Part shown: positions 1 through 64,000 of the stretch, piece by piece | How positions within the stretch are numbered: the stretch's first letter is position 1 | How the letters are laid out: each line of letters opens with the position of its first letter | IMG/VR virus record: IMGVR_UViG_3300042514_000542 | Location: 142,591-206,590 of that record | Direction: 5' to 3' (one strand) | Length of the DNA stretch: 64,000 nt | Notes under the pieces: model-generated | Databases searched by the model: none | What the model saw: the letters and a program-made list of their open reading frames with translations, nothing else | What the model was told of the DNA's origin: nothing | Position numbers and translations under genes: made by a program

Positions 1-2
1 AC

Positions 3-704
3 TCAAATAAGACCATTTATACATTATCTGAAATGCTTCCATATTTATCCAATAAATACTCCTCTGGTGTATTGGATGAATTGAATACTAATGTGATTAG
101 GTTCGATATTGCCAACGATGTAATGTTTTTCGAAACCCCATCATACCTTATAATTGATAGGGTACTTATGAATGATGGAGTGTTTGTAGACCCCAGAACT
201 GCTCCGATAACGATAGTTACGGGTGATGAATATAGTAAAATATCCAATAGATTCAGAGTCAACCAAACAGTCTATTACTGTAATACTAAAACTCAAACAC
301 CCGCCATATCATCTAATAATTTTATAGTATATCCAGAGATATACGCATTCGATCTAGTTAATTTTAGAAATAATAAAATATTCCCACTCGATGAAGCCGA
401 TATAACTACCTTCTTTAGTATATCTGGTGATGGTGTTAGATATACCTATCTGGATAGTCCAATACTGACCTATAGTAGTAAAAACAATATCTTTAACCTC
501 TCATTTTTAATGAAAGACCAAAACGATATGCCTAGATTGCATCAGTTGGATTTCTATCTTAACCCAAACATATCATTTAGTTCCCATACTATTCACAATT
601 TTTCACCCTTCTCAAAGTCATACACCCTATCGTCTATAAACAATCTATCCCTATACTTATCTGGGGGTAATATAACATATGTTGGGGAAGAACTTATACT
701 ATGA
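3..704 (+). CDS. Virion structural protein, 5'-truncated (frame is open from the window edge)
   Basis: Frame is open upstream of ATG 33 to position 3. Beta-rich S/N/Y composition; first gene of a late structural run. Confidence 0.55.
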   Translation, partial: SNKTIYTLSEMLPYLSNKYSSGVLDELNTNVIRFDIANDVMFFETPSYLIIDRVLMNDGVFVDPRTAPITIVTGDEYSKISNRFRVNQTVYYCNTKTQTPAISSNNFIVYPEIYAFDLVNFRNNKIFPLDEADITTFFSISGDGVRYTYLDSPILTYSSKNNIFNLSFLMKDQNDMPRLHQLDFYLNPNISFSSHTIHNFSPFSKSYTLSSINNLSLYLSGGNITYVGEELIL

Positions 705-1195
705 ATACATATACGATAAATTTATCCTCGAATTCATCCAATTATAGTCAAAAACTATCAACCACACATTTTGATGATATTTCGAAACTTGAAATAATCC
801 CCCATAATCTTTTTAGTGGGTCAATTCCACTATATATAGTGATTGATTGGGGTGACGGTGTATCTGAGACTATAAATAATTCTATAGAATCTGATAGATT
901 GGCTGCAACAGTGTCCACCACTCATGATATGTTTTATAAAACATATAGCCATGAATATTATCCATCGACTAATTCACTATACAAACAATTAAGCGCACAA
1001 ATACTGGTCTTCTATATGAATGGTGAGTTTTCTTTTTTTGTAATACCTATTCAAATCAGAACATACGATTATTTCGAATCGATGTATGACATACATCTGA
1101 AACACACGAATATTCTACCCCTTGAATACAATCCAAAGGAACATTATTTCTCAACTGAGAGAGATGGTTACTTAATAGAACTACGAGGTAATTAA
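701..1195 (+). CDS. Putative virion protein with a PKD/Ig-like fold
   Basis: IDWGDG...YSHEY pattern typical of PKD-like domains; ATGA overlap with the upstream gene. Confidence 0.5.
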   Translation: MNTYTINLSSNSSNYSQKLSTTHFDDISKLEIIPHNLFSGSIPLYIVIDWGDGVSETINNSIESDRLAATVSTTHDMFYKTYSHEYYPSTNSLYKQLSAQILVFYMNGEFSFFVIPIQIRTYDYFESMYDIHLKHTNILPLEYNPKEHYFSTERDGYLIELRGN

Positions 1196-1203
1196 ATAAT
1201 ATT

Positions 1204-3573
1204 GTGGTATCTGTAGTCAACATATCTGCGATGAATTCCAATAGTTTAAGTTCTAACTTAAACGGATTTACATTTAAGCAATTTAAAAGAAACTATCCGG
1301 GAAATTATACTATAAATTTTGCCCATAGTTTATCGTCGTTTAATGATTTCCAAATTAAAAACTATACTAATTTCTACCTAACCAACGATTATAAAATTAG
1401 TGATATATTTGATTTCGATACAACTCCCCTAAAAGCATCTTCTATTCACACGCCCATATTATGGGGAAGTGGGTATTTATCATTTTCAGGTATAGACTCG
1501 GAAGCATATGCCTTAGCCAACAGATACCATGAGAGTAAGAATTACGGTGTTGCCATTATCGGTGAAACCGAATCTTCGCTCTCCATAGATATACTTGATA
1601 ATAATATATGTAATATTTATCACACCAAAAATTATCAAAAGTTTTTTCTTGTAGTTGATGATACAAATTCTTTGGTTTTTGTGAAACAGAATTTGTTATC
1701 AACTGACCCAATGGTGGTTAAACCTCAAGATTTTCATTATCTATTTTCTGAAAATGGTAATTTATTCTATCTGTTTAAAAAAACCTCAACTGGGACAAAT
1801 ATTGTGACCGTTGTTGATGGAGAACCGTTAGTCACTCCTGTTCTCAACAATAATACATCCTATATTAATTGGTTTTTTAAAATCGAAAAAAGTATCTACT
1901 CATACCCCACCAAAAATCTAAACACATCATTCATAACCTATGATACGAATAATATGTTGGATAAGGATAAGAGTGATTTCGAATTATCAAATAACCTACT
2001 ATTACATAAAAAAATATCTAGCGATGTTACAGACGTTATCATTCTAAAAAATCAATTATTACAGAATAATATATATTCATCTTCAAACAATCTATTATCT
2101 GGATTTAATAAGAATATATTTGTAAATGAGTTGAGAGAATATACCTCTATTGGAAATTCTATAGATTCAGAGACATCTGAGGCATTAGATTTGAATTATG
2201 TATTTTACAATAAACCTTATAAAATTGTAACTGGTAGTAATATATTTTATAGTTCGTCAAGCATAGAACCATTCACACAGTTGAATATAAATGATACAAA
2301 ATTTATAGAGGCTGGTGCATTTCCATACCTAACACCGGAATTTTCAGATAGAGTCTATCATCTATCAAATGATACCAATAACTATGATAATGGTCAACAT
2401 TTACTATGTACTTGGCTTTCTGGTTCACCCTTCCTCAATAATAGTGTATGGGTTGATAGGTATTATTATCCGAATCTAATCGAGAAATCCGAAGCATTAG
2501 CTGGATCGTCCACTCTATCTATAACGTATGATGATTATATTGAGGTTCTGGTGAATAGTAATTCACAGAAAAAGGAAAATATAAAAATACAGAAATTTTT
2601 TGACAAGAAAAGCGATCTAGTCTTTACCCCAAATCAAAAATACAACTATGAGAGAATCTCACAAATAGGTGTCGAATCGTTGTCGTCAAATTATTCATAT
2701 TGTCAGACAACTTTGAGTGCATACCCAACAAACTATTTCAAAGATATAAACACCAGTGGTGAAGTGAGTGTTGCATTTACGTTCTTTGGCGATGATTCAA
2801 GTTGGACAATTCAAAGTGATAGAGGATATATAGACTCTGGAATATCTATAATCAAAACTAATAACAAGATTACAATAACTTGTAAATTCTATGATGCCAC
2901 AACAAGAGATTTTAGCGGAGAATGGTTTTCCTTTAGTAAGACCCTAGATATCAAGAGCTTAAAGACTAATAATTTATGCGTATCGGTAGATGTTAAGTTG
3001 GGTATTGGATATTTCTTCTTTAATAATGAAATTGTCTACAATTTTACGCTACCCCAATATCAATTACTAGGTAAAGATATCATTCATGGAGACTTTAAAT
3101 ATATTAAAGAACAAACTTATGATTTATTATATGATGAAATAAATGGAATTTCAAATGTTTTTATAAATGATCTATACATAACCCCCGAACGAGCATTTTT
3201 AATTTTTACTCTTAATAGTAACGGGATTGACGATATTTATATAACACTACCATGTGGAATGAGGAACAGTGTTGATGATATAGCATACCTGAACAGTGTA
3301 TGTGGAACATCAACATTTAAATCAAACTATATTGATATTGAACTAAAAAATATTGGTATAACCGATGACTCAATCATAAATGATTTAAAATTAATTATCT
3401 CAGATATTGGTGAGAAGAATCTACCAGCATCAACGACCATCAATGATATAAAATTCAATGATTATAGGAAAATGAAACCCAATGCTGATACTATTACGGT
3501 TCCACCATATGCACTAGTGTATAATGGAAACCTTATTACATATAATGGTATTGTCATTATATCAACACCTTAA
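1204..3573 (+). CDS. Large virion structural protein, possible C-terminal ConA/LamG-like region
   Basis: 789 aa, beta-rich; TAAATA 5 nt before the GTG start. Confidence 0.55.
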   Translation: MVSVVNISAMNSNSLSSNLNGFTFKQFKRNYPGNYTINFAHSLSSFNDFQIKNYTNFYLTNDYKISDIFDFDTTPLKASSIHTPILWGSGYLSFSGIDSEAYALANRYHESKNYGVAIIGETESSLSIDILDNNICNIYHTKNYQKFFLVVDDTNSLVFVKQNLLSTDPMVVKPQDFHYLFSENGNLFYLFKKTSTGTNIVTVVDGEPLVTPVLNNNTSYINWFFKIEKSIYSYPTKNLNTSFITYDTNNMLDKDKSDFELSNNLLLHKKISSDVTDVIILKNQLLQNNIYSSSNNLLSGFNKNIFVNELREYTSIGNSIDSETSEALDLNYVFYNKPYKIVTGSNIFYSSSSIEPFTQLNINDTKFIEAGAFPYLTPEFSDRVYHLSNDTNNYDNGQHLLCTWLSGSPFLNNSVWVDRYYYPNLIEKSEALAGSSTLSITYDDYIEVLVNSNSQKKENIKIQKFFDKKSDLVFTPNQKYNYERISQIGVESLSSNYSYCQTTLSAYPTNYFKDINTSGEVSVAFTFFGDDSSWTIQSDRGYIDSGISIIKTNNKITITCKFYDATTRDFSGEWFSFSKTLDIKSLKTNNLCVSVDVKLGIGYFFFNNEIVYNFTLPQYQLLGKDIIHGDFKYIKEQTYDLLYDEINGISNVFINDLYITPERAFLIFTLNSNGIDDIYITLPCGMRNSVDDIAYLNSVCGTSTFKSNYIDIELKNIGITDDSIINDLKLIISDIGEKNLPASTTINDIKFNDYRKMKPNADTITVPPYALVYNGNLITYNGIVIISTP

Positions 3574-3642
3574 ATAAATAATATCATATCGAATATATCT
3601 AGGTCAGGTAAGCACCGCCAACTAATAATGAAAAGAATTTAA

Positions 3643-5409
3643 ATGAGCTACTTAAAATATACATCAGGTGAGTCTTTCACTCTAAATTCCGAAGATTATT
3701 CTGGTTATTTTAGAGTAGTTGGTGATACTGCATTTTCCGGTAGAATTGGTGGGCTTGAACTAACACCAAAAGATACTTTTATGTCTAAATTATATATTGA
3801 TTTATATAATTTAGATACTACCTATAAAAATATACAAAATCTCAATAATGTATATGCAAATACCCTAGACACTCTAGATAAGTTGGGTATAGATAGAATA
3901 TTAGAATCCCTTCATAATAATAATAAAATTTGTTATAAATCATTAGTATTATCAAATCCAACGGTATTCAAATACGATGAAACTGGGGGATTCTTCTATG
4001 GTTTATCTGCGACTGATGAATATAATGATAAAATATATCCGAAAAGGGGTGTTGTTAATATCAATACGTTGTCTGACTCTGATTATTGGTCGTTTTTAGA
4101 TAAAATTACAACAGGACACCATTTAGTTGATACATATGAAAACTTTAAATATATTTGCACTGATGGATTTGTCACGTATACTCTATCCGGTAATTTTAAT
4201 GGGAATATTCCTCTAACAAAAATTTCAGAATACCCCAACGTTCCATATTACGATAAAATTTACCATATTCATCACGATATCGATGATGGTAGAATGTTTT
4301 TCGTGAAAAATGATTATATTGAAATTTATGACGCATCTAATTTTGAATTATGCGATAATCTAATACTAGTTGATAGAATTAGTCTTATTCCGACAACAAC
4401 AACTGAGCATATTTGGAACACTTTAGACGTTAACTGGAATGATTTCCAACAACTTTGGAATGTTCTATTCGATACTATCAATAATAATACTCCTGAAACT
4501 ATTAAAATCGGTAAAAATCTAAGAACTGGTATAAGTAGTGATCTAACAACACTTAACCTGTATAACAAATACTCGAATAAAATTCATAGGCAAATTAGTT
4601 TAGCTGAATTGGATATACAATCCGTGATTGATGTAGATATCAACTCCAATAGTGACGATATTTTGATTCTATACCAGAATAAAAATTCTGATGTAATGAT
4701 ATGCTTTATTGATATCACCACACCCAATGTGAAAAAACTATCTAAGTTGGAATCACTTTTTGGAACTACTTATAATATTAAATTCACAGAGTTTGATTCC
4801 AATGTATTCTATATTTGGAATAGTAATGGATATCAAACTAGAAATATATCGAATTCTACATACCCATCCGGTAGATTGGAGTTAAATGATTTAAAATATC
4901 CAAAGGATTACATCTGGAACACCACCGATGAAATTTGGAATTTCCTAAATCTTAGATGGGATGTTAATGGATCTCTGGCGAACAGATACAATAATTTAAA
5001 TACATCGGTGACTATATCAAATAATAAAATGTATATGTTACTGCACAATATTGGCAGATTATATGTTATGAATCAAACAATGGATGATAGATTCTACTCC
5101 AATATACCCCTAAATTTACAATCATTCTTCACAGAATCTACATGTTCTGAATCATCCATTGGTATATATCTAAATACAAATATTGCGAATATCGCAAAAG
5201 ATACATTGAACATACTGAGCAAATCTAATGGGAGTTTCGATATATACGAGAGATCCGTATTCTTGAAACAAATTGATGACTTTATTCTGGACACTAATAA
5301 CTTATACCTAAATGGTAATGAAAACATCAATATCACAAGCATTCAAAGGATTTTACTCTCTATCCTAAATATACAGAGTAAAATCTTACCCGTATCTATT
5401 GAAAATTAA
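3643..5409 (+). CDS. Virion structural protein with two Trp-heptad motifs
   Basis: 588 aa; IWNTLDVNWNDFQQLWN and IWNTTDEIWNFLNLRWD; structural context. Confidence 0.5.
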   Translation: MSYLKYTSGESFTLNSEDYSGYFRVVGDTAFSGRIGGLELTPKDTFMSKLYIDLYNLDTTYKNIQNLNNVYANTLDTLDKLGIDRILESLHNNNKICYKSLVLSNPTVFKYDETGGFFYGLSATDEYNDKIYPKRGVVNINTLSDSDYWSFLDKITTGHHLVDTYENFKYICTDGFVTYTLSGNFNGNIPLTKISEYPNVPYYDKIYHIHHDIDDGRMFFVKNDYIEIYDASNFELCDNLILVDRISLIPTTTTEHIWNTLDVNWNDFQQLWNVLFDTINNNTPETIKIGKNLRTGISSDLTTLNLYNKYSNKIHRQISLAELDIQSVIDVDINSNSDDILILYQNKNSDVMICFIDITTPNVKKLSKLESLFGTTYNIKFTEFDSNVFYIWNSNGYQTRNISNSTYPSGRLELNDLKYPKDYIWNTTDEIWNFLNLRWDVNGSLANRYNNLNTSVTISNNKMYMLLHNIGRLYVMNQTMDDRFYSNIPLNLQSFFTESTCSESSIGIYLNTNIANIAKDTLNILSKSNGSFDIYERSVFLKQIDDFILDTNNLYLNGNENINITSIQRILLSILNIQSKILPVSIEN

Positions 5410-5431
5410 ACAATCACGTTAAATAAACATA

Positions 5432-6253
5432 ATGAGTACTTTCACTAATCAATTCATTTTAAACACATACGGTGGTATATTACACTCAGATGGAGAGTTG
5501 AATATTTCCCAGAAATCGATCATGTATGACGGATTCGGTAACGAATCCGCATTAACATTGGGTCGAAAAAATAATGGGGCTAGTGTTAGTGGTAATTTAT
5601 CATCAACATCTTTAAATGTCGGACAATTAACTTTCCCGTCTCTTTCAAGTGATGTCAATAACGTGTTGATACAAAAGGCCGATGGAATTGTGGATTTTTC
5701 TGACACCATACCATCATCTCTACTCGCAGATCTAAACCCAAATCCAGAAAATGTATATAATACTATAAAGTCCATTACTGTAAATTCTAAAGGTCTTACG
5801 ACAAAAGTTGATACTTGGGGGAGTTCAAATAATACCATAACATCCACAACCTATAAAGAAAATGCTGGAACACCATTTTCAGTAGTCACCGTAACTGCCG
5901 ATGTATGGACAAAGGTGTTTTTAACGGACGCTATACCACCAGAAGATGTTTCTAGCGTTAAAGCTGTTATACTATACGTTGAACCTACAGGTAATTTAGC
6001 CGCATATAGAAAATCATATACGCTAGTTGCATCTCCAAATCAAAGTGATGTGTATCCAATATATCAAGTCATTGGTGGTGAAGATGCGGGGGGTGGAAAC
6101 GATACTTACGGTATAGGTGTTCAATGTTCCGTCCGTATTGGAGGAATTGGAACAAATTCAATATACATATACCTTAAAAACCCCATCACAAAAAGTAACT
6201 CCGATAATGCGACTTACTCATTTAATGTTCATTTAATAGCTTATCAACGATAA
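5432..6253 (+). CDS. Fibre-like virion protein
   Basis: SITVNSKGLTTKV fibre-type repeat; TAAATA late promoter 6 nt upstream. Confidence 0.5.
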   Translation: MSTFTNQFILNTYGGILHSDGELNISQKSIMYDGFGNESALTLGRKNNGASVSGNLSSTSLNVGQLTFPSLSSDVNNVLIQKADGIVDFSDTIPSSLLADLNPNPENVYNTIKSITVNSKGLTTKVDTWGSSNNTITSTTYKENAGTPFSVVTVTADVWTKVFLTDAIPPEDVSSVKAVILYVEPTGNLAAYRKSYTLVASPNQSDVYPIYQVIGGEDAGGGNDTYGIGVQCSVRIGGIGTNSIYIYLKNPITKSNSDNATYSFNVHLIAYQR

Positions 6254-6254
6254 T

Positions 6255-7277
6255 ATGCCAAATATAGAAATAGCTAAGTTAAAAACAAGAAGAGGCACGA
6301 ATAATCAAAGAAAACGTGTCATCTTTGACCAAGGGGAAATTGTATCTACCGTTGATACTAATAGATTATTCCTTGGAACCGGAACGTTGAGTGGCGGTGT
6401 TGTGATAGGTTCGAAAGTTCATCAACCTATCACTAATTATTCATCATTATCAAATATCGCAGCCGAAGTTGGTGATTTAGCATATGCTAATAATATATTT
6501 TACCAGTTAACGGCATCACCACCATCAAATATCAACAATTGGATGTCTACTGGAATTAAACTAGACAGTGGATTATTCTCGTATGATTCAGATAATACAC
6601 TTAGATTAAATCTATCCTCTCTATCGGCAGTGCATATCAATCCACTAACCGTATCGAATGGAATTAAGATATCTGGTGGGATTCTTCAAAGCAATTTTAA
6701 TACAAAATCTTTAGAAATTTCATCATATCAATTATCCCTAAAGGCTAATGGTATAGATGAAAGAGAGCTAAACTCGACAACTTTTGGTTACGGAATTAGT
6801 GGGGGATCAGGAACTAAAGTAGTTCTGGACGTAAATCCATCACAGTTTCGTTTCAATGGTGATACCCTAAATCTCACGAATTCTACATCCATATCCGCAG
6901 TAGATAATTCATCATTAATTCTAAGCTCTGGTGTAATATCAGTAAATAATAATGGGGCTTCTGGTAGTTATCAATGGCCAAGAATTGTAGTGGATACTTT
7001 CGGTAGAGTGACTACAGCAGAATCATCAATATTAGATGTTTTAACAGGTAATGCATCTCTATCAAGCTATAACCGTAATAATTCACTCTCCGCAATATAT
7101 AATGGTGATTCTATGGGATTATCATCTATAGCAATAACGAGATTTACTGCACTATCATCCGATGGAACAAGCATTATACATCTTTCATCTGCTGGGTTTA
7201 TAACATTCGAAGGAGGGACCACAACAAGGAGTGGAACTTCCGTTGGAAGATTCGCAATCCCAATTTATAGATATTAA
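6255..7277 (+). CDS. Tail fibre-like protein with an Mtd-N/hyaluronidase-type N-terminal domain
   Basis: RRGT...QGEIVSTVDTNRLFLGTG N-terminus; IVVDTFGRVTTA fibre repeat. Confidence 0.65.
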   Translation: MPNIEIAKLKTRRGTNNQRKRVIFDQGEIVSTVDTNRLFLGTGTLSGGVVIGSKVHQPITNYSSLSNIAAEVGDLAYANNIFYQLTASPPSNINNWMSTGIKLDSGLFSYDSDNTLRLNLSSLSAVHINPLTVSNGIKISGGILQSNFNTKSLEISSYQLSLKANGIDERELNSTTFGYGISGGSGTKVVLDVNPSQFRFNGDTLNLTNSTSISAVDNSSLILSSGVISVNNNGASGSYQWPRIVVDTFGRVTTAESSILDVLTGNASLSSYNRNNSLSAIYNGDSMGLSSIAITRFTALSSDGTSIIHLSSAGFITFEGGTTTRSGTSVGRFAIPIYRY

Positions 7278-7280
7278 TAT

Positions 7281-8141
7281 ATGGAAATTCTCAACAATAC
7301 AATTATTAAATTAATAGTCCGTCAAGGTGCAAATACTGATCGAAAGTATATTCTTTTGAATTCTGGCGAACCCGCATTTACGACAGATACTCATAGATTT
7401 TATGTAGGGACTGGTATATTGAGTGGTGGTGTTGTTGTTGGAAATAAATACCAAGGGTCTTCCACAGATGTTACTGGATTTACATCTGCTGTAAATGGAG
7501 ATGATGCATATGATTCCGATAAACACAAACTTTATAAAGTAATTAATGATACTGACACCACTCAACTCTCGAATTGGGAGTATGTTGGGGGTGTTTACTC
7601 TTCTGGTGATAATTATATTGAAATAAGTAGCGATAATCAGATATCTCTGAATGCGTTATCCGCCAATGCCTTATCTAATGACTTAGTGAAAGGTCCAATT
7701 ATCTTAGATTCTGGAAGAATCTCATTATCTGCGACAATTCCTTATCAATCAGTATCTACAAAAACTATAACTATATCTAATGGTTTAAAAGCCACTATTA
7801 ATGGATTAAGTGTTACTGGAAACGCAGTTAATGTGTTATCATCCAATCTAGTAGTATCAACCAAGCAATTATTTGCGAGATATAATGGTGTAACCCAAAC
7901 ACTGACAAACTATCAGAATATTTCTTCTGTTAACTGGTTATCAGCAGGTCATTATGTGTTCAATTTCGAACCAGTTCTCAGTAATTCCAATTATGTCCCC
8001 TTAACGCAAATAATTGGAATTAACGGTCTAGGATATCATTCTAGAGTTATATCAACAACCATTTCATCATGTCATGTGGTGATATTGAGTACTAATGAGG
8101 CAAAAACCGATGTAGATTTATCTCTATTGATTAATTATTAA
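7281..8141 (+). CDS. Tail fibre-like protein, paralogue of the preceding gene
   Basis: RQG...SGEPAFTTDTHRFYVGTGILSGGVVVGNK aligns by eye with the 6255 N-terminus; C-terminal AGHYVFNF...NYVPL fibre-tip pattern. Confidence 0.65.
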   Translation: MEILNNTIIKLIVRQGANTDRKYILLNSGEPAFTTDTHRFYVGTGILSGGVVVGNKYQGSSTDVTGFTSAVNGDDAYDSDKHKLYKVINDTDTTQLSNWEYVGGVYSSGDNYIEISSDNQISLNALSANALSNDLVKGPIILDSGRISLSATIPYQSVSTKTITISNGLKATINGLSVTGNAVNVLSSNLVVSTKQLFARYNGVTQTLTNYQNISSVNWLSAGHYVFNFEPVLSNSNYVPLTQIIGINGLGYHSRVISTTISSCHVVILSTNEAKTDVDLSLLINY

Positions 8142-8142
8142 T

Positions 8143-8862
8143 ATGTCATTCCCTTCCGATGTTTTATTACCAGTAAATGCGAAATATTTTGGAATTATAG
8201 AACCTGATTACGCATTCAACCCACATTGGGACTTAACTTGGAGTTTTTCATATGCATTGACTGGAACTGAGCATGGTATCTGTACTTTTCTCTGTGATAA
8301 TTCAACTGTAACATCACCACCCGGACACTATATTGGTTATGGTGGGCTAAGTGCGTCTAAATTTGTATTAGGTGTTGCGTTGGATTCAACTGGGCTTTTC
8401 GCATTATCTACTAATTACTCTTCAGGTGTCCCCCGTTCGCAAATAAAAAGAGATAGTCTCATTATAAGAGATCAAACCAATAATGTAATTTTTAATCAGT
8501 CGCTTTCTACACTGGACTCAACCTTTAACATAGCTACATCAGCGAAAGAATATAAGACAATTCGAATTCGCTACTCCAATGTGGGTAGGAAGATCTATAT
8601 AGACTATAAAATTGGCGATACTAAGTATATAAATCTCACTAGTATTAGTCATATTTCACTAGACACATCAACATACGAAAATCTTTATGTTGGTTTATCA
8701 TATTCGTCACCTATTTCAAGTAGTTCCATAACACCATCAAAAATATGGGTCAAGAACTTCCACATTCAAGGTAATATCGAAAACCCTACATATAATACAT
8801 TGGCATACACACCGATTTCATCAAATGTAGTTAATTCATTCTCGTCAATTAACATATTCTAA
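8143..8862 (+). CDS. Legume-lectin/ConA-like virion protein
   Basis: WSFSY...GICTF...LGVALDS...IRIRYS...YVGLSY...NFH pattern of L-type lectins. Confidence 0.55.
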   Translation: MSFPSDVLLPVNAKYFGIIEPDYAFNPHWDLTWSFSYALTGTEHGICTFLCDNSTVTSPPGHYIGYGGLSASKFVLGVALDSTGLFALSTNYSSGVPRSQIKRDSLIIRDQTNNVIFNQSLSTLDSTFNIATSAKEYKTIRIRYSNVGRKIYIDYKIGDTKYINLTSISHISLDTSTYENLYVGLSYSSPISSSSITPSKIWVKNFHIQGNIENPTYNTLAYTPISSNVVNSFSSINIF

Positions 8863-8961
8863 CACTTTCGGGATTTGTTCAAGGTATAACTAGTCAATCA
8901 TTTTATAATAATTTAATTCACTCTGATGCTTTCGTCACTAGACAAGCATTAAATAACAGAA

Positions 8962-9309
8962 ATGTCTTCTTCTTCTTCTTCGTCTTCCAGTTCTTCCACA
9001 CCTCCAGTAACATTACCACCACCGGTAACACCACCACCGGTAAATTTTGAGTGTACTCCGTGTTATCCACCTATTCCATCCACACCAGAATTCCCACCGA
9101 ATTTTACACTACCGACAACCAAAACAGCACAGCCAGAATTTATTATAACAACACCACCCCCACCAGTTAACCCTCTAACTATAAGTATAAACATAACTAC
9201 TACTTCAACTACAACAACTCAAATAGTGACACCACCAGTGACACTACCACCACTGATAACCCCATCAGTGAAAGAATGTAATGATGGTTGCAATGCTCTA
9301 AATTTTTAG
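8962..9309 (+). CDS. Mucin-like Ser/Thr/Pro-rich late protein
   Basis: Poly-Ser start, repeated (T)PPVT(L)PP, Thr runs, two Cys pairs; TAAATA 6 nt upstream. Confidence 0.6.
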   Translation: MSSSSSSSSSSSTPPVTLPPPVTPPPVNFECTPCYPPIPSTPEFPPNFTLPTTKTAQPEFIITTPPPPVNPLTISINITTTSTTTTQIVTPPVTLPPLITPSVKECNDGCNALNF

Positions 9310-9319
9310 TAATTACTCC

Positions 9320-10150
9320 ATGAGGAATCTAACAATTGGAATGGCAACGCATGATGATTTCGATGGGTTGTATTTCACAATTCAAAATATACGTTTGAAT
9401 CATAAAGAAATCTTAGATAAGATAGAATTTGTTATTATTGATAATAATCCAAATAGTAAACATGGTAAGAGTATTCGAAACTTTATGCAATGGATAAAGG
9501 AACCCGTCCAATATCTTCCCTTCACTAAGTTTCAATCCACTACAGTTAAAAACAAAGTATTCGAACTGGCAGATACGCCATATGTTCTATGTATAGATTC
9601 CCATGTTCTATTAGAACAAGGTTCTTTGAAAAAACTCATAAATTTCTACGAAAGTGGTAAAGATTATGGTAATTTACTACAAGGTCCATTAGTATATGAT
9701 GATATGGAAAATATTAGCAGTCACTTCGATCTAACTAAATGGGGTGGCAATATGTGGGGTCAATGGGGGTCAGATGATAGGGCTAAAAATCCAAATAATG
9801 AACCCTTTGAAATCCCAGCACAAGGTATGGGTCTTTTTTCCTGCCGTAAAGATGCTTGGTTAGGTTTTAATAAGGAATTTAGAGGATTTGGTGGTGAAGA
9901 AGGTTATATTCACGAAAAATATCGTAAAAATGGTAAAAAAGTTATATGTTTACCCTTTTTACGATGGGTTCATAGGTTTGATCGACCAAATGGAACCACG
10001 TATCCAAACATTTTGGAGGATAGGTTTCGAAATTATTACATAGGGTTTAAAGAACTTGGTCTTGATACCACAGAACTCTTTGAAAACTTTCCAGAGTTTT
10101 CTAATACCGAAAATCTCAATAAATTAGACTTAGAAATATCCAAATTTTAG
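9320..10150 (+). CDS. GT2-like glycosyltransferase
   Basis: LTIGMAT, VIIDNN, CIDSH (DxD-like), GFNKEFRGFGGEE. Confidence 0.85.
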   Translation: MRNLTIGMATHDDFDGLYFTIQNIRLNHKEILDKIEFVIIDNNPNSKHGKSIRNFMQWIKEPVQYLPFTKFQSTTVKNKVFELADTPYVLCIDSHVLLEQGSLKKLINFYESGKDYGNLLQGPLVYDDMENISSHFDLTKWGGNMWGQWGSDDRAKNPNNEPFEIPAQGMGLFSCRKDAWLGFNKEFRGFGGEEGYIHEKYRKNGKKVICLPFLRWVHRFDRPNGTTYPNILEDRFRNYYIGFKELGLDTTELFENFPEFSNTENLNKLDLEISKF

Positions 10151-10377
10151 ATATTTCCCAAGGAAGCTTCACACTCTACATCGTGTAACATAGCTGGAAA
10201 TCTATCTTTGATGTATGATTCGATGGCTAATGGCTTAATCATATCAATAGGATCGACATTTAGATCCTTCGCCTTCTCTTCAATGAAGTGAAATGCCTCA
10301 ACCAAACACATCCATCTGGTAAATTCACCAGTTGTCATTTCTTCCACTATCCCATCACCTCGTTTTATTGTAATCAT
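10147..10377 (-). CDS. Hypothetical protein
   Basis: 76-aa ORF in a minus-strand gene run. Confidence 0.6.
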   Translation of the reverse strand: MITIKRGDGIVEEMTTGEFTRWMCLVEAFHFIEEKAKDLNVDPIDMIKPLAIESYIKDRFPAMLHDVECEASLGNI

Positions 10378-10403
10378 AAGTCCCTATTGTAGTTCGGTTT
10401 TAA

Positions 10404-10877
10404 TTAATTATTTTTACCAACTAATTCATCAAAGGTCTGCTCAATATTCAATGGTTCCGAAACCAAAACAGTGTTATAGTTGATGTCAACCTTATAATAC
10501 TGTTTACATTTTTCACACTGGACTACGTTATCGGTATTTGGTGAAAATAAGCCTTGGAACGTATTACCACCACATACACAAGGAAGTTCTACTAGCAAAG
10601 AATCGAAAATGTCCTCATAATCGAGGATAACTTTCCTCTGTTCTTCGTCTTTCAGAGAGTGTTCAGCGATAATTAGATCTTGCGTCTTAATAATCTCTTG
10701 AGATTCTAAATCTGGGCTGTTTTTCTTAAGTAAGAAAGCGCAAACACCCCAAGATATAGGCAAAACAATTGATAATGATCTAACGTAATCATCCAGACCA
10801 ATTCCATAAGAGATTAATACCGAAATTGCCGTAGCGATGACAAAATATTGCCAGTTTTGTTTAAGATACTCTGTCAT
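10404..10877 (-). CDS. Membrane protein with a C-terminal Zn-ribbon
   Basis: Two hydrophobic segments near the N-terminus, then CVC...CEKC; start placed at MTEYLK. Confidence 0.6.
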   Translation of the reverse strand: MTEYLKQNWQYFVIATAISVLISYGIGLDDYVRSLSIVLPISWGVCAFLLKKNSPDLESQEIIKTQDLIIAEHSLKDEEQRKVILDYEDIFDSLLVELPCVCGGNTFQGLFSPNTDNVVQCEKCKQYYKVDINYNTVLVSEPLNIEQTFDELVGKNN

Positions 10878-10908
10878 TTGAATGAGTCTATCAGATTTTC
10901 TAAGATTG

Positions 10909-11286
10909 TCAATCCATTTCTTCGAAATCGAGGTCACGATCACCTAAATGTCTCGCTCCAATGGTATATTTTTCCAATGTGGAGTCCACGTTTTGTAAAA
11001 GATATACGACCATCTTCTCTGTATTCTTCTTAAGCTTTAGTAATTGCTTCTTATTCTTAAATTCTTTGGTTTTTAAAGCAACTTCAATGGCCTTACAAGC
11101 CTGAATACCATTATCTACCATATTTCCATAATATTCTGGAATTTCTGCCATTTCATATGGTAAAACATTCGGACCATAATGGGTTTCTTTTTCTTCAGCT
11201 TTCCATTTTCTCATCTGGGTTCTTGGATCGTGATCGTGATCGATCTCTCCAGATGCAAATTTTGTGGAATATGGTGACTCAGGCAT
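10909..11286 (-). CDS. Hypothetical late protein
   Basis: Start reassigned to MPESPY, 5 nt after a minus-strand TAAATA. Confidence 0.65.
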   Translation of the reverse strand: MPESPYSTKFASGEIDHDHDPRTQMRKWKAEEKETHYGPNVLPYEMAEIPEYYGNMVDNGIQACKAIEVALKTKEFKNKKQLLKLKKNTEKMVVYLLQNVDSTLEKYTIGARHLGDRDLDFEEMD

Positions 11287-11288
11287 AC

Positions 11289-11318
11289 ATATATTTAGTT
11301 GCCAATGACTAAATATAT
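11289..11318. promoter_or_regulatory. Back-to-back divergent late promoters
   Basis: 11-bp inverted repeat atatatttagt / actaaatatat, each arm carrying TAAATA just before a start codon. Confidence 0.65.
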
Positions 11319-11323
11319 AAAGT

Positions 11324-11764
11324 ATGAGTAAATTCGCAAAAAACTTCCTTGAAGTATTAAAAGAAGCAGATCTTGATAGAGATCTTGAGAGACAAGCTAT
11401 GGAAGGTTCTCTTGATGACGGTATCGATCCTTCTGAATTCGATACCGATATGGAGATGTCCCCTGAAGAAGCACAAGCCACTGATGAAGTTGCCGATGCT
11501 ATGTCGAAACGTAACCAACAAATCATTTCAGAACTCCAAGGTTGGATTGATCAAGTCGAAGAGTTCCTTAGCTTTCTTAACAGTGAAGATCCTAATAGTG
11601 TCCAATCACGTTTGGCTGCTGCTGAACCAGATACCGTTATGGATAAGATGAAACAGTCTCAACAAACTAAAATTAGTCGTGTTGCATCTGACTTAGCGAG
11701 TTTACATCAAAACTTCCTTGGATTCATGGCTCAAACTTCCAACGCAAGATTTAAATATGTGTGA
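11324..11764 (+). CDS. Acidic late protein, candidate prohead core/internal protein
   Basis: MSKFAKNFLEVLKE leader with an LxE site; acidic; late promoter. Confidence 0.6.
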   Translation: MSKFAKNFLEVLKEADLDRDLERQAMEGSLDDGIDPSEFDTDMEMSPEEAQATDEVADAMSKRNQQIISELQGWIDQVEEFLSFLNSEDPNSVQSRLAAAEPDTVMDKMKQSQQTKISRVASDLASLHQNFLGFMAQTSNARFKYV

Positions 11765-11840
11765 TTTTTGTTGATAATCAACGAGTTATAACTTTCATTA
11801 AGAAAACTTCAACACTTTAGATAAATAATAGTATAATTTT

Positions 11841-12176
11841 ATGAAAAAGAAAGATCAAGAAGCAATTACCAAGTTATATACAGAGGGAGATCATTCCAAT
11901 GACTATAGATGAATGGATGATGATTCTTCGGAGTATGATTCATCCAATTTATATTATCCCTCGGATGAGGAAGAACAATTAAAACGTGGATTGATACCAG
12001 TTGGAGGGATAATTAGAGCTTTGAAAGCTGCGAACTTACCTAACAAAAATATTTTGAATTATTTTATAGATATTACATCCGATGATTATGATGATGGTAT
12101 GATTAATAGAATAGCAGAGGTTATCCTATCAACTGGGAAGTTCAATTTATCCATTGAAGATCTTGAAAATTTTTAA
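11841..12176 (+). pseudogene. Late protein interrupted by an in-frame TGA at 11910-11912
   Basis: MKKKDQEAITKLYTEGDHSNDYR*MDDDSSE reads in one frame; TAAATA upstream. Confidence 0.55.
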
Positions 12177-12177
12177 C

Positions 12178-13254
12178 TCATAACTTTCCAAACAAAATCT
12201 TAAATTTAACAATAGCACCTTTACCACAGGTGCTATTTGCTTTTAGAAACCCATGTTTAATCTCATCAAGTCCACAATGAATACACAATTCATTAAAGTC
12301 TTTAAACTCTTTAAACTTCTCGGGCCAAATAAAGACACACTCTCCCATCTCTAGAAGAACTTGAGTCTTTAATCGAGATGCTTTATCAATCCATTGGTTA
12401 TCTAATACCCAAATCTTATTAAAAAGCTTCAGTTCTTCTAGTTGATCTAACTGAATTGGTGTGAACTTGTGGTGTCCTTCATTGATACCTGCCACAGCCA
12501 CTCCATTTCGCACAAAACAGGCATCTAGGGGGCCTTCAAAGATGAAAACGTCATCTAGTGCTGAATCGATCCTATCTATCCCAAAAATCGATTTGTCGGA
12601 GTTGAATTTAGATATGTAATTGGGTTTCTCATCCCATTCAAACAATCTTCTCGACTGATAGTGAATAAAATTACCGGAAGTGTCTAAAAATGGTATCGTT
12701 AACCTATTCTTATGACTATAATCCTTAAGAGATATGTAAAAATTACATCTATTGATTGCCGTATCTAATCTACGACTCTTAATATAAGTCAAAGCTGTCT
12801 GAACTATGTGATTATCCTTATAAAACTCCCTCTGAGTGGGATCACTAAGGTTAATACTATCGTCAGGTAGAGATGGCTGCTTCTTTCGTTGAATTGGCTC
12901 ATCAAAATTCAATTCAACTGACACTTCATTGTTACCAACGTCCTTACGGATCTGTTCATCTGTCATTCCAGAGACTTTTCGTATCCAATTATAGGGTTTT
13001 AGACTTGAACCGCAGTTATGACAGAAAATATTGTCATCTTTGGGAATATAGAAACATCTTTTCTTATTCCCCCAACTCTTACCCTCTTTACAGATGGGAC
13101 AACAAGAGTTATATACGTTCGTATAGTTATTATAGGATACTTTATACCCCAATTCGTAAAATTTAGCTACAACATAATCATTCGGAAGATCGAACGACTT
13201 CTTTGTTGTGGATGAATTGAGCTTTGGAAGTTTTTTTAACAGGCTTGGGTGCAT
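12178..13254 (-). CDS. gp61: DNA primase (T4 gp61-like)
   Basis: CPIC...CHNC zinc finger, TOPRIM EGPLD and VLDN, KDFNE. Confidence 0.92.
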   Translation of the reverse strand: MHPSLLKKLPKLNSSTTKKSFDLPNDYVVAKFYELGYKVSYNNYTNVYNSCCPICKEGKSWGNKKRCFYIPKDDNIFCHNCGSSLKPYNWIRKVSGMTDEQIRKDVGNNEVSVELNFDEPIQRKKQPSLPDDSINLSDPTQREFYKDNHIVQTALTYIKSRRLDTAINRCNFYISLKDYSHKNRLTIPFLDTSGNFIHYQSRRLFEWDEKPNYISKFNSDKSIFGIDRIDSALDDVFIFEGPLDACFVRNGVAVAGINEGHHKFTPIQLDQLEELKLFNKIWVLDNQWIDKASRLKTQVLLEMGECVFIWPEKFKEFKDFNELCIHCGLDEIKHGFLKANSTCGKGAIVKFKILFGKL

Positions 13255-13456
13255 TTTCTACAAATTCTAAAATATCATTCGTCAATCCAAAGTCAAACTC
13301 ATCTTTCGGAACCCATAAATTCTCCATAACGGGAATAGCTAAAAATCCATGCTGAGAAGAATTGGATTCAATATATACCAACATTTTACCTGCATGTTTT
13401 CCTGTAGTGCAAGCGTATATATTACCAAACTTTATTTTATTCTTGAAAAATAGCAT
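13178..13456 (-). CDS. Hypothetical protein
   Basis: 92-aa ORF within the operon. Confidence 0.6.
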   Translation of the reverse strand: MLFFKNKIKFGNIYACTTGKHAGKMLVYIESNSSQHGFLAIPVMENLWVPKDEFDFGLTNDILEFVENAPKPVKKTSKAQFIHNKEVVRSSE

Positions 13457-13457
13457 A

Positions 13458-13760
13458 TTAATTTATACGTGAATTCATAAAGCGACCAATTTCTTCCATG
13501 AAAGCGTTATCCAGAGCAGATTTTTCAATCTTTTCTTTGTATACTGTCATATTAATCGGATTACCATCTAGATCATAACCTATGAGCTTGAAGCATGATA
13601 GAAATTCTCCTATAGTTCCAATCAAGGCATTGTTCAGTATATTCTTTTTAGGAATCTTTCTTTTATCTTTTAACTGTAAGGATAAAGCTTCCTTAAGAAT
13701 ATTTTTTATCTCGTCATCACTAAACTCTTTAAAGTCTGGTTGTTCTGGAGTATCTTCCAT
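13458..13760 (-). CDS. Hypothetical protein
   Basis: 100 aa; TAAATA 5 nt upstream. Confidence 0.65.
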   Translation of the reverse strand: MEDTPEQPDFKEFSDDEIKNILKEALSLQLKDKRKIPKKNILNNALIGTIGEFLSCFKLIGYDLDGNPINMTVYKEKIEKSALDNAFMEEIGRFMNSRIN

Positions 13761-13768
13761 GAAGATAT

Positions 13769-14275
13769 TTAACTATCAACTTCAACTTTACTAGTGTATT
13801 GATTATCTTCGGTTTTTTGAGGGACACCCTTCTCGATTAGAGTAGTGATAATGATTTCCATTGATTGTGTTTTAAGGGAATAGTTCTTAAACCTGTTACC
13901 ACCATCATTAAATTCAAAGTGAACTTCACCCGGAGATTCTTTATTTACATAACATGTAATAATTAAACAATGACCACCTGGATCTACCATGATAGTCCAT
14001 TTACGTGGATCTGAAATTGGATAATCTTTAAATAAACGAATCGCAATGAATCCACTGTCCCTCAATCTATTTAAAAAATAGCCACCTGTTGTAATCGAAT
14101 TTTTTTTCTTGTTCATTGGTTTAAATTTGTATTGGAAGTAGTCTTTAGTTATTCCCATCTTTTCATAATCTATTGTAAGTGATCTACCGGTGTAATCTGG
14201 TGCAGGTATGTCCACAGATATAAGTTCTGGAAACTCAAATGGTTGTTCTTGGTTTATATTGAATCCACTTAACAT
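13769..14275 (-). CDS. Hypothetical protein
   Basis: 168-aa ORF directly after gp45; start uncertain (alternative internal MNKKKN). Confidence 0.6.
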   Translation of the reverse strand: MLSGFNINQEQPFEFPELISVDIPAPDYTGRSLTIDYEKMGITKDYFQYKFKPMNKKKNSITTGGYFLNRLRDSGFIAIRLFKDYPISDPRKWTIMVDPGGHCLIITCYVNKESPGEVHFEFNDGGNRFKNYSLKTQSMEIIITTLIEKGVPQKTEDNQYTSKVEVDS

Positions 14276-14276
14276 A

Positions 14277-14993
14277 TTACTTACTAAGGCTGCTTAGGAT
14301 ATAATTTAGTTCAACATTACCATTTTTCAAGCTAATGCTACCGATTCCCATCTTATTAATTCTAAGAGTGAATACTTTTGAATCACCGAATGATAATAGA
14401 CGAATGTTATCAAGATTTAAAATGAATTCATCCATTTCAAAATCGACATCATCTCCTTCAATGGTTAGAACATCGGTGTTCATCATTGTTCTATCACCCA
14501 ATGACCAATATAACTTCTCATCTTCTGTAAAGATGTATAATTTATTAGTGTCTTTGAAAATTGAGGACTGTTTAATAACAGTGTCCAGAAAAGATTTACT
14601 TACATCGAATTCATATTCGTATTGCAGACTCTCAATCTTTGAAAGAGTCAATTTAGGGGCGACCAAAATTCCATCACCATAAAGATGGTATTTGAATTTG
14701 ATTTTCTTACCTTTATATTCTAAATTATTTGAATTTAGAATGAACTCTACCTCCTTATCTGGTATAAGATCCAAGGACTTGGATAACTTCTTAACAGATG
14801 GTAGATTTAAAACTTGTGGATCATCATAATCACTGTCTAACGTAGACCATAGAAACATGCTTCGATCTTCGGATGAAGAGATTGCATATATTCTATCTGT
14901 TTCTACATTGAGGATCGAGGAATCACTTACTTTGGACAATCCTTCGAGAAAATTCTTAAAATCGTCCTTATTAAACTTAATTGTTTTTTGCAT
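14277..14993 (-). CDS. gp45: Sliding clamp (gp45/PCNA-like)
   Basis: 238 aa, acidic, two-domain alpha/beta clamp pattern; replication context. Confidence 0.7.
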   Translation of the reverse strand: MQKTIKFNKDDFKNFLEGLSKVSDSSILNVETDRIYAISSSEDRSMFLWSTLDSDYDDPQVLNLPSVKKLSKSLDLIPDKEVEFILNSNNLEYKGKKIKFKYHLYGDGILVAPKLTLSKIESLQYEYEFDVSKSFLDTVIKQSSIFKDTNKLYIFTEDEKLYWSLGDRTMMNTDVLTIEGDDVDFEMDEFILNLDNIRLLSFGDSKVFTLRINKMGIGSISLKNGNVELNYILSSLSK

Positions 14994-15471
14994 TTTGTTT
15001 CAACTTTGGGACAATTGTATCTTCCTTTGTTGATTTTTCAAGCAACGAAATAACTTTTGTCAACTTTTTCGAAATATCTCTCAAAAGGTCATTAGTAATT
15101 GTTTGCTCGGATGTATTGAAAGAAAACTCCAACTGATCACCAGGATCGGGTGTTGGTAATTGCGGGTTATGTTGCGGTTGCACATATGGCGTGTATGACG
15201 CAGTTCCCATAATTGGATCTGGTTGATCCAAGGGTATTGCTGGTGGTACATACATGGGTTGTGGACGAACAACAGAGTTCAGAGCAAGATTTTGCGCTTG
15301 CTCTAAACCCTGTTTAATAGACATACTACCATTATCCTTATGTGTTCCCGGCATGGGATTATTCGAGATAAAAGATTCGACAACTCTCGACTCTTGATAT
15401 AAGGGTCCAGCAAATGCCGCCAAAGCAGCAAAATCATCGGGTGTCATTGGTGGTATGTATCCGTCGTCCAT
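14977..15471 (-). CDS. Hypothetical Pro/Gln-rich protein
   Basis: 164 aa between gp32 and gp45; contains QLEFSF. Confidence 0.6.
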   Translation of the reverse strand: MDDGYIPPMTPDDFAALAAFAGPLYQESRVVESFISNNPMPGTHKDNGSMSIKQGLEQAQNLALNSVVRPQPMYVPPAIPLDQPDPIMGTASYTPYVQPQHNPQLPTPDPGDQLEFSFNTSEQTITNDLLRDISKKLTKVISLLEKSTKEDTIVPKLKQNAKNN

Positions 15472-15496
15472 ATGATTAATTAATCATTGGTTTCGT

Positions 15497-16414
15497 TTAG
15501 TCAATATCTAATTCTTTAAGTAGATCATCTACATCAGTATCAGCACTGCTACGAAGACTATCGGTGTCAAAATCCATAGGAATCTCATCCTCTGGTTCTT
15601 CGCTAACCTTTTTATCAGCCTTTGGTTTGGTTTCCTTCTTAGGAATAGACTTACGTTCTTCCTTTTTAGGTTCAACTACACCATCAGTATCGAAATGTTC
15701 TTCAAGTAGTGCTTGAAGTTCTTCGACTGTCTTCACAGGATAGACTTGGGTAAGATCATGCACGCTCGCATAAACTTCATCGATTTCCTTATCAGTAAGG
15801 TCTAACTTAGTCTTAGAAGAGAATCTTGAAGATTTATAAGTTGTATAAATTCCTTGTTCCTCTGCTTTGATTTTGAAATCGCAACCATCTTTTGATAAAT
15901 CAAAGATAGCAGCACCGAATTCATCGGCATCCTCACCTGTCATTGCAGCATCTACAATCGTCTTAAGTTGTGGACCCATGTTAAGAATCTTAACGGTTCC
16001 ATTATTTTCTGGATTTGCAGGATCATCGATAACATAAACGTTAACGAACCATGCTTCCTTCTCCTTAATCGGATTTTCAAACTTCTCATCCTTAGCGGGT
16101 TCAGTATCTTTCCAACCCTTATAGAGTTTCCAACGGACTTCATTGATAGGATCTCTTTCCCCAAAAGACTTTAGGGAAATTGCATTAACAAATGATCCAT
16201 CTTTCTTAGAAGTCCACTGATTTAAATAGTGATGGAAGAATGTCTTGTCATCACCACTTTCAAGTCCATCAACGTCTGGAATCAACCTAAGTGTATAGGT
16301 ATGTCCTGCTGGGAACTTGATGATATTTGCGAAAGATCCACTAGGGGTTCTTTCCGTCTTTTTAAGAGCATCTTTGATCTTGTCAAACATACTCGCATTG
16401 TATTTTTTTGCCAT
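15497..16414 (-). CDS. gp32: ssDNA-binding protein (gp32-like)
   Basis: LRLIP, NVYVIDDPANPENNGTVKI, FDLSKDGCDFKIK, acidic tail DDLLKELDID. Confidence 0.92.
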   Translation of the reverse strand: MAKKYNASMFDKIKDALKKTERTPSGSFANIIKFPAGHTYTLRLIPDVDGLESGDDKTFFHHYLNQWTSKKDGSFVNAISLKSFGERDPINEVRWKLYKGWKDTEPAKDEKFENPIKEKEAWFVNVYVIDDPANPENNGTVKILNMGPQLKTIVDAAMTGEDADEFGAAIFDLSKDGCDFKIKAEEQGIYTTYKSSRFSSKTKLDLTDKEIDEVYASVHDLTQVYPVKTVEELQALLEEHFDTDGVVEPKKEERKSIPKKETKPKADKKVSEEPEDEIPMDFDTDSLRSSADTDVDDLLKELDID

Positions 16415-16489
16415 ATTCTTATTATTGTTTTAGTTTATTTTCTAGTTTTGTTTGTTTTGTTTGAAGGTTTTCACCTTCAAAAGTATTTA
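16415..16489 (-). promoter_or_regulatory. gp32 leader: late promoter, GAAA-tetraloop hairpin and unstructured A-rich tract (candidate autogenous operator)
   Basis: Minus strand reads TAAATA, then TTTGAAGGT-GAAA-ACCTTCAAA, then CAAAACAAACAAAACTAGAAAATAAACTAAAACAATAATAAGAAT-ATG. Confidence 0.6.
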
Positions 16490-17180
16490 ACGTAAGTTTT
16501 AAATTATTCAATCTCGCTTCTCTCATTTTTTGTTTTGTCTCTTCAGAATGCTTATAACCTAATCTGGCAGTTCTTGCATTTTCTTTATGCTCTTCCGACA
16601 AAGGTTTTCCTATTTTCGATTCTCTAATTTTAATCTTTGTTTCTTCCGACATTTGTTTTCCCATTTTCGAGATTCTCATCTTTTCTTTCGACTCTTCGGT
16701 ATGTTTCCGTCTTCGACACTTTTCTTTGAAAGAATCAGATTTTGGTTTTTTCATTTTATTTTTTGTATATTCCGAATGTTTCTTACCCCTTTGACCTTCA
16801 CTCATTCTTTTCCGAACTTCTTCAGAGCATTTATATCCAGTTCTATCAGTTGAATATTTACAGATATTATATCCTATATTTCTATCGGTGGAATTATAGA
16901 TTCCAATATAATGAGCCTCTCTATCAAAAAGTTTTTCTTTATCTAAATTTTTATTAAAATTTTCAAATATTTCTAGTATATCTATTTCAAAATTTTCCCA
17001 CCCATATTTAATCAATGCATTTTCAAAATGAAATCGTCCAAATTTTCTATTACAACACGATTTATGATACGACAATCTATTATAGATATTTACGGATTTA
17101 CCTATATATATTTTACCACTTACTATACAGACAAGTTTATATATTCCCGCCTTCTTTGGTATTTCCATTGTTTGATTCAT
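16422..17180 (-). mobile_element. Free-standing GIY-YIG homing endonuclease with NUMOD3 repeats (seg-like)
   Basis: GIY...YIG, RE, GYN, repeated HSEETKxKM; same position as T4 segG, upstream of gene 32. Confidence 0.9.
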
Positions 17181-17820
17181 TTATATATTTAATCAAATTA
17201 TTAGAAATTTTTGTTTTTGCTTGTTTTGCAAATTCTTTCATCTTTTTGGATGTGTAGAACTTGTTTTTTGTTTGTTGAAACACCAAGTAAAAATCAGGGA
17301 ATATGAATTCCAATATTTCTGATTCTATCTGGGGTTTTTTGAAAGTCAATGCCTGAAGCGTGTAATAATTGATCTTGTGATCTTTTAAATGTTGCACGAA
17401 ACATGGCATTGTTCCTTCTATATTTAGTTCATAATCAGATAATTGCAAAGACTGCTCCTTACAATATTTCGCTACAAACTTAAGACTTTCTGCCAGTCTT
17501 CTAAGGCTATCGGAAGAGTCTGGATCTTGTAATTCCAGTTGCTTCATATAATCACTATAACACTTAATTGCTTTAGGTTTAGTGTAAAAATCCAGAGGAT
17601 AGTAATCATCATCTGAATAAATTTTGTGGGGGGCTAAAAAGAAATCTTCTTGAATGAGATTGGGATATGAATTGAAAAGTCTGGATAGTTTTTGAAGAAC
17701 CATCACTTGATCTTCATCAAGTTTAGAAAAATCCTTTTTGAGTTTGAATGGTTCATTCTTAGCCTTTCTTGAAGCAACCAAATGGTTGTTATAGATCTGC
17801 TTTTCAAATTCAGTTATCAT
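17137..17820 (-). CDS. Hypothetical protein, possibly a gp59-like helicase loader
   Basis: 227 aa, basic and aromatic; occupies the gene 59 position relative to seg and gene 32 (synteny inference only). Confidence 0.4.
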   Translation of the reverse strand: MITEFEKQIYNNHLVASRKAKNEPFKLKKDFSKLDEDQVMVLQKLSRLFNSYPNLIQEDFFLAPHKIYSDDDYYPLDFYTKPKAIKCYSDYMKQLELQDPDSSDSLRRLAESLKFVAKYCKEQSLQLSDYELNIEGTMPCFVQHLKDHKINYYTLQALTFKKPQIESEILEFIFPDFYLVFQQTKNKFYTSKKMKEFAKQAKTKISNNLIKYINESNNGNTKEGGNI

Positions 17821-18089
17821 TTCTTATTACTATTCAAAAATTTTGTGACGTATTTGCTTTTTGCAATCGTCGGATCGAAATCTAAGAACACCCTAACAAG
17901 CTCATAGTCAGTGTCAAGGTTTAGAATCTCCTTTAAAATTGTTTTTAACTTTTCACTTGAGAGTGTTTGAATGAAAACGTTCTGAATAGAAAGCTTTTTA
18001 CCTTTCAAGTTCATGACGAATGTGCAAAAACATAAGAAAAGGTGAGTTGATTCCTCATCCTCGATATTTTGTGAAGGATCAGTTATCAT
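17817..18089 (-). CDS. Hypothetical protein
   Basis: Start reassigned to MITDPSQ, overlapping the end of the homing endonuclease gene. Confidence 0.6.
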   Translation of the reverse strand: MITDPSQNIEDEESTHLFLCFCTFVMNLKGKKLSIQNVFIQTLSSEKLKTILKEILNLDTDYELVRVFLDFDPTIAKSKYVTKFLNSNKK

Positions 18090-18927
18090 TTTTAATTTCC
18101 AACCTTTCTCTTTTAGATTGTCTAATTTTCTCTTTGGTTTCTTCCGAACATTTTTTTCCAGTATTAGCGATTGAAATCTTCGCCTTTGCTTCCTCTGAAC
18201 ACGGAACACCTTTTTTAAGATTACTCATATTTGATTTCCATTCATCTGTTCTTTTTTTACCTTTATTTTTCATACTAATTTTTTTTCTGGTTTCTTCAGA
18301 ACAAAGTCTACCTAGTCTAGCCGCACTCATTTTTTTCCTAGTTTCTTCGGATACTATATGAGTAGTTATTCTACCTTTTCTCTGTATACTCATTTTTTCC
18401 TTCGAATTTTCTGAATGTTTTTTACCCAATCTATGATTTCTTATTTTTTCCTTTGCATCGTCGGACATTTTCTTACCTAATCTACATTGTCTAAGTTGTT
18501 CTCGTTTCTCGTCGTCAAAAATCCTTATTACTTTTTTCTGTGCTTGACTCATTTTCAGTTTAGATTCTTCTGAACAAATATGTCCAGTTCTATCCGTTGA
18601 ATGTTTACAAATATTATAACCCTTTTCATTATTAGTGGTATCAAACATCTCAATAAATTTGGTTTCCGTGTCGAGAAGTTGTTGATTATGTTCTGGATTT
18701 GATTTAATAAAATTTTCAAAAACATCTAAAATTTCAACGGTAAATGAATCCCATCCATATTTTACAATGGCGTGTGCTATTTTATATTTTTTATTGGGTA
18801 TAATCTTAGATTTTCTATGATCATTTATTCTACGTTTAATGTTGATGGTCTTTCCTATGTATACTTTATTGTTTGTCAAACATGTCAATTTATAAATTCC
18901 TGCCGCTTTTGGATATTCTAATATCAT
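18079..18927 (-). mobile_element. Free-standing GIY-YIG homing endonuclease with NUMOD3 repeats
   Basis: GIY...YIG, GYNICKHSTDRTG, SEETRKKM repeats; own TAAATA 5 nt before MILEYP. Confidence 0.9.
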
Positions 18928-19008
18928 GTATATATTTAGTAATCCGAGTCGTTTCTTCTTCAATTAAATTTGTTAATAGGTCAATAAGATCTGATGACGG
19001 GTCGTAAT

Positions 19009-19233
19009 TCATAAACTAAAAATTTCATCTAACCATAACCCCTCAACATAAAAACATGTTCCTGAATGCATTTGAATCATTGATAAATCATGGTCATTCT
19101 TTCTAATCATAAATGCTATTGACTTTTTATTCACATATAATTTTTCTTTATGTAAATCATATTGAAAATTTTTACCCAAAGTGTAATAATAGTCAAATTC
19201 AATAAGTTTGTTTTTCCATCTATTTGCGCTCAT
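19009..19233 (-). CDS. Hypothetical protein
   Basis: 74 aa; ATGA overlaps at both ends. Confidence 0.55.
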   Translation of the reverse strand: MSANRWKNKLIEFDYYYTLGKNFQYDLHKEKLYVNKKSIAFMIRKNDHDLSMIQMHSGTCFYVEGLWLDEIFSL

Positions 19234-20096
19234 ATCTGTATAAGTTTTTGTGTAAAGTCCAAGAACTTTTGGGATATCTTCCCACCACTAGCCCATTCTC
19301 CACCCCCTCCATTACAAAGATTTTCAGCCATGAATGTGATGTTCGCTATTGATCCTTCGGGTTTTCTAAAGGAAACGAACTGAGTATCTGGATTCACAAC
19401 GATAATGACATCCTTTTTGTGATTGTCAATCAGCTTTTTGGCGATTTCGTTCACGGAGAACTTGGAAAACACCGCTACAACTGACCATTCTTTAAAAGTT
19501 CCTTCGTAAAGTTCTAAATTTTTATATTCTGTATCAATAGCATCGAAGAATGATTCAGCTAATACCATTTCCTTATCAGTAAGACCATCATAACCATTCC
19601 AGAACCTATTAACGAACACTTTGAAACGATTGAAGCGTGTATTCCTGAATAATCCATTCAAATACTCCGATTCTTTGTGTTTTAGAGAGTATACGTTGTA
19701 ATCATCGACATAAAGTATTAGTTTCTTAAGATCGTTTGGTATATCGAACTTATCCTTGAACTTTTTATACAATAACTTACAACAAGATGATGTTTCTTCG
19801 GAAATCATAGTGGAATCAAAGACGTTTAACTTCTCACCACGATCAGAAACGAATACTACCTTATAATCATCGATCTTATTGATCAGAGATTGATCCAAAA
19901 CCATTCCAATTATGAATACTTTGTCATAATTCTCAAGATTATGCTCCCATTCAGCATATTGATTGGCGAAATCACCAAAGAATGCTGATTTATACTCCAT
20001 ATCTGGAAATATATTACCCAAAAGGATGGTGGAACACGCCCCATCTAGATCAGAATTAGCCCATACAAAAATCTTACTCACGTTATAATTACTCAT
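19230..20096 (-). CDS. DHH/DHHA1-fold protein with degenerate catalytic motifs
   Basis: SDLDG, DDY, VSFR and GGGGEWASG are retained; DHH and GGGH are absent. Confidence 0.75.
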   Translation of the reverse strand: MSNYNVSKIFVWANSDLDGACSTILLGNIFPDMEYKSAFFGDFANQYAEWEHNLENYDKVFIIGMVLDQSLINKIDDYKVVFVSDRGEKLNVFDSTMISEETSSCCKLLYKKFKDKFDIPNDLKKLILYVDDYNVYSLKHKESEYLNGLFRNTRFNRFKVFVNRFWNGYDGLTDKEMVLAESFFDAIDTEYKNLELYEGTFKEWSVVAVFSKFSVNEIAKKLIDNHKKDVIIVVNPDTQFVSFRKPEGSIANITFMAENLCNGGGGEWASGGKISQKFLDFTQKLIQI

Positions 20097-21413
20097 TTAC
20101 GATGCTTTTGCAAGTCTTTCTAAAAAGTTTAAATCTTCCTCACCCATACATTCCTCTTCTTCGTCACTCTGGACAATAGTGAGTGTCGTATATGTAATTT
20201 TCATAGCCTGAACGATTTTTTTAGGTCCATATCTATTCTTAGCTAGACCAAATCTAATTATTCCCATCTCTTGATCTTCTTCTTCTTGGAAAAGTGATAT
20301 AATTACATCGGCTACAGCCGCAATTGCTATACTTTCCCCAATACTATCCATTCCGGGGGCTGTTTGCTTACCATAAGCTGAACGTGTAAACTGAACTGCT
20401 GAAATAAATGGAATCTTAAAGACATATGACAATGCCCTCACTTGCTCACAGATGTATTTCCCACGCTCGTAGGAGTTAGTTCCTCTATCAGTGTGTAGAA
20501 GCGTTAGATAATCGATTACAACGGCATCTAAATGGACACCACCATCAATAAGTTTCTTAATAAATGCCGAAATTTGATTCGGAGACATCGTGGAAGGTGG
20601 AAATTCCTTGATATAAATCTTTCCACTTTTCTTTTCTTCCTCTTCTAGAGCAAATCTTAGTGTGTGAACATCTTCCTTGAAATTACTTAAGGGAATTTTG
20701 GTCACATTGGATGCAATTCTCTTAGCATACAACATTTCAGACATTTCCAAGGTAATAACAAGAACATTCTTACCTTGTTCAGCTATATTCTTGGCTGCAT
20801 TTCCAAGAACTATACTTTTACCAATATTTGCCTCGCCACCATAGATATATAAGGCTTTTCCATCTCTTCTATATCCACCACCAAGGTTTTTATCCACCCA
20901 CTCCCATCCAGAAGAGATGTGAATGTCTTCATTTAGAACATCTTCGATGATTTTCTCTTTATCACCAAATAATTCGATACCTCTATCAGAATCTAGGCAA
21001 ATTTTACATATATCCTCAAATGCTTCTAATACTTCAGAAGGATTCTTAACTTTCTTCTCCGAATTCTCTGCAATATCTAGAATATTGCACCAAGTAGCAC
21101 GTTCTTTAAGGAATCTTTCAGTATTTTCATACAATTCATCCTTATCATAGAGCTTATCCATCGTTTTGAATGACTCTACAAGCTTTTTAAAGTCATTTCT
21201 TTGCCCCTCGGTCGTCAAATAGGGCTTTATTTCGGTTATTGTTGGTAATTTTTGACGTTTATCGTAAAAATCCTTAACAATTTGGAAATAATTAGCAATA
21301 TTTGGCTGCTCAAAGTATTCAGGTTTGACATAATCAGCAATAGAAGTCAAATATGTGGAGTCCGTCATAGCTTTATAGGCTATGATTTGCTCATATTCAG
21401 TTAGGTCGATCAT
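20097..21413 (-). CDS. gp41: Replicative DnaB-like helicase (gp41-like)
   Basis: GEANIGKS, TLEMSE, VVIDY, SAVQFTR, KNRYG. Confidence 0.93.
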   Translation of the reverse strand: MIDLTEYEQIIAYKAMTDSTYLTSIADYVKPEYFEQPNIANYFQIVKDFYDKRQKLPTITEIKPYLTTEGQRNDFKKLVESFKTMDKLYDKDELYENTERFLKERATWCNILDIAENSEKKVKNPSEVLEAFEDICKICLDSDRGIELFGDKEKIIEDVLNEDIHISSGWEWVDKNLGGGYRRDGKALYIYGGEANIGKSIVLGNAAKNIAEQGKNVLVITLEMSEMLYAKRIASNVTKIPLSNFKEDVHTLRFALEEEEKKSGKIYIKEFPPSTMSPNQISAFIKKLIDGGVHLDAVVIDYLTLLHTDRGTNSYERGKYICEQVRALSYVFKIPFISAVQFTRSAYGKQTAPGMDSIGESIAIAAVADVIISLFQEEEDQEMGIIRFGLAKNRYGPKKIVQAMKITYTTLTIVQSDEEEECMGEEDLNFLERLAKAS

Positions 21414-21571
21414 TTACGAACAGCTAATATAATTTTACCACCTCTAGTCAACTCAATTGCTATATGTTTTATATCTTTACTATAATAATTAGGATGGATT
21501 AATATCATTTTATCGTTATAAATTACATATTGATAACCCACCTCTTCGATAATCTCATATTCTTTTATCAT
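21410..21571 (-). CDS. Small hypothetical protein
   Basis: ATGA-coupled between the GT and the helicase. Confidence 0.45.
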   Translation of the reverse strand: MIKEYEIIEEVGYQYVIYNDKMILIHPNYYSKDIKHIAIELTRGGKIILAVRK

Positions 21572-22266
21572 TTGTATTTTTCTAAAAAGTATTTTTCTCC
21601 AGCTTTCCACTCATCGGTGAACTCTCGCAACCCCGGAGACTCATGTGTGATCAAAATATCACCAACGCCAACTCTACCACCCTTTAAATGGAAGTCAAGC
21701 GATGCCAGCAAGTCATAAAAATGGAATTTTGATGGACAATCCTCATCAAACCTCATTTCTTCCATAGCCTTTCTATTAAGTGCCATGAAAACACCATCAA
21801 TCATAACAACTTTGTGTGGATATTTTCCAAAAGTTGATGCAGGTTTTACCACTTCTTCATATTGACATCCATAAAAAGCAGTATCGTTTTTAACTAAATG
21901 TTGAACACATCCATGTAAGTGACCACCTTGGAATCCTCCACCCATCAAATGCCACAAAGCAGGACTCTTAAGTTCAATTTTGGATGCTCCAGCAACCCCA
22001 ACCAAATCATAATCATCAAATAACTTCTCAAGTTTTGGAATTGGGTCTTCCTCAAGGATAACATCGTCGTGAACTAGAATTAAACAGTCTCTATTCTCTT
22101 CCAATGCTTCGTCAATAGCCTGATTATATCTTTTAGCTAAGGATTCTGTATTATTTAAATGTGTCTGGCAAAGTAATTCATATCTCCAAATACTTTCATT
22201 CAATGTATAGTCTTTAAATTTGGATTTTTGAGTGCAACACACCACTTTTGCGTTTTTGATCTCCAT
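21568..22266 (-). CDS. GT-A glycosyltransferase (StrF/GT2-like)
   Basis: SLAKRYN, LVHDDV, VGVAG, IDGVFMA, FHFYD, HES; start reassigned to MEIKN. Confidence 0.8.
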   Translation of the reverse strand: MEIKNAKVVCCTQKSKFKDYTLNESIWRYELLCQTHLNNTESLAKRYNQAIDEALEENRDCLILVHDDVILEEDPIPKLEKLFDDYDLVGVAGASKIELKSPALWHLMGGGFQGGHLHGCVQHLVKNDTAFYGCQYEEVVKPASTFGKYPHKVVMIDGVFMALNRKAMEEMRFDEDCPSKFHFYDLLASLDFHLKGGRVGVGDILITHESPGLREFTDEWKAGEKYFLEKYK

Positions 22267-22271
22267 ATCTG

Positions 22272-22299
22272 ACAGTATCACAGATAAATCCACAGTCAA
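22272..22299 (-). promoter_or_regulatory. Sigma70-type promoter for the GT-helicase operon
   Basis: TTGACT-N16-TACTGT with extended TG, 5 nt before ATG. Confidence 0.55.
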
Positions 22300-22314
22300 C
22301 AGATAAATATAGTT

Positions 22315-24306
22315 ATGACTAAATATGGATTTGACTATTTTACCAAACGTGCAGAACTCTTAACAGAGATGGCTAGAACGACTACCCGCTATAATGGGTT
22401 GAATGTTGGAGGTGAATATGATTATGATTTCGTTGCTCTTAGAGCGAAAGTGTTGAATGCTATTAAAAGTGGAATGTCCCCGCATAATGCGTCAGATCCG
22501 TTGGTAGATGAAGACGGGAAAACTGCAACAGGTGTGGTTGATGGATCTCAATATAGATCATTGATATACATGTTTTCTAAAGTGTATAATACGATATTAG
22601 ATAATGAAGAGTTTGATATCGATGCCGATGTTGAATTTGAAAATGCTAAGGGTTTACTATCATCGGACATATCCAAACTGCCAGTTAGCGAAGATGTTCA
22701 CGCGATTATATATGAAATACAAAATCAAATCAAGGAAAATGGTATTAAATTAGATAAACCTACATTAGATAATGTAACTAGAGAAATTATATCAAAATAC
22801 GTTCCAAATATTGCGGAAATTTTAAAGGCTCATGATAGTGGAGATAAGAATTCGGGAATAGAAGAGCTTCCTGTAATTCCCGTTGATATTTATCGAGATC
22901 CCTCAAGGTTCTTATCATCTTTATTTGAAATCCGTAATTCTAAAACCACTAGTGGTAGAAAAGTAGTCGATGACCCCAATAAAAAACCCGGAAAACAACC
23001 CACTCTTATAGAAGAATATACTAAAAAAATGCAATCTTTGGCAAGGAAAATATATAAACAATATGTCGAAAACCCCAAAAAAGCACCAAGCGGTCCAGAA
23101 ATTTTTGAAGCTGCCACTATCGTCCTCATAAAAAAGCATCCGGAATTAATTTTCGATAAATCATTTGTAAATTCCGTATTAGATCCTGTAAATATTGCCA
23201 CTTTTATCAATAAAGGGGAGTCAGGTGAGGGGATTGTCGTACTGGATCATGAAACATCAAAACTGGCAGCAAGAAATATTGGTGAAATGTATGGTATAAA
23301 CGCTAAATCTTATAATGAGTTGATGTCGAAGTCTAGAAAGGTCAGAACACAATTAAGTTATCTATCTCGCGCAGATGCAAAGAGAAAAGTGAAAACTTCC
23401 CCGACTGTAGAAAAAAAATCAAGTCCCGATAAATTAGATAATTTACATACCCAAAACGTAGATAACATTCTTACTATATTACTAGCTTTAAAAGAAGACA
23501 AGATCGACTTGGATGAACAGATTGAAATTAAGAGTGAATTATTTAAGGACCCTTACGATGTGATCCTAACAATACATGACGAAACAGACGTTCCAATAAA
23601 GTGGATAACATCAATGATGAAGCTCAAGGGTACACAAGTTATCGACAGATTATACGATGTTTTTCTTACATTAGAAAATGTAGGAATTGATATTGACACT
23701 TTTAATGAAAATATGGAGGAGTTAAAATCAAAAAAACCAGAATTGGTGGGGTTTATCGATATTTTCACTAAAGACGTTTCACTAAAAATAAAAGCAGATA
23801 CTCCAAAGTCGAATGTCCTTAGTTTTCCGGGATTCGCCCAAGAACATATTGAAAAAGTTCTCGATACTCCAGAAAAGAAAAACATCTTCTCCACTTATTA
23901 TAATTATATCTATGTTAAAGATTTGAAGCGAGCAGCCGCAGAAGTTCAGCAAAAATTAGACGTTGATGCAGGTAAAGAAGTTGTGGGAAAACCAGTTACC
24001 CTATATGCTATGCGTCAAGCTGAAAAGAATTTCCAAAAGAGTAGTGGTAAGTTTGGTAATAGGGGTGAAAATATGGAACGTGAGGCAGAACTAGCTAAAC
24101 GTGAGAAGGACAAAGAATTTAAAAAGGATCAAAATAAACTAAGCAAGGGGATACAAGATATAATCGGTAAACCTCTACGCAACGAATCATATGTTATGAA
24201 TTATATGACAGAACAATTCCAAAAAGATAGGTTCAAAACCAAAGGTGAATTTAAAGATCGTGGATACAAAAAACCAACCAATTACTGGCAAGGTAGAAAC
24301 CTATGA
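22315..24306 (+). CDS. Large late protein, candidate internal (ejected) virion protein
   Basis: Leader ending LLTE-MAR; TAAATA 5 nt upstream. Confidence 0.6.
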   Translation: MTKYGFDYFTKRAELLTEMARTTTRYNGLNVGGEYDYDFVALRAKVLNAIKSGMSPHNASDPLVDEDGKTATGVVDGSQYRSLIYMFSKVYNTILDNEEFDIDADVEFENAKGLLSSDISKLPVSEDVHAIIYEIQNQIKENGIKLDKPTLDNVTREIISKYVPNIAEILKAHDSGDKNSGIEELPVIPVDIYRDPSRFLSSLFEIRNSKTTSGRKVVDDPNKKPGKQPTLIEEYTKKMQSLARKIYKQYVENPKKAPSGPEIFEAATIVLIKKHPELIFDKSFVNSVLDPVNIATFINKGESGEGIVVLDHETSKLAARNIGEMYGINAKSYNELMSKSRKVRTQLSYLSRADAKRKVKTSPTVEKKSSPDKLDNLHTQNVDNILTILLALKEDKIDLDEQIEIKSELFKDPYDVILTIHDETDVPIKWITSMMKLKGTQVIDRLYDVFLTLENVGIDIDTFNENMEELKSKKPELVGFIDIFTKDVSLKIKADTPKSNVLSFPGFAQEHIEKVLDTPEKKNIFSTYYNYIYVKDLKRAAAEVQQKLDVDAGKEVVGKPVTLYAMRQAEKNFQKSSGKFGNRGENMEREAELAKREKDKEFKKDQNKLSKGIQDIIGKPLRNESYVMNYMTEQFQKDRFKTKGEFKDRGYKKPTNYWQGRNL

Positions 24307-25070
24307 ACGAATTCATAAATTTATATAAATCTCTAATGTTGGAGATGGCTAGACCCTCATCACTTGGGCCAAAAATGTTGGGTGATGAATTATTCAAAAA
24401 ATTCAACACATTATTAGCTGAAGTTAATGATAGGTTCAAGTATGGCGTTCACAAATATCCAGAACTAGTAGACTTTAAAGGGGAAGAAGCATATGGTCTA
24501 CACGATAAAGTTTTACAAGAGAGGAAACTTAGATATTTCTTTTTTTGTTTAAACAAAAACTATAAAAATTTAGATTATAAAGAAGAAATTACCATGGATA
24601 ATGAGAGAGCTAGATCCATAGGCGAAATGACACAATACTGTAAACAAAAAGGAATACATTATAGTCTCGGATCAATTAGAATGACCACTTCTGCTATTTT
24701 TGAAAAAATAAAAGACGATGAGAAGTGGTTTTTGTCAAAAAACTTCCAAAAGATATTATTAGATCCTAAACTTATGGCTAGTTATATGAATGCTTCGAGG
24801 GAGACATTTAACCAATCATCTATAAATGCCGCAGCAAAACGTGAGAAAGAGGGTGGAATGGGTATACGAGATCTAGATAAATTCAGGGCAGAATACCGTG
24901 ATGTAGATAAAGCATTAAGTTACAAGGAGAGGGGTACGGGTCTTAAACAAAAAGCCGCAGAAAAAAGAGAAAAGATTGAAACTCTTCGTAAGAAAAAAGA
25001 GATGGCTAATGCGAAGCGTAAACAGACATGGGCTAATAAGAAACTAAACAAAAAAACCCAAGGAATTTAA
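24303..25070 (+). CDS. Basic late protein, partial paralogue of the upstream gene
   Basis: LMLE-MAR leader; FQKILLDPKLMASYMN resembles FVNSVLDPVNIATFIN. Confidence 0.6.
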   Translation: MNEFINLYKSLMLEMARPSSLGPKMLGDELFKKFNTLLAEVNDRFKYGVHKYPELVDFKGEEAYGLHDKVLQERKLRYFFFCLNKNYKNLDYKEEITMDNERARSIGEMTQYCKQKGIHYSLGSIRMTTSAIFEKIKDDEKWFLSKNFQKILLDPKLMASYMNASRETFNQSSINAAAKREKEGGMGIRDLDKFRAEYRDVDKALSYKERGTGLKQKAAEKREKIETLRKKKEMANAKRKQTWANKKLNKKTQGI

Positions 25071-25082
25071 TCCTTGGGTTTT
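25053..25082. terminator. Intrinsic terminator between convergent genes, probably bidirectional
   Basis: aaaacccaagga-atttaa-tccttgggtttt: 12-bp stem with A and T tails. Confidence 0.8.
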
Positions 25083-25096
25083 CTCTATTTTAAAGA

Positions 25097-26305
25097 TTAA
25101 GACTCATCGTCATCTTCTTCCTCGATCTCATCAATCTTCTTAGAAACCTTTTTCTTAAGATTTTTTAAAGCATCCAAAGGGTTGTCACATTGAACTTCTT
25201 CATCAGGGGAATCCTCTTCGTCATCATCTTCGGGTGGTGCTTCCTCATTGGAATACTTCCACTCATCCTGAATACGGTTCTCAAGTTCTGGTAGAAGTTT
25301 TTTCCAGACAGCTTTATCCTTTCTCCAAGACTTATAATATCCAAGAGATTCACCGTTCCAATCCTTATATGTTTTACCATCAAGAACAACAACACCAAGA
25401 CCTCTCATAATCTCAAGAAGACCATAATACTTATCTAGTCCAGTCGCAAAGGATAGGTATAGTTCAGCTTCAAGGAATTGTTTGATGAAGCGATTCTTAA
25501 CAGTTAAGCATCGTAGGATAACACCAGAGAAACTTTTCTGACCAGCAGCAAGAGTATTATCTACTGTTTTACCATCATCATCCTTCATAGGCTTCCTAGC
25601 CAATTGAACAGTTACAGACGGTTTGTAAATTGCAGCACGACCTCCAGGCATGTTCTTCTCAAGAGAAGGATACATCGCACTAGGATCATCATATACCTCA
25701 TTGGTTAGAACAATAGTAGTCTTGGTGATTTTACCCCAGTTAACACATGTCTTAAGGAATGACTTAATAGACTTAGCAAATGTCCCCATGTCGGCAGCAG
25801 TAGAATCTTTTTCCATTCTAGCTTCTCCAAGTTCTGATTCCATTTGCGCCATTGAATCAACCACGATAAGGAATTCACCTTGTCTACCAGTTTCGGCAAC
25901 TTTCTTAAGAAACTTATTGATGGCATTTCGAGTGTTCTCAATAGTGGTTGTTGGAACATACTTAACTTTAGTTGGATCAATTCCAAACCCAATAGCACCT
26001 TCCGCATCAATAGCATTCTCACTATCAAAAACCACAACATACTTACCCATCTTTTGAGCAGATGCGATTATCTTCTGAATAAAGAATGTTTTACCAGTCA
26101 TAGATGGTCCAGCAAATTGAATCACTCGACCACAAGGCACACCCTTATACATAGAACCGGAAATAATAGCATTGAGTGCTAGTGATCCAGTGTCAATCCA
26201 TTCATCAACATTAGAAAATGTTGACTCGCTCAAGTAAGTCGAATAGGGATTGACCGAATCGATCTCATCCATCAGCTTACGCATATCTTTTTCGTTTTTA
26301 TTCAT
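25097..26305 (-). CDS. uvsX: RecA-like recombinase UvsX
   Basis: DTGSLALN, GPSMTGKT, FDSE, VVDS, PGG, KNRF; start placed at MNKNEK. Confidence 0.93.
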   Translation of the reverse strand: MNKNEKDMRKLMDEIDSVNPYSTYLSESTFSNVDEWIDTGSLALNAIISGSMYKGVPCGRVIQFAGPSMTGKTFFIQKIIASAQKMGKYVVVFDSENAIDAEGAIGFGIDPTKVKYVPTTTIENTRNAINKFLKKVAETGRQGEFLIVVDSMAQMESELGEARMEKDSTAADMGTFAKSIKSFLKTCVNWGKITKTTIVLTNEVYDDPSAMYPSLEKNMPGGRAAIYKPSVTVQLARKPMKDDDGKTVDNTLAAGQKSFSGVILRCLTVKNRFIKQFLEAELYLSFATGLDKYYGLLEIMRGLGVVVLDGKTYKDWNGESLGYYKSWRKDKAVWKKLLPELENRIQDEWKYSNEEAPPEDDDEEDSPDEEVQCDNPLDALKNLKKKVSKKIDEIEEEDDDES

Positions 26306-26310
26306 AAATT

Positions 26311-26514
26311 TTAGCAAAGGTATTGTGAGTGTGTTGAAAGTCCTGTGAATTTGGTATCTAGAAATTGCCACCCCAAATCTACATTGGGTGTAACTTTTTT
26401 CATAACTAAGCCAATATGTTGTTTAATAACTATTACCTGTTCTTCCGTTAAAGTATCGCTATGGGTCAGTTCGAAATAGCCTTGTAACCAGTATACAAAA
26501 TTTTCAGGTGTCAT
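26311..26514 (-). CDS. Small conserved phage protein
   Basis: MTPENFVYWLQGYFE motif, common in phage hypothetical proteins. Confidence 0.7.
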   Translation of the reverse strand: MTPENFVYWLQGYFELTHSDTLTEEQVIVIKQHIGLVMKKVTPNVDLGWQFLDTKFTGLSTHSQYLC

Positions 26515-26810
26515 AATACAATTGTTGCAATGATTGTTTCAAGTTTTTGATTACGTCCTATAACTCTATTCTCAATCTCAGACAATGCACCACATAGCTC
26601 GGTTCTATATCCCACTGGTTGGGCTATTTTAGCATTACAATCGGTAGATATAGGTAGGGATTCCAAAATTGGTCCAAGTTTATATTCGAGTTTCGTCAAA
26701 AGATCTTCATTGCGAGCCAATAGCTCATAGATAATTTCAATTTTATAAAAGACTTCGGACTCGGATTTGGGGATGCCTTTCGCACACTCATCATAAGTAT
26801 AATCTTTCAT
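26511..26810 (-). CDS. Hypothetical protein
   Basis: 99 aa within the operon. Confidence 0.55.
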   Translation of the reverse strand: MKDYTYDECAKGIPKSESEVFYKIEIIYELLARNEDLLTKLEYKLGPILESLPISTDCNAKIAQPVGYRTELCGALSEIENRVIGRNQKLETIIATIVL

Positions 26811-26811
26811 A

Positions 26812-27165
26812 TTAAAGGTCGTTGATTGAAATTACTTTAGGGTTGTTTTGAACCTCTACTTTAGGTTCAGGTGGTGTGTTAATAGCAGCATATCTACTAA
26901 GAATATCCGCATTTAGCTCAATATTACTAACCGTGATAGCCGACTTATTATAAGTCCAAGAATTTTTCTCTCTACTACCCTTTTCTAATAGTTCGAAGAA
27001 GAACAGAGGGTATAGTTGTAGTTCCAACTGACCAGTCTGAGAAGGTTGGAAATGGACAATAATTGGATTATCCAATGTGAGTTCGGCTGAAGTGTTGGAG
27101 GTTTCAATTCCAAGAATGGTTCTACCGATTTGATCGATGATTACAGTGTGTTTTACGTCTTGCAT
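26812..27165 (-). CDS. Hypothetical protein, possible Sm-like fold
   Basis: TILG...LTLDNPIIV...LYP pattern; start placed at MQDVKH. Confidence 0.55.
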   Translation of the reverse strand: MQDVKHTVIIDQIGRTILGIETSNTSAELTLDNPIIVHFQPSQTGQLELQLYPLFFFELLEKGSREKNSWTYNKSAITVSNIELNADILSRYAAINTPPEPKVEVQNNPKVISINDL

Positions 27166-27169
27166 ACAG

Positions 27170-27547
27170 TTATAATTTATCATCATATGAGATAATGTCA
27201 ACCTTTAAATTCCTTAAAAATTCCTTAGCCTTCTTTGCAATTCTACTTCTAGCCTTCGCACCAACTAGCCCTTTGTTGAACTCCACTATCTCCAAAATGG
27301 ATTTATCAATTTCTGTCATAGACTCAATATCCACTTCGTCTCCTCTCAAGAAATCTAAAACGAAATCATAATTTCTAGATGTTGTAATTGGTGTCGATTG
27401 AATTGTCAAAATCCTTTGTCTAATTTCTTCCATTGCTGGATTATTAAATGGTGGTGTGTCATTACCATCCAATGCACTGGTTAGTTTTTCGATTGCTTCT
27501 TTCTCCGCAACATCCAACCCTTTAATATAAGCCTCCTGTATATTCAT
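27170..27547 (-). CDS. Hypothetical protein
   Basis: 125 aa, directly after the polymerase. Confidence 0.55.
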   Translation of the reverse strand: MNIQEAYIKGLDVAEKEAIEKLTSALDGNDTPPFNNPAMEEIRQRILTIQSTPITTSRNYDFVLDFLRGDEVDIESMTEIDKSILEIVEFNKGLVGAKARSRIAKKAKEFLRNLKVDIISYDDKL

Positions 27548-27549
27548 AA

Positions 27550-30120
27550 TTAACTAAAAAAATCTTCAAGTTCAATCTTTACATTCTCATTAGGTTTGCG
27601 TAACTTCCAATTAACAGCTTTATAAAAAACCTCAATCGATTTATACAATAGATTACCAAACATTTTCTCATAGTCAATCTCAAATATTTCGGAGAATTCG
27701 TGTGGATATTTACCCTTAAATCCGATAACACTTATCCCATATTTATTTGGCGTTTTCAAATAAAGCCTTTTAACTTTATCACCAGATTTAAATTTTTCAT
27801 ACTTATTAGATATACCCAATTCATCCACTAAGGTATCGTGAAAATGTGCAGCCCCAACATGGTTTGGAACTGATGGTTTACCTTTGGTGAGGACATATCC
27901 ATTCATTCTAGGTTTATGTTTATCATAATCACTCATGGAACAGTTCATATAAATTGAATCAATATCAAGACCTTTGAAAATCTCATAGGCATCCATGAAT
28001 TTAGCATTAGTGGTGGCCATTGATTGAGACATTACCATAGTCTCCATGATCGCTTTGACATATGGTTTAATTGCCTTGGGCATGGTTGTCTTAACAACCG
28101 ACACACCTTTATATTTGAACTTGTTGACTGCCATACCTTCATCATCAAGAATATGTAGCACATAATTCTTACCACTCACGAAAATAACATTATCACAAAT
28201 CGATTCGCGCTTGAATACAAATCGAGAATCCTTACTTAATAAAGATTTCACCGACCACAAATTCATACCATCATTCAGATAATTTTCGAACTTATCACAC
28301 AACTGAAAGAAATCGTCTGATATTTTCTCACCATCCTTTAGGACAATTCCAGCATCCTCAAATAATTTCATAGAGATGTAGATGGAATCAGTATCATTAT
28401 AAATCAATGCATTATCACATTTACCAGATAAATCTGGATAAAATTCCCCAACAAACCTCTCAAATAATTCATTACTCTTTTTGATGACAGCTTGACCCGT
28501 TAATGTTACTGAGCTACCAATTTCATCATCACCCAATGGTGCATACTTATTAGCACAATAGCCATAAGTGGAGTTGAGAGTAATTTTATAGGCATTTTGG
28601 AATGTATCGAACTTCTTAACTTGTGTTTTAAGTTCGGATATTTCTTTTTTGGAAAGCTTAGGATTTTCTAGGGCTTTCTTAGCTTGGAACATTTTACCCT
28701 TCATTTCTTTTCTCTTAGTATATAAGAAATCCAAGAATTCTGGCATAATTCCAACTTTCTTTTGTGAGAATAATACATTGGCTTTGGATAAGGATGCCTT
28801 TTCTTCCTTTAGAAAAGTTACAAAATTCTCCTTCGATAAATCAAAAGTTTTTCCTGATACATGTTTGATACTATAGATATCTCCAATTTTCTCCAAAGAG
28901 CCAAGTTTGGTTTCTGGTGACATGTTTAAAGATATCATAACACTTGGATACAGAGAGTTGGCATCAAAGCTCACTACATTTTGAGAAAATCCCAACTTGG
29001 GTTTAGCAACGTATCCACCGGGAATCTTTCCTTCGGTTTTTGGTCTAACAAAAGTTGGAATCTTCTCATCTCTATGTCTCGCACGTATCGCAACAGCACC
29101 ATTAATAACTGGAACTGTTTTAATGGCATTCTCAAGATTACATAACCCAAGGTATGCAATGAATCGTAATAGATCCAGATACTTCAACTCTTCATCCAAA
29201 TCGACAACTAGTTTAACGTCCTGAATGTTATAATCCACATAAGTTTCCCAATCCTTAACAGATAAATCCCAAAGTGACCCCTCATAAGAAACTTTCTGAT
29301 CATCCAATTCAACTTCACCAATATAATCAAGTTTATATGACTCTTGTGGTTCAAGTGCGAATTTTTTATAAAGAACCATGTAATCGATACATGAAATTCC
29401 TTCAATTACATACTCTGTAGTTGGCATTCCAAACTTTCCCGTAGAATTAACCTTTTCATAAATTCTCTCAATCGGAGATAACTTATCAGCCCACTCTTTT
29501 CCCAATTGAAAAGTAATTCTATTAACTAGATATGGTATATCGAACCCACTCGTATTCCATCCAACCAAACAGTCGGGAAAATCTGAAGAAAAGTGATTAA
29601 TAAATCTCTTTAGAAGATCTTCTTCTGACTTACAGTGATGATATTTTACGTTTTTTTCCTTCGGTTCGTAATTCTTTAACCCAAAAACTGTATATTTTTT
29701 AGATAATGAGTCATAACATGTCAATAAATTTATAACATTTTCTGCAAGTTTGGGTTCTGGAAACGCACCAACACCCGGACACTCAATGTCAAAATACATA
29801 ATCTTGAGAGGATGGGCAGCGAAGTCTTCATCTTCATTACAGTGATAGTAATTATCAATTAGGAATTGTTGGTATGGTGGAAGATTCTCAAAAATTCTTC
29901 TAATACCACTCTCATTAACGAATTTATCACGATCCCACTTAGTATTGAACTCGCGTTTGAGAATTGCGGTTCCATAAATGGATGTAGCATCCCCAACCTT
30001 GCTCTCCAAATACAAATATGGAAGGAAGTCCAACTCTTGAAAGACCCTGTTTCCAGAGGCATCCCAAGTCCAAAGATGCACACTTTTGGTTTTGTTGTTA
30101 TAGACGCAGTTACGATACAT
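27550..30120 (-). CDS. gp43: Family B DNA polymerase (gp43-like)
   Basis: Exo motifs FDIE, GWNTSGFD, YNIQD; Pol motifs SFDANSLYPS, KITLNSTYG, YNDTDS. Confidence 0.97.
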   Translation of the reverse strand: MYRNCVYNNKTKSVHLWTWDASGNRVFQELDFLPYLYLESKVGDATSIYGTAILKREFNTKWDRDKFVNESGIRRIFENLPPYQQFLIDNYYHCNEDEDFAAHPLKIMYFDIECPGVGAFPEPKLAENVINLLTCYDSLSKKYTVFGLKNYEPKEKNVKYHHCKSEEDLLKRFINHFSSDFPDCLVGWNTSGFDIPYLVNRITFQLGKEWADKLSPIERIYEKVNSTGKFGMPTTEYVIEGISCIDYMVLYKKFALEPQESYKLDYIGEVELDDQKVSYEGSLWDLSVKDWETYVDYNIQDVKLVVDLDEELKYLDLLRFIAYLGLCNLENAIKTVPVINGAVAIRARHRDEKIPTFVRPKTEGKIPGGYVAKPKLGFSQNVVSFDANSLYPSVMISLNMSPETKLGSLEKIGDIYSIKHVSGKTFDLSKENFVTFLKEEKASLSKANVLFSQKKVGIMPEFLDFLYTKRKEMKGKMFQAKKALENPKLSKKEISELKTQVKKFDTFQNAYKITLNSTYGYCANKYAPLGDDEIGSSVTLTGQAVIKKSNELFERFVGEFYPDLSGKCDNALIYNDTDSIYISMKLFEDAGIVLKDGEKISDDFFQLCDKFENYLNDGMNLWSVKSLLSKDSRFVFKRESICDNVIFVSGKNYVLHILDDEGMAVNKFKYKGVSVVKTTMPKAIKPYVKAIMETMVMSQSMATTNAKFMDAYEIFKGLDIDSIYMNCSMSDYDKHKPRMNGYVLTKGKPSVPNHVGAAHFHDTLVDELGISNKYEKFKSGDKVKRLYLKTPNKYGISVIGFKGKYPHEFSEIFEIDYEKMFGNLLYKSIEVFYKAVNWKLRKPNENVKIELEDFFS

Positions 30121-30129
30121 TACGAATTG

Positions 30130-30157
30130 AGAATATCACCACCAAGCAGGATGTCAA
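30130..30157 (-). promoter_or_regulatory. Sigma70-type promoter of the polymerase gene
   Basis: TTGACA-N16-TATTCT with extended TG, 9 nt before ATG. Confidence 0.6.
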
Positions 30158-30399
30158 CCAACCTGATCCTGAATATAGCTTAAATGTGCTGTGTCTCCAT
30201 TAACTCTACAGTTTAATTTCATACTACCTCTAATTCCTCGATCAACTTCGGCTACATTTTCACCAATAATTAATTTATACCCACGGTGAGTCGCTATATG
30301 TTCCCCATTCGGTAATACCCCATTAACTATTTTAACTTCCCACTCACCACTATACATTTCAAGTAATAGGTTTTGAATATTCGCAACATCCTTTTTCAT
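30154..30399 (-). CDS. Small late protein
   Basis: MKKDVANIQNLLLE leader; TAAATA 5 nt upstream. Confidence 0.6.
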   Translation of the reverse strand: MKKDVANIQNLLLEMYSGEWEVKIVNGVLPNGEHIATHRGYKLIIGENVAEVDRGIRGSMKLNCRVNGDTAHLSYIQDQVG

Positions 30400-30431
30400 A
30401 ACATTATTTATTCCACTTTTTCAAATAATGT

Positions 30432-30605
30432 TTATTTAATTGTCTGATTTGGTAAAAGCTCGATAATTGCTTTAAAGTCTTCTTTAAAATTTGGCAAATG
30501 TGCATATCCCTTTAATTCTCTATTATCGAATTCTTCATCCATTATACGTTGACCAATCTCAGCACGATCATCCATCTCTTTTAACAATTTCTCTATTTCA
30601 GTCAT
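30432..30605 (-). CDS. Small hypothetical protein
   Basis: TAAATA 5 nt before MTEIEK. Confidence 0.5.
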   Translation of the reverse strand: MTEIEKLLKEMDDRAEIGQRIMDEEFDNRELKGYAHLPNFKEDFKAIIELLPNQTIK

Positions 30606-30616
30606 AATGATATTTA

Positions 30617-31825
30617 TTAAGGGTTCCACTTTTTCAAAAATGGTCGTTTATCAGATCCCCATTCCGTATTGAACGCTTCAAGATAACATCCAATGTTCTG
30701 TGGATGTTCTAGGAATCGTGTTTCTCCAAGTTTTCTAAGTTCTGGAACCAGACTATAATATTTAGAACGGTTTTTCCAATTAGTCATCATCTCGATTTTA
30801 TGTTCTAATTCGTCAGCAGTCTTAAACCTAAGCATATCGGGAGCGGAACTATATGTAACCATGTCTTGGCATAGACATGGGATTCCAAGTTGTGCCGCTT
30901 CGATAAATTTGATGTCGGATTTACTACGATTGAATGGAATATCCATCAATGGGGCAATAAACAGTTGTGCATTTAATGATGCTAGGAAATTAGGATAGTT
31001 TAAGAATGATTGCCATCCATGAACCTCGATTTCCTTGGAATCAACGTAAGGTTTTAGTGCTGGTGGATATGCACCAATAAATACAAACTGGTATTTGTGT
31101 CGATTGTCAATGATAAATTCATTAACGTGGGTAAAATCATCCTGACCACCAGCTAAGTTCTTAACATCAAAGTGTGCGCCAGATCCAGCATAGATAATAC
31201 GAGGCTTTTTCTTGAATGTTTCAAAATTATTACAGATTTTTCTATAATCATATTGATGACCACTCCACCAATGAGGCATAAAGTTAGGAACCACTGTTAT
31301 TTTTTGTTGTCCAGTCTTCTCAATATATAAATCTTTCATATATTGGCATGTAACTGTAACCTCATCAACCATATTGATCATATCGATACAGTTTTGGCGA
31401 ATCTCTTCGGTGTCGAATCCATGTTTTGAAGCATTGTGATCAGGAATTTCCTCGCGAAACACAACGTCATCCACCTCATAAATCAATTTAAATCCCATTT
31501 CTGGTTGAATTGATTTCAGATAAGCAATAAAATCTTTTTGATGGGATGCTGCTTGCCTTTGCAGAGTTACACTTTTAATATTATGGTAGAAACCCTTCTC
31601 TAAGACCATCTTAGTGATGTCAACAGAATCACCATAACCACTCATATTGATGTGATTTGTGATAAAAGATCTACGGAACTGTGCGCAGCCATCCCTTCCT
31701 GCAAGAAAATTGATATAACGATTTTCTAGTTGTGGAGGCATTTCCACTCTAGGTTGCTTTACATAAGTATTGCCACCATAAGGAGATTTTGGAAATGGGC
31801 TTGCGAACGGACTATTCTGAAACAT
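30617..31825 (-). CDS. GT-B fold glycosyltransferase
   Basis: YEVDD, VTVT, VVPN, YAGSGAH, APLMDIPFNRSKSDIKFIE. Confidence 0.85.
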   Translation of the reverse strand: MFQNSPFASPFPKSPYGGNTYVKQPRVEMPPQLENRYINFLAGRDGCAQFRRSFITNHINMSGYGDSVDITKMVLEKGFYHNIKSVTLQRQAASHQKDFIAYLKSIQPEMGFKLIYEVDDVVFREEIPDHNASKHGFDTEEIRQNCIDMINMVDEVTVTCQYMKDLYIEKTGQQKITVVPNFMPHWWSGHQYDYRKICNNFETFKKKPRIIYAGSGAHFDVKNLAGGQDDFTHVNEFIIDNRHKYQFVFIGAYPPALKPYVDSKEIEVHGWQSFLNYPNFLASLNAQLFIAPLMDIPFNRSKSDIKFIEAAQLGIPCLCQDMVTYSSAPDMLRFKTADELEHKIEMMTNWKNRSKYYSLVPELRKLGETRFLEHPQNIGCYLEAFNTEWGSDKRPFLKKWNP

Positions 31826-31852
31826 ACAATAATTAGTATGTTTTTTGACAAG

Positions 31853-33649
31853 TCAACTCACAATTCTTCTAGTAATCTTATTTTCTTTCTCAAGATTAAC
31901 TGTTTCTCCATCAATATGCTTTAATGTCTCCTGTCTATGAGAAATTGCATAACATGATAATGAATGTTTATCAATTCTTTCCTTCAAAACTTCTATCAGT
32001 TTATCAAATCCGACAGGATCGAAGGCCGCATCGAAAATCTCATCAAAAAATTCAACATTGGATGATACCCCAGAAATCTTTCTCTTAATATCCTTGAATG
32101 CCCATGAACAAGCAATATCAACAGTTCTACGTTCCCCACCAGAGAAATTCCAATAAGTAGTAGCCTTTCCTGTATCAGTCGTTATATGTTCATCAAAATA
32201 TTCATCAAACTTACATCTCATGGTCATACCCAAAGAAATAATATATTTCTGAATAGACGCATTCAACATATCCAAAAGTCTCTTAATGATGAATGACTTA
32301 ATACCTTCTTCTCCAAGAATAAACTTACACATCTCCAAATCACTTTGGGACTGTTGTAATTCTTCGACAATTTTTGATTCCTTCTCAAGCCTATCCTGAA
32401 CTTCTTTGATCTTCTCTTCAAAAGAAATATTATCGAGTTCCTCAACAACCATATTTTTTAATATGTCCTTCTGAAGTTCTATCGTTGATAAAATGGTATC
32501 CTTATCATATTCGATTTGTTTCGCATCCTTCAAAATTCTAGAATTCTCCCATATTTTAGTTTGGATCTTGGACTTCTTATCTATCCAACTAACCTCCTCA
32601 TCATTTAATTTTTCGATGTTATTTTCCAATTGGTTTATGATATTCACCATTTCAACCTTCATGGACTTAATATGTTCTATATGAGTTTCTGGAATGTTCT
32701 GTAAACACTTATCACATGTAGATCCATCAACACCATCGGCTTTGGACAACTTACCCTTCTCTACTTTTAATGCAGCAGACTCCTCTGATCTTTTGAAAAC
32801 AATTCTACTAAGTTTACCGTCAATATTTTCCCACACCTTATGTAATTTAACATTTTCTTCTTCTATTCCATCAATTGGAATAGATTTCATGGAATCATAT
32901 CTGACTTGAAGAAGGTCTATCTTATCCTGTAACTCTTTACGGGCTTTCTTTTCACGTTCACCCCTTTCGTCGTTTTTCTTCCTTTGTTCTTCGGATAATC
33001 TAATCAGTGGGTCGATTGAATTGGATATTTCCGAAACTTTAGTCAAACCAATTGTTAATTCAGCCTTATTATCCTTAATCTGTTCCTTCAGATCCTTCAA
33101 CATCTTACCAAAAATTTCCAATGCAAAGATATCCTCAATAAACTTGCGTTTTTCTTCTGGCTTTTTCGCCATGAATGGTGTGTTATCACTCAACGAAAGG
33201 ATGTCACATGATTTACATATGACTGGATTAGATCCAATCAGATCACAAATATATTTGTTGGTATTTGCTATGGAATCTTTGGAAATATCTTCATCTTGAT
33301 CGCCAAGTTTCCACAATTCTACTGTTGATGGCTTTAGTTGTCTAACAACTTTATAAGAACTTGTTCCAGTATCAGTCTGAACATCAAACCATAAAGTAAT
33401 ACAACCCTTACCTTTCGTAACATTATTAACTACGAACTCTTTTTTAATCTCTCTGATGGTAGTTCCAAACAGAGCATAATAGAACGATTCAATGATAACA
33501 GATTTTCCTGCACCATTTCTACGTTCTGGATTATCAATATCGACACCAGTTATGAGATTCAGACCATTCTGAAAATCAATAACCAAAGTATCGTTTCCAA
33601 CACTTAGGAAATTCTGAACAGACAATCTGGAGTATTTAATTTTTCTCAT
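31853..33649 (-). CDS. gp46: Rad50/SbcC-like recombination ATPase (gp46-like)
   Basis: QNFLSVGN, NGAGKS, CDKC hook, FSGGE, FFDE, ISH. Confidence 0.95.
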   Translation of the reverse strand: MRKIKYSRLSVQNFLSVGNDTLVIDFQNGLNLITGVDIDNPERRNGAGKSVIIESFYYALFGTTIREIKKEFVVNNVTKGKGCITLWFDVQTDTGTSSYKVVRQLKPSTVELWKLGDQDEDISKDSIANTNKYICDLIGSNPVICKSCDILSLSDNTPFMAKKPEEKRKFIEDIFALEIFGKMLKDLKEQIKDNKAELTIGLTKVSEISNSIDPLIRLSEEQRKKNDERGEREKKARKELQDKIDLLQVRYDSMKSIPIDGIEEENVKLHKVWENIDGKLSRIVFKRSEESAALKVEKGKLSKADGVDGSTCDKCLQNIPETHIEHIKSMKVEMVNIINQLENNIEKLNDEEVSWIDKKSKIQTKIWENSRILKDAKQIEYDKDTILSTIELQKDILKNMVVEELDNISFEEKIKEVQDRLEKESKIVEELQQSQSDLEMCKFILGEEGIKSFIIKRLLDMLNASIQKYIISLGMTMRCKFDEYFDEHITTDTGKATTYWNFSGGERRTVDIACSWAFKDIKRKISGVSSNVEFFDEIFDAAFDPVGFDKLIEVLKERIDKHSLSCYAISHRQETLKHIDGETVNLEKENKITRRIVS

Positions 33650-33935
33650 TCAAGTCTTCCCTTTCAGTTTTACATATAGCAAAGACACGATCAAGCATCC
33701 TATTGGCATTAGCAAGCATCTTACATGTTTTAAACGCACTTAATAAATCATATAATTTAGACATTCGGATATACTCACCGTCAGATTTTTCATCATTTAA
33801 ACGAATTATGAAATCTTCAACAGATTCCAATTTTCCCCAATCTAATGAGTATGGAATTTGTGTAAATTTGGATTGGTGTCGTATCCAATGTTCAACTCTA
33901 TCCTTTTTAATTACGAAAATTGGCTGTTTTTTCAT
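33636..33935 (-). CDS. Hypothetical protein
   Basis: 99 aa between gp47 and gp46. Confidence 0.5.
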   Translation of the reverse strand: MKKQPIFVIKKDRVEHWIRHQSKFTQIPYSLDWGKLESVEDFIIRLNDEKSDGEYIRMSKLYDLLSAFKTCKMLANANRMLDRVFAICKTEREDLNEKN

Positions 33936-33941
33936 ATAATA

Positions 33942-34109
33942 TTATTGCGCCCATTCCGGTAAGAGTTCACATTGAGATTTAGGAAAAAGGAATCCAAAAG
34001 TCATATTACCTAAATATTCACCGTCTTCGAAATTACATTTGAAGAAACCAATTTTTCCATCTGTGAAAAATACCTTAAAATTTTTACCTATATTATTTGT
34101 GTCGTTCAT
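33942..34109 (-). CDS. Small hypothetical protein (not in the ORF track)
   Basis: 55-aa MNDTNNIGKNFKVFF...PEWAQ fills the gap after gp47. Confidence 0.45.
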   Translation of the reverse strand: MNDTNNIGKNFKVFFTDGKIGFFKCNFEDGEYLGNMTFGFLFPKSQCELLPEWAQ

Positions 34110-35112
34110 ATAATTCTTTCATTATTTTTTCCACACGTTTTTCTTTTTCATCTTCCATTTTCAACTGCTCAATAAACTCATCAATCGAATCCAGAAGATC
34201 CACACTATCAAGTTCTTCAACATCATCAACTGTTTTAGTGGATGTGTTATATTCGGTATGGAATTGAAATGGTTTGTATTTGGAAATGTAGGTTTGAATC
34301 TTTTCAACTTGCTTTTCCGTAGCCTCAACGTCAACAATGAGTTTAACAATGTTATTTTCAAAGTCAACCTTTGTATATGACTTCAATTTCGACAATGTGA
34401 TCTTCTTAAACTTCGGTGAAACCGTATTTTCAAAGAATTCCAATGATCCGTCTTCAATATCCAAAATATGATAACCTTTAATATTACCAGCATCGGCAAA
34501 ATCCATTGGAAACGTGTTACCAATATAATGAATTGAACCCTCATTATACTTCTTGGTGTTTCTATGGTGGAAATGACCAGAGAATACGGTATCGGTTCTT
34601 GATGCTAGAAAGTCCATCGATGATAATCCATGATCACAAACCTTAAAGTTATTCATCTTGAAGTTCTGGATTTCAAAGTGACCAAAAATATAGTCAAATT
34701 TCCCTTCTGGTAATTCACTATTCCATGGAACGAATAACAAATCCTTATCGAATGCGTTTATTTCAATGTTTTGATCAACGATTGTTAGGTTTTTATGACC
34801 ACGTAGTAATCCAAGACTATGAACATCTGCTCTATTCTTGTAAAAAGCATCGTGATTTCCAACAATGATTATCATATTGAATTCTGAGAACATATCTAGA
34901 ATTTCAGATGCAACGTGGATAGTTTGAACACTGATTTCAGAACGATTATGAAAAAAGTCACCAAGGAATAATATATCCTTAATCTTCTTTTTCTTCAATT
35001 CTTTCACCATCCACCTAGCCCACACTTTAGCGACTTCGTGCCAAGATTCAGAGTTTCCATAAAGACCTAAATGTAGGTCAGAAAATAGTGCTACTTTTGA
35101 TTTCTTAATCAT
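34093..35112 (-). CDS. gp47: Mre11/SbcD-like nuclease (gp47-like)
   Basis: DLH, GDFF, GNHD, GHF, SGHFH metallophosphoesterase motifs. Confidence 0.95.
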   Translation of the reverse strand: MIKKSKVALFSDLHLGLYGNSESWHEVAKVWARWMVKELKKKKIKDILFLGDFFHNRSEISVQTIHVASEILDMFSEFNMIIIVGNHDAFYKNRADVHSLGLLRGHKNLTIVDQNIEINAFDKDLLFVPWNSELPEGKFDYIFGHFEIQNFKMNNFKVCDHGLSSMDFLASRTDTVFSGHFHHRNTKKYNEGSIHYIGNTFPMDFADAGNIKGYHILDIEDGSLEFFENTVSPKFKKITLSKLKSYTKVDFENNIVKLIVDVEATEKQVEKIQTYISKYKPFQFHTEYNTSTKTVDDVEELDSVDLLDSIDEFIEQLKMEDEKEKRVEKIMKELYERHK

Positions 35113-35305
35113 GTTTCCAATTTCGATCTAAAAATTTAGACATCTCAGCTAATGCAGGTTTGAATAAATTATTATATGAATAATCCGAGTAGTTAGCGCA
35201 TTTATATTCGAATACATCTTCAGAATATCCATTAAGATGGCATCGGATAATCCACTTACCATCTTCATATCTACCATCTATTTTATCAACTCTCCTATGT
35301 TTCAT
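35105..35305 (-). CDS. Small hypothetical protein
   Basis: Start placed at MKHRRVD, just after the gp55 stop. Confidence 0.5.
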   Translation of the reverse strand: MKHRRVDKIDGRYEDGKWIIRCHLNGYSEDVFEYKCANYSDYSYNNLFKPALAEMSKFLDRNWKHD

Positions 35306-35306
35306 A

Positions 35307-35753
35307 TTAGTCATAACATCCGTCCTCTGAATCATGTTCCAACATCGGTCTAACATAAACCGACCCTTGTGATGCATCGCTCATTTCATTTTCATAAACC
35401 ATCTGTTTATATTCTTCCAGACCTTCGTGTTGTCTATTCTCTTTCTTGATACGATTGGAAAATGCATTCCATGCAATCTGATTGAAGTATGAGAATGGAT
35501 TGAATTCTGATTCAATCTTAAATTTCTTATCTTCCAATGCTGAATACATCTTCAAAATGGCATCACCCACCATCTCATCTTTCCATGTGTAATTGATAAA
35601 CCTATAATTATAACTAAGACCTTCAGCAATCTTAACTATGTTCAAGGCTAGTTCATTCGACATTACATCATCCTCGTAGTATTTCTCCAATTGCTGGCGA
35701 AATAGTTTTGATGACACATAATACTTCTCTTTAACGTCTTTATTTGTTATCAT
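35307..35753 (-). CDS. gp55: Late-transcription sigma factor (gp55-like)
   Basis: KIAEGLS..RFINYTWKDEMVGDA and NPFSYFNQIAWNAF..RIKKE. Confidence 0.93.
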   Translation of the reverse strand: MITNKDVKEKYYVSSKLFRQQLEKYYEDDVMSNELALNIVKIAEGLSYNYRFINYTWKDEMVGDAILKMYSALEDKKFKIESEFNPFSYFNQIAWNAFSNRIKKENRQHEGLEEYKQMVYENEMSDASQGSVYVRPMLEHDSEDGCYD

Positions 35754-36487
35754 AATTCTTTATTCTTTCTTGGTCGTTTACTTCCACTATTTCTTAACCT
35801 GCTCGCCTCACCTATTCTTTTTCTAGTTTCTTCTGAATGGGTGTATGTAGAATTTTTTCTTGATTCTCTCATCTTTTCCTTTGTCTCTTCTGATAGAGGG
35901 ATTCCCACCTTAAGTTGTCTCAATTTTTCTTTAGTTTCTTCACTCGTCTTATACCCCAATCTTACATTTCTCATTTTTTCCTTGGTTTCATCCGATACTT
36001 TCCTCCCCAAATTAGACTTTCTATTTTTTTCATTAGATTCTTTTGAATGGTGTTTACCTATTCTCGAAAGCCTTATTTTTTCTCTAGTTTCTTCGGATTT
36101 TGGTTTCCTCATTTTTTCTTTAGATTCTTCTGAATGATAATATCCGGTTCTATCTCGGGAATATTTGCATATATTATAACCTATATCATTATTTGTAGAA
36201 TCTAGTAGTGATATATAATGAGATTCTAGTTCTAATAGATCCGTATTATCTTTAAATTTATCAAAATTTTCATAGATCTCTAATATCTCAATAGTGAATG
36301 AATTCCATCCATATTTTTTAATAACGTGTTGTAAATAACACTTGCCTTGCTTTTTATTTTCACAATATTTATGAGATATAAATCTATTTTTCAGGTTTAT
36401 CGATTTTCCCACATATATCTTATTTGTCACACCACATGTTAATTTATATACTCCAGCAACATTTTTATATTCAGAATAATTATTCAT
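35750..36487 (-). mobile_element. Free-standing GIY-YIG homing endonuclease with NUMOD3 repeats
   Basis: GVY...YVG, GYNICKYSRDRTG, multiple SEETKEK repeats; own TAAATA. Confidence 0.9.
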
Positions 36488-36491
36488 ATAA

Positions 36492-37940
36492 TTATTTAGA
36501 TGAAAGGTTTAGTTCAGTCTCCTTCCACGGTATCTGTTCGTCGTCATAAAATGTCTTTCTAAGATCTGCATGTTCAGTGGATGATTTCATATTATCATAC
36601 AAATCGAAAATTGTAAGTAAATCTTTACTATGATGTAATCTTAATCCACGACCGATTGACTGAACTATTCGAACGAATGATTTACCATTACCAGCGAACA
36701 TGACATAATGTAAATTCTTAACATTGATACCAGTTGAGAAAATGGATGCCATGGCAACACATACGATATTATCCTGCGATTCCATTCTCTCGATTATAGC
36801 CATTCTCTCTAATACGGGCATCGCACCACTAACAAAATAAAATTCCTTGTCGTCAAATTTTAGATGTTCTGATAAATGCTCACCATGTTCCAGTCTATTG
36901 ACTAGTATAAGAATATTCTTATTCAATTTAGATACTATTTTTCGTATGGTATTATTACGAGTCTCATCAGTATGAATAAATTCCAATTCTTTCTTATATC
37001 CTCTTGGTGGATGTTTATGGATTAGTTTTATAACTCTGATCGTAGCATGGGCTAAAAACTTAGCATCCCTAAGTTCCTTTGAATTTTTCTCGTATATAAT
37101 CGGACCGAATGTTCCTATGATTTTCCACACATCAATTTTCTCTTTCGGTAAAGTTCCAGTAAACCCGAACTTGTTGGGAGTTTTTATCTTGGATAGGATT
37201 TTTGTCATCACATTTCCAAGTTTGGTCTGGTGACACTCATCCCTCAATACCAGATCGACATCCAATAAATTTGTAAAGTTCCCGAATTGGGAACACAAAC
37301 ATTCAGTATTGACTATAATGACTTCCGTATCCGTTAAAGGTAACTTATAATTTCCCTTGGTATCAGTCTCGCCTGTCCATCCAGAGAAAGTAAACGAAAC
37401 TTCGTATTCCTTAAAGTCATTCAACAACTGATGAACCAATCCTGTGCCGGGAACAACGAGTAAACATTTCACATTCCCTTTGATTTTTTTCCAATTCTCG
37501 ATAAGAGATGCTTGAATCAAAGACTTACCACCACCTGTTGCCACCACAACAGTCCCACGACCCACTTTTAGGCAAGTTTCAACTGTTTCCACCTGATAGT
37601 CCCTCAAAGGATACTTAAGCCCGTCAAATAGCTCATAGTCCTTAAAACCGCACATCAGACATTCCTTAAAATTATCTGTATAAGTTATTTCTGATATAGA
37701 TTCGGATATAAGAAATTTTCGAATATCAACAAACAATCCAAAATCAAATAATCCACTGGCTTGAATAGCATACTTTCTATCAGGAATTTTGGATTTCTTA
37801 CCAAGACTCTTAGCTTTATGATTTACAAAAGAGGCAGATGCATCCTTTTCTGAGAAATGGTTACGAACAAACGTCAAGATTGAATCATCACAGATCAATC
37901 TTCCTTTTCTATAGGATTTGTCGTAGTCGAATGTGATCAT
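36492..37940 (-). CDS. uvsW: SF2 helicase UvsW
   Basis: LRDYQ, ATGGGKS, DECH, GFTGT, FSTGIN, QSIGRGLR. Confidence 0.93.
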   Translation of the reverse strand: MITFDYDKSYRKGRLICDDSILTFVRNHFSEKDASASFVNHKAKSLGKKSKIPDRKYAIQASGLFDFGLFVDIRKFLISESISEITYTDNFKECLMCGFKDYELFDGLKYPLRDYQVETVETCLKVGRGTVVVATGGGKSLIQASLIENWKKIKGNVKCLLVVPGTGLVHQLLNDFKEYEVSFTFSGWTGETDTKGNYKLPLTDTEVIIVNTECLCSQFGNFTNLLDVDLVLRDECHQTKLGNVMTKILSKIKTPNKFGFTGTLPKEKIDVWKIIGTFGPIIYEKNSKELRDAKFLAHATIRVIKLIHKHPPRGYKKELEFIHTDETRNNTIRKIVSKLNKNILILVNRLEHGEHLSEHLKFDDKEFYFVSGAMPVLERMAIIERMESQDNIVCVAMASIFSTGINVKNLHYVMFAGNGKSFVRIVQSIGRGLRLHHSKDLLTIFDLYDNMKSSTEHADLRKTFYDDEQIPWKETELNLSSK

Positions 37941-38329
37941 TCCATTTCTAATTTTTTATGATCAATTCGATTTTTCATATCTTGATGAATCCAAGAAATC
38001 ATATTCACTACACGATCCAGATATTCTATCAGGAATTCCAGTTCAGCAAGTCTTTCGTTGATATCTTCCAACTTGGAATCATTCTCAATGCCATCCAATG
38101 TAGTTTTTGATAAGTTGACAACACCTGACGCAACTCGACTTTCGATAAGAGCGTCTTTAATCTTCTTCTTAGCCTTGATAAGTTTTGATTTATCAATCTT
38201 TGCTAAGATCAAACGATAAATCCATGAATGTTTTACCGCTGGAATTCTTCTCAAGCGATCATCCATGTTAAAATCATCAAATTTTAGGAACTCGATTATC
38301 TCCTGTTGGTATTCTTCAAGTTTACTCAT
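37937..38329 (-). CDS. uvsY: Recombination mediator UvsY-like
   Basis: 130 aa helical protein adjacent to uvsW; IPAVKHSW...DMKNRID..KLE. Confidence 0.75.
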   Translation of the reverse strand: MSKLEEYQQEIIEFLKFDDFNMDDRLRRIPAVKHSWIYRLILAKIDKSKLIKAKKKIKDALIESRVASGVVNLSKTTLDGIENDSKLEDINERLAELEFLIEYLDRVVNMISWIHQDMKNRIDHKKLEME

Positions 38330-38357
38330 CTCGTATCTTGATAGTATAAATACATAT

Positions 38358-38606
38358 ATGAGATTGTCAATAGAAGAACAAACAAAACTTGCAAATATTT
38401 ACGAAACTAAGGTGTTAGTTGAAATGGATGTAGCGGGAATTATGGGTGGTGCGCCAACTTCTGGTGGTAGTCTTGAGAATGTTGATGGTTATGCCGCTGG
38501 GGATAATAGGATTCCTAAAATCTTAGGTGGTATTCAGACTCGTAGGGGTCTTGCGAAGAAAAATGGTAAGAAAAAGAGGAAAGTTGGCACGAAATCTGCG
38601 TCCTAA
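38358..38606 (+). CDS. Small late protein with a basic C-terminus
   Basis: Exact TATAAATA 5 nt before MRLSIE; LVE leader; DGYAAGDNRIPK. Confidence 0.65.
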   Translation: MRLSIEEQTKLANIYETKVLVEMDVAGIMGGAPTSGGSLENVDGYAAGDNRIPKILGGIQTRRGLAKKNGKKKRKVGTKSAS

Positions 38607-38848
38607 TAAGTTATTATAATTGTTATAACTACTTTATAACTATTTCTTATTCTTTATTGTACATTAATATATAATAACTATAACTATATTAATAGTACCT
38701 AGCCCGCCCACCACCCCTTAAGTATAACTACAATAACAGAAAGTCAATAGGGTAAATTGAAAATAGTTGAAAAAAGAAAATTTACTACTAATTAGTAGTA
38801 GTTAGTATAGTAAGTTATAGTTATTGTACAATAATAGAAAGAAACAAA
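38607..38848. other. Candidate replication origin or control region
   Basis: Largest intergenic gap; very AT-rich; TAACTA repeats in both orientations; two perfect palindromes; near the switch of the coding strand. Confidence 0.5.
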
Positions 38849-39292
38849 ATGGACAACACAACATGGAAAAACCTACCAGAAGATTACAGTGACATTTTCG
38901 GCTTCGTTTACATAATTAAAAATCATCACCCAGAAGCGATTAAAAAATACTACATAGGTTGTAAACAGTGTCAGAAAAGAGTGAAGAAGAAACCATTAAA
39001 GGGTAAAACAAGGAATAGAATACAGTTCAAGGATAATGATGTTCTAAAGTATTGGGGATCGTCAAAAGAATTACTAGCAGACATTGAGAATTATGGTATA
39101 GAACATTTCACAAGAGAAGTTATACAACTATGTGATTCAAAGTTTGATATGAAGTATTCTGAACTTCATTGGCAGTTACTCACAAATGCTTTATTGGATA
39201 GTAGGTTTTACAATGGGATCATTAACATTCGTCTAGTAGCACCGAAAAATTACGTTGACAAACCAAGAAGTCTCGATACACTCAATTTATGA
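38849..39292 (+). CDS. Short GIY-YIG family nuclease
   Basis: GFVYII...YIGCK...YWGSS...REVI...E...FYNG; no DNA-binding repeats. Confidence 0.8.
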   Translation: MDNTTWKNLPEDYSDIFGFVYIIKNHHPEAIKKYYIGCKQCQKRVKKKPLKGKTRNRIQFKDNDVLKYWGSSKELLADIENYGIEHFTREVIQLCDSKFDMKYSELHWQLLTNALLDSRFYNGIINIRLVAPKNYVDKPRSLDTLNL

Positions 39293-39783
39293 TTTTCATA
39301 AAAGAGTATAACGGTGTTGTTTTTGAAGACTTGGAATCCGTTTTTAAAAAAACCAATATAGATTTTTACAATTATATAACAGAAATGGGTATAGAAATAG
39401 ATCTTTCCAAAAAGGATCAACAAAAAATATATCTACATCATTTTATAATTTATCTATGTAATGTTTTAAAGACCCATAATGATAAAATAATATTCCATAT
39501 TAATTCATTTAATATTTGCGATATTCAGAAAAAAATAATTAAAAAGATTAAGAGAATATTTGGAATACGCATATGGGTGTCTCCCTATACTATTGATACG
39601 TTTTTGGAAAATTTGAAGAATCGTGATGTTACCATAACGGATTCTTTCGAATTATACTTAAACATCAAATCTAAACCAAAATCATTTAGACATATTAAAA
39701 AATATTTAGATAAGGAAGGCTTTACCAGTCTTTCAGATAGTTATTTCCAAGACATAGCAAACAAAATGGTTATTCTTTGTTAA
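39289..39783 (+). CDS. Hypothetical protein
   Basis: 164 aa; TTGACA-N16-TACACT 6 nt upstream. Confidence 0.6.
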   Translation: MIFIKEYNGVVFEDLESVFKKTNIDFYNYITEMGIEIDLSKKDQQKIYLHHFIIYLCNVLKTHNDKIIFHINSFNICDIQKKIIKKIKRIFGIRIWVSPYTIDTFLENLKNRDVTITDSFELYLNIKSKPKSFRHIKKYLDKEGFTSLSDSYFQDIANKMVILC

Positions 39784-39792
39784 ATAATCAAT

Positions 39793-40233
39793 ATGAGTAA
39801 ATTCCTTAATCTTATAGAACAGTTCGATCCACAAAACACTGAAGATCCCAAGTGGAAACTGATTGATTATCTTAAATCCAAAGGTGTTCATGTAGAACTT
39901 GTAAGGGATACCGATATGGTTCATATCCATACAGATGGTGATGTCATTGCGGTTAATGTTTCCATTCCAGAAGAAGAGGCTGAAAGTATTAATGCTGGAA
40001 CTGGAACCTATGAAGTAGATCAAGAGGTTGAAAATCTTGGAAATAAGGCTAATAGCGGATTAAGAGGATTGGCAGCAAAAGCTTGGGGAACTCCAGCACA
40101 AAAAGCTAAAACAGCGGTGAAAGAGCGTCAACAAGTTGCTGGACAAGCTGTAGATGCATATAAAAAAGGAACCGAAAGAATCCAAAAAGGATTACAAGCG
40201 GTTAAAAAATCAGCAATCGGCAGAACATACTAA
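39793..40233 (+). CDS. Late protein, candidate internal protein
   Basis: MSKFLNLIE leader; TAAATA upstream. Confidence 0.6.
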   Translation: MSKFLNLIEQFDPQNTEDPKWKLIDYLKSKGVHVELVRDTDMVHIHTDGDVIAVNVSIPEEEAESINAGTGTYEVDQEVENLGNKANSGLRGLAAKAWGTPAQKAKTAVKERQQVAGQAVDAYKKGTERIQKGLQAVKKSAIGRTY

Positions 40234-40607
40234 TGAAATCTAAAACTTTACAACTAATCAATCGTTATCACCGTCTTATTAGAGAGCAAGGTGAAGACCC
40301 ATCTATGGAACAAGACCCTAATGCTATGGAACAACCACAAGATGCTGTTGATCCAAATGCTGGAGGTGCTGGAGAAGAGGAATTACCATTAACGTCTCAA
40401 GGTGAAGATAAGTATATTGCTGATCTTATTGATGCAGCATTATTCGAGCCATCAGCAGAAGACGCTAGAACACTTTTAAATCTCCAAAACGTAATGCAAA
40501 TGAAGCGTTACAAAAATGCTAGAGAAGAAGTTCTACCATTAGTATTATCTCTTATTAGTTCTGAAACCCAAGGTGGGGATCTTAAAAAGAGCTTGAATTC
40601 AATTTAA
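40233..40607 (+). CDS. Late protein, candidate internal protein
   Basis: RLIREQ leader followed by an acidic EQDP linker. Confidence 0.6.
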   Translation: MKSKTLQLINRYHRLIREQGEDPSMEQDPNAMEQPQDAVDPNAGGAGEEELPLTSQGEDKYIADLIDAALFEPSAEDARTLLNLQNVMQMKRYKNAREEVLPLVLSLISSETQGGDLKKSLNSI

Positions 40608-40632
40608 CCTAAACATTTTAATAAATAATACT

Positions 40633-41031
40633 ATGAAGTTCCGCGATAGAGAAAATGCTTTAATTTGGGAGAGATATGTTGATCCATACACCCAATTAGA
40701 AATGGATGGAGATGAATCATTGAATGATCCTACAGTTGAAGACCCTATGATGGGTGAAGAGGATCTTGAGGTTCTGGCATTTGAACCAGAAATGGATATT
40801 GAAACCGAAGAACATGAAGCGTGTAATGAAGTTATATATTCTGATATCAAAAAACTTGCCGAATATTCAAAAAGAATTCTTGGAATTTGTCAAGAAAAAG
40901 AAATGGAACCTTGGATGCAAGCAAAACTTATAAAAGCTTCTGATTATGTTTCTGAAGTATGGCATAGACTTGATTCGGAAGCAGATTTTGCAAATACTGG
41001 ATTTGAACAGTCCGACAACATTAGTTTCTAA
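40633..41031 (+). CDS. Acidic late protein, candidate internal protein
   Basis: ENALIWE leader; MEPWMQAKLIKASDY; TAAATA upstream. Confidence 0.6.
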   Translation: MKFRDRENALIWERYVDPYTQLEMDGDESLNDPTVEDPMMGEEDLEVLAFEPEMDIETEEHEACNEVIYSDIKKLAEYSKRILGICQEKEMEPWMQAKLIKASDYVSEVWHRLDSEADFANTGFEQSDNISF

Positions 41032-41032
41032 T

Positions 41033-41308
41033 ATGAGTAAGTTTTTGACGAAGAGCGAGGAATATCAATTGATGTGGGAAAAAACCCAAATCAAAGAGTC
41101 CAATGTTCAACCAATAAATGTATTATTGGAATCAAAACATATGTTAGAAAACATAGTAAAAACTATTAATATCAACTCTGGTTCGATGAAACCTATAAAA
41201 GAGAATAAAAATCAACCATCGGTTGATGATGTGGTGAAAGTATATGATACATTACTCAAAATAACCAAACAGATGGGTGTTGATACAACACTTCAACCAG
41301 TGATTTAA
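41033..41308 (+). CDS. Small late protein
   Basis: Start reassigned to MSKFLT; contains IKES and LLES sites. Confidence 0.55.
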   Translation: MSKFLTKSEEYQLMWEKTQIKESNVQPINVLLESKHMLENIVKTININSGSMKPIKENKNQPSVDDVVKVYDTLLKITKQMGVDTTLQPVI

Positions 41309-41311
41309 TGA

Positions 41312-41752
41312 ATGAGAAGTTTCAAGCAATATTTTGTAGAGAAAACCGTTTTAGGTTTGGAAGAAACTATCTACGTTGATGGTGTTGGACAACTACGTGC
41401 GAAATTAGACACGGGAAATGGAGCGTTTAATGTTCTACATGGACAGAAAATTCAAATAGATGGTGATATGGTTAGGTTCACCACTGAAAATGGTGTGGTA
41501 TTAGAGAAACCTATTTCAGATCATATAACAATTAACTTGGGTGCTGGTAATACCGAAGATCGTCCAGTGGTATTATTAAATATAAAAATGGGTGATAAGA
41601 TTTTCAAGGATATCCCATTCTCAATCGGAAACAGATCACAAAATACCCATAAAGTTTTAATTGGTAAGAGCTTCATACAAAATGAATTAGATGCATTAAT
41701 TGATGTGGGTCTTGTAGATGTAGCTAAAAGAAATATAGAAGTTAATATATGA
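41312..41752 (+). CDS. Retropepsin-like aspartic protease (RimK-associated type)
   Basis: LG..E, AKLDTGN, EDRPVV, FSIGNRS, VLIGK. Confidence 0.85.
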   Translation: MRSFKQYFVEKTVLGLEETIYVDGVGQLRAKLDTGNGAFNVLHGQKIQIDGDMVRFTTENGVVLEKPISDHITINLGAGNTEDRPVVLLNIKMGDKIFKDIPFSIGNRSQNTHKVLIGKSFIQNELDALIDVGLVDVAKRNIEVNI

Positions 41753-42249
41753 AAAAGTTTACTCAAAAAGAATTGTTGAATGAGGGGTTTTGGGACAGTT
41801 TTCCAGCTAGAGTTCTTAAGGGTGCTGCTGTTGTTGGTAAATTTGCGACTAAGACACTCGCACCTGAAATATACAACCCTATCTCCAGTGTGGTGTCGGG
41901 AATTAAAGATCTAAATCAACAATTGATTAAAGCTACCACACCAGAGGCTTCATATATAATAAATAAATTGGCGAATCAAGGATATTCAATAGTTGGTGAT
42001 ATTGGTAAGATTAAAATGAGACAAGGGGATGATAAACAATTGTATAAAGTATCAGTTGTAATAAGACAAAATTTTATCAGTTCTGGAGAACCCAATCCTC
42101 AAAAAATATTCTTAGTGGACAAAGATGGTAATATAGTAAGAGATTTAAGTGCTAAAAACGCCGCAAAGGGTGGGAAAAAACCACAAAAACAAAGAGTTTC
42201 ACCAGTTGTAACAAATCCACAAACCAAAAAAGTTCCACCGAAACCTTGA
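41749..42249 (+). CDS. Basic late protein, candidate internal protein
   Basis: QKELLNE-GFWD leader. Confidence 0.6.
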   Translation: MKKFTQKELLNEGFWDSFPARVLKGAAVVGKFATKTLAPEIYNPISSVVSGIKDLNQQLIKATTPEASYIINKLANQGYSIVGDIGKIKMRQGDDKQLYKVSVVIRQNFISSGEPNPQKIFLVDKDGNIVRDLSAKNAAKGGKKPQKQRVSPVVTNPQTKKVPPKP

Positions 42250-42283
42250 CATAATAGACCTGTCTGATATTGTTCTAGTTGTT

Positions 42284-42532
42284 ATGAACAAAATTGAAGC
42301 TAAAAAGTTTGGTGAAGTGTATGTTGCTACCGATGGTGAGAGATCTGCAATTGGTAAGACCGAGGAAGACGCAATTAAAGCTATTGAGGATATGCAAGCA
42401 CTAGCACAGGCCGCTATTGATGAGCAAACATCTAAGAGCAATGCCGCCCCCCTAGAAAATTCTAAGGAGGGACATCCGTTCGATCCATTTGGTGGAACTT
42501 CTTGGTCTGGAAAACGTAATAGTTTTGACTAA
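42284..42532 (+). CDS. Hypothetical protein (early-type promoter)
   Basis: TTGACA at about 42246 and TGaTATTGT upstream. Confidence 0.55.
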   Translation: MNKIEAKKFGEVYVATDGERSAIGKTEEDAIKAIEDMQALAQAAIDEQTSKSNAAPLENSKEGHPFDPFGGTSWSGKRNSFD

Positions 42533-43266
42533 ACGCCCAAAACTTGGGTGATATGTTTGAGCAACGGTGATCTAACAATATCTGTCACATCAAATTCGAC
42601 ACAATGGATGTTATTTTTTCTTGAAAACTCTGTATCGAATAAATCGAAGACATCCGAGAAACCTGAATCTCTAATATCCTTTTGCTTACCATCACCACAA
42701 ATAATATATTTGGTTCCTCTACCAAATCTTGTTAAGATTGTGGTTAATTCAGATCTGGTGGCATTTTGAGCTTCATCAAATATGACAATAGAATTGTTGA
42801 ATGTTAAACCACGGGCAAAGTTAACAGGTATAGCTTTGATATATTCCTGTTCAATCATAGCATTGTAAGATGCTTTATCAGTGGTTTCCAAACATTTTTC
42901 ATTTAGAACCATTGTATATGCTGCAAACTTTTCGTTTTCATCACCCTTTAGATATCCCATAGAACGGGAAGCACTCTCAATGACAGTTCTGATATAAATG
43001 ATCTTATCAGCCTTACGTTCCTTTAACATTTCCAAGGCAGAAAACACGGCACAATATGATTTTGCGGAACCTGCTGGTCCATCTAGAAGAACCATATTCG
43101 TCTTATCATTTTTCACCAAATCTATAAAAGATTTTTGACGATCTGTTAGGGGAAATTGCTTTTTAATAGTTATATTAGAACAATCAAAGTTCTGTTTATA
43201 GTTTTTATTGAATTCATCGGTTATATCCACTTCCTTCCTCTTGCGAGGTGCGCTTTTCTTTTGCAT
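42529..43266 (-). CDS. phoH: PhoH-like ATPase
   Basis: GPAGSAKS, FARGLTF, FDEAQN, LTRFG, GDGKQKD, DIVRS. Confidence 0.93.
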   Translation of the reverse strand: MQKKSAPRKRKEVDITDEFNKNYKQNFDCSNITIKKQFPLTDRQKSFIDLVKNDKTNMVLLDGPAGSAKSYCAVFSALEMLKERKADKIIYIRTVIESASRSMGYLKGDENEKFAAYTMVLNEKCLETTDKASYNAMIEQEYIKAIPVNFARGLTFNNSIVIFDEAQNATRSELTTILTRFGRGTKYIICGDGKQKDIRDSGFSDVFDLFDTEFSRKNNIHCVEFDVTDIVRSPLLKHITQVLGV

Positions 43267-43294
43267 TCATTATTATTTAATATATTTTAGTGAA

Positions 43295-43322
43295 TTGACA
43301 AATTAAAAATAAATGTTAAATT
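43295..43322 (+). promoter_or_regulatory. Sigma70-type promoter heading the kinase/GT operon
   Basis: TTGACA-N16-TAAATT with extended TG, 6 nt before ATG 43329. Confidence 0.55.
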
Positions 43323-43328
43323 ATTAAC

Positions 43329-44057
43329 ATGAGGATAGCAATATCAGGCACGGCAAATTCCGGTAAAACTACATTAATCGATGCATTTAAAAATCGATGG
43401 CCGATGTATACAACACCATCGAAGACATATAGAGATGTAATTAAGGAGAATAATTTAGAACATTCATCCAATACAAATGACGATTCACAATTGTTAATTC
43501 TAAATTGGATGATGGAGGAGCAGAAAAAGTATAATAAAGATTCGTATGTCATCTATGATAGATGTCCATGGGATAATTTAGCATATACATTACAGGGAAA
43601 TGCATTAGATAAAATTTCAGATACAGTTACAGCCGCAACTATTTCCTTTGTTAAGGAATCCATGAAGGATCTTGATATTATTTTCTGGCTGAAGTATAAT
43701 CCAGCTATTAAAGTCGTAGAAGATGGGCTTAGAGATGCTAATGAAGCATATATCAAACAAACAGATCAGGTATTCCAAGGATTATTTGATCAGTATATGG
43801 ATAATCTTGAAGAGGACGTATTCTACCCGAAAGATGACTGCCCTGCAATCGTTTGTATCGATGAACACTTTTCTACAGTTGATGATAGATTAATGTTTAT
43901 TGGTGAATTTTTAGACCGTAAAGGTGATTTGATTGATGGGGAGAGTATGCTATCCGAAGAAAACCTGTCGATCTTAGAAGGAATTTTAGGTGATCAAGGT
44001 CGTGAAAAGGAAAACGAAGATAGAATTAATAAAATCATTAAAGAATTTAAGAAATGA
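43329..44057 (+). CDS. P-loop nucleotide kinase-like protein (AAA_28/NadR type)
   Basis: IAISGTANSGKTT, YDRCPWDNLAYT. Confidence 0.8.
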   Translation: MRIAISGTANSGKTTLIDAFKNRWPMYTTPSKTYRDVIKENNLEHSSNTNDDSQLLILNWMMEEQKKYNKDSYVIYDRCPWDNLAYTLQGNALDKISDTVTAATISFVKESMKDLDIIFWLKYNPAIKVVEDGLRDANEAYIKQTDQVFQGLFDQYMDNLEEDVFYPKDDCPAIVCIDEHFSTVDDRLMFIGEFLDRKGDLIDGESMLSEENLSILEGILGDQGREKENEDRINKIIKEFKK

Positions 44058-44881
44058 TTAACAAAAAAGAAACCATTGGTGTTGGTATTATAACCAAAGA
44101 CCGTCAACACCTTTTAAAAACTCTCATAAAAAGTCTCAAAGAGTGCGATTGGGATGAAATTGTCATTATAAACGATGGAAATAAAATTGAAGTAGATGGG
44201 TGGAATCATTGGTGTTATCATTATATTCAGAGAAATGATACAAATTTGGGGGTTGGTATATCAAAAAATAAAGCATTGAAATATCTTCTAGATATGGGAT
44301 GTGATCATATCTTTTTAATTGAAGATGACATCTTTATTAAAGATGGATCAGTTTTTGAAAAATATATTGAGACATCTAAAAAGACTGGTATTCAACATTT
44401 AAATTTCTCTCAACATGGGAGAATGAACAAAAAATGGCCAAATACAACACCAAATCCAAGAGTAGTCATAGATTATGGTGATGTTAAATTACCACTATAC
44501 CCTCATTGTGTTGGTGCATTCTCATATTATTCTAGAAAATGTTTGGAGATTGCTGGACTTATGGACGAGCGATATTTCAATGCTTGTGAACACGTTGATC
44601 ACACTTTAGAAATTATCAAAGCTGGGATACATCCACCATTTTGGTATTTTGCCGATATTGAAAATTCTTGGGAATATTTGGGTGATGAGGAATGGTCTAT
44701 TGAAAAATCAACCATATCATCTAATCCAAATCATAAACAAATGATGAAAGATGCCGATGTAATTTTTAGAGAGAAACATGGTTGCGTTCCGGGTGAGATT
44801 AAACTACTTGGAATTGATGAGGTTGGTAAAACTTTAAAACGTATTAAAAATGGGTATGGATCTGACAATAGTAACATGTAA
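44054..44881 (+). CDS. GT2 glycosyltransferase
   Basis: IGVGIIT..R, IINDG, NLGVGISKN, LIEDD, EH. Confidence 0.88.
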   Translation: MINKKETIGVGIITKDRQHLLKTLIKSLKECDWDEIVIINDGNKIEVDGWNHWCYHYIQRNDTNLGVGISKNKALKYLLDMGCDHIFLIEDDIFIKDGSVFEKYIETSKKTGIQHLNFSQHGRMNKKWPNTTPNPRVVIDYGDVKLPLYPHCVGAFSYYSRKCLEIAGLMDERYFNACEHVDHTLEIIKAGIHPPFWYFADIENSWEYLGDEEWSIEKSTISSNPNHKQMMKDADVIFREKHGCVPGEIKLLGIDEVGKTLKRIKNGYGSDNSNM

Positions 44882-45557
44882 TTATGATACACCTGATTTA
44901 ATTACCAATTTAATGGTGTCTCTCGCTAATACTTGTGATGATATTCCTTATATGTTGGTTATAAGCACAGGAAAATATCCGCTTTTAAACCCAATGAAAC
45001 CGTTATGGCACAACCATAACATTCCACACACATCTCATGGAGATGCTGTTAATGAGGCTTTCAGTTTAGTAAAAACTAGATATATGTTGTTGGTCGATTC
45101 TGATGTTTTATTTCTCAAGGACTTCTATGAGCCATATGAAAAATTCAAAGAGGGTAGATTTGCATTGATGGGTGAAGTTGTTGGTGATCGTGGCGGAAAG
45201 TTAATATATCCTAGAGTTAATCCATGGTTCTGTTTTATTGATTTGGAGCAACTCAAAGAACACAACATTAAATTCTATGACCATTACCGAACCAAAGAAA
45301 TCAAATCTGAAAAGATATATGATATTGGATCTACAATGTTTGAGGATGTTATAAACGCTGGACTAACAATCGGCAATGCCAATATGGAAAATAAATATTT
45401 TAAACACTATGAGGGTATGTCGTGGAGGGTTCAGAAATACAACCCAAACGATGTGGATACTGACATCGATATCGGAGGAACCCACAATAACAAAGCGTTA
45501 TATGATTATGGTCTGAAAGTCAGAGAACAATATGAAAGGGATGTGGTTAAATTATGA
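44850..45557 (+). CDS. GT2-like glycosyltransferase
   Basis: LTIVTCNY, HGDAVN, LLVDSDV, YDIGS, HYEGMSW. Confidence 0.8.
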   Translation: MGMDLTIVTCNYDTPDLITNLMVSLANTCDDIPYMLVISTGKYPLLNPMKPLWHNHNIPHTSHGDAVNEAFSLVKTRYMLLVDSDVLFLKDFYEPYEKFKEGRFALMGEVVGDRGGKLIYPRVNPWFCFIDLEQLKEHNIKFYDHYRTKEIKSEKIYDIGSTMFEDVINAGLTIGNANMENKYFKHYEGMSWRVQKYNPNDVDTDIDIGGTHNNKALYDYGLKVREQYERDVVKL

Positions 45558-46303
45558 AGAATACAACATTTATTATTCACTTTAGACGAGATTGCGAGGA
45601 TAGAATTTTCAATTTAAAAACTATTTTAAAATATTTATATTCCAATAATCCTCTTGAAATAATTGTCATCAACGATGATAATGTTGTAGACCCAATCATG
45701 AAATGGGTAAAGACCGAGTATCCAACAATAAAATTGTTGTTTTGTGAAAATGAAGATGAATTTAAAAAATCTTATTGTTTTAATATGTCAGCATTACAAT
45801 CAACTGGCGATGTGTTATGTTTTTATGATGTTGATGTTTTAGTATCTCAAGCACAATTAGAAGAATCTCAAAATTTAATTTTGAGTGGACAAGCGGATCA
45901 CGTATACCCATTTAATGGAATTTTTATAGATGTTAAAAAGAAATTTTTTCCTATGTTTATTGACACATTTAATTTTGTCACCCTAAACAATGAGGTAACA
46001 GATACAACTTTAGGATTTTACAATGGAAATATAAATATTATATCTGATAAATCACCAGGAGGATGTAATTTAATATCAAAAAAAGCATTTCAAAAAATTG
46101 GGGGATATGATGAAAATTTCATTGGGTGGGGGTTTGAAGATACCGATTTCAGGGAAAGATCCAAGAAGAAAAATAATGTTCGGTATTTAGAGGGGGATAA
46201 GTATTTATATCATTTAGAACACATAACCCATTGTGATCAAGATAGATCGCAACAACCATATTATGGTAACAATTACAAACAATTTATACTAAATCAAAAA
46301 TGA
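45554..46303 (+). CDS. GT2/GT7-C galactosyltransferase-like protein
   Basis: FYDVD, GGYDENFIGWGFEDTDF, HLEH. Confidence 0.88.
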   Translation: MKNTTFIIHFRRDCEDRIFNLKTILKYLYSNNPLEIIVINDDNVVDPIMKWVKTEYPTIKLLFCENEDEFKKSYCFNMSALQSTGDVLCFYDVDVLVSQAQLEESQNLILSGQADHVYPFNGIFIDVKKKFFPMFIDTFNFVTLNNEVTDTTLGFYNGNINIISDKSPGGCNLISKKAFQKIGGYDENFIGWGFEDTDFRERSKKKNNVRYLEGDKYLYHLEHITHCDQDRSQQPYYGNNYKQFILNQK

Positions 46304-47571
46304 ACACTAAAACATATGTACAAATAGGTGCGAATGTAGGAAACGATGATTTTTATGCGAAAGTTAAAAACTTAACTGAACCATCGATAATACATTTGAT
46401 AGAACCGAACATTACCTTACATTCAGAACTACTTAAATGTTATGAAGAGTTAAGTAAATTGCATAATATTAGTGTTCATGGTTATGGAATTTCAAATAAA
46501 TCGGAACATGTATGTTTAAATCTATATGATAACTCTGGATTATCATCGATTATAAATAGGAAATCATATAGTCATAAAACAACAGCTATCGATATTGTAT
46601 GTAAGTCATTCGATGTTTTTTGCGAGGATAATCAAATATCACATATAGATTATTTATGTATAGATACGGAAGGATTGGATTATGAGATTTTAAATAGTAT
46701 TGACATAAACAGAATCAATATAGATGTTATTGAATTTGAAGAATGGCCGTATGAAAACGATGACGATAATGACAATTATAAGACTGGTGTGACATTTTTA
46801 CAATGTGAAGTTTTACCTAAATATAAAAATTATATCCTCGATAAACTTATTATCGGAGATATGCCAAGTTTTAGGTTAACAAAAAAGAAACTTTCTATTG
46901 CATTTACAACATTTAATAGTAGTCAATTCATTGTAGATGCATTATCTAATATTATATATAATGATATAGTTGATGAAATTATTATATCAGATGATAATTC
47001 GGATGATATAACAACTCTTAAAGAAATAATAAATAATTTCAACTGTCCAAAAATAAAATTATTCACACATGAATATCATTTAAATGCTAGTGTAAATAAA
47101 TATAAAGCTGTAATGTATTGTAAAAACGAATATGTTGCGTTAATAGATAGTGATAATGTTATTGATAATAGATACATTGATTTGATAGATTTTAAATATG
47201 ATGGTATACAAATGCCATCATATGCTAGTCCGAATTTCGATTATAGTAGTTTAGTTGGTGAGTATGACTTAGAGAGTATTAAATGGTTGATGAATAGTCC
47301 AAAACGAGATTTAACTTTACAATGTCTGAATACAGGGAATTATATTTTTCCAAAGTTTAGATATTTAGAAATAGCTAATAATGCATTAGAATTTAAATCA
47401 TATGGGGTTGATGTTTTTTATATATCTTGTTTATGGTTGCATTCTAATTATAATATAAAAATACTCAAGGGGTTAGAATATTTTCATAGATTAAGACCGG
47501 ATAGTTTGTGGATGAAAACCTCGAACGATAGTAATATAGTGATGGGGGAACTGATCAATAAATATTTATGA
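46300..47571 (+). CDS. FkbM methyltransferase-GT2 fusion
   Basis: N-terminal QIGANVG, IEPN, IDTEGLD; C-terminal LSIAFTTFN, ISDDNS, LIDSDN. Confidence 0.85.
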   Translation: MNTKTYVQIGANVGNDDFYAKVKNLTEPSIIHLIEPNITLHSELLKCYEELSKLHNISVHGYGISNKSEHVCLNLYDNSGLSSIINRKSYSHKTTAIDIVCKSFDVFCEDNQISHIDYLCIDTEGLDYEILNSIDINRINIDVIEFEEWPYENDDDNDNYKTGVTFLQCEVLPKYKNYILDKLIIGDMPSFRLTKKKLSIAFTTFNSSQFIVDALSNIIYNDIVDEIIISDDNSDDITTLKEIINNFNCPKIKLFTHEYHLNASVNKYKAVMYCKNEYVALIDSDNVIDNRYIDLIDFKYDGIQMPSYASPNFDYSSLVGEYDLESIKWLMNSPKRDLTLQCLNTGNYIFPKFRYLEIANNALEFKSYGVDVFYISCLWLHSNYNIKILKGLEYFHRLRPDSLWMKTSNDSNIVMGELINKYL

Positions 47572-47622
47572 ATAAACAATTAACCATCGGTACAATATTG
47601 GGTTTTAGAAAGAAAATATAAT

Positions 47623-48237
47623 ATGTTAATAGACTTCAATATATTAAAAGATAAGTATGGTATCACCACACATGGAGTGATACATGTTGGTATGCATAAA
47701 GCAGAGGAATATCCAATTTATAAAAACTGTGGGGTGGAAGAAATTATTTTTGTAGAGGCTAACCGAGATTTGGCGCATGGGTGGGTGAATGATGATCCTC
47801 ATTGTCATGTAGTCCATGCTGCGGTTTCAGATAAAGAAGAAATTATTAAATTCCACATCACCAATAATGGTGAAAGTTCCTCAATTTTAGAGTTGGGTGA
47901 TCATGCTAAGATATATCCACATATTGTAAATGTTGATACTGTTGAAATGAAGACCACCACATTAGATACGATTATTGAAAGGGTTGGTGTTTATAAGTTC
48001 GTATGGAATGTTTTAAATTTGGACATTCAGGGAGCAGAACTCAAGGCTATGAAGGGGCTAACCAATTGGGATAGTATTGAAGCCGTCTTCACTGAAGTAA
48101 ACTATAGAGAGATGTATAAGGGGTGTGGATTGGAACCGGAAGTTACCAAGTTTTTGGAGGATAAGGGATTTGAAAAGGTTGAAGAAGATGATACTGGATG
48201 TGGGTGGGGGGACGCACTATATATTAAAAAGAAATGA
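47623..48237 (+). CDS. FkbM family methyltransferase
   Basis: IHVGMHKAEE, VEAN, SSSIL, LDIQGAEL, WGDALY. Confidence 0.9.
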   Translation: MLIDFNILKDKYGITTHGVIHVGMHKAEEYPIYKNCGVEEIIFVEANRDLAHGWVNDDPHCHVVHAAVSDKEEIIKFHITNNGESSSILELGDHAKIYPHIVNVDTVEMKTTTLDTIIERVGVYKFVWNVLNLDIQGAELKAMKGLTNWDSIEAVFTEVNYREMYKGCGLEPEVTKFLEDKGFEKVEEDDTGCGWGDALYIKKK

Positions 48238-48992
48238 AAAATAAATGTTACGTTGATGTTAGTGGCGGTATTGGAAATCAGCTATTTAAGGTGGCTAATG
48301 GATATGCTTATAGCCAAAGGTATAATTTAGAGTTGGTTATAGATCCAACTAATTGGACAGCATCTCAAGGAACTAGTCCAATTCTATACCAATCCAATAT
48401 ATTTAAAAATTTTAACATTATCCCTAGAGGTGAAACTACAGAAATTCATGAAATATCCTTTAATTTTATGGAACTACCGAAATATGATTGGTCATATGGT
48501 GATATATCTCTACATGGTGGTTTTCAATCTCTGAAATATTTTGAAGATTATAAGGATGAGTTTATCAGTCTACTATGTTTACCGAAGGTAGATACATCAT
48601 TTATATCATCGGATGCTAATATAGCGTTTCATATTAGATTTGGTGATTATCAACATTATCCCAAAATATTTGGAGATATTACTAACTATTTCCATAAACA
48701 ATTTGAGAAGTTTTCTCCAGATTTTCAGATTAATGTATTTTCGGATTCTCCAGAATTAGTATTGAATAAATTCCGAAACTATAAATTTAATCTAATAAAA
48801 ACATCATCCGAGTTGAATGACTTGACTTTACTTTCTCTACATGATAGGATAGTTTGTAGTAACTCGACATTCTCTTGGTGGGCATCATTACTGGGTGCGA
48901 AAAAAGAATTGATTATCGTACCCGATAAATGGTTATTAGATCGAGATTGTAAAGATATATATTACGAAGGAATGATAAAAAATGAGTTTTAA
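48234..48992 (+). CDS. GT11 alpha-1,2-fucosyltransferase-like protein
   Basis: GGIGNQLF, FQSLKYF, HIRFGDY, FSD, NSTFSWW. Confidence 0.9.
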   Translation: MKNKCYVDVSGGIGNQLFKVANGYAYSQRYNLELVIDPTNWTASQGTSPILYQSNIFKNFNIIPRGETTEIHEISFNFMELPKYDWSYGDISLHGGFQSLKYFEDYKDEFISLLCLPKVDTSFISSDANIAFHIRFGDYQHYPKIFGDITNYFHKQFEKFSPDFQINVFSDSPELVLNKFRNYKFNLIKTSSELNDLTLLSLHDRIVCSNSTFSWWASLLGAKKELIIVPDKWLLDRDCKDIYYEGMIKNEF

Positions 48993-49329
48993 AGCATCGA
49001 ACTACCTAATTTTCGACCAGTCTAAAAACGAACTGGATAATGAATTACTTGAGGAATTTAATCCTTGGATGACAACCAAAACATTCTCATTTTATAATGA
49101 TGGGGAATTCATTCATTATATCAATGATTTTTTGAATGGTAATACCAACATCTTCAAAACTAAAGAAGAACAATTTAAATATTATGAGAATGTCATTCCC
49201 AGACAGAAATTTAAAAGAATAACTTATATTAAGAAATCTAAAACCGAAAAAGTCGAAGAGTATCCAATTCCAGAATTTTACTCTAGGCGCGAGATCGACT
49301 TATTTGAAAATATAAATATCATCACATGA
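48982..49329 (+). CDS. gp62: Clamp-loader small subunit (gp62-like)
   Basis: FNPWMTTKTFSF...IN..LN...EQFKYY..VIPRQKFKRITYIKK...YSRRE resembles the gp62 pattern. Confidence 0.6.
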   Translation: MSFKASNYLIFDQSKNELDNELLEEFNPWMTTKTFSFYNDGEFIHYINDFLNGNTNIFKTKEEQFKYYENVIPRQKFKRITYIKKSKTEKVEEYPIPEFYSRREIDLFENINIIT

Positions 49330-50003
49330 TAACTCTAATTACACCAACTGGCGGAAGACCTAAATCATTTGCATTGCTAGAAAAATATATGAGTAGGCAG
49401 TCAATGCCTTTCGATCAATGGATCGTAGTTGACGATTTTGAAACACCAACTCCATGTAATTTAGGACAAATGGTTATTCGTAGGCAACCCTTTTGGAAAC
49501 CTGGTGAAATGACCTTACCTTTAAATATATTAACCGCACTACCATGGGTTAGAGGGGAATATATATTGATCGTTGAGGATGATGACTGGTATAATCCTGA
49601 TTATATTAGAATAATGGTTGACCGATTGCAAAATTATGATCTAGTTGGTGGGGGTATTGCCCACTATTATAATGTGTCAACATTTCGTCATATAATACAC
49701 GGAAATACTCTAAATGCTAGTTTATGTGAAACCGGATTTAGACGAAGTGTTATGGATTCTATCGAGTCATGTATTCAATCTCACATCAATGAAATGTATG
49801 TTGATGGATATATATGGGATTTACCATTGAATAAATTAGTGTTCAATGACTCGGTTAATTGTATTGGTATAAAAGGTATGCCGGGTAGAGGGGGGCTTGG
49901 TCATGGACATCTAATTGATTTTGGATATCTAGACTCAACACCCTTCGATACATTACAAAAATGGATTGGGGATGATGTCAAATATTATAAAGATTTGCGA
50001 TGA
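49326..50003 (+). CDS. GT2-like glycosyltransferase
   Basis: ITLITPTGGRP, WIVVDD, IVEDDDWY. Confidence 0.85.
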   Translation: MITLITPTGGRPKSFALLEKYMSRQSMPFDQWIVVDDFETPTPCNLGQMVIRRQPFWKPGEMTLPLNILTALPWVRGEYILIVEDDDWYNPDYIRIMVDRLQNYDLVGGGIAHYYNVSTFRHIIHGNTLNASLCETGFRRSVMDSIESCIQSHINEMYVDGYIWDLPLNKLVFNDSVNCIGIKGMPGRGGLGHGHLIDFGYLDSTPFDTLQKWIGDDVKYYKDLR

Positions 50004-50018
50004 TAGTTTACGTAACTA

Positions 50019-50774
50019 TTATCTTTTTTGTAAAAAATCTAGTAGTAATTGATTGTAATCAATATTCCATTTCGGAGTTAGTGTAATATCTCCGGTGGGT
50101 ATCTTTCCTTTTATTCTTAGTTCTTCTATATGTCTTGAGTGCCTGACTATAATACTCTCTCTATCTGCTGTGTCTGCACCTTGACCAGACATATGATAAC
50201 TTCTATCAGCCCACAAATACATCCAAGAAACCTCCTCATCTGGAGGCTCTGCGAGAACCACCCTACATTGATATTCATTCTTTAGTTTTACGACAAATGA
50301 CATATCATATCCAGCATTTTCTAATTCATGTTTACCTGATTTTTCCCATATATTTTTAGTATAAACAATACCAGAATTACCCAAACTATGGATCGCATCA
50401 ACCTTTTTATAATTTACGGCTGCACCCTTTTGCCAATGTAATAAATCATATCCAGGAAAATATTTATTGATATTTTCCAAATGGTTTGGTAGTGCGATAT
50501 CATCATCGTCCCAAACCGCTATCGTGTCATATTTACAGTTATCGACCGCAAAATTCTCCTTTTCACCAATAGTTTCGAATGTTCTATTAAGATTAATTAT
50601 TTTAACATTTGGATGGTCGAAATATAATTTTTGCTCTGGGTAATCATTCACGATTACCATCTCTCGCTCACCATCATATTCCTGATTTAAAAAGCTGAAT
50701 AAAGATTCCTCAAGTAAGTCCACTCTACCGTATGTAATACACTTACATGAAATAGGTATTTTATCATTCATCAT
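50019..50774 (-). CDS. GT2 glycosyltransferase (late promoter)
   Basis: CITYGR, FLNQEY, IVND, WDDDD; TAAATA 8 nt before MMNDK. Confidence 0.88.
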   Translation of the reverse strand: MMNDKIPISCKCITYGRVDLLEESLFSFLNQEYDGEREMVIVNDYPEQKLYFDHPNVKIINLNRTFETIGEKENFAVDNCKYDTIAVWDDDDIALPNHLENINKYFPGYDLLHWQKGAAVNYKKVDAIHSLGNSGIVYTKNIWEKSGKHELENAGYDMSFVVKLKNEYQCRVVLAEPPDEEVSWMYLWADRSYHMSGQGADTADRESIIVRHSRHIEELRIKGKIPTGDITLTPKWNIDYNQLLLDFLQKR

Positions 50775-50871
50775 ATCGGAGATATTTACTCGTAACAATA
50801 ATTAATCAATCTAAAATCTCTTTATTAAATCTAGTATATTGACATATAAATAAACCAAATTAAATACCACT

Positions 50872-51306
50872 ATGAGCGAACAAGTTCCAGCATCAATTGA
50901 TATCCTTAAACCATTACATTCACATCTAGATCTTTCGGACCGCAGTTTACCAACAGATTTCGGGTTGGAAAATTATAAATTGGCTAAACTTATGGATGAC
51001 GTTATGTTGGTAGAGTTCTGTGACTTACAGAGTGGTGAAGACGGTGTGGAATATGTTATGCGTGGTGGTATTGCCATCCCAACCACACAAGTCCATAACA
51101 TGTGGAGAAAAGGTCGTGTTATCCTCAAGGGTCCGAACGTTCGATATACCGAAGTTGGTGAGATTGTAGTCTTTCCAGCTAACATGGGGATTCAAGTCAC
51201 AAACATTGATGTTGATGGATATGGCAAGATCTCCAAAGGTCTTTTCCTAAACGAGCAAAGAATGTTTGGTATTTGTGTTGATAAAGATGCGGAAGTGCCT
51301 TTTTAG
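50872..51306 (+). CDS. GroES-like co-chaperonin (gp31 analogue)
   Basis: DDVMLVE, GGIAIP, GRVILKGP, VGEIVVF, LNEQRMFG. Confidence 0.75.
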   Translation: MSEQVPASIDILKPLHSHLDLSDRSLPTDFGLENYKLAKLMDDVMLVEFCDLQSGEDGVEYVMRGGIAIPTTQVHNMWRKGRVILKGPNVRYTEVGEIVVFPANMGIQVTNIDVDGYGKISKGLFLNEQRMFGICVDKDAEVPF

Positions 51307-51321
51307 CATTAAATAATTAAT

Positions 51322-51891
51322 GTGGCATCTGGTAGAGATAGATACGAAAGAATTGCGATGGACTCTAAGGGAAATCTTAGAGATGCATGGAATCGTTTTG
51401 TAAAAGGGTTCCAAGTTATTGATGATTATAAATCAGAAATAACACAATCCGACAGACTTGTATCAAGAGCGGAGTTAAAGGCATTATTACAAAATAATGT
51501 ATGTGAGGTTGTCTTTGTTCGAAGACGACCAGAACGCGCACCAGTCCCGCCAAGATATAGTATTAGAAGAATGTTATGCACTGATTCAAATCAATTATTA
51601 ACATCTTATAACGCGAAAGTATCACTTAATTATAAAGCACCAAAGACTGGTTATAGAGTTGATGAAGTTAAACATGATTTAGTGTGTGCGTGGGATATTT
51701 TTATGCAAGCATATAGAAATATTTCTATATCGACTCCTGAATCACCATTCACTGGTAAGGGATCATCCTATCAGTCTTGCTATTTAAGGCAGACAATCCC
51801 AGCAGATGATACGTTTTGGAAATATTATAATGATGCATTATTGAATATGACACCAGAACAGAAGATGAATTTCATGGATAGTGTCCGTTAA
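51322..51891 (+). CDS. WYL_2/SH3-like (DUF2693-type) protein
   Basis: LQNNVCEVVF.RR, RRMLCT, AWDI....YRNI. Confidence 0.6.
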   Translation: MASGRDRYERIAMDSKGNLRDAWNRFVKGFQVIDDYKSEITQSDRLVSRAELKALLQNNVCEVVFVRRRPERAPVPPRYSIRRMLCTDSNQLLTSYNAKVSLNYKAPKTGYRVDEVKHDLVCAWDIFMQAYRNISISTPESPFTGKGSSYQSCYLRQTIPADDTFWKYYNDALLNMTPEQKMNFMDSVR

Positions 51892-51925
51892 TGTTGATTT
51901 ACACATTCCATGTTGTAATTATATT

Positions 51926-52261
51926 ATGTATCGTCTTGAAAATCAATTAAAACCATTAATGTTAGCTGATGTAGAATTTGTAATTGATGATAAAATTATC
52001 AAACGTGGGAAAATTAGGGTGTTTAATACTAAACAATTTTTCATTAAATTTCGATTAGAGAATTGTAACAATGTAAAAGATTACGAGATACCATATCCAT
52101 TTAGGGTTAAAAATGTGGATGATGGATATTTATTCGATTATTGTCTCTCAGCATTTATTCCTAATACCGAAGAGGTTTTTTGGAAAATGAAAACCATGAA
52201 CAGTGTAGACTCCTCAAAACTCCACGAAAAATATCTATTTGTGCGAAAGTTGTCTGCTTGA
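51926..52261 (+). CDS. Hypothetical protein
   Basis: Start placed at MYRLEN. Confidence 0.6.
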   Translation: MYRLENQLKPLMLADVEFVIDDKIIKRGKIRVFNTKQFFIKFRLENCNNVKDYEIPYPFRVKNVDDGYLFDYCLSAFIPNTEEVFWKMKTMNSVDSSKLHEKYLFVRKLSA

Positions 52262-52286
52262 CAAATGAGATATCCATGAGTATAAT
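52258..52286 (+). promoter_or_regulatory. Perfect sigma70 consensus promoter
   Basis: TTGACA-N17-TATAAT, 7 nt before the helicase ATG. Confidence 0.8.
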
Positions 52287-52293
52287 GGGCTAG

Positions 52294-53907
52294 ATGACAA
52301 ACCTCATACTCAATTTCCCTGATGGATACTCTCCATCTAATCCACAGGTCGAGATATTAAAATCAATAGAGAGACACATCCAAAATGGTGTGAAATATAT
52401 AGTGGTGAATGCCCCCACCGGATCTGGAAAATCATTTATTCCAAAGACCATAGCAAACAGCGTAAATGGTGCATCGGATTATTTCAAACAAGTTGTTGAC
52501 GATTATAGTATTTTTTCTGACACTGGTGAGGATTTGATAGCGGATGAAGACCCATTTGGTGTATATGCTCTAACTATCACCAAAACCCTTCAAGATCAAT
52601 ATAAGAATACTTTTAATGATACTGGTATACTTAAGGGTCAAAGTAATTATCGGTGCGCTATTGACGATAGTATGACTGTCGATATTGCACCATGCATCTA
52701 CGTTAAAGGGTTGAAAAATGATTGTTGGAAGGCTAATAAATGCCCATATTACAACTCTAGAAATGAAATGCTTAAGAGTAATTTCTCATCACTTAACTAT
52801 AGTATGTTTTTCAGTTTACCAGATCATTTAAAGAAGCGAAAGATAATCGTTTGCGATGAAGGATCTGAACTAGAGGAACAACTTGTCGGTCAATTTTCTT
52901 GCGAAATTGACATTCCATTCCTAGTCAAGACTGGAACCAATACCTCTTCATTCCCATCCCAAGAAACACCAACCAAAGTCCTAACATGGTTGAATGAGCT
53001 ACTATTATCTCTGAATTCAAATATAGATGATTATAAACAATATCTAAAGGATCATAAGGGTTCTACGGATTTCTTTAAAAAATCCAGTGAATATACAAGG
53101 TTGCTAAACCTACAAGGAAGTATTCAAATTTTAATATTAACATTCTACGACAGTGAATATATTATAGAACGCGAGGAGAAGAACATAAAATTCACACCTT
53201 TGAAAGTTGATAAACTTTCTCAATATATTTTTAATCACGCTGATCATGTGATCATCATGTCTGCCACAATTATCGACCATAAAAGTTTCTGTAAAGGTCT
53301 GGGTATTCCAAAATATGAATATATTGAGGTTGATACAGAGTTCGATCATAGTAAGGGACCAATCCATATCATGGTTAAACAGAAATTGAATTTTAATAAC
53401 CTTAAAGAAATGTTACCGACATTAGCTAAACAGGTTAGAGGTATTCTTGAAGAACATAAAGACGATAAAGGTATTATTCACACACATACACAATATATTG
53501 CAGATTATATTAGGGATTATGTGAAATCTGATCGTCTTTTATGTAGGGAGACTGGAGTAAAAAATGAGGAAATATTAGACCTACATGAGAGATCTAAAGA
53601 GCCTACAGTATTGGTTTCTCCTAGCATGACTTATGGTGTTGACCTCAAGGGTGATCTAGCTAAGTTCCAAATACTTTTAAAAGCACCTTGGCTACCGACA
53701 AAAGAAAAACGTGTTGAGAAGATGATGAAGCTTGACAAACAATGGTATTCGAATAAGATGCTATGCACACTAGTTCAAGCTTGTGGTAGGGGTCTTAGAT
53801 CGTCCGATGACGAGTGTATCACTTACATTTTAGATGGATCGATATTTGATGTCGTGGTGAGGAACAAAAGTAAATTACCCAAATATTTTATAGACCGCTT
53901 TGAATAA
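52294..53907 (+). CDS. DinG/XPD-family helicase
   Basis: APTGSGKS, LKGQSNYRC, four-Cys cluster, VCDEGS, MSAT, GVD, QACGRGLRSSDD. Confidence 0.88.
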   Translation: MTNLILNFPDGYSPSNPQVEILKSIERHIQNGVKYIVVNAPTGSGKSFIPKTIANSVNGASDYFKQVVDDYSIFSDTGEDLIADEDPFGVYALTITKTLQDQYKNTFNDTGILKGQSNYRCAIDDSMTVDIAPCIYVKGLKNDCWKANKCPYYNSRNEMLKSNFSSLNYSMFFSLPDHLKKRKIIVCDEGSELEEQLVGQFSCEIDIPFLVKTGTNTSSFPSQETPTKVLTWLNELLLSLNSNIDDYKQYLKDHKGSTDFFKKSSEYTRLLNLQGSIQILILTFYDSEYIIEREEKNIKFTPLKVDKLSQYIFNHADHVIIMSATIIDHKSFCKGLGIPKYEYIEVDTEFDHSKGPIHIMVKQKLNFNNLKEMLPTLAKQVRGILEEHKDDKGIIHTHTQYIADYIRDYVKSDRLLCRETGVKNEEILDLHERSKEPTVLVSPSMTYGVDLKGDLAKFQILLKAPWLPTKEKRVEKMMKLDKQWYSNKMLCTLVQACGRGLRSSDDECITYILDGSIFDVVVRNKSKLPKYFIDRFE

Positions 53908-55138
53908 TATGAATTTAAAAAAATATAAACGAATTAGGAAATTAGTTAACGGTTTAATGACTACAACATACGTTCCCAAAAAAGAAAATAGAAATATGAC
54001 AACCTTAAAAAAATATTTAAATCACTTTATGTGGTATGATTTATCTAACGATGATCTTTTAAACATCATTCCATCACCAGTATTCGATATCGAGTATCCT
54101 TCAAATTTTGAAACACATTTTGGTAAAATTCCAACGGTATTTTTAAAAATAGATGATAAAATTCTACCTTTGGAAAACTTCAACAAATTTCAAAAATATC
54201 TATTATCGCAAGGATTTGATTTAATGGAATGCGGGTATGAGACTTTCAAATATATTCATTTTGAAAGAAAAATACTTATTAGTGGTGATGCCACTGATAT
54301 GTCTATCGATCTTGAAGAGGATGAAGAGGATGACTATCCCAGAGGAAATCGATCAATCGAATCCGAAACTATTTATATAAATTTACTCCCAACTCTTGAA
54401 AATAAAGAGTTTATCGAAAAAGTGATGAAAAAAATCCATTCATTTCTTATTGATGTTTCGACTCAAATCGATAAGTTCTACATGATTGCTCAGGGTCAAA
54501 ATGGACTGTTTACACAGAAGACTAAATTTAAATCTATACCTGTGGAAGATGATAGATTCGATTTATTCTATGGTAGAGAATTTCCACATGAAAAAATGCA
54601 AAGGTTTGTATGGGATAAAACCGATAACCTTATGCTACTTCACGGAGATCCCGGCACAGGTAAGTCTAATTATATTAAACATCTTATAACTAGTTCTAAG
54701 AAAAAAGTTATATATATCCCACCATCTATGCTTAGTGTCATCTCCGATCCGGGATTTGTAACATTTATGATGAGTAACAAGGATAGTATTCTTCTGATTG
54801 AAGATGCCGAAGAAGTATTATCAGTGGATAGAAATTCGGCAACCAATAACCTATTAGGATTAACTGACGGATTTTTAAAAGATGCGTTGGGGCTGAAGGT
54901 TATTGCCACATTCAATTGTGATATCGGTAAAATTGACCCTGCTTTGAAAAGAAAAGGTCGTATGTATTTTGAATACAAGTTTGATAAATTAAGTGTTGAT
55001 GAGTGTAGAACATTGGCTACTCACTTAAAACTAGATAAAGAGATTAGAGATCCTATGACACTTGCGGAATTTTTTAGTGTTGAGGAAAACACAATAGAGG
55101 ATTCGTTTAAAGAACGTTTTATAGGGTTTGCGACATGA
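53900..55138 (+). CDS. AAA+ ATPase
   Basis: LLHGDPGTGKS, LLIEDAE, TFN, IDPALKRKGR, IGF tail. Confidence 0.88.
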   Translation: MNNMNLKKYKRIRKLVNGLMTTTYVPKKENRNMTTLKKYLNHFMWYDLSNDDLLNIIPSPVFDIEYPSNFETHFGKIPTVFLKIDDKILPLENFNKFQKYLLSQGFDLMECGYETFKYIHFERKILISGDATDMSIDLEEDEEDDYPRGNRSIESETIYINLLPTLENKEFIEKVMKKIHSFLIDVSTQIDKFYMIAQGQNGLFTQKTKFKSIPVEDDRFDLFYGREFPHEKMQRFVWDKTDNLMLLHGDPGTGKSNYIKHLITSSKKKVIYIPPSMLSVISDPGFVTFMMSNKDSILLIEDAEEVLSVDRNSATNNLLGLTDGFLKDALGLKVIATFNCDIGKIDPALKRKGRMYFEYKFDKLSVDECRTLATHLKLDKEIRDPMTLAEFFSVEENTIEDSFKERFIGFAT

Positions 55139-55157
55139 TATATAGTTAAATAGATAT

Positions 55158-56252
55158 GTGAAAACATATTCCTATTTCCGAGAAACCCTTAACACCCTCA
55201 CACAATTCACCGCAGCGTTCGATGATTGTGTAGTGTGGAGGTATGATAAAAATTTCGAGAAGAAGGAAAAAATCAATGTTCGATATGTATTTGGTCCAAA
55301 AAATAGGGTATTGTACGACATAGTTAATCAGTCTAAGAATATCACTCTTCCTGTTATTTCAATTGAGCAGACTAACGTTAAAAGAGATTCTAGTCGAATC
55401 CAATTTAAGGATCAGAAGATAACCCGAAGAAATCTTAATGATGATAGTATTTCAAGGGTTCCAAGTCCCATACCAGTCACCATGGATCTTAATGTATCCA
55501 TGGTAGCTAATTATAAAGAGGATATTGATCAAATAGCTGCAAATATTCTACAGTGGTTTAATCCATATATAATTATATCTTGTAAGATTCCAGAAGAATT
55601 TGGAATGGATTTTATAGATGAAATCAGAACCGAGGCTACTTGGGGTGGTTCAGTGGATTACGAAAACCCAACGAATATCGCGGCATCGGACAAATATAAA
55701 ATCGTTGGGAATACCACTTTTAATGTTAAGGGTTGGATATTCCCAGCATTAGAAACACCCCAAGCACCTATTTACGTTGTAAATACAAATTTTGTATCGG
55801 TATCGAGCGGTTCCATACTAAATGGATATGATGATTTCTGGTCATTATCCGCTAATAATACGACGGATTCGATCTTAATCTCCGCATTCCCAGAATTTAC
55901 AAATTATTTTATAAATGGTCGCCCATATGATGAGTTAATTTTAAACGATATCAATGATAAAACATTTACATTTTACGGGAAAAGATTTGATTTTAATAAC
56001 ACTTGGTATCTAAGTTCAAATGTAGTAATACCCGAATTAGTATATACCGAAATAGACACCGCTAAATTTCCTACCATATCTGCTTATAAATTACCTGATA
56101 GTGTTATCACCACTGTAAATGATAATATAGTATCAATTAGTTTAAGTTCGGGGTATTTGAATTTGAGTGGCGGATATGTTTTTATCACAGCCAATGATGC
56201 GGGATGGGGTCTGTCAACTGGAATTTTTATAAACTCTGATAATTTATTTTAA
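55158..56252 (+). CDS. gp15: Tail completion/sheath stabiliser (gp15-like) with a C-terminal extension
   Basis: F...FDD, YVFGPK, ITLP.IS, DQI...IL.WFNP, FNVKGWIFP. Confidence 0.8.
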   Translation: MKTYSYFRETLNTLTQFTAAFDDCVVWRYDKNFEKKEKINVRYVFGPKNRVLYDIVNQSKNITLPVISIEQTNVKRDSSRIQFKDQKITRRNLNDDSISRVPSPIPVTMDLNVSMVANYKEDIDQIAANILQWFNPYIIISCKIPEEFGMDFIDEIRTEATWGGSVDYENPTNIAASDKYKIVGNTTFNVKGWIFPALETPQAPIYVVNTNFVSVSSGSILNGYDDFWSLSANNTTDSILISAFPEFTNYFINGRPYDELILNDINDKTFTFYGKRFDFNNTWYLSSNVVIPELVYTEIDTAKFPTISAYKLPDSVITTVNDNIVSISLSSGYLNLSGGYVFITANDAGWGLSTGIFINSDNLF

Positions 56253-56312
56253 ATGGGATTATAATTTTCTACAATGGTCAGAAAATTATATATAATTAAG
56301 TTAAATAATTAT

Positions 56313-57416
56313 ATGGCAATAGATTTAGGCGATAATCCAGTGGGAATCCCCCCCACAGCAGGTGAGGCGACCCAAATTAGAACGGTTTTAGGGTTGGGTA
56401 ATGTTAACAATACATCTGATCTAGATAAACCGATCTCGACAGCCACACTATCGGCACTTAATTTAAAAGAGACTCCCGCTGGAGCAGCCGCGCAAATCGC
56501 AGCATCCGCCCTTACTGACGCACAAGTGGGCAACCAAGTCGGTAACGAGCTTGTGGCTACTTTTTCAGCGTTGGCCGCTGTATCCACACTAAATCCCGGC
56601 TGTCTGGTGTTGGCCACTTCTCGTCCGAATGCTGCTAACGTCATAATCAGGACATCAACTGGCTACGCTCGACCTATTCTCGCTGCCACTGGAGCATTGT
56701 CCACTCAGGTTGGGACAGGGGTTGTTGGCGCACAGTTAACAATCCCCATTGCTGCTGGTGCTGCCATGCGTGCAATGTCGGTAATCAGTGTTGCGAGCGG
56801 TGGCTCTGTCCGTAGTGGTAACATCACTGACATTAATATTTCTGATGTGGGCTTACACAGTATGCCCACATCGCACTTAACAGCTTTGACTGCGCTGACT
56901 GTTATTAACAGTAGGTTGCCCAGCTTTGACGGGTCTGGGCTTACTTCGCTCACAATCCTAGCCTTAAACAGCAACAATCAACTCCGCTCCTTTACCAAGG
57001 GAACAGGATTAGAATCACTGTTGAGCCTAACGTTAAATTCTAATAGACTGACAACGTTTTCGGGAGTGGGACTTAGCGTATTAAGAAATCTCTTTTTAAA
57101 TAATAACCAACTCACAACTTTTGACGCTACTGGATTAGGTGAGCTTAGGACATTAAACGTTTCAAACAACACAACCCTGAATAGCTTTGTTTTGTCCAGT
57201 GTCCCAACCCTAGTTTCTCTTCGTAATGAGGATATTTCGACTTTTGCAGTGGTTGCAAATGGTTGCTCTTTAAGTGCGCAAGCAATCAATGACTTCTTCA
57301 CTGCACTCCCGCCAGCAACAAACGGAGCAGCAACTCTAGTCTTCAACGGAAACCCAGGAAGTGCAACTGCCAATGCATCCATTGCCACCTCCAAAGGTTA
57401 CACTGTATCCCTCTAA
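56313..57416 (+). CDS. Fibre-anchored leucine-rich-repeat protein
   Basis: LGLGNVNNTSDLDKPISTA fibre repeat; at least four LxxLxLxxN repeats; elevated GC; TAAATA 5 nt before MAIDLG. Confidence 0.7.
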   Translation: MAIDLGDNPVGIPPTAGEATQIRTVLGLGNVNNTSDLDKPISTATLSALNLKETPAGAAAQIAASALTDAQVGNQVGNELVATFSALAAVSTLNPGCLVLATSRPNAANVIIRTSTGYARPILAATGALSTQVGTGVVGAQLTIPIAAGAAMRAMSVISVASGGSVRSGNITDINISDVGLHSMPTSHLTALTALTVINSRLPSFDGSGLTSLTILALNSNNQLRSFTKGTGLESLLSLTLNSNRLTTFSGVGLSVLRNLFLNNNQLTTFDATGLGELRTLNVSNNTTLNSFVLSSVPTLVSLRNEDISTFAVVANGCSLSAQAINDFFTALPPATNGAATLVFNGNPGSATANASIATSKGYTVSL

Positions 57417-57427
57417 AATAAATCATC

Positions 57428-58327
57428 ATGCAAACTAAAATCACCATCGCGCTTGGAGCGTCACACGCCGCAGAGGTATCCAGACTCTCCACCTCCATTC
57501 CTGAGTTGCTGATCGTAGATGAGGAAAACCCTCTTTATGAAGAGCGACATGATGATGTCACGGTCAATGCGCTACTCACCAAGTCTGGCTTTGGCAAGTT
57601 CCTACCAGAAGACAGAGATGGAGCAGTTTTCCTTTGCGACACCGACCTCCAGCCTGTGGGTGGCGGAAACCCATTCGACACCTTCCCCGATATGGGTGAT
57701 GCCGACATCGCCTTTGTTGCATATCCCGGACGATTCTTTTTCCCACCTACCGAAAGCTACCAAGCAGCGAGCTACGCTGTCCTTGGGAAAAAGCTCAACT
57801 CAGGAATGGTCTGGTTCAAGAATCACGAAACAGCAAAAGCTATCTCTGCTGCATGGGAGGCAAAATATCTAGAGGATATTTCCGAGGGTGGTGCTATGGC
57901 TGACATGACTCATAAAAATGATGAGGTATCGCTGATGGCGGTGCTTGTTTCTGGCGACTGGAACTACCACTGGCTGGAGCAAGTCTGGAATAACCAATGG
58001 GAACCTAGCGAGAACGACATCATTCGTCACTCGCACGATGTCCCGACTACATCCGCGCCACAAAGCGAACCAACGCCTGTCCCTGAATCCCTCGCCAACT
58101 GGCGCGTTAAGGCGGTTCTTGACATACAGGGACTTACATCAACTGTGGATGCTGCCATAGATGCTATGGTAGACAGTAATGAAAAAATTATTATTTCAAG
58201 AGCATGGAACGGTAATGGTGATGTCCTTCGTCACTCCCCAACCGTTAATTCTTTCATGGCTATTCTCGGCCTCACCGATGCTCAGGTGGATGATATGTTC
58301 CGTTTGGCTGATACTTTCAATCCGTAA
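57428..58327 (+). CDS. GT-A (GT8-like) domain fused to a tail-fibre-assembly-like C-terminal domain
   Basis: FLCDTD, LNSGMVWF, DEVSL, WN, IRH; then VPESLANWRVKAVL...W...LGLTDAQVDDMFRLA. Confidence 0.6.
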   Translation: MQTKITIALGASHAAEVSRLSTSIPELLIVDEENPLYEERHDDVTVNALLTKSGFGKFLPEDRDGAVFLCDTDLQPVGGGNPFDTFPDMGDADIAFVAYPGRFFFPPTESYQAASYAVLGKKLNSGMVWFKNHETAKAISAAWEAKYLEDISEGGAMADMTHKNDEVSLMAVLVSGDWNYHWLEQVWNNQWEPSENDIIRHSHDVPTTSAPQSEPTPVPESLANWRVKAVLDIQGLTSTVDAAIDAMVDSNEKIIISRAWNGNGDVLRHSPTVNSFMAILGLTDAQVDDMFRLADTFNP

Positions 58328-58491
58328 GTTCTTTATCTTTTTTGGCCAAATCATAAGATCCTTTGAGAGTTTTCGACGTAAATGTCGATGGATAGATATT
58401 ATCAACACAATTTATGTATTACCACTAATCAATAATGGGTGAATATATGTAGTATATGGTTGTTATTTGACAATTCATACTAAATACTTAA

Positions 58492-60318
58492 ATGGCAGGT
58501 ATTCAGAATAATCCTAATAATAGGAGTAATTTATCCAGAGACGGTAAATCTGGAATGTATGATAGGTCGATGCAGACTTATCTCAAAAACCGTGTTCCAT
58601 ATAATTATAGTGTTTTAGATTCGGATGAATCCAAAAATACAAAATATAAATATTTCCAAAAAGTTGGAATGCGTAGACCAGAGGCTCTTGCTAAGAACTC
58701 TGTAACTCTCAATAATCCATATAATAACACAGCATTCTCTGCAATCGAAAGAGATAAGACTTTCGGTGATATTATGTATGCAAGCGCATCTGAAGATAAA
58801 CCGGGACGCTTGAGGGATTATAGATCTATGGCAGCATTTTCCGAAATTGCTGATGCTCTAGATGAAATTTGTGATGAGACAATTAATCCAGATGAAAATG
58901 ATGAGATTGTCCTTTTAAAATTTAAAAATACGGATTTGGAGTCGGATAAGAAAAGCGAAATCCAAGAAGAATGGTATAGGTATATTGAATATTACGACTT
59001 ACATAATAATGGATGGCAATACTTTAGACAATTCTTAACTGAGGGTGAATTGTTTTTTGAACAAATAATTCATGATGAATTTACCAATGAGGGTGTTTTA
59101 GGCATTATTAATATGCCAGCAGACCTCATTGATCCGGTATATTCAAATATTCAAAATATGTTGGTTAAGGGATTCCTATATCAAAAACCAATCTTCGATC
59201 CCAATGATCCCAAGAAAGTGGAAAGATATGAACCAATTCCTTTAGAGGAAAACCAAGTAGTTTATATTAATAATTCTGCATATAATGACACAAAGGATTT
59301 CATTATACCATTTATAGAAAATTGTCGTAGAGCTTATAGACAATTATCGATGATCGAAGATGCTGTAGTTATTCATAGAATGGTTCATGCACCTCTAAGG
59401 TTTGTATTTAATGTTGACGTTGGTACACTTCCTGTACCACAAGCAGAATCATACTTGAGAAAATTACAAGCACAGTATTGGTCATCTAAAACATTCGACT
59501 CTGACCAAGGGGATATTGTTAAAAAATATAGCCCACAATCAACATTGGATAGTTATTGGTTCGCCAAGAGACAAGGACAGGAACCGACCACAGTTAGTGA
59601 AATCGGTGGAACTCCGGGTCTTGGAGAGCTTCATGACTTGATGTTCTTCATCAAAAAACTTTACAGATCGCTTAAGGTTCCGACTTCAAGATTAGACCCC
59701 GAAGATTCGTTTCGTGATGGGACTGATATTCTTAGAGAAGAATTAAAGTTTGCCACAATGATCATGAGACAACAGAAGAAATTTGCTTCTGGCCTCAAGA
59801 GAGGATTTATAACACACCTCAAACTTCGTCATATGTTTGAGCAATATGATTTAACAGAACAAAATATTAATGTTGTATTCAATGCACCATCAAATTTCTA
59901 CGATCTTAGAAATAATCAGAAGATGGAACTTAAGGTTAATTCTTATAATAATCTTATGTCAACTCAAAAGGTTTCTGATACATATGCCAAGAAAAAAGTT
60001 CTTGGTTGGAAAGACAAAGATATTCTAGCAGATCGTGAATTGCGTAGAAAAGACGCAGAATTAGATTGGGAATTACAACAGATTATGGCAATGGGTCCAA
60101 GCTGGAAAGAGCAGTTATTACAACAAGCCCAAGGTGGCGCACCCGAAGCTGGTGATGATCTAGGTGGTATGGGCGGCGGAATGGGTGCTGGCGGTGCTGG
60201 AGGTTTACCACCTTCGTTCGGTGGTGGTGAAGCAGCAATTGGTGGTGATGAAACACTTCCACCTAATGCTGGTGTTGCGCCAGAAATGCCTATGGTTCCA
60301 GAAGAACCTCCAGCTTAA
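58492..60318 (+). CDS. gp20: Portal protein (gp20-like)
   Basis: YRSMA, ALDEI, QLSMIEDAVVIHR..APLR.VFNVDVG, LYRSLKVPTSRL, REELKF. Confidence 0.96.
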   Translation: MAGIQNNPNNRSNLSRDGKSGMYDRSMQTYLKNRVPYNYSVLDSDESKNTKYKYFQKVGMRRPEALAKNSVTLNNPYNNTAFSAIERDKTFGDIMYASASEDKPGRLRDYRSMAAFSEIADALDEICDETINPDENDEIVLLKFKNTDLESDKKSEIQEEWYRYIEYYDLHNNGWQYFRQFLTEGELFFEQIIHDEFTNEGVLGIINMPADLIDPVYSNIQNMLVKGFLYQKPIFDPNDPKKVERYEPIPLEENQVVYINNSAYNDTKDFIIPFIENCRRAYRQLSMIEDAVVIHRMVHAPLRFVFNVDVGTLPVPQAESYLRKLQAQYWSSKTFDSDQGDIVKKYSPQSTLDSYWFAKRQGQEPTTVSEIGGTPGLGELHDLMFFIKKLYRSLKVPTSRLDPEDSFRDGTDILREELKFATMIMRQQKKFASGLKRGFITHLKLRHMFEQYDLTEQNINVVFNAPSNFYDLRNNQKMELKVNSYNNLMSTQKVSDTYAKKKVLGWKDKDILADRELRRKDAELDWELQQIMAMGPSWKEQLLQQAQGGAPEAGDDLGGMGGGMGAGGAGGLPPSFGGGEAAIGGDETLPPNAGVAPEMPMVPEEPPA

Positions 60319-60608
60319 TCACAAAAGCTTACACAGTTGAACGCTGAACTATAATAATACTTAGTTCCAGAATTCGATTGTAAATTTAACCCAGAATCAC
60401 TCGGAACATTACATTCTAGAAAATAATATTCAGTCGGTATATTGGTTGTAACTTGGGGATAATTATCTTCTTGTCCCCATAAAATGAATTCATTCGCAGA
60501 TATACGGTAATATCCAGTGGATTTATTGGAGTTTATATTCACCCCTGATGTCGATGGAACACCACACGACAGTTCGTAATAAACGGAGCCAGAATTACTT
60601 TCATACAT
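60315..60608 (-). CDS. Small late protein with an internal Cys-containing repeat
   Basis: YYELSCGVPSTSGVNINSN and YYFLECNVPSDSGLNLQSN; TAAATA 5 nt upstream. Confidence 0.65.
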   Translation of the reverse strand: MYESNSGSVYYELSCGVPSTSGVNINSNKSTGYYRISANEFILWGQEDNYPQVTTNIPTEYYFLECNVPSDSGLNLQSNSGTKYYYSSAFNCVSFCD

Positions 60609-60636
60609 AATATTATTTAATAACTAAATAACTAAT

Positions 60637-61788
60637 ATGAGTTCACTTTGCACAATTACGCCAGTTTCGGCGTTTATGTCTACAAATCTAAGTTCGAAAA
60701 TTGACTGTTTTCAAGAATTGGGTGCTAGAATTCTTAGAATGCTTGGACACCCTATGATCAATGTTGAGCTACATCCTGATCAATTATATGACTCTATTTC
60801 AATGGCGTGTGAGTTTTTCACAAAGTATGCAGGACACACTAAGGAGTATTTGGTATTCAACTCTGATCTCTACGAAAGAGATAAAGGTATTAGATTGGAC
60901 TATTTATATACAGTCTCGAATACTGGGTTTACATTATCTCAAAAACTGAATGATCAAACTATTCCAAATCCAGACTTTGAATTGAAATTTAGAGAGAATT
61001 TATATGTGTCGTTATCAGACATCTCATATAATCATTTTTTAACTTCATCTGCATTATCTGCGTCGATTCCAACTGATGGTATCTCAACAATGCAGATATT
61101 AGATGAAAGTTCTTTTGCTCAATTAACCGCTTTTGATGCTAATTTGAGAAACATGTTTCGCATTTCACCTATGAAACCCTTCAATGTTCAATGTGAACAG
61201 GTGGAAAATGTGAGAACTATTAATAACATGTTTGATTATGATATTATGGATTATCGTAAAGTTATAGATGTTATTGATTTTGAAGAGGGTTCAAGTTCTG
61301 GTATTAGTCAATTATTTTCGATGGAACAGACCTTAGCTCAACAAACTTTCTATAGTTATGCTATGGGTAACTTTGGATTCGATTTGCTGTCTTGGCATAC
61401 TGTTAAAGATTGGCAAGATACCCGTGAGAAACTTTTGGCGACTCGTAGAGATATACATTTTGATAATAGAACGCAGTATTTGAAGTTTTATCCACAACCT
61501 AAAGATACGTCATCATTTGTGGGGGTGTTAGAATGCTATGTGGAAAGACCATTGAGAGATATTATTAAAGAAAAATGGGTTCTAGATTATTCTATCGCAC
61601 TATCTAAAGTTATGTGGGGAAGGATTCTAACAAAAATTAATGGTGTGACTATGCTTGGTGGCGGGACTCTAAATGGTGCTGAAATTTTAGCAGAAGGAAA
61701 TGCTGATAAAGAACGTCTTGAAACGATGCTGATTGAAGGCACGGGTGGGACAGCTTCGTATGAACCTATCATGATGTTCATAAGGTAA
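60637..61788 (+). CDS. gp13: Neck protein (gp13-like)
   Basis: ILRMLGHPMINVEL..DQ; WVLDY..A..K..WG..L.K..G..MLGGGTLNG. Confidence 0.9.
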   Translation: MSSLCTITPVSAFMSTNLSSKIDCFQELGARILRMLGHPMINVELHPDQLYDSISMACEFFTKYAGHTKEYLVFNSDLYERDKGIRLDYLYTVSNTGFTLSQKLNDQTIPNPDFELKFRENLYVSLSDISYNHFLTSSALSASIPTDGISTMQILDESSFAQLTAFDANLRNMFRISPMKPFNVQCEQVENVRTINNMFDYDIMDYRKVIDVIDFEEGSSSGISQLFSMEQTLAQQTFYSYAMGNFGFDLLSWHTVKDWQDTREKLLATRRDIHFDNRTQYLKFYPQPKDTSSFVGVLECYVERPLRDIIKEKWVLDYSIALSKVMWGRILTKINGVTMLGGGTLNGAEILAEGNADKERLETMLIEGTGGTASYEPIMMFIR

Positions 61789-61793
61789 ATTTT

Positions 61794-62309
61794 ATGATAT
61801 ACCCAAAACAAATTCCCAAATTTGTAAAAGATGTTCAATATCAGGAATTACATCCGAAAGTTGGAAAATATTTATATAGATATAAGACATTAGATGATAT
61901 CGAGTTGGTATTTCATAATTCATTAATACCACAAAATCAAACTATAACATTTAGTGATGAACAAGGTCGAATCTGGTTGACCATCACACACAAATCTATA
62001 ATAATATCCAAGAATTATGCTTGGAATGGATGTTCACCAAAAAGATGGTGGCTGGTTTGGTGGGGAACTCCCGATTTTGAGGAAACCCTTATTGCGTCAT
62101 TATTTCATGACGCATTAGTTCAGTTTGTATACACTGAACATTTTCCCTTGTCGAGATATATATGCGACAACATATTCAAAAATATATTATATATGAAAAA
62201 ATTTAAATTTGTAGATATATATTATATTGGAGTTAGAGTAGGTAGTGAAGTATTACCAATCAATAAATATGTTGGGAAATCCAACTTGACAACACTATCT
62301 CAAGACTAA
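61794..62309 (+). CDS. DUF1353-like protein
   Basis: YAWNGCS, ASLFHDAL, YYIGVR. Confidence 0.6.
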   Translation: MIYPKQIPKFVKDVQYQELHPKVGKYLYRYKTLDDIELVFHNSLIPQNQTITFSDEQGRIWLTITHKSIIISKNYAWNGCSPKRWWLVWWGTPDFEETLIASLFHDALVQFVYTEHFPLSRYICDNIFKNILYMKKFKFVDIYYIGVRVGSEVLPINKYVGKSNLTTLSQD

Positions 62310-62319
62310 ATATATTTCA

Positions 62320-64000
62320 ATGAAGTTGTTTAGCGAAAAGGTGAAGCACACCTTAACTAACTCTTCTCAAAACATCTTACAGGTTGAAGCTTTCCAAGAA
62401 ATCTTTTTCGGTGTTTATGAGATAGAGATAAACAAGTCCAAATATCCTGTTGAAAAGATTTCTGAATATGATGGAAATCCAGTGGTGTCTGTGCCTGTTA
62501 CGGTTGAGGGTGTTAAGAGAGAATACCCATTTGTATTGTTGGAGGGTAAATTTGAGTTATTATTCAATGAGGATAATAAGCTAAACGATGAGTATGAGAT
62601 AGTTCAGGACACTATTAAAGATATTCTACTTGCGGAAACTGTCGAGGAAATTGAAGAAGTTATCAGTATTCCAGAGGTTGTCGATAATAGAGGGAAAATT
62701 CTAAAACAAATTCAAAAGGCTAAAAAAGATGCCTACAATGCTTTACAGTTAGAGAAAACCAAGAATCTAAAAGAAATTCAAGTTGAAGCTGCTAAAAAGA
62801 ATAAACTTTTAAAAGAAACCTTGGATGTTGCTAGGGAGAATCTTGTAGAGGAATTTGTATCTGTATCCAAGAAGATACGAGAAGAATTGGTTGATGGAAA
62901 TGATAAACGTTTTGATGAAATTAAAGAGACTATTGATAATAAGATCAATGATCTAGCTTCTAATCTTTCAGAATCTTTGAAGAAAGACTTTAAACAATCT
63001 TCTAAAATCTTTGATGATAGTATTAAGAAATTAGTCAAGGAATCATATAATTCTTTACAACCCAAAATAGATAAAGAACTTAAGGCTATTGCGACGGATA
63101 TTGTCGAGAAAGTAAGTTCTATTGAGAAAGAACTTGATAGAAAACTTGAGGATAAGGCTGATATAACCCTTATTGAAAATGTCGAGGGAGAACTGAACGC
63201 AGTATCCAAAGCTAATATTGAGCTTAATGATAAGATCAACAAAGGTGTCAATAAGGCACTTTCAAGAGTTGGTAATGCCGATAAGAAAATTGATGAACTA
63301 ACCATAGCCTTATCCGAAGAAGTTGAAAGTAAGATTTCAAAGGCTGAAGAGAACATTACGAATTACTATACAGAGAAACTTAAAATGTTGGAAGAAAAAA
63401 CTTTCGACATTACAGAAGAAACTAGAAAATATATAATCGAGTTGGTCACAGAATCGCGTAATAATCTTGTCGAAGAGATACGCAAAATTAAAGATGAAAA
63501 ACCAATCGAATATATTGTCGAATCTAAAGGCAAGAAACAATCAATAAACTCCGATGATTTAGTAAAGGATTTTGATAAAAAGATTAATTCAAAGATTGAT
63601 AACGAGGTTACAAGACTTCGTAAATATATTGCGGTATATTCGGGTGGTGGTTCCGTAGCAATGCAATTTGCAGATGGGGGAACCATGAATGGTGATTTGA
63701 ATGTTAATGGTAACTTAACAGTGGTTGGGTCTATCAGTGCATCCCAATATCTTGGAATTCCTTATCCATCAGAGAATGATACATTAGATGTCGTAACATC
63801 TAGAGGCAATATCACCAATAATTCAATAAAGGTTAATAATCTTTCCGCCAACTCTGCTCATCTCACATCAGTAATAGAGGCATCTGCGTTTGTTACCACA
63901 GGTGGCACATCTTCGGATTTTGTGAAAGGAGATGGATCTCTGGATAGTAATACTTATATAACAGAAGAAGCCTTTTTATCAAATCTTGTTTTATATCCCA
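62320..64000 (+). CDS. Long coiled-coil fibre-like virion protein, 3'-truncated (not in the ORF track)
   Basis: Open frame from MKLFSEKV to the window end; K/E-rich coiled coil, then SGGGSVAMQFADGGTMNGDLNVNGNL; TAAATA 7 nt upstream. Confidence 0.75.
   Translation, partial: MKLFSEKVKHTLTNSSQNILQVEAFQEIFFGVYEIEINKSKYPVEKISEYDGNPVVSVPVTVEGVKREYPFVLLEGKFELLFNEDNKLNDEYEIVQDTIKDILLAETVEEIEEVISIPEVVDNRGKILKQIQKAKKDAYNALQLEKTKNLKEIQVEAAKKNKLLKETLDVARENLVEEFVSVSKKIREELVDGNDKRFDEIKETIDNKINDLASNLSESLKKDFKQSSKIFDDSIKKLVKESYNSLQPKIDKELKAIATDIVEKVSSIEKELDRKLEDKADITLIENVEGELNAVSKANIELNDKINKGVNKALSRVGNADKKIDELTIALSEEVESKISKAEENITNYYTEKLKMLEEKTFDITEETRKYIIELVTESRNNLVEEIRKIKDEKPIEYIVESKGKKQSINSDDLVKDFDKKINSKIDNEVTRLRKYIAVYSGGGSVAMQFADGGTMNGDLNVNGNLTVVGSISASQYLGIPYPSENDTLDVVTSRGNITNNSIKVNNLSANSAHLTSVIEASAFVTTGGTSSDFVKGDGSLDSNTYITEEAFLSNLVLYP

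What the first reader, a model, noticed from the sequence alone, without database searches (positions are those of the whole stretch)
3..64000. Recurrent [LIVF]-S-[AGS] motif (LSA/LSG/LSS/ISA) in exterior virion proteins: possible O-glycosylation sequon
Seen: the motif recurs densely in unrelated structural ORFs. ORF 6255 has TLSGG, NLSSLSAV, KISGG, GISGG, SISAV, ILSSG, SLSSY, SLSAI, GLSSI, ALSSD and HLSSA. ORF 7281 has ILSGG, ALSAN, SLSAT, VLSSN and WLSAG. The gp15 C-terminal extension has VSSG, SLSAN, LISAF, YLSSN, TISAY, SLSSG and NLSGG. gp13 has PVSAF, NLSSK and ALSAS, and ORF 62320 has SISAS and NLSAN. It is much sparser in the portal, internal-protein candidates and enzymes, though not absent (the helicase has ISS and ISA). 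Inference: convergent accumulation of one tripeptide across different folds suggests a modification signal read by one of the phage GTs.
Basis: partly seen in the sequence, partly recalled or inferred. Interest (0 to 1): 0.8.

Follow-up and report, generated by a model that had tools for sequence, protein, structure and literature searches.

The report
Leu-Ser-small motif in phage tail proteins
The baseplate, fibre and neck proteins of this uncultured T4-like phage and its whole clade carry four to six times more Leu/Ile-Ser-Ala/Ser/Gly tripeptides than chance predicts. The excess is real and specific to this clade. It could mark sites where the phage's many sugar-adding enzymes modify serine, but nothing here shows that any sugar is attached.

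Summary

- **Enrichment.** In 12 tail, baseplate and neck ORFs, [LIVF]S[AGS] occurs 69 times against 29.5 expected (z 8). LS[AGS] occurs 39 times against 9.5 (4.1x, p 6e-13). The other 66 ORFs sit at 1.0-1.1x.
- **Robustness.** The excess survives shuffles within 20-residue windows. LSA and LSS are the top two of all about 8000 tripeptides in an unbiased scan.
- **Specificity.** It needs Ser (Thr 1.0x) and is directional (reverse motif 1.1x). It acts at the protein level, because the codons at motif sites are diverse.
- **Replication.** Relatives show the same pattern: 5.7x in 120 homologues of the fibre and 4.5x in 120 homologues of ORF 1204.
- **Controls.** T4, PSTCR6, S-CAM1 and 469 ORFs from 79 other T4-like loci (1.03x) show none.
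- **Conservation.** The motif Ser is conserved more than other Ser (71% against 45%).

- ORF 6255 and ORF 7281 are paralogues, not unrelated.
- Val does not belong in the motif.
- The clade's major capsid protein is not enriched, so "exterior virion" should read "tail periphery and neck".

The glycosylation reading stays untested. For it:

- About 11 glycosyltransferases are encoded in the window.
- A GT2 gene ends the fibre operon, here and in two relatives.
- A mucin-like Ser/Thr/Pro protein sits next to that GT2.

Against it:

- The excess sites are conserved in position.
- Many lie at strand ends or helix caps.
- Non-target proteins do not avoid the motif.

The parts
33..704 (+). C-terminal 223 residues of an 890-residue baseplate/fibre-module protein that starts upstream of the window. 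It has 5 motif sites.
   Evidence: 5 against 1.2 expected. Full ORF in L006:1778-4450: LS[AGS] 7 against 1.2.
701..1195 (+). 164-residue module protein with 3 motif sites.
   Evidence: 3 against 0.9. Homologues in L007, L020 and L022 each have 1-2 LS[AGS] against 0.1-0.4.
1204..3573 (+). 789-residue baseplate-periphery protein with 10 motif sites. A LamG/ConA-like fold is a lead only.
   Evidence: 10 against 4.5, LS[AGS] 6 against 1.3. 120 homologues: LS[AGS] 554 against 124.6. Atlas lead.
3643..5409 (+). 588-residue module protein with 4 motif sites, not significant on its own. A beta-propeller fold is a lead only.
   Evidence: 4 against 2.05, p 0.14. Atlas lead.
5432..6253 (+). 273-residue protein with 4 motif sites. 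It sits where a relative has a Gp10_C-domain protein.
   Evidence: 4 against 2.2. PF21939 on the syntenic gene of the P0064 contig.
6255..7277 (+). 340-residue tail-fibre protein: Mtd_N-like N-terminus followed by beta-hairpin repeats. It has 13 motif sites, the densest in the window.
   Evidence: 13 against 4.45, p<5e-4. AlphaFold model pLDDT 83.5. Foldseek hits to reovirus sigma1, Mtd and adenovirus shaft. 120 homologues at 5.7x.
7281..8141 (+). 286-residue paralogue of ORF 6255 with 8 motif sites.
   Evidence: 30% identity over 226 residues to ORF 6255. 8 against 2.5.
8143..8862 (+). 239-residue Ser-rich (15%) module protein with 4 motif sites.
   Evidence: 4 against 2.5 here. Homologues: 5 against 0.7-0.8 LS[AGS] in L007 and L020.
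8962..9309 (+). 115-residue mucin-like protein: a run of 12 Ser, then Pro/Thr-rich sequence and a Cys-containing C-terminus. It has no LS[AGS] site and lies just before the GT2 gene.
   Evidence: Sequence. A counterpart with the same C-terminal ...C..C..LNF ending is in L020.
9320..10150 (+). GT2-family glycosyltransferase. It starts 10 nt after ORF 8962-9309, at the end of the fibre operon.
   Evidence: PF00535 E 1e-8. A GT2 gene lies just after the fibre module in L020 and in the P0064 contig.
55158..56252 (+). gp15 tail-sheath stabiliser. All 7 motif sites lie in the clade-specific C-terminal extension (residues 215-364, nt 55800-56252).
   Evidence: PF16724 on residues 4-214. N-domain 0 against 0.5; extension 7 against 1.3. 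4 sites invariant in 9 homologues. Extension absent from cultured phages.
56274..57416 (+). 380-residue leucine-rich-repeat protein with 5 motif sites, not significant.
   Evidence: LRR_4 and LRR_8 just below Pfam's gathering cut-offs. 5 against 3.6.
60315..60608 (-). 97-residue Ser- and Cys-rich protein with internal [LS][SA]N.GT.YY repeats. Its homologues carry 1-3 LS[AGS].
   Evidence: Conserved at 42-62% identity in relatives. LS[AGS] 2 against 0.4 and 3 against 0.3 in the L013 and L015 homologues. An unmatched 98-aa Ser-rich ORF at the same spot in L014 has 4 against 0.5. Sequences.
60637..61788 (+). gp13-like neck protein (head-tail adaptor) with 3 motif sites.
   Evidence: phrog_211. 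3 against 1.75 here. Motif Ser conserved 17 of 18 across 6 orthologues.
62320..63999 (+). Large structural protein, 560 residues read to position 63999, still open at the end of the window and contig. It has 3 motif sites.
   Evidence: Homologues: LS[AGS] 7 against 1.3, 14 against 4.2 and 7 against 1.9.
43329..50798 (.). Sugar-modification cluster. It holds a dNMP-kinase-like gene, GT2-type genes at 44054, 44850, 45554, 49326 and 50019(-), a fused FkbM methyltransferase+GT2 at 46300, an FkbM methyltransferase at 47623 and a GT11 at 48234. The acceptor is unknown.
   Evidence: Pfam hits. TTGACA-16-TAAATT at 43295-43322, upstream of the cluster.
21568..22299 (-). A further glycosyltransferase (Glyco_tranf_2_5).
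   Evidence: PF13712 E 1e-13.

Best explanation
The tripeptide [L>I,Y,F]-S-[A>S>G], usually flanked by a small or polar residue before it and N/G/D after it, is a conserved recognition element. It sits in the peripheral tail, baseplate, fibre and neck proteins of a large uncultured clade of about 200-kb T4-like phages.

The most likely reader is a phage-encoded glycosyltransferase acting in the cytoplasm. It would O-glycosylate the central Ser on folded or folding tail proteins, and other phage GTs and sugar methyltransferases would then extend the glycan. The GT2 gene at the end of the fibre operon (9320-10150) is the leading candidate for the first step.

**Shown**
- The motif, its specificity, its restriction to this clade and its conservation.
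- The GT inventory and its synteny with the fibre module.

**Inferred**
- That the Ser is modified at all.
- That the modification is a sugar.
- Which enzyme does it.
For: 1. **Clade-restricted excess.** The 4-6x excess appears in at least eight protein families that are unrelated by BLAST and by profile comparison. It is replicated in relatives: L007 36 against 6.5, L020 39 against 8.9, L022 33 against 8.4. It is also replicated in 120+120 homologues.
2. **Absent elsewhere.** T4, PSTCR6 and S-CAM1 show no general excess. Neither do 469 ORFs from 79 other T4-like loci, including their Ser-rich ones: 195 against 189, and 48 against 49. Generic structural chemistry therefore cannot be the cause.
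3. **Graded, sequon-like specificity.** Ser is required and Thr is not accepted. The motif is directional, and both flanking positions show ranked preferences.
4. **Conservation.** Motif Ser is conserved in 71% of aligned positions, against 45% for other Ser in the same proteins. Ser-to-Thr replacement is rare.
5. **Sharp boundary.** The enriched baseplate/fibre ORFs are directly followed by the un-enriched GT2 and by replication genes.
6. **Sugar machinery.** About 11 GTs and 2 FkbM methyltransferase domains are present. A GT2 gene follows the fibre module in three genomes. A mucin-like Ser/Thr/Pro protein sits just before it.
7. **Precedents.**
   - Bacteroidota have a three-residue O-glycosylation motif that is itself enriched in a clade-specific way (PMC12871550).
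   - Burkholderia PglL prefers Ser about 500-fold over Thr (PMC8423747).
   - Mycobacteriophage virions are glycosylated (Freeman 2023, as cited in PMC12619734).
Against: - No glycan has been observed, and no tool here can test for one.
- The excess is carried by a few old, position-conserved columns. About 7 columns carry it in the ORF 1204 family and about 14 in the ORF 6255 family. Low-occupancy sites are near the chance rate. A structural role would give the same picture.
- In the confident ORF 6255 model, 4-5 of 13 sites are the strand end of a hairpin before a [GS]G turn, and 3 are helix N-caps. N/G/D is favoured at +3.
- The major capsid protein and other head proteins of a clade member are not enriched.
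- A tripeptide carries little information, yet cytoplasmic phage proteins do not avoid it (13 against 13.7).
- The main GT cluster starts with a dNMP-kinase-like gene behind a sigma-70-like promoter. That would also fit DNA or host-glycan modification.
- No known glycosyltransferase is reported to read this motif.
Confidence: 0.4

Rival explanations
1. Structural punctuation. A hydrophobic anchor, a Ser cap, a small residue and then N/G/D would form a conserved strand-terminating or helix-capping device in the beta-rich peripheral proteins of this clade. Triple-beta-spiral-like hairpin turns in the fibres would be one case. No modification would be involved.
For: - AlphaFold model of ORF 6255: repeated EEEE--EEEE hairpins with h-S-[GS]-[GY] at the turn (sites 139, 155, 223; also 45 and 181), and LS[AS] at three helix N-termini.
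- Foldseek's best hits are beta-spiral fibres: reovirus sigma1 and the adenovirus shaft.
- The excess sites are conserved in position.
- N/G/D is preferred at +3.
- In S-CAM1, a similar local excess comes from a 40-residue internal repeat that contains LSG.
- Ser rather than Thr, and the directionality, are natural for caps and turns.
Against: - Physics is universal, yet T4 fibres and baseplate, PSTCR6, most S-CAM1 fibres and 469 ORFs of other T4-like phages show 1.0-1.5x.
- The motif occurs in hairpin ends, helix caps, coil and mid-strand, and in proteins with different folds that are unrelated at profile level.
- Only about 16% of sites have G at +3, so the beta-spiral turn explains a minority.
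Confidence: 0.3
2. The motif is read by some other clade-specific factor, not a glycosyltransferase. Candidates are a fibre or baseplate assembly chaperone, or an enzyme that adds a different group to Ser, such as phosphate or an acyl group.
For: The same clade restriction, Ser conservation and target-class specificity as for the leading explanation. Many ORFs in the window have no assigned function.
Against: No candidate chaperone, kinase or acyltransferase was identified in the window. The only enzyme class that is both abundant and syntenic with the targets is the glycosyltransferases.
Confidence: 0.12
3. Chance, composition, post-hoc motif choice or a DNA-level signal.
Against: - Global and 20-residue local shuffles both leave a large excess. 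The reversed motif serves as a control with the same composition.
- The unbiased tripeptide scan survives Bonferroni correction: LSA p 3.5e-8 times 8000.
- All six Ser codons and five of the six Leu codons occur at motif sites.
- The excess is replicated in relatives down to 36% identity.
Confidence: 0.02

Closest known systems
Bacteroidota general O-glycosylation at D-(S/T)-(L/I/V/T/A/S/M) (PMC12871550)
   Same: It is a three-residue O-glycosylation motif. The review calls it the only known sequence-defined bacterial O-glycosylation. The motif is itself enriched in the target protein class, only in the clade that has the system.
   Different: That system needs Asp at -1, accepts Thr and works in the periplasm by transferring a lipid-linked glycan en bloc. 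Here D[ST][AILMTV] is not enriched (23 against 19). Thr is excluded, and the targets are cytoplasmically assembled phage proteins. No oligosaccharyltransferase or flippase domain was seen among the ORFs scanned.
Mycobacteriophage virion glycosylation (Freeman et al. 2023, as summarised in PMC12619734)
   Same: Phage-encoded glycosyltransferases decorate virion proteins.
   Different: There the glycans sit on the C-termini of capsid and tail-tube subunits. Here the capsid protein is not enriched. The candidate sites are internal tripeptides in baseplate, fibre and neck proteins, and glycosylation itself is unproven.
Burkholderia/Neisseria PglL O-glycosylation (PMC8423747)
   Same: It strongly prefers Ser over Thr and favours small residues (Ala) next to the Ser.
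   Different: It is a periplasmic oligosaccharyltransferase with no rigid sequon, acting in disordered Ala/Pro-rich regions. Here the sites have a hydrophobic residue at -1 and lie in ordered, confidently modelled regions.
Triple beta-spiral fibre shafts (adenovirus fibre, reovirus sigma1); repeat description from my own knowledge
   Same: ORF 6255 is modelled as stacked beta-hairpins with hydrophobic-x-hydrophobic-S-G-G turns, and its best fold matches are sigma1 and the adenovirus shaft.
   Different: The fold matches are weak (TM 0.16). This explains at most 4-5 of the 13 sites in one family. It explains none of the sites in gp15, gp13, ORF 1204 and the others.
Chlorovirus PBCV-1 capsid glycosylation by virus-encoded GTs and an FkbM-type methyltransferase domain (my own knowledge, not checked here)
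   Same: The virus encodes many GT-A-type enzymes and sugar methyltransferases. A fused methyltransferase+GT protein exists here at 46300-47571.
   Different: PBCV-1 glycans are N-linked to the major capsid protein of a eukaryotic virus. No homology to those enzymes was shown here.

Membership tests
Virus-encoded virion protein glycosylation system | The virus encodes its own glycosyltransferases. | tested here: met
   About 11 GT-domain ORFs and 2 FkbM methyltransferase domains. Four of the GT hits (30617, 44054, 44850 and the LRR-unrelated weak GT1_4) fall below Pfam's gathering cut-offs.
Virus-encoded virion protein glycosylation system | A glycan is covalently attached to virion proteins. 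| not testable with these tools
   This needs mass spectrometry or glycan staining of virions. The clade has no cultured member in the phage collection.
Virus-encoded virion protein glycosylation system | GT genes are genetically linked to, or co-expressed with, their structural targets. | tested here: inconclusive
   GT2 9320-10150 follows the fibre module on the same strand with a 10-nt gap. A GT2 gene sits there in L020 (opposite strand) and in the P0064 contig (same strand). The main cluster lies behind a sigma-70-like promoter. Expression timing was not measured.
Sequon-directed O-glycosylation (Bacteroidota type) | A short motif is enriched in the target protein class, only in the clade that has the system. 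| tested here: met
   4.1x in tail and neck proteins, 1.0x in other proteins of the same phage, and 1.03x in 469 ORFs of other T4-like phages.
Sequon-directed O-glycosylation (Bacteroidota type) | The motif is D-(S/T)-(hydrophobic/A/S/T). | tested here: not met
   D[ST][AILMTV] 23 against 19.0; DS[AGS] 5 against 5.8.
Sequon-directed O-glycosylation (Bacteroidota type) | The glycan is transferred in the periplasm from a lipid carrier by an oligosaccharyltransferase. | tested here: not met
   No oligosaccharyltransferase, flippase or initiating-transferase domain was found among the roughly 50 of 78 window ORFs scanned with Pfam. Phage tail proteins assemble in the cytoplasm (established knowledge).
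Triple beta-spiral / beta-hairpin fibre repeat | Repeated strand-turn-strand units with Gly or Pro at the turn, and a fold match to known shafts. | tested here: inconclusive
   Five EEEE--EEEE hairpins lie in residues 137-230 of ORF 6255. Foldseek sigma1 E 8e-4 but TM 0.16. The model is a monomer only.
Leucine-rich repeat (LxxLxLSxN) | A hydrophobic residue two positions before the Leu, and an LRR profile match. | tested here: not met
   Position -2 is hydrophobic in 39% of sites against a 36% background. Only ORF 56274 shows LRR profile hits, and it is not significantly enriched.
Lipobox [LVI][ASTVI][GAS]C | An invariant Cys directly after the tripeptide, close to an N-terminal signal peptide. 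| tested here: not met
   Only 1 of 69 sites is followed by Cys, and the sites are spread along the proteins.

The most novel reading that the evidence does not exclude
A large uncultured clade of about 200-kb T4-like aquatic phages runs its own cytoplasmic, Ser-specific O-glycosylation system. The system has a defined three-residue sequon, [L/I]-S-[A/S/G]. It decorates baseplate, fibres, the gp15 extension and neck, but not the capsid shell. This would be the first sequon-directed protein glycosylation described for a bacterial virus. It would be only the second sequence-defined O-glycosylation motif in the prokaryotic world.
Probability: 0.3. Interest if true: 0.85.

Novelty: new variant of a known kind. 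Interest (0 to 1): 0.62.

Why it matters
If the motif is a glycosylation sequon, glycosylated phage tail proteins could be predicted from sequence alone across hundreds of metagenomic genomes. It would give a function to the large glycosyltransferase clusters common in aquatic T4-like phages, whose role is unknown. It would also yield a compact Ser-specific tag and enzyme pair for glyco-engineering.

Glycan-coated fibres and baseplates would bear on host recognition, on resistance to proteases and grazers, and on virion stickiness in water.

If the motif proves purely structural, it is still a clade-wide, strongly conserved signature. It marks tail-periphery proteins that have no database annotation, which helps in annotating this uncultured group.

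Tried and rejected
- **Composition.** Whole-protein and 20-residue local shuffles both leave a 2.2-2.3x excess (4x for Leu).
- **Beta-strand in/out alternation.** The reversed motif, which needs the same local composition, is not enriched (1.07-1.16x). Neither is hSh.
- **DNA-level motif.** All six Ser codons and five of the six Leu codons occur at motif sites, and no nine-base string dominates.
- **Paralogy or internal repeats.** Only 6255/7281 are related. hhalign gives probabilities below 1% between the fibre family and gp15, ORF 1204 and ORF 62320. Dropping 6255 and 7281 leaves 25 against 7.2. In S-CAM1, by contrast, the one enriched protein is explained by a 40-residue repeat.
- **A generic property of T4-like tail proteins.** Rejected by T4, PSTCR6, S-CAM1 and the 469-ORF control.
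- **LRR, lipobox and Bacteroidota sequon.** None fits.
- **T4 late promoter TATAAATA, to time GT expression.** Matches are at the chance level, 13 against 12.4. The sigma-70 scans are also at chance overall, so only the intergenic hits are mentioned, and only as hints.
- **Reaching the capsid gene of this same contig.** A walk from the gp4 gene did not return the contig. The capsid block of clade member L023 was used instead.
- **gp15 structure.** The model is poor (pLDDT 51.8) and was used only loosely.
- **Other dead ends.**
  - PDB sequence searches for three GTs found only generic GT-A glycan-elongating enzymes.
  - The phage collection has no close relative: no near-identical DNA for the baseplate/fibre region 1204-10150, no protein match for the fibre, and no match for the gp15 extension.
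  - Cluster look-up gave no names or host.
- **Solvent exposure of the sites.** This could not be computed because model coordinates are not returned.

Full report
**What the window is.**
- It is the last 64 kb of a 206,590-bp IMG/VR contig, IMGVR_UViG_3300042514_000542.
- GC content is about 33%.
- It belongs to a distant T4-like myophage:
  - the portal is 26-28% identical to cyanophage gp20;
  - there is a gp15 sheath stabiliser (PF16724), a gp13-like adaptor and a phrog_1158 protein (annotated tail assembly chaperone) that I take to be gp14-like from its position;
  - replication genes include gp32, DnaB-like and UvsW-like helicases, RecA/UvsX, PolB and gp46/47-like proteins.
- The baseplate/fibre region 1204-10150 has no near-identical DNA in 50,697 phage records. 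The fibre protein and the gp15 extension have no match there either.
- The clade is large in metagenomes: 223 and 585 homologues for two of its tail proteins, many on contigs of 200-216 kb.

**Checking the observation.**
- I called 78 non-overlapping ORFs and counted [LIVF]S[AGS].
- Against 2000 composition-preserving shuffles per protein:

| ORF | observed | expected | p |
|---|---|---|---|
| 6255 | 13 | 4.45 | <5e-4 |
| 7281 | 8 | 2.5 | 5e-4 |
| gp15 (55158) | 7 | 1.56 | <5e-4 |
| 33 | 5 | 1.2 | 0.0025 |
| 1204 | 10 | 4.5 | 0.007 |

- Pooled over 12 tail, baseplate and neck ORFs (4589 residues): 69 against 29.5 (z 8.1). Shuffles confined to 20-residue windows still expect only 32.0.
- The 66 other ORFs give 48 against 43. 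The 11 GT/MT ORFs give 6 against 6.7, and the portal 1 against 1.5.

**Is the motif specific, or chosen after the fact?**
- In an unbiased scan of every tripeptide in the structural set, LSA (14 against 2.0, p 3.5e-8) and LSS (18 against 4.75) rank first and second. SLS and ALS come next, and LS is the top dipeptide.
- The middle position must be Ser. LS[AGS] is 4.1x, while LA, LT, LG and LN[AGS] are 0.4-1.7x.
- The first position prefers L (4.1x), then Y, I and F (1.7-2.0x). V is 0.8x, and K, H and W are absent.
- The third position prefers A (6.9x), then S (3.8x) and G (2.6x).
- [LIVF]T[AGS] (1.04x) and the reversed motif [AGS]S[LIVF] (1.16x) are not enriched. The reversed motif has the same composition requirement.
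- Flanks add information: a small or polar residue at -1 in 68% of sites (background 38%), and N/G/D at +3 in 46% (background 21%).
- All six Ser codons and five of the six Leu codons are used at the sites, so the signal is in the protein, not the DNA.

**Independence of the carriers.**
- By all-against-all BLAST only ORFs 6255 and 7281 are related: 30% over 226 residues, with a shared Mtd_N-like N-terminus.
- Profile comparison of the 95-sequence ORF 6255 family with gp15, ORF 1204 and ORF 62320 gives probabilities below 1%.
- Without 6255 and 7281, LS[AGS] is still 25 against 7.2 (p 2e-7).
- Language-model leads suggest different folds: LamG-like for ORF 1204 and a beta-propeller for ORF 3643. 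These are leads only.

**Replication in relatives.** Loci from 11 related contigs (gp15 54-72% identical) and two more found through fibre homologues show the same partition.
- Enriched: gp15 homologues (2-4 against 0.2-0.4), gp13-like proteins and ORF 62320 homologues (7 against 1.3; 14 against 4.2; 7 against 1.9).
- Enriched whole modules (LS[AGS]): L007 36 against 6.5, L020 39 against 8.9, L022 33 against 8.4.
- Not enriched: all nine portal homologues (0 sites), helicases and GTs (about 0), and the rest of L020 (2 against 1.8).
- 120 homologues of ORF 6255 total 917 against 160 (5.7x), and every member is at least 1.7x on [LIVF]S[AGS].
- 120 homologues of ORF 1204, down to 36% identity, total 554 against 125 (4.5x). 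There is no decline with divergence, and control motifs sit at 0.7-0.9x.

**Controls outside the clade.**
- Structural regions of T4 (including gp34-37, gp12 and gp6-11), Providencia phage PSTCR6 and cyanophage S-CAM1 give overall ratios of 1.0-1.5.
- The one enriched S-CAM1 protein carries a roughly 40-residue internal repeat with a fixed LSG.
- Across 469 distinct ORFs (152,196 residues) from 79 other T4-like loci, LS[AGS] is 195 against 189 (1.03x). No ORF reaches p<0.01, and the 86 Ser-rich ORFs give 48 against 49.
- The null model is therefore well calibrated, and the excess is specific to this clade.

**Which virion proteins carry the motif?**
- Not all exterior ones. In clade member L023 the head block (gp4, prohead protease, two scaffold-like proteins, major capsid protein) has 1 against 1.2. 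In the more distant L024 it has 1 against 2.0.
- Within gp15, the T4-homologous N-domain has 0 against 0.5. The clade-specific C-terminal extension has 7 against 1.3.
- The target class is the tail periphery and neck: baseplate, fibres, the gp15 extension, gp13 and the large ORF 62320 family. It also includes small Ser-rich proteins such as 60315-60608(-), whose homologues hold 1-3 sites inside short [LS][SA]N.GT.YY repeats.

**Evolutionary pattern.**
- In orthologue alignments the motif Ser is identical in 71% of comparisons. Other Ser in the same proteins score 45%, and all other residues 59%.
- Only 6% of aligned residues at motif Ser positions are Thr, against 11% at other Ser positions.
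- In the gp15 extension four of seven sites are invariant across nine homologues, while the third residue toggles among A, G and S.
- In the two large families about half of all sites sit in a few columns with at least 50% occupancy. Columns below 20% occupancy hold roughly the chance number per sequence.
- So the excess consists of old, conserved sites, not rapid turnover.

**Structural context.**
- ORF 6255 models well (pLDDT 83.5). It has an Mtd_N-like N-terminus, five stacked beta-hairpins and a C-terminal beta domain.
- Its best fold matches are reovirus sigma1, Mtd and the adenovirus shaft. The matches are weak, at TM about 0.16.
- Of its 13 sites, 4-5 are the last strand residues before a [GS]G hairpin turn and 3 are N-caps of short helices. 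One ends a strand, three are in coil and one is mid-strand.
- The gp15 model is poor overall (51.8). Its extension is modelled moderately (53-84) as a beta-sandwich, with sites at strand starts and ends.
- Coordinates are not returned, so solvent exposure could not be computed.

**Glycosyltransferase context.**
- Pfam finds GT2-type domains at 9320, 21568(-), 44054, 44850, 45554 (with a Glyco_transf_7C domain), 46300 (fused to FkbM), 49326 and 50019(-). It also finds a GT11 at 48234, a weak GT1 at 30617(-) and a second FkbM methyltransferase at 47623. The hits at 30617, 44054 and 44850 fall below Pfam's gathering cut-offs.
- GT2 9320-10150 starts 10 nt after the last small ORF of the fibre module, on the same strand. 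A GT2 gene sits directly after the fibre module in L020 as well. In the 213,620-bp contig of P0064 it is followed by a GT25/GT61 protein.
- Just before it lies ORF 8962-9309: a run of 12 Ser, then Pro/Thr-rich sequence and a Cys-containing tail. This is a mucin-like composition, and it is conserved in L020.
- The main cluster (43329-50798) begins with a dNMP-kinase-like gene and is preceded by TTGACA-16-TAAATT. A perfect TTGACA-17-TATAAT precedes the helicase at 52294. The cluster may therefore be early, and it could serve DNA or host-glycan modification, as discussed in PMC12619734.

**Interpretation.** Chance, composition, DNA-level signals, paralogy and generic beta-structure chemistry are excluded. 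What remains is a clade-specific constraint on a short, directional, Ser-centred motif in one functional class of proteins.
- **Leading explanation (0.4).** A clade-specific factor reads the motif, and a phage glycosyltransferase is the best candidate because of its abundance and synteny.
  - The logic has a precedent in Bacteroidota, whose three-residue O-glycosylation motif is enriched only in that phylum's non-cytoplasmic proteins.
  - Ser-over-Thr discrimination has a precedent in Burkholderia PglL.
- **Main rival (0.3).** A conserved structural cap or turn device. The positional conservation and the strand-end and N-cap locations support it. The absence of the motif from all other T4-like tail proteins weakens it.
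- **Third possibility (0.12).** A different trans-acting reader or a different Ser modification.
- Nothing here demonstrates a glycan.

**Verdict.** The finding is a well-defined and experimentally testable lead in an uncultured phage clade.

Noticed in passing
window 8962-9309 (+): A 115-residue mucin-like protein lies between the fibre module and the GT2 gene. It has a run of 12 Ser after the initial Met, then Pro/Thr-rich stretches and a Cys-containing C-terminus (...ECNDGCNALNF). A counterpart with a similar ending occurs in L020, where the repeat region is masked or unassembled.
   Followed up: partly
window 43329-50798, plus 9320-10150, 21568-22299(-) and 30617-31825(-): The sugar-enzyme load is unusually heavy. 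There are about 11 glycosyltransferase-domain ORFs, two FkbM methyltransferase domains (one fused to a GT2) and a GT11 fucosyltransferase-like gene. The main cluster opens with a dNMP-kinase-like gene. Relative L020 also carries an RmlD/epimerase-type gene near its fibre module.
   Followed up: partly
window 16422-17180(-), 18079-18963(-), 35750-36487(-): Three paralogous GIY-YIG + NUMOD3 homing-endonuclease genes (35-47% identical) are scattered among the replication genes. Relatives L012, L011 and L019 have extra or longer genes at some of these places. For example, the helicase ORF is 838-849 residues there against 537 here, which hints at mobile insertions.
   Followed up: no
window 55800-56252 (gp15 residues 215-364): gp15 carries a roughly 150-residue C-terminal beta-rich extension. 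It is conserved across the clade but absent from all 415 gp15 matches in cultured phages. One relative (L011) extends it by a further 240 residues or so.
   Followed up: partly
window 56274-57416 (+): A leucine-rich-repeat protein is encoded between gp15 and the portal gene. Several relatives lack it: in L012, L013 and L019, gp15 is followed directly by the portal.
   Followed up: no
window 60315-60608 (-): A small Ser- and Cys-rich ORF lies antisense between the portal and gp13 genes. It is conserved at 42-62% identity in relatives and is built of three short [LS][SA]N.GT.YY repeats. A similar small Ser-rich ORF lies near the capsid gene in L023 (16094-16468). It may be a decoration protein.
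   Followed up: partly
window 52258-52286, 43295-43322, 38343-38370(-), 42246-42273: Intergenic sigma-70-type promoters with an exact TTGACA precede the helicase (a perfect 12 of 12 match), the GT cluster and two early-looking blocks. Structural genes instead have [CT]TAAATA 6-8 nt before the start codon and no Shine-Dalgarno-like sequence. The exact T4 late motif TATAAATA is at the chance level.
   Followed up: partly
window 33-704 and 62320-63999: Both end ORFs are truncated. ORF 33-704 is the tail of an 890-residue ORF that starts upstream of the window (L006:1778-4450). ORF 62320 is still open at the end of the window, which is also the contig end. Its homologues are 514-1684 residues long.
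   Followed up: yes
L003:24890-31282 (Synechococcus phage S-CAM1, KU686194.1): A 2130-residue hypothetical protein contains a dozen or so copies of a roughly 40-residue repeat, G.G....LSG[AT][AT]E. It lies near heptose-pathway and carbamoyltransferase genes.
   Followed up: partly
window 41749-42249 (+) and 51881-52261 (+): Two small non-tail ORFs also exceed expectation. ORF 41749 has 4 sites against 0.58 and a Lys/Pro-rich tail. ORF 51881 has 2 against 0.14, with CLSAF and a C-terminal KLSA. Most ORF 51881 homologues keep 1-2 LS[AGS]. Their function is unknown.
   Followed up: no

What the first reader, a model, noticed from the sequence alone, without database searches (positions are those of the whole stretch)
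1193..62322. Pervasive leaderless late transcription: TAAATA 5-8 nt before start codons
Seen on the + strand before starts at 1204, 5432, 8962, 11324, 22315, 38358, 39793, 40633, 50872, 51322, 55158, 56313, 58492, 60637 and 62320. Seen on the - strand before 11286, 13760, 17180, 18927, 30399, 30605, 36487, 43266, 50774 and 60608. TAATTA variants lie 4-5 nt before 9320, 15471 and 31825. None has room for a Shine-Dalgarno sequence. Known: the T4 gp55 promoter is TATAAATA acting as a -10 element, so initiation would fall at or next to the start codon. Inference: a shortened gp55 consensus and leaderless mRNAs. The motif also corrects many start calls in the ORF track.
Basis: partly seen in the sequence, partly recalled or inferred. 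Interest (0 to 1): 0.6.

Follow-up and report, generated by a model that had tools for sequence, protein, structure and literature searches.

The report
Late promoters fused to start codons
A lake-water relative of phage T4 places its late-gene promoter (TAAATA), and two other promoter types, right against the start codons of its genes. Most of its messages therefore probably begin at the AUG with no leader and no ribosome-binding site, which is unlike T4 itself.

Summary
The window is the last 64 kb of a 206.6-kb distant T4-like phage from lake metagenomes.

Genome-wide, TAAATA lies 5 nt (52 sites) or 6 nt (15 sites) before a start codon. Elsewhere it is depleted on both strands.

The phage encodes a gp55 late sigma homologue (window 35307-35753, minus strand). 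The motif equals positions -11 to -6 of the T4 late promoter, so position +1 falls on the A or G of the start codon. It precedes portal, sheath, baseplate, protease and homing-endonuclease genes. It is kept, gene by gene, in about 80 relatives.

Two more promoter classes abut start codons in the same way:
- a phage-specific class, TTAATTAAAACCGAAnTAnAAT-N6-ATG.

No Shine-Dalgarno signal is used anywhere. Genes without a promoter are packed against the upstream gene.

Verdict: gp55-type late promoters that very probably give leaderless mRNAs. This is a new variant of known kinds. No RNA data exist, so the 5' ends are inferred and the host is unknown.

The parts
1193..1198 (+). TAAATA, 5 nt before the GTG at 1204 (789-aa protein, no family match)
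5420..5425 (+). TAAATA, 6 nt before the ATG at 5432
8950..8955 (+). TAAATA, 6 nt before the ATG at 8962
11310..11315 (+). TAAATA, 8 nt before the ATG at 11324. It stands back to back with the minus-strand copy at 11292-11297 in a 37-nt divergent spacer.
11292..11297 (-). TAAATA, 5 nt before the ATG at 11286
13766..13771 (-). TAAATA, 5 nt before the ATG at 13760
17186..17191 (-). TAAATA, 5 nt before the ATG at 17180 (GIY-YIG homing endonuclease)
18933..18938 (-). TAAATA, 5 nt before the ATG at 18927 (GIY-YIG homing endonuclease)
22304..22309 (+). TAAATA, 5 nt before the ATG at 22315 (663 aa)
30405..30410 (-). TAAATA, 5 nt before the ATG at 30399
30611..30616 (-). TAAATA, 5 nt before the ATG at 30605
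36493..36498 (-). TAAATA, 5 nt before the ATG at 36487 (GIY-YIG homing endonuclease next to gp55)
38347..38352 (+). TAAATA, 5 nt before the ATG at 38358
39781..39786 (+). TAAATA, 6 nt before the ATG at 39793
40622..40627 (+). TAAATA, 5 nt before the ATG at 40633
43274..43279 (-). TAAATA, 7 nt before the ATG at 43266 (PhoH-like protein)
49313..49318 (+). TAAATA, 7 nt before the ATG at 49326.
50783..50788 (-). TAAATA, 8 nt before the ATG at 50774. It is poorly kept in relatives (4 of 21).
50839..50874 (+). Composite promoter TTGACA-N16-TAAATA-N5-ATG at 50872
51310..51315 (+). TAAATA, 6 nt before the GTG at 51322. It is kept in 15 of 15 orthologues.
55147..55152 (+). TAAATA, 5 nt before the GTG at 55158 (gp3-like tail sheath stabiliser). 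The motif is kept in 40 of 72 orthologues, 39 of them with GTG.
56302..56307 (+). TAAATA, 5 nt before the ATG at 56313 (tail-fibre-like protein)
58481..58486 (+). TAAATA, 5 nt before the ATG at 58492 (gp20-type portal). It is kept in every relative examined (79 of 79).
60614..60619 (-). TAAATA, 5 nt before the ATG at 60608. It stands back to back with 60625-60630 in a 28-nt spacer.
60625..60630 (+). TAAATA, 6 nt before the ATG at 60637 (head-tail adaptor-like protein). It is kept in 54 of 61 orthologues.
62286..62322 (+). TTGACA-N15-TAAATA-N7-ATG at 62320. TAAATA is kept in 38 of 38 orthologues.
35307..35753 (-). gp55 homologue, a late sigma factor of 148 aa. It is the presumed reader of TAAATA.
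   Evidence: phrog_234 E 1.7e-26. T4 gp55 chain 7d7c_F E 1.3e-9. phmmer with T4 gp55 E 7e-12. It is the only Sigma70_r2-like frame in the genome. It is 62-83% identical in five full-length relatives.
15469..15504 (-). Sigma-70-like promoter TTGACT-N16-TAATTA-N5-ATG at 15471.
31823..31856 (-). Sigma-70-like promoter TTGACT-N15-TAATTA-N4-ATG at 31825 (glycosyltransferase).
9282..9322 (+). TTGCAA-N16-TAATTA-N4-ATG at 9320. The -35 box was read by eye.
30118..30157 (-). Sigma-70-like promoter TTGACA-N16-TATTCT-N9-ATG of the DNA polymerase gene
52258..52296 (+). Consensus sigma-70 promoter TTGACA-N17-TATAAT-N7-ATG of a helicase gene. No TAAATA in 54 orthologues.
10378..10413 (-). The only class I promoter in the window: TTAATTAAAACCGAACTACAAT, then 7 nt, then the ATG at 10377 (76-aa ORF)
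3571..3580 (+). TAAATA about 68 nt upstream of the ATG at 3643. This is a leadered exception: the motif works here at a distance, and there is no SD in the leader.

Best explanation
TAAATA is the core -10-type element of this phage's late promoters and is read by host RNA polymerase carrying the phage's gp55-like sigma factor. The element sits at -11 to -6 relative to the first base of the start codon. Transcription therefore begins at the A or G of the AUG or GUG, or within about 1-3 nt of it where the gap is 6-8 nt. The late messages are thus leaderless, and 70S ribosomes with initiator tRNA would start on the 5'-terminal start codon.

This is part of a genome-wide design. Sigma-70-like early promoters and a phage-specific class of promoters are fused to start codons in the same register, with T at -7. 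Genes that lack a promoter are translated by coupling to the gene just upstream.

What is shown: the motif and its geometry, the gp55 homologue, the gene association, the conservation across relatives and the absence of SD.

What is inferred: that gp55 reads TAAATA, where the 5' ends lie, and how the messages are translated.
For: 1. **Geometry.** T4's TATAAATA lies at -13 to -6. Here TAAATA plus 5 nt precedes 52 start candidates and TAAATA plus 6 nt precedes 15. Position -1 is a pyrimidine in 77% of these sites, against 40% before internal ATGs. Position +1 is always a purine, and -5 to -1 is AT-rich as in T4.
2. **Reader protein.** A gp55 homologue is encoded, and no other Sigma70_r2-like frame was found in the genome.
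3. **Gene set.** The motif precedes portal, prohead protease, tail sheath, baseplate wedge, tape measure, sheath stabiliser and adaptor genes, and three GIY-YIG homing endonucleases.
4. **A signal at DNA level.** TAAATA is depleted overall (287 against 397 +/- 18). Inside genes it is depleted on both strands: 0.65 sense and 0.57 antisense against codon shuffles.
5. **Back-to-back copies.** Paired motifs fill divergent spacers of only 28-41 nt.
6. **Independent classes in the same register.** Class I is TAnAAT-N6-ATG (36 sites at this exact spacing; 47 class I genes in all), with T at -7 in 100% and a pyrimidine at -1 in 97% of the 36. The same box also drives tRNA genes: TATAAT lies 5 nt before the 5' end of tRNA-Asp. 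Class III is TTGACW-N16-TAnnnT-N4-9-ATG, 12 in the window against 2.3 expected.
7. **Spacing rule.** Of same-strand genes with a 13-40 nt spacer, 41 of 47 carry a promoter motif. Of those with a spacer of 12 nt or less, only 28 of 139 do.
8. **Conservation.** The gap histogram over 80 related loci gives 346 sites at 5 nt and 124 at 6 nt out of 1728 copies. The motif is kept per gene: portal 79 of 79, 62320 38 of 38, 51322 15 of 15. A helicase gene without the motif lacks it in 54 of 54 orthologues.
9. **The motif works at a distance.** The motif also lies 67-68 nt upstream of two genes, one of them the probable major capsid gene. A ribosome-binding site could not work from that distance.
Against: - No 5'-end data exist. 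All 20 runs that hold this DNA are DNA metagenomes.
- The host is unknown, so efficient leaderless translation in it is assumed, not known.
- Eleven of 64 motif-bearing genes start with GTG. From my own knowledge, a 5'-terminal GUG is a poor leaderless start in E. coli, though it works in mycobacteria.
- gp33 and the sliding clamp, which T4 needs for activated late transcription, were not recognised by sequence.
- The phage can evidently translate SD-less leadered messages. An A/U-rich element close to the AUG could therefore also help translation on read-through transcripts.
Confidence: 0.75

Rival explanations
1. TAAATA is a non-SD ribosome-binding or translation-enhancer element on leadered mRNAs whose promoters lie further upstream. 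This is the alternative the reader named.
For: - The phage uses no SD at all.
- It translates at least two leadered, SD-less, A-rich messages.
- The motif is A/U-rich and tightly spaced from the start codon, as a ribosome-binding site would be.
Against: - Only about 21% of genes carry the motif, and it is absent from 111 of 139 tightly spaced internal genes.
- It tracks virion genes, while early genes carry other boxes.
- It is avoided on the antisense strand as strongly as on the sense strand.
- Back-to-back copies sit in 28-nt divergent spacers, so any upstream promoter would have to lie inside the neighbouring gene.
- It lies 67 nt upstream of the capsid-like gene.
- It equals the conserved core of gp55 promoters, and a gp55 gene is present.
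Confidence: 0.08
2. The element has a dual use. TAAATA is the gp55 promoter core, but on read-through polycistronic transcripts the same A/U-rich stretch also keeps the initiation region unstructured and helps internal initiation.
For: - Sixteen of the 64 motif-bearing genes have the upstream same-strand stop codon within 10 nt, so read-through transcripts would carry the motif as a very short internal spacer.
- The host evidently initiates without SD on A-rich leaders.
Against: There is no direct evidence for it. Internal genes without the motif appear to manage by coupling.
Confidence: 0.25
3. TAAATA marks an RNA-processing site. An endoribonuclease would cut just upstream of the start codon, and leaderless messages would arise by cleavage rather than by initiation.
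For: A fixed distance to the AUG is compatible with this. From my own knowledge, phages and toxins are known that trim leaders, for example T4 RegB and MazF.
Against: - Depletion on the antisense strand and the back-to-back divergent copies point to a DNA signal.
- The motif matches a known promoter core, and its sigma factor is encoded.
- No nuclease candidate was looked for.
Confidence: 0.03
4. The pattern is a compositional by-product: AT-rich spacers, with a TAA stop codon of the upstream gene sitting close to the next ATG.
For: The genome is 35% G+C. At most 16 of 64 sites have an upstream stop codon within 10 nt.
Against: - The window holds 18 matches against 3.9 expected.
- The peak at -11 has p about 1e-57.
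- Forty-eight of 64 sites are not near an upstream stop.
- The hexamer is invariant while its flanks diverge across relatives with portal N-termini 60-98% identical.
Confidence: 0.01

Closest known systems
Phage T4 late promoters (TATAAATA at -13 to -6; gp55 sigma, gp33 co-activator, gp45 sliding clamp)
   Same: - A gp55 homologue is encoded.
- The TAAATA core is identical and lies at -11 to -6.
- There is no general -35 box.
- The melting segment is AT-rich.
- The motif is used for virion genes and for homing endonucleases, on both strands.
- About 64 sites here compare with 50 in T4.
   Different: - In T4 the box is followed by a 15-30 nt leader with a clear SD (GGAG, AGGAG) before the ATG. 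Only one of 33 matches has a 5-nt gap. Here the box abuts the start codon and there is no SD.
- Positions -13 and -12 are not conserved here.
- gp33 and gp45 were not recognised.
Aeromonas phage Aeh1 late promoter CTAAATA
   Same: It is a shortened and variant gp55 consensus that begins at -12 and goes with a diverged gp55. Many sites here read CTAAATA, the portal promoter among them.
   Different: No fusion of the box to start codons is described for Aeh1 in that paper.
Thermus phage phiYS40 middle and late transcripts
   Same: This large myovirus makes most of its middle and late mRNAs without a leader.
   Different: - Its host phylum (Deinococcus-Thermus) is itself rich in leaderless genes.
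- It is not a gp55-type system.
- In the present phage the early-type promoters also abut start codons.
'-10 region adjacent to ORFs' in Deinococcus-Thermus, and leaderless genes of Actinobacteria
   Same: A -10 hexamer at a fixed short distance from the start codon acts as the promoter of a leaderless mRNA. A correctly spaced -35 box strengthens it.
   Different: Those are cellular genomes using the housekeeping sigma factor. Here a phage uses three promoter classes, one of them read by a phage sigma factor.
Bacteroidetes-type SD-independent initiation (Flavobacterium johnsoniae)
   Same: There are no SD sequences, and start regions are A-rich.
   Different: In F. johnsoniae 87% of transcripts have leaders longer than 10 nt and the promoter -7 box is TAnnTTTG. 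Neither holds here.

Membership tests
T4-type gp55-dependent late promoter | The phage encodes a gp55-family sigma factor | tested here: met
   Window 35307-35753 (minus strand): phrog_234 E 1.7e-26, PDB 7d7c_F gp55 E 1.3e-9, phmmer with T4 gp55 E 7e-12.
T4-type gp55-dependent late promoter | Conserved core TAAATA at -11 to -6 relative to the start site | tested here: inconclusive
   The core is invariant at -11 to -6 relative to the start codon. Its position relative to the true 5' end is not measured.
T4-type gp55-dependent late promoter | Full 8-bp TATAAATA box (T or A at -13, A at -12) | tested here: not met
   Position -13 is A 50% / G 31% and position -12 is T 44% / A 29% / C 19%. The whole genome holds only 31 TATAAATA. 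Weak conservation at -13 and the CTAAATA variant of Aeh1 are known.
T4-type gp55-dependent late promoter | No conserved -35 element, and an AT-rich segment downstream of the box | tested here: met
   The position matrix shows nothing above about 50% around -35, and positions -5 to -1 are 70-90% A+T. A subset (portal, 50872, 62320) does carry TTGnnn 15-16 nt upstream.
T4-type gp55-dependent late promoter | Drives virion (late) genes | tested here: met
   It precedes portal, protease, sheath, baseplate wedge, tape measure, gp3-like and adaptor genes. Timing of expression was not measured.
T4-type gp55-dependent late promoter | gp33 co-activator and gp45 sliding clamp | tested here: inconclusive
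   A gp44 clamp-loader homologue was found. T4 gp33 gave no hit. gp45 gave only E 0.006. The PF02916 search rang nowhere, including in the controls.
T4-type gp55-dependent late promoter | Initiation depends on gp55 and starts 6 nt after the box | not testable with these tools
   This needs in vitro transcription or 5'-end mapping.
Leaderless mRNA | The primary 5' end lies at, or within about 3 nt of, the start codon | not testable with these tools
   No RNA run holds the sequence.
Leaderless mRNA | A -10 element lies 5-7 nt upstream of the start codon | tested here: met
   This holds in three promoter classes.
Leaderless mRNA | No SD, and the start codon is AUG or GUG | tested here: met
   An SD-like 4-mer occurs in 0-3% of promoter-bearing genes against 12% in controls. 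Start codons are 116 ATG, 11 GTG and 1 TTG.
Ribosome-binding site (SD or non-SD) | Present before most genes, including internal genes of operons | tested here: not met
   Sixty-four of 301 genes carry it. It is absent from 111 of 139 genes that lie 12 nt or less from the upstream gene.
Ribosome-binding site (SD or non-SD) | Selection acts on the mRNA strand only | tested here: not met
   The motif is depleted on both strands: 0.65 sense and 0.57 antisense.

The most novel reading that the evidence does not exclude
A whole, widespread clade of lake T4-like phages expresses nearly every transcription unit as a leaderless message and uses no SD. Leaderless initiation would then be a take-over device: the phage shifts the host's initiation machinery (the balance of initiation factors, initiator tRNA, or a ribosome modification) towards 5'-terminal AUGs, so that phage messages out-compete leadered host messages. 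The phage's own CAT-anticodon tRNAs with a C1-A72 mismatch would fit such a scheme.
Probability: 0.15. Interest if true: 0.85.

Novelty: new variant of a known kind. Interest (0 to 1): 0.62.

Why it matters
- **Gene calling.** In this abundant, uncultured lake phage clade, gene starts and transcription units can be read directly from the sequence. This corrects many automatic start calls.
- **Evolution of a classic system.** T4's late transcription machinery (gp55 and TAAATA) has been coupled to a quite different way of starting translation. That raises the question of how a host that uses no SD handles hundreds of 5'-AUG messages.
- **A natural test set.** About 130 promoter-to-AUG fusions in three classes are available for testing leaderless initiation. 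The class I promoter box changes between sub-clades while its -10 box and spacing stay fixed. That points to an undiscovered phage promoter-specificity factor.

Tried and rejected
- **Host identity.**
  - No WhiB, an actinophage marker.
  - The portal has no relative in 185,579 species genomes.
  - The nearest bacterial homologues of an epimerase are 39-45% identical. They are mostly Bacteroidota, with some Pelagibacter and Gammaproteobacteria.
  - An FkbM/GT2 protein points to Pseudomonadota.
  - The host is unresolved.
- **Phage-encoded translation helpers.** No ribosomal protein S21 and no IF3 were found.
- **gp33 and gp45.** Neither was found by phmmer or Pfam.
- **A second sigma factor for class I promoters.** A 114-aa gp55-like ORF exists at genome 24657-25001. 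Relatives show no separate orthologue, not even G001, which shares the class I box. It was rejected as the general explanation.
- **Stop-codon recoding.** The amber-suppressor tRNA suggested it. TAG ends 18 of 301 genes, and reading TAG as sense hardly lengthens ORFs. Recoding was rejected.
- **No cultured relative.** Megablast of 10 kb against 50,697 phage records gave no match. The best portal identity is 26-28%.
- **Literature.** No paper in the library describes leaderless late genes in a T4-like phage.

Full report
**What the window is.** The 64-kb window is bases 142,591-206,590 of a single 206,590-bp virus record. The record is 35% G+C, and CheckV rates it complete. It is found in many lake-water metagenomes.

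It is a distant T4-like phage. It encodes a gp20-type portal, a family-B DNA polymerase, gp46/gp47-like nucleases, DnaB, primase, gp32-like SSB, UvsX, a UvsW-like helicase, a gp44 clamp loader, tail sheath, baseplate wedge, prohead protease and large terminase. Its portal is only 26-28% identical to that of any cultured phage. More than 2,500 metagenomic proteins are related to it, many at 60-90% identity. The genome carries 23 tRNA genes.

**The observation.**
- Sixteen have TAAATA exactly 5 nt before the start codon, five at 6 nt, two at 7 nt and two at 8 nt.
- The window holds 18 TAAATA-N5-RTG against 3.9 +/- 1.9 in shuffles.
- Starts were chosen blind to the motif, as the first ATG of 305 long ORFs. 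The motif then begins at -11 in 34 genes and at -12 in 11, against 0.29 per offset elsewhere.
- Genome-wide, 67 of 287 copies sit 5 or 6 nt before a start candidate. With conservative rules, 64 genes carry the motif.
- The aligned sites show an invariant TAAATA, weak R and W at -13 and -12, an AT-rich -5 to -1, and T at -1 in 71%.

**Why it is a promoter.**
- T4's late box TATAAATA occupies -13 to -6. TAAATA followed by 5 nt therefore puts +1 on the first base of the start codon.
- The phage encodes a gp55 homologue at window 35307-35753 on the minus strand. It matches phrog_234 at E 1.7e-26 and the T4 gp55 chain of PDB 7d7c at E 1.3e-9. It is the only Sigma70_r2-like frame in the genome. It is 62-83% identical in five complete relatives.
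- The motif precedes portal, prohead protease, tail sheath, baseplate wedge, tape-measure-like, gp3-like and adaptor genes. It also precedes three GIY-YIG homing endonucleases inserted among the replication genes.
- TAAATA is under-represented overall, at 287 against 397 +/- 18. Inside coding sequence it is depleted on both strands: 0.65 sense and 0.57 antisense against codon shuffles. These are the lowest values of ten A/T hexamers tested. That is what a DNA signal predicts, and not what an mRNA signal predicts.
- Divergent gene pairs have two back-to-back copies in spacers of 28, 32, 34 and 41 nt. That leaves no room for any other promoter outside the neighbouring gene.
- The motif also lies 67-68 nt upstream of two genes: the probable major capsid gene at genome 6914, and window 3643. 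It therefore works at a distance where a ribosome-binding site could not.

**The wider pattern.** An unbiased hexamer scan of upstream regions turned up a second, stronger signal.
- Its sequence is TTAATTAAAACCGAAnTAnAAT followed by 6 nt and ATG. It precedes 47 genes, mostly small ORFs on the minus strand of genome 48-110 kb.
- At the 36 sites with this exact 6-nt spacing, T at -7 is present in 100% and a pyrimidine at -1 in 97%.
- The same box precedes tRNA genes. Before tRNA-Asp the sequence reads TTGAC, then the box, then TATAAT, then 5 nt to the mature 5' end. It is therefore a transcription signal.

A third class is sigma-70-like: TTGAC(A/T)-N16-TAnnnT-N4-9-ATG.
- There are 12 in the window against 2.3 +/- 1.3 expected.
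- It precedes DNA polymerase, a helicase and a dTMP-kinase-like gene.

All three classes place the T of the -10 box at about -7 from the start codon.

No class shows an SD, including the 173 genes without a motif. SD-like duplexes occur in 12% of those genes against 11% before internal ATGs.

Spacing follows a simple rule. Of same-strand genes with a 13-40 nt spacer, 41 of 47 carry a promoter motif. Of those within 12 nt of the upstream gene, or overlapping it, only 28 of 139 do. The simplest reading is that ribosomes enter either at a 5'-terminal start codon or by coupling. A few A-rich leadered messages are exceptions.

**Conservation.**
- In 80 related loci (portal 60-90% identical), TAAATA shows the same gap peak: 346 sites at 5 nt and 124 at 6 nt out of 1728 copies.
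- Before the portal gene the hexamer and its 5-6 nt gap are kept in 79 of 79 relatives, while the flanks diverge.
- Conservation is specific to each gene. The counts are 38 of 38, 15 of 15, 54 of 61 and 40 of 72 for motif-bearing genes. They are 0 of 54 for a helicase gene that has a sigma-70-type promoter instead.
- The class I box is identical in the closest relative (41 copies) but absent from four more distant complete genomes.
- Those genomes carry different boxes in the same place: ATTAAACACTAnnnTATAAT-N6-ATG, or TTAAAAACTAGAATACAAT-N6-ATG. The -10 box and the fusion to the ATG are therefore conserved, while the upstream box co-varies with lineage. This would be expected of a phage-encoded specificity factor, which I have not identified.

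**Comparison with what is known.**
- In T4 itself, TATAAATA is followed by 15-30 nt containing GGAG-type SD sequences before the ATG. Only one of 33 matches has a 5-nt gap. The promoter is therefore of the T4 kind, but the message architecture is not.
- A shortened consensus (CTAAATA in Aeh1, weak -13 in several phages) is already known.
- Leaderless middle and late messages are known from Thermus phage phiYS40.
- A '-10 region adjacent to ORFs' is a documented expression mode in Deinococcus-Thermus.
- In Flavobacterium, which also lacks SD, most messages are leadered.
- I found no paper describing leaderless late genes in a T4-like phage.
- I therefore file this as a new variant of known kinds.

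**Limits.**
- No RNA data hold this phage, so the 5' ends, the timing of expression and the gp55 dependence are inferred.
- The host is unknown, and the hints conflict.
- gp33 and the sliding clamp were not recognised.
- GTG starts at 11 of 64 sites are conserved in relatives. They would need a host that accepts a 5'-GUG.
- My gene list is a simple longest-ORF call and not a curated annotation. A few class assignments at internal start candidates are probably chance, for example window 4997 and 41577.

Noticed in passing
Genome 48-110 kb, minus strand (outside the window); one copy at window 10378-10413 (minus strand): A 22-nt promoter box, TTAATTAAAACCGAAnTAnAAT, lies 6 nt before the ATG of 47 mostly small ORFs. 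In more distant relatives the upstream half is replaced by AAACACTA or AAAAACTAGA, while TAnAAT-N6-ATG stays. This suggests a co-evolving phage specificity factor that is not identified.
   Followed up: partly
Genome 24657-25001, plus strand (L082:4657-5001), outside the window: A second, shorter gp55-like ORF of 114 aa (phrog_234 E 2.8e-12; T4 gp55 E 4e-6) sits in the tRNA region. In five complete relatives it matches only their main gp55 at 36-41% identity, so it looks like a strain-specific duplicate.
   Followed up: partly
Genome 21470-32161 and 55502-56048 (outside the window): There are 23 tRNA genes. One is an amber-suppressor-type tRNA (anticodon CTA, 23941-24013). Four are CAT-anticodon tRNAs, two of which have a C1-A72 mismatch like bacterial initiator tRNA. 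TAG ends only 6% of genes, but there is no sign of recoding.
   Followed up: partly
Genome 28673-28714 (outside the window): tRNA-Asp is preceded by TTGAC, the class I box, TATAAT and 5 nt. The transcript would start at or next to the mature tRNA 5' end, so little or no 5' processing would be needed.
   Followed up: no
Window 16422-17180, 18079-18927 and 35750-36487 (all minus strand): Three paralogous GIY-YIG homing endonuclease genes are inserted among replication genes and next to gp55. Each has its own TAAATA-N5-ATG. Another GIY-YIG-like ORF lies at 38849-39292.
   Followed up: partly
Window 58453-58486 and the portal loci L001-L080: About 16 nt upstream of the portal's TAAATA, a TTGnnA or TTGAAT element is conserved across the clade. 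The portal promoter may be a composite of a -35-like box and the late core. Sites 50872 and 62320 also have TTGACA at that distance.
   Followed up: no
Window 44000-48000: This is an AT-rich island (30% G+C) of glycosyltransferase and FkbM-methyltransferase genes. It holds 18 of the window's 106 TAAATA copies, none at a gene start. The motif is not purged here, perhaps because the DNA was acquired recently.
   Followed up: no
Genome 6854-6913 and 8366-8467 (outside the window): The probable major capsid gene (483 aa) is one of the few leadered genes. It has TAAATA at -67 and an A-rich leader without SD. It is followed by a strong GC hairpin with a T-run that looks like a terminator.
   Followed up: no
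Window 10909-11526, 18079-18963, 38265-38606, 50019-50798 and 56274-57416: The longest-ORF start calls overshoot the motif-defined starts at 11286, 18927, 38358, 50774 and 56313. At 11286 the longer call would overlap the divergent gene that starts at 11324.
   Followed up: partly

Follow-up and report, generated by a model that had tools for sequence, protein, structure and literature searches.

Mucin-type O-glycosylation in animals and some protists is initiated by polypeptide N-acetylgalactosaminyltransferases (ppGalNAc-Ts, CAZy family GT27), in which a GT-A catalytic domain is combined with a ricin-type lectin domain and a signal anchor in a Golgi context. In mycobacteriophages of the Che8 type, which are siphoviruses of Actinobacteria, two or three phage-encoded glycosyltransferases (GTs) are thought to decorate the C-terminal parts of capsid and tail-tube subunits, giving a glycan shield on the particle (Freeman et al. 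2023, as cited in PMC12619734). Aquatic T4-like cyanomyoviruses such as P-SSM2 (24 'LPS genes', PMC1079782), S-SCSM1 and S-SCSM2R (13 GTs, PMC12801897) carry 13 or more GTs, including GT11 and GT2 enzymes, together with sugar epimerases and Rml genes in hyperplastic regions, and these clusters are read as host-surface or DNA modifiers. Chloroviruses and giant viruses, which are eukaryotic viruses, glycosylate structural proteins in the cytoplasm with virus-encoded, host-independent machinery that includes GT and sugar-methyltransferase fusions (for example PBCV-1 A064R, a GT-GT-methyltransferase) and nucleotide-sugar enzymes such as those of the rhamnose pathway, the glycans being N-linked in chloroviruses (PMC9614988). 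Finally, phage T4 encodes two DNA glucosyltransferases, and sugar-hypermodification clusters act on the DNA of other phages.

We compared these systems to a 64-kb stretch (the window), which forms the end of a 206.6-kb lake-water contig from an uncultured freshwater phage of a deep-branching T4-like lineage with no cultured relative. A first-pass annotation had reported 11 GT domains and two FkbM methyltransferase domains in the window, and we found all 13 at the positions given, so that this observation is confirmed. Seven GTs pass the curated Pfam cut-offs, three fall below them but are supported by PHROG, AF2 or Atlas, and one, at 57428, rests on leads only. None of the GTs has a predicted membrane segment. 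The annotation's interpretation, that the phage builds a complex, capped glycan which probably coats the virion, is only partly supported. Our analysis supports a large phage-encoded glycan-building toolkit far beyond the two glucosyltransferases of T4 and a good acceptor candidate, whereas it is not shown that the glycan is complex and capped, that it coats the virion, or that the main GT cluster acts on the same acceptor.

The principal new result concerns the GT at 9320..10150 (+), which passes the Pfam cut-off as a GT2 (35.6 bits, 1e-8) and is a core gene of the lineage, with 281 IMG/VR relatives at 57-81% identity and 2,679 protein clusters. Its AF2 model (pLDDT 92.9, pTM 0.91) has ppGalNAc-Ts as all top 50 PDB matches in Foldseek, including T1, T2, T4, T7, T10, T12, PGANT9 and Toxoplasma T3 (E 9e-14, TMq 0.74, about 300 aligned columns). 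Asp-12, Asp-13, the D93-x-H95 motif, G189-F-G-x-E193-E194 and His-218 are invariant among the relatives, as is an FGGEEGYIHEK block. In an alignment to TarP, the DSH sequence corresponds to the DSD of that enzyme. As in ppGalNAc-Ts, a D-x-H motif occupies the metal-binding DxD position, a GGE-type motif is found in the second half of the domain, and an invariant histidine follows. The similarity is, however, at the fold level, as a profile search against PDB sequences found only TarP at 5e-3 and Pfam PF02709 was not detected, and GT-A folds resemble one another (489 Foldseek hits at E <= 1e-3). The phage protein also differs from ppGalNAc-Ts in that it contains only 276 residues, lacks a lectin domain and a membrane anchor, would act in the bacterial cytoplasm, and has its candidate acceptor encoded next to it. 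A tblastn search of 50,697 GenBank phage records returned no homologue of this GT.

The candidate acceptor is a mucin-like ORF of 115 amino acids located immediately upstream (8962..9309, +), which had been missed by the JGI gene caller but had been noted in the first-pass annotation. It consists of 23% Pro, 19% Thr and 13% Ser, and has a Ser12 start, Pro/Thr-rich tracts, a CxxC pair and the C-terminal motif ECNDGCNALNF. In 62 of 80 related loci, one to three ORFs directly upstream of the GT end in a Pro/poly-Thr tract plus a conserved C-terminal C-x(n)-C-N-x-L-x-F motif. These 76 ORFs are all on the strand of the GT, and the last one ends 10-15 nt before it, whereas none of the other roughly 4,580 ORFs in these loci, and no other ORF in the window, has the motif. 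The ORFs are 100-2,000 amino acids long and their N-terminal parts are variable and unalignable, while the tail, the motif and the GT are kept. The remaining 18 of 80 loci contain the GT without a recognizable tail ORF, and the enzyme may thus have other acceptors. The tail-bearing ORFs follow fibre-gene homologues with almost no intergenic gap and close the tail-fibre operon. In the window, this operon contains five tail-fibre-like genes (3643..8862, +; 588, 273, 340, 286 and 239 amino acids), which have no Pfam hits, are rich in Ser, Asn and Gly, and are syntenic with 30-54% identity in relatives, with baseplate genes located upstream on the contig. The large tail-bearing proteins nevertheless have no recognizable fibre domains, and the acceptor candidate in our window is a bare 115-residue peptide with no evident way into the virion. 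A TAAATA box (8950..8955, +) lies 6 nt before its start codon and represents a candidate late-type promoter core with no -35 TTGACA. Boxes ending 5-7 nt before the start codon are found at 17 of 75 genes (0.56 expected, P about 1e-20), including the portal, gp15, gp13 and fibre genes. The only indels seen between lake populations across positions 6500-10150 are in-frame changes of 3 and 18 nt inside the mucin-like ORF.

We next analyzed an 8-gene GT island (44054-50798), which sits in a fixed slot behind a conserved promoter. The sigma70-type promoter (TTGACA-16-TAAATT; 43295..43322, +) ends 7 nt before a thymidylate-kinase-like P-loop kinase gene (43329..44057, +; PHROG 2107, 2e-19; Pfam AAA_28/dNK; 55-62% identity in relatives), the conserved first gene of the operon. 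The same promoter architecture precedes gp43, the helicase at 52294 and other genes, and is conserved before the kinase gene in the related loci L019 and L020. The first GT is a semi-conserved GT-A enzyme (44054..44881, +) assigned by PHROG 2456 (1e-24), with a Pfam GT2 match below cut-off (2.8e-4) and 43-45% identity in related loci L013, L016 and L018. The following GT-A enzyme (44850..45557, +) has the weakest sequence signal in the island (Pfam GT2, 7.6e-4, below cut-off) but matches viral GT2 clusters in Atlas (0.99; structure TM 0.87). It is followed by a beta-1,4-Gal/GalNAc-transferase-like protein (45554..46303, +; Glyco_tranf_2_2, 57.3 bits, 2.3e-15; Glyco_transf_7C, 44.7 bits, 1.1e-11), whose closest PDB sequences are chondroitin sulfate synthase 3 (1e-5) and beta-4-GalT1. 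An FkbM-type methyltransferase is fused to a GT2 domain at 46300..47571 (+; Pfam 48.5 bits, 1.4e-12 and 40.2 bits, 4.2e-10; NCBIfam fkbM_fam, 9e-16), and no homologue of this fusion was found by tblastn among the same GenBank phage records. A stand-alone FkbM-type methyltransferase (47623..48237, +; 46.0 bits, 8.1e-12; NCBIfam 6e-12) precedes a GT11 enzyme of the alpha-1,2-fucosyltransferase family (48234..48992, +; PF01531, 37.7 bits, 1.9e-9), which has homologues at 47-76% identity in related loci L011, L012 and L016. A 115-residue protein with no family hit in our searches (48982..49329, +) is conserved at 49-66% identity in seven of the eight related loci compared, and in relatives marks the 3' edge of the variable island. 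Two further GT2 enzymes are found at 49326..50003 (+; 32.6 bits, 9.3e-8), preceded by a canonical TATAAATA box at 49311-49318, and on the opposite strand at 50019..50798 (-; 33.6 bits, 4.6e-8). The order PhoH, kinase, first GT, variable genes, 115-residue gene and helicase is kept in relatives, but the gene content differs in L019 and L020, which carry GT2s with an FkbM, or GT11, GT7C, GT17 and Methyltransf_24.

The remaining GTs are scattered over the window. A GT-A enzyme (21568..22299, -; Glyco_tranf_2_5, PF13712, 51.7 bits, 1.2e-13) is located between the gp41 helicase and a 663-residue protein of unknown function. It shows a weak rhamnosyltransferase hit (1e-4) and has 13 close relatives in IMG/VR. 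A second core enzyme (30617..31825, -) lies between gp46 and gp43, falls below the Pfam cut-off, but matches PHROG 7162 (3e-21) and has 169 IMG/VR relatives at 53-81% identity. Its AF2 model (pLDDT 87) is a GT-B fold (GT4-like, retaining type) with BshA, PimB' and MshA as top Foldseek hits and no T4 AGT or BGT in the top 50. The first-pass annotation had found no nucleotide-sugar synthesis genes and inferred that donors come from the host or from elsewhere in the genome. The first point holds for the window itself, but an RmlA-like (TIGR01207, 9e-73) and an RmlD-like gene are located only 2.3-3.9 kb upstream on the same contig.

Taken together, we favor, with moderate confidence, a two-tiered phage-borne, cytoplasmic protein O-glycosylation system, in which an initiating enzyme is probably paired with its acceptor and a variable island builds the glycan, so that these phages probably sugar-coat part of their own particle. 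In the first and best supported tier, the GT at 9320 would transfer a first sugar from a UDP-sugar onto Thr/Ser residues of the Pro/Thr-rich tail encoded immediately upstream, with the C-terminal cysteine-containing motif inferred to serve as a docking or recognition element. In the second tier, which is inferred, the other soluble GTs, the two FkbM methyltransferase domains and the RmlA/RmlD-like dTDP-sugar genes would extend and O-methylate the glycan. As the content of the island differs between related phages, we expect it to give strain-specific glycans on a virion-exposed protein. Our data establish the domains, the fold similarity, the conserved catalytic-type residues, the conserved synteny of GT and acceptor candidate, the variability of the island and the promoter types. 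In contrast, the acceptor, the sugar, incorporation into the virion, and the action of the island on the same chain are inferred in the absence of any biochemical or proteomic evidence. Mycobacteriophage virion glycosylation provides a precedent, but here the host phylum and the phage type are different, and we find an aquatic T4-like myovirus with a poly-Thr tail and Cys motif in the fibre operon, a ppGalNAc-T-like enzyme, about 11 GT domains, methyltransferases and dTDP-sugar genes. The chlorovirus machinery shares GT-methyltransferase fusions and nucleotide-sugar enzymes with our locus but has no detectable sequence relationship to it, and the candidate linkage in our bacterial system is O-linked to Thr/Ser.

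An alternative, which we consider possible but less likely, is that the island, the scattered GTs and the RmlA/RmlD-like genes act early in infection on lipid-linked host glycans (LPS O-antigen, capsule or S-layer glycan) and thereby change the cell surface, for example to block superinfection or to stop progeny from re-adsorbing to lysed cells, as proposed for the cyanophage 'LPS genes'. The similar gene sets in P-SSM2 and S-SCSM2R, weak best NCBIfam hits to WcaA, TuaG, HpsE, HpsN and PglI, dTDP-sugar genes typical of O-antigen loci, and an island variability resembling that of O-antigen or capsule loci are consistent with this view. The conserved early-type (sigma70-like) promoter of the island likewise fits a host-envelope or DNA target at least as well as a virion protein. 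However, the cyanophage interpretation is itself untested, and no acceptor-like ORF has been reported with those clusters. We found no initiating phosphoglycosyl transferase, flippase, ABC exporter, polymerase or ligase in the window and the 25 kb upstream and no membrane segment in any GT, and host-envelope remodelling does not explain the conserved pairing of the ppGalNAc-T-like enzyme with the Pro/poly-Thr tail in the fibre operon.

It is also conceivable, although doubtful, that this pairing reflects only conserved gene order. The tail would then be an unglycosylated flexible linker or an assembly/docking element of a fibre protein, with the two conserved cysteines next to the C terminus possibly being the functional element, and the GT would modify another virion protein, a small molecule or a conserved cysteine, as in glycocin-type S-glycosylation. 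The 18 loci without a tail ORF, the promiscuity of GT-A folds in Foldseek and the lack of a sequence-level link to GalNAc-Ts allow for this reading. Yet the tail, the motif and the GT stay together while the rest of the upstream protein varies twenty-fold in length, the motif occurs nowhere else in the 80 loci or the window, and the best structural matches are specifically the enzymes that glycosylate Pro/Thr-rich tracts. DNA hypermodification, in which some of the GTs, for example the core GT-B enzyme at 30617 or those of the island, would glycosylate hydroxylated or hydroxymethylated pyrimidines in phage DNA to evade restriction, and for which one may cite phage GTs related to LPS and teichoic-acid enzymes that place mono- to trisaccharides on 5hmC (10.1101/2023.12.21.572611), poly-arabinosyl 5-hydroxycytosine in T4 relatives (PMC13326640), the location of the GT at 30617 among replication genes much like T4 alpha-gt, the dNMP-kinase-like gene heading the island and its early-type promoter, appears very unlikely, as no thymidylate-synthase-type hydroxylase or hydroxymethylase, cytosine methyltransferase or TET-type dioxygenase was found in the 89 kb inspected (contig positions 117,251-206,590, 43% of the contig, which does not establish absence from the genome), the model of 30617 does not match AGT or BGT, and 11 GT domains plus two sugar-type methyltransferases far exceed the 1-3 transferases of known DNA pathways.

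Two further acceptor candidates proposed in the first-pass annotation were not supported. The putative GT-chaperone fusion (57428..58327, +) has no Pfam, NCBIfam or PDB hit, and only Atlas leads (0.91, TM about 0.6) suggest a GT8/Nucleotid_trans-like GT-A domain for residues 1-210. This segment is followed by a Pro/Thr/Ser linker and a C-terminal domain matching only PHROG 6034 (8e-15), a family with no known function, and a chaperone assignment is therefore not supported. The gene is strain-specific and absent from all eight related loci compared, and where a locus covers this stretch, gp15 is followed directly by the portal gene. The Ser-rich fibres are likewise not supported as specific acceptors, because the ORFs at 5432-8862 contain 12-16% Ser, which is ordinary for fibres, and the very Ser-rich ORFs at 62778 and 63366 (-) are shadows of a coiled-coil gene on the + strand.

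The window comprises the last 64,000 nt of a 206,590-bp metagenomic contig (IMGVR_UViG_3300042514_000542, also JGI Ga0453074_0000014), such that window position equals contig position minus 142,590. The runs that hold this phage are DNA metagenomes, mostly from lake water or other freshwater. It is a T4-like myovirus, with genes for portal gp20, gp13 and gp15, a gp41-type helicase, UvsX and UvsW, gp46, gp32, a family-B polymerase, and PhoH. It is far from anything cultured: gp43 is about 30% identical to cyanophage gp43, a megablast search with positions 43000-51000 found nothing, and tblastn searches with the 789-aa fibre protein, the FkbM-GT2 fusion, and the GT at 9320 found no match in 50,697 phage records. 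We considered whether the "Moraphage" paper (PMC12619734) describes this lineage, but it deals with a different, non-T4-like group. The portion of the contig newly reached by extending our inspection upstream to position 117,251 contains sheath, tube, and terminase genes. A tRNA scan of the window found none.

All 11 glycosyltransferase (GT) domains and both FkbM domains reported in the first-pass annotation are present where it placed them. The ORFs starting at 9320, 21568, 45554, 46300 (FkbM plus GT2), 47623 (FkbM), 48234 (GT11), 49326, and 50019(-) pass Pfam's curated cut-offs. The ORF at 44054 matches a PHROG glycosyltransferase family (1e-24), the one at 30617 a PHROG at 3e-21 together with a confident GT-B model, and the one at 44850 is supported by Atlas feature and structure matches. 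For 57428 we obtained only language-model and structure leads to GT8/Nucleotid_trans, covering its first ~210 residues. No GT has a predicted membrane segment. The interpretation of these genes as a system that builds a glycan, probably on the virion, was supported in part. A proposed chaperone fusion in 57428 is unsupported, because its C-terminal 90 residues have no PDB hit and match only a PHROG of unknown function. The very Ser-rich minus-strand ORFs at 62778-63356 and 63366-63686 are shadows of a large plus-strand coiled-coil gene (62320-64000), which is cut by the contig end and is homologous in position to the 888-1,221-aa gene after gp13 in relatives. The absence of nucleotide-sugar genes holds for the window itself. 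However, an RmlA-like glucose-1-phosphate thymidylyltransferase gene (TIGR01207, 9e-73) and an RmlD-like reductase gene are found about 2.3-3.9 kb upstream of the window start (contig 138,732-140,320; 2500-3234(-) and 3231-4088(-) of the contig stretch L006), next to the gp44 clamp loader, with no RmlB or RmlC seen nearby.

We next analyzed the GT at 9320-10150, which is not an accessory gene. A search of IMG/VR returned 281 related stretches at 57-81% identity, and a protein search found 2,679 clusters at E <= 1e-5, all of them metagenomic and some from Tara Oceans. In 62 of the 80 related loci that we examined, the ORF that ends 10-15 nt before this GT finishes with a Pro/Thr-rich, often poly-Thr (T10-T20), tract, followed by a conserved C-terminal motif, C-x(2-9)-C-[N/K]-x-L-x-[F/Y/W]-stop. 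Examples are ECNDGCNALNF in the window, and CPEDEDCNNLQF and CNPYCNKLGY elsewhere. A regular-expression scan of all six frames found 76 such ORFs among 4,658 ORFs of at least 50 aa, and all 76 lie on the strand of the GT and upstream of it, with two or three in tandem in some loci. The remainder of these proteins is extremely variable, ranging from 100 to about 2,000 aa and being mostly unalignable, and a Pfam search with six large tail-bearing proteins from relatives, together with four proteins of unknown function from the window, gave no hits. They follow homologues of the fibre-like genes at 3643-8862 with almost no intergenic space. The GT and the tail ORF close the fibre operon in the window and in these 62 relatives, but that the tail-bearing proteins are virion components is inferred from their position only. 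In two relatives, the ORF directly upstream of the conserved GT (L061 4874-6004 and L077 4917-5999) is not a Pro/Thr-tail protein but a Cys-rich protein, whose C-terminus looks, by eye only, like a radical-SAM/SPASM maturase. Two further relatives, L083 and L085, have yet another inserted gene. In the window, the tail ORF is a stand-alone, mucin-like peptide of 115 aa (8962-9309) that was missed by the JGI gene caller and is preceded by a TAAATA box 6 nt before its ATG. Between lake-water populations, the only indels across 6500-10150 are located inside this ORF, at 8965 and 8998: a 3-nt deletion (one Ser codon) and an 18-nt insertion (a duplicated TPPVTL). Both are in-frame, as expected of a translated, repeat-like tract.

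An AF2 model of the GT at 9320 is confident (pLDDT 92.9, pTM 0.91), and its top 50 Foldseek matches in the PDB are all polypeptide GalNAc-transferases (E 9e-14, TMq up to 0.74, about 300 aligned columns), namely human and mouse T1, T2, T4, T7, T10, and T12, Drosophila PGANT9, and Toxoplasma T3. These enzymes use a D-x-H motif plus a later His to bind Mn2+, carry a WGGE-type Gal/GalNAc-T motif, and glycosylate Thr/Ser in Pro/Thr-rich mucin domains. In an alignment of 29 homologues of the phage protein, D12-D13, D93-S-H95, an FGGEEGYIHEK block that includes F190-G-G-E-E194, and H218 are invariant, and in the profile alignment to TarP, DSH lies on the DSD metal motif of TarP; that these residues are equivalent to those of the GalNAc-transferases is by analogy, without a residue-level structural alignment. 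The similarity does not extend to the sequence level. Only PF00535 was detected, over residues 6-165, and not PF02709; phmmer found no link to solved structures; and the family profile searched against all PDB sequences found only TarP (5e-3) and no GalNAc-transferase at E <= 1. An hhalign comparison of the 9320 family with 45554 was likewise insignificant. The phage protein is a single domain of 276 aa, which lacks the ricin-type lectin domain and the type II membrane anchor and has no hydrophobic segment. We therefore propose that it works like a polypeptide GalNAc-transferase, not that it is a member of GT27. No paper describing such a phage enzyme/acceptor pair was found.

We compared the remaining GTs with those of related phages. 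The GT-B at 30617 is also a lineage core gene, with 169 relatives at 53-81% identity. Its position next to gp46 suggested a homologue of the T4 alpha-glucosyltransferase, but we rejected this assignment, because it has no PDB sequence hit, gives only weak tblastn hits to Streptomyces and phAPEC8-like phage GTs, and the top 50 PDB matches of its model are retaining GT4-type enzymes (BshA, PimB', MshA) and glycogen or trehalose synthases, with no T4 AGT or BGT among them. The GT at 21568 is found in 13 close relatives. The GT8-like gene (57428-58327) and the gene for a leucine-rich-repeat protein with a fibre-like N-terminus (56274-57416) are insertions in this phage, with no homologue in any related locus compared, whereas an inserted AAA ATPase gene (53900-55138) is present in the closest relatives but absent from the more distant ones. 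In relatives, the helicase, gp15, and portal genes are contiguous, with gp15 followed directly by the portal gene. The GT island (43329-50798) occupies a fixed slot, with PhoH, a thymidylate-kinase-like gene, and the first GT as its conserved flank on one side, and a 115-aa gene (48982-49329), three small genes of 144, 189, and 126 aa (50872-52261), and a helicase on the other. These four small genes of unknown function are conserved at 45-88% identity in most relatives. The interior of the island differs: the related locus L019 has GT2, GT2, FkbM, GT2, two unknowns, DUF1796, and GT2, and L020 has an unknown, GT11, GT2_2/GT7C, GT2, an unknown, GT17, Methyltransf_24, and GT2. The closest solved relatives of 45554 are chondroitin sulfate synthase 3 and beta-4-GalT1. 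GT7-like and GT11 enzymes occur together in the window and in L020 and are both absent from L019, which fits consecutive beta-Gal/GalNAc and alpha-1,2-Fuc steps, although this is an inference.

The canonical T4 late promoter TATAAATA is not enriched in the window (13 found, 12.4 expected), and a generic promoter and terminator scan was not above shuffled sequences. We found instead two position-specific upstream architectures. TTGACA-N16/17-TAnnnT ending only 7-12 nt before the ATG precedes gp43, the 52294 helicase, three small genes, and the first gene of the island (27550-30130(-), 37937-38341(-), 39255-39289, 42246-42284, 43295-43329, 52258-52294). It is conserved before the kinase and helicase genes of relatives with 55-82% protein identity, implies near-leaderless early mRNAs, and may hint at the host group; there are no Shine-Dalgarno sequences. 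The start of gp43 (27550-30120(-)) is ambiguous: the JGI call on this contig gives 843 aa and the same gene on another contig gives 856 aa; the TTGACA promoter fits the longer form. A bare TAAATA ending 5-7 nt before the start codon is found at 17 of 75 genes (0.56 expected, P about 1e-20), for example at 1204, 5432, 8962, 55158, 58492, 60637, 42529(-), and 16422(-). These genes include the portal, gp15, gp13, two fibre genes, and the mucin-like ORF, and the GT at 49326 also has such a box, there as a full TATAAATA. The box is likely a late-promoter core shortened from that of T4. We read the two architectures as early (sigma70-type) and late classes giving near-leaderless mRNAs, inferred from sequence alone, as no RNA run was listed for this phage. 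In this view, the putative acceptor/GT pair is late, with the fibre genes, and the island is early.

Our preferred explanation, which we hold with about even confidence, is a protein O-glycosylation system. The 9320 enzyme would probably initiate glycans on the Pro/poly-Thr tails of hypervariable fibre-module proteins, the other soluble GTs, the methyltransferases, and the dTDP-sugar genes would extend and cap the glycan, and the variability of the island would give strain-specific structures. While the domains, the predicted fold similarity, and the conserved gene order are observed, this explanation rests on comparative and structural inference only, and GalNAc transfer to Ser/Thr, the tails as acceptors, and glycans on virion proteins are all inferred. 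Large GT sets in aquatic T4-like phages, phage-encoded virion glycosylation in mycobacteriophages (Freeman 2023, cited in PMC12619734), and virus-encoded GT-methyltransferase machinery in chloroviruses are already known. What is new here is the GT resembling polypeptide GalNAc-transferases, its genetically linked mucin-like putative acceptor with a conserved C-terminal motif, its breadth across an uncultured lineage, and the fixed-slot variable island.

Among the alternatives, remodelling of the host envelope survives best, although we consider it unlikely. It is the reading given to the 24 "LPS genes" of cyanophage P-SSM2 and the 13 GTs of S-SCSM2R, and it is favoured by the early-type promoter and by the RmlA- and RmlD-like genes, as the combination of GTs with nucleotide-sugar synthesis genes is a feature of O-antigen and capsule loci. 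However, no Pfam family for an initiating phosphoglycosyl transferase, flippase or ABC exporter, polymerase, or ligase is present among the genes inspected, and neither the island nor any GT has a membrane segment. Host enzymes could substitute for these, but this reading does not explain the conserved pair. Less likely still is a coincidental adjacency or another acceptor for the 9320 GT, including S-glycosylation of the conserved Cys; 18 of the 80 loci lack the tail ORF. A glycocin-type system with a SunS-like GT, a short Cys-rich precursor with a leader, and a dedicated exporter or protease is not supported, because the upstream ORFs reach 2,000 aa, no exporter is adjacent, and SunS is not among the top fold matches. 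DNA glycosylation is very unlikely, since known pathways add one to three sugars and need an enzyme that makes the hydroxylated base, and no ThyA-type hydroxymethylase or hydroxylase, or cytosine methyltransferase plus TET, was found in the 89 kb inspected (contig positions 117,251-206,590), which leaves 57% of the genome unseen.

Protein glycosylation by phage-encoded enzymes has been shown only in a few actinobacteriophages, and the large GT sets of aquatic T4-like phages have been explained, without tests, as host-LPS or DNA modifiers. The present case offers a concrete candidate pair, a small soluble GT resembling polypeptide GalNAc-transferases and a short Pro/Thr-rich peptide encoded side by side, in a GT family that spans thousands of metagenomic sequences. 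If confirmed, mucin-type O-glycosylation chemistry would exist in the bacterial virosphere, the role of at least some of the "LPS genes" of marine and freshwater myoviruses would be reassigned, and glycan-based diversification of virion surfaces would be suggested, with consequences for host range, decay, and grazing. Such an enzyme could also be a compact tool for making mucin-type glycopeptides in bacteria. A bolder reading, unlikely on present evidence but not excluded by it, is that a widespread, uncultured lineage of freshwater and marine T4-like phages performs eukaryote-style mucin-type O-glycosylation inside bacterial cells. Here, a minimal, lectin-less enzyme resembling polypeptide GalNAc-transferases would initiate glycans on poly-Thr tails of hypervariable proteins at the end of the tail-fibre module, and a hypervariable island of elongating GTs (GT7-like, GT11, GT2) and FkbM methyltransferases would build strain-specific, possibly fucosylated and O-methylated glycans. 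These phages would then carry virion "glyco-serotypes" that matter for host recognition or for protecting the particle.

Beyond the glycosylation genes, four GIY-YIG or SegE-type homing-endonuclease genes are scattered among the replication genes (16422-17180(-), 18079-18963(-), 35750-36487(-), and 38849-39292(+)), as listed in the JGI Pfam tables. An ART-PolyVal-type ADP-ribosyltransferase gene lies beside the baseplate genes upstream of the window (391-1203 of the contig stretch L008, contig about 127.2-128.1 kb).
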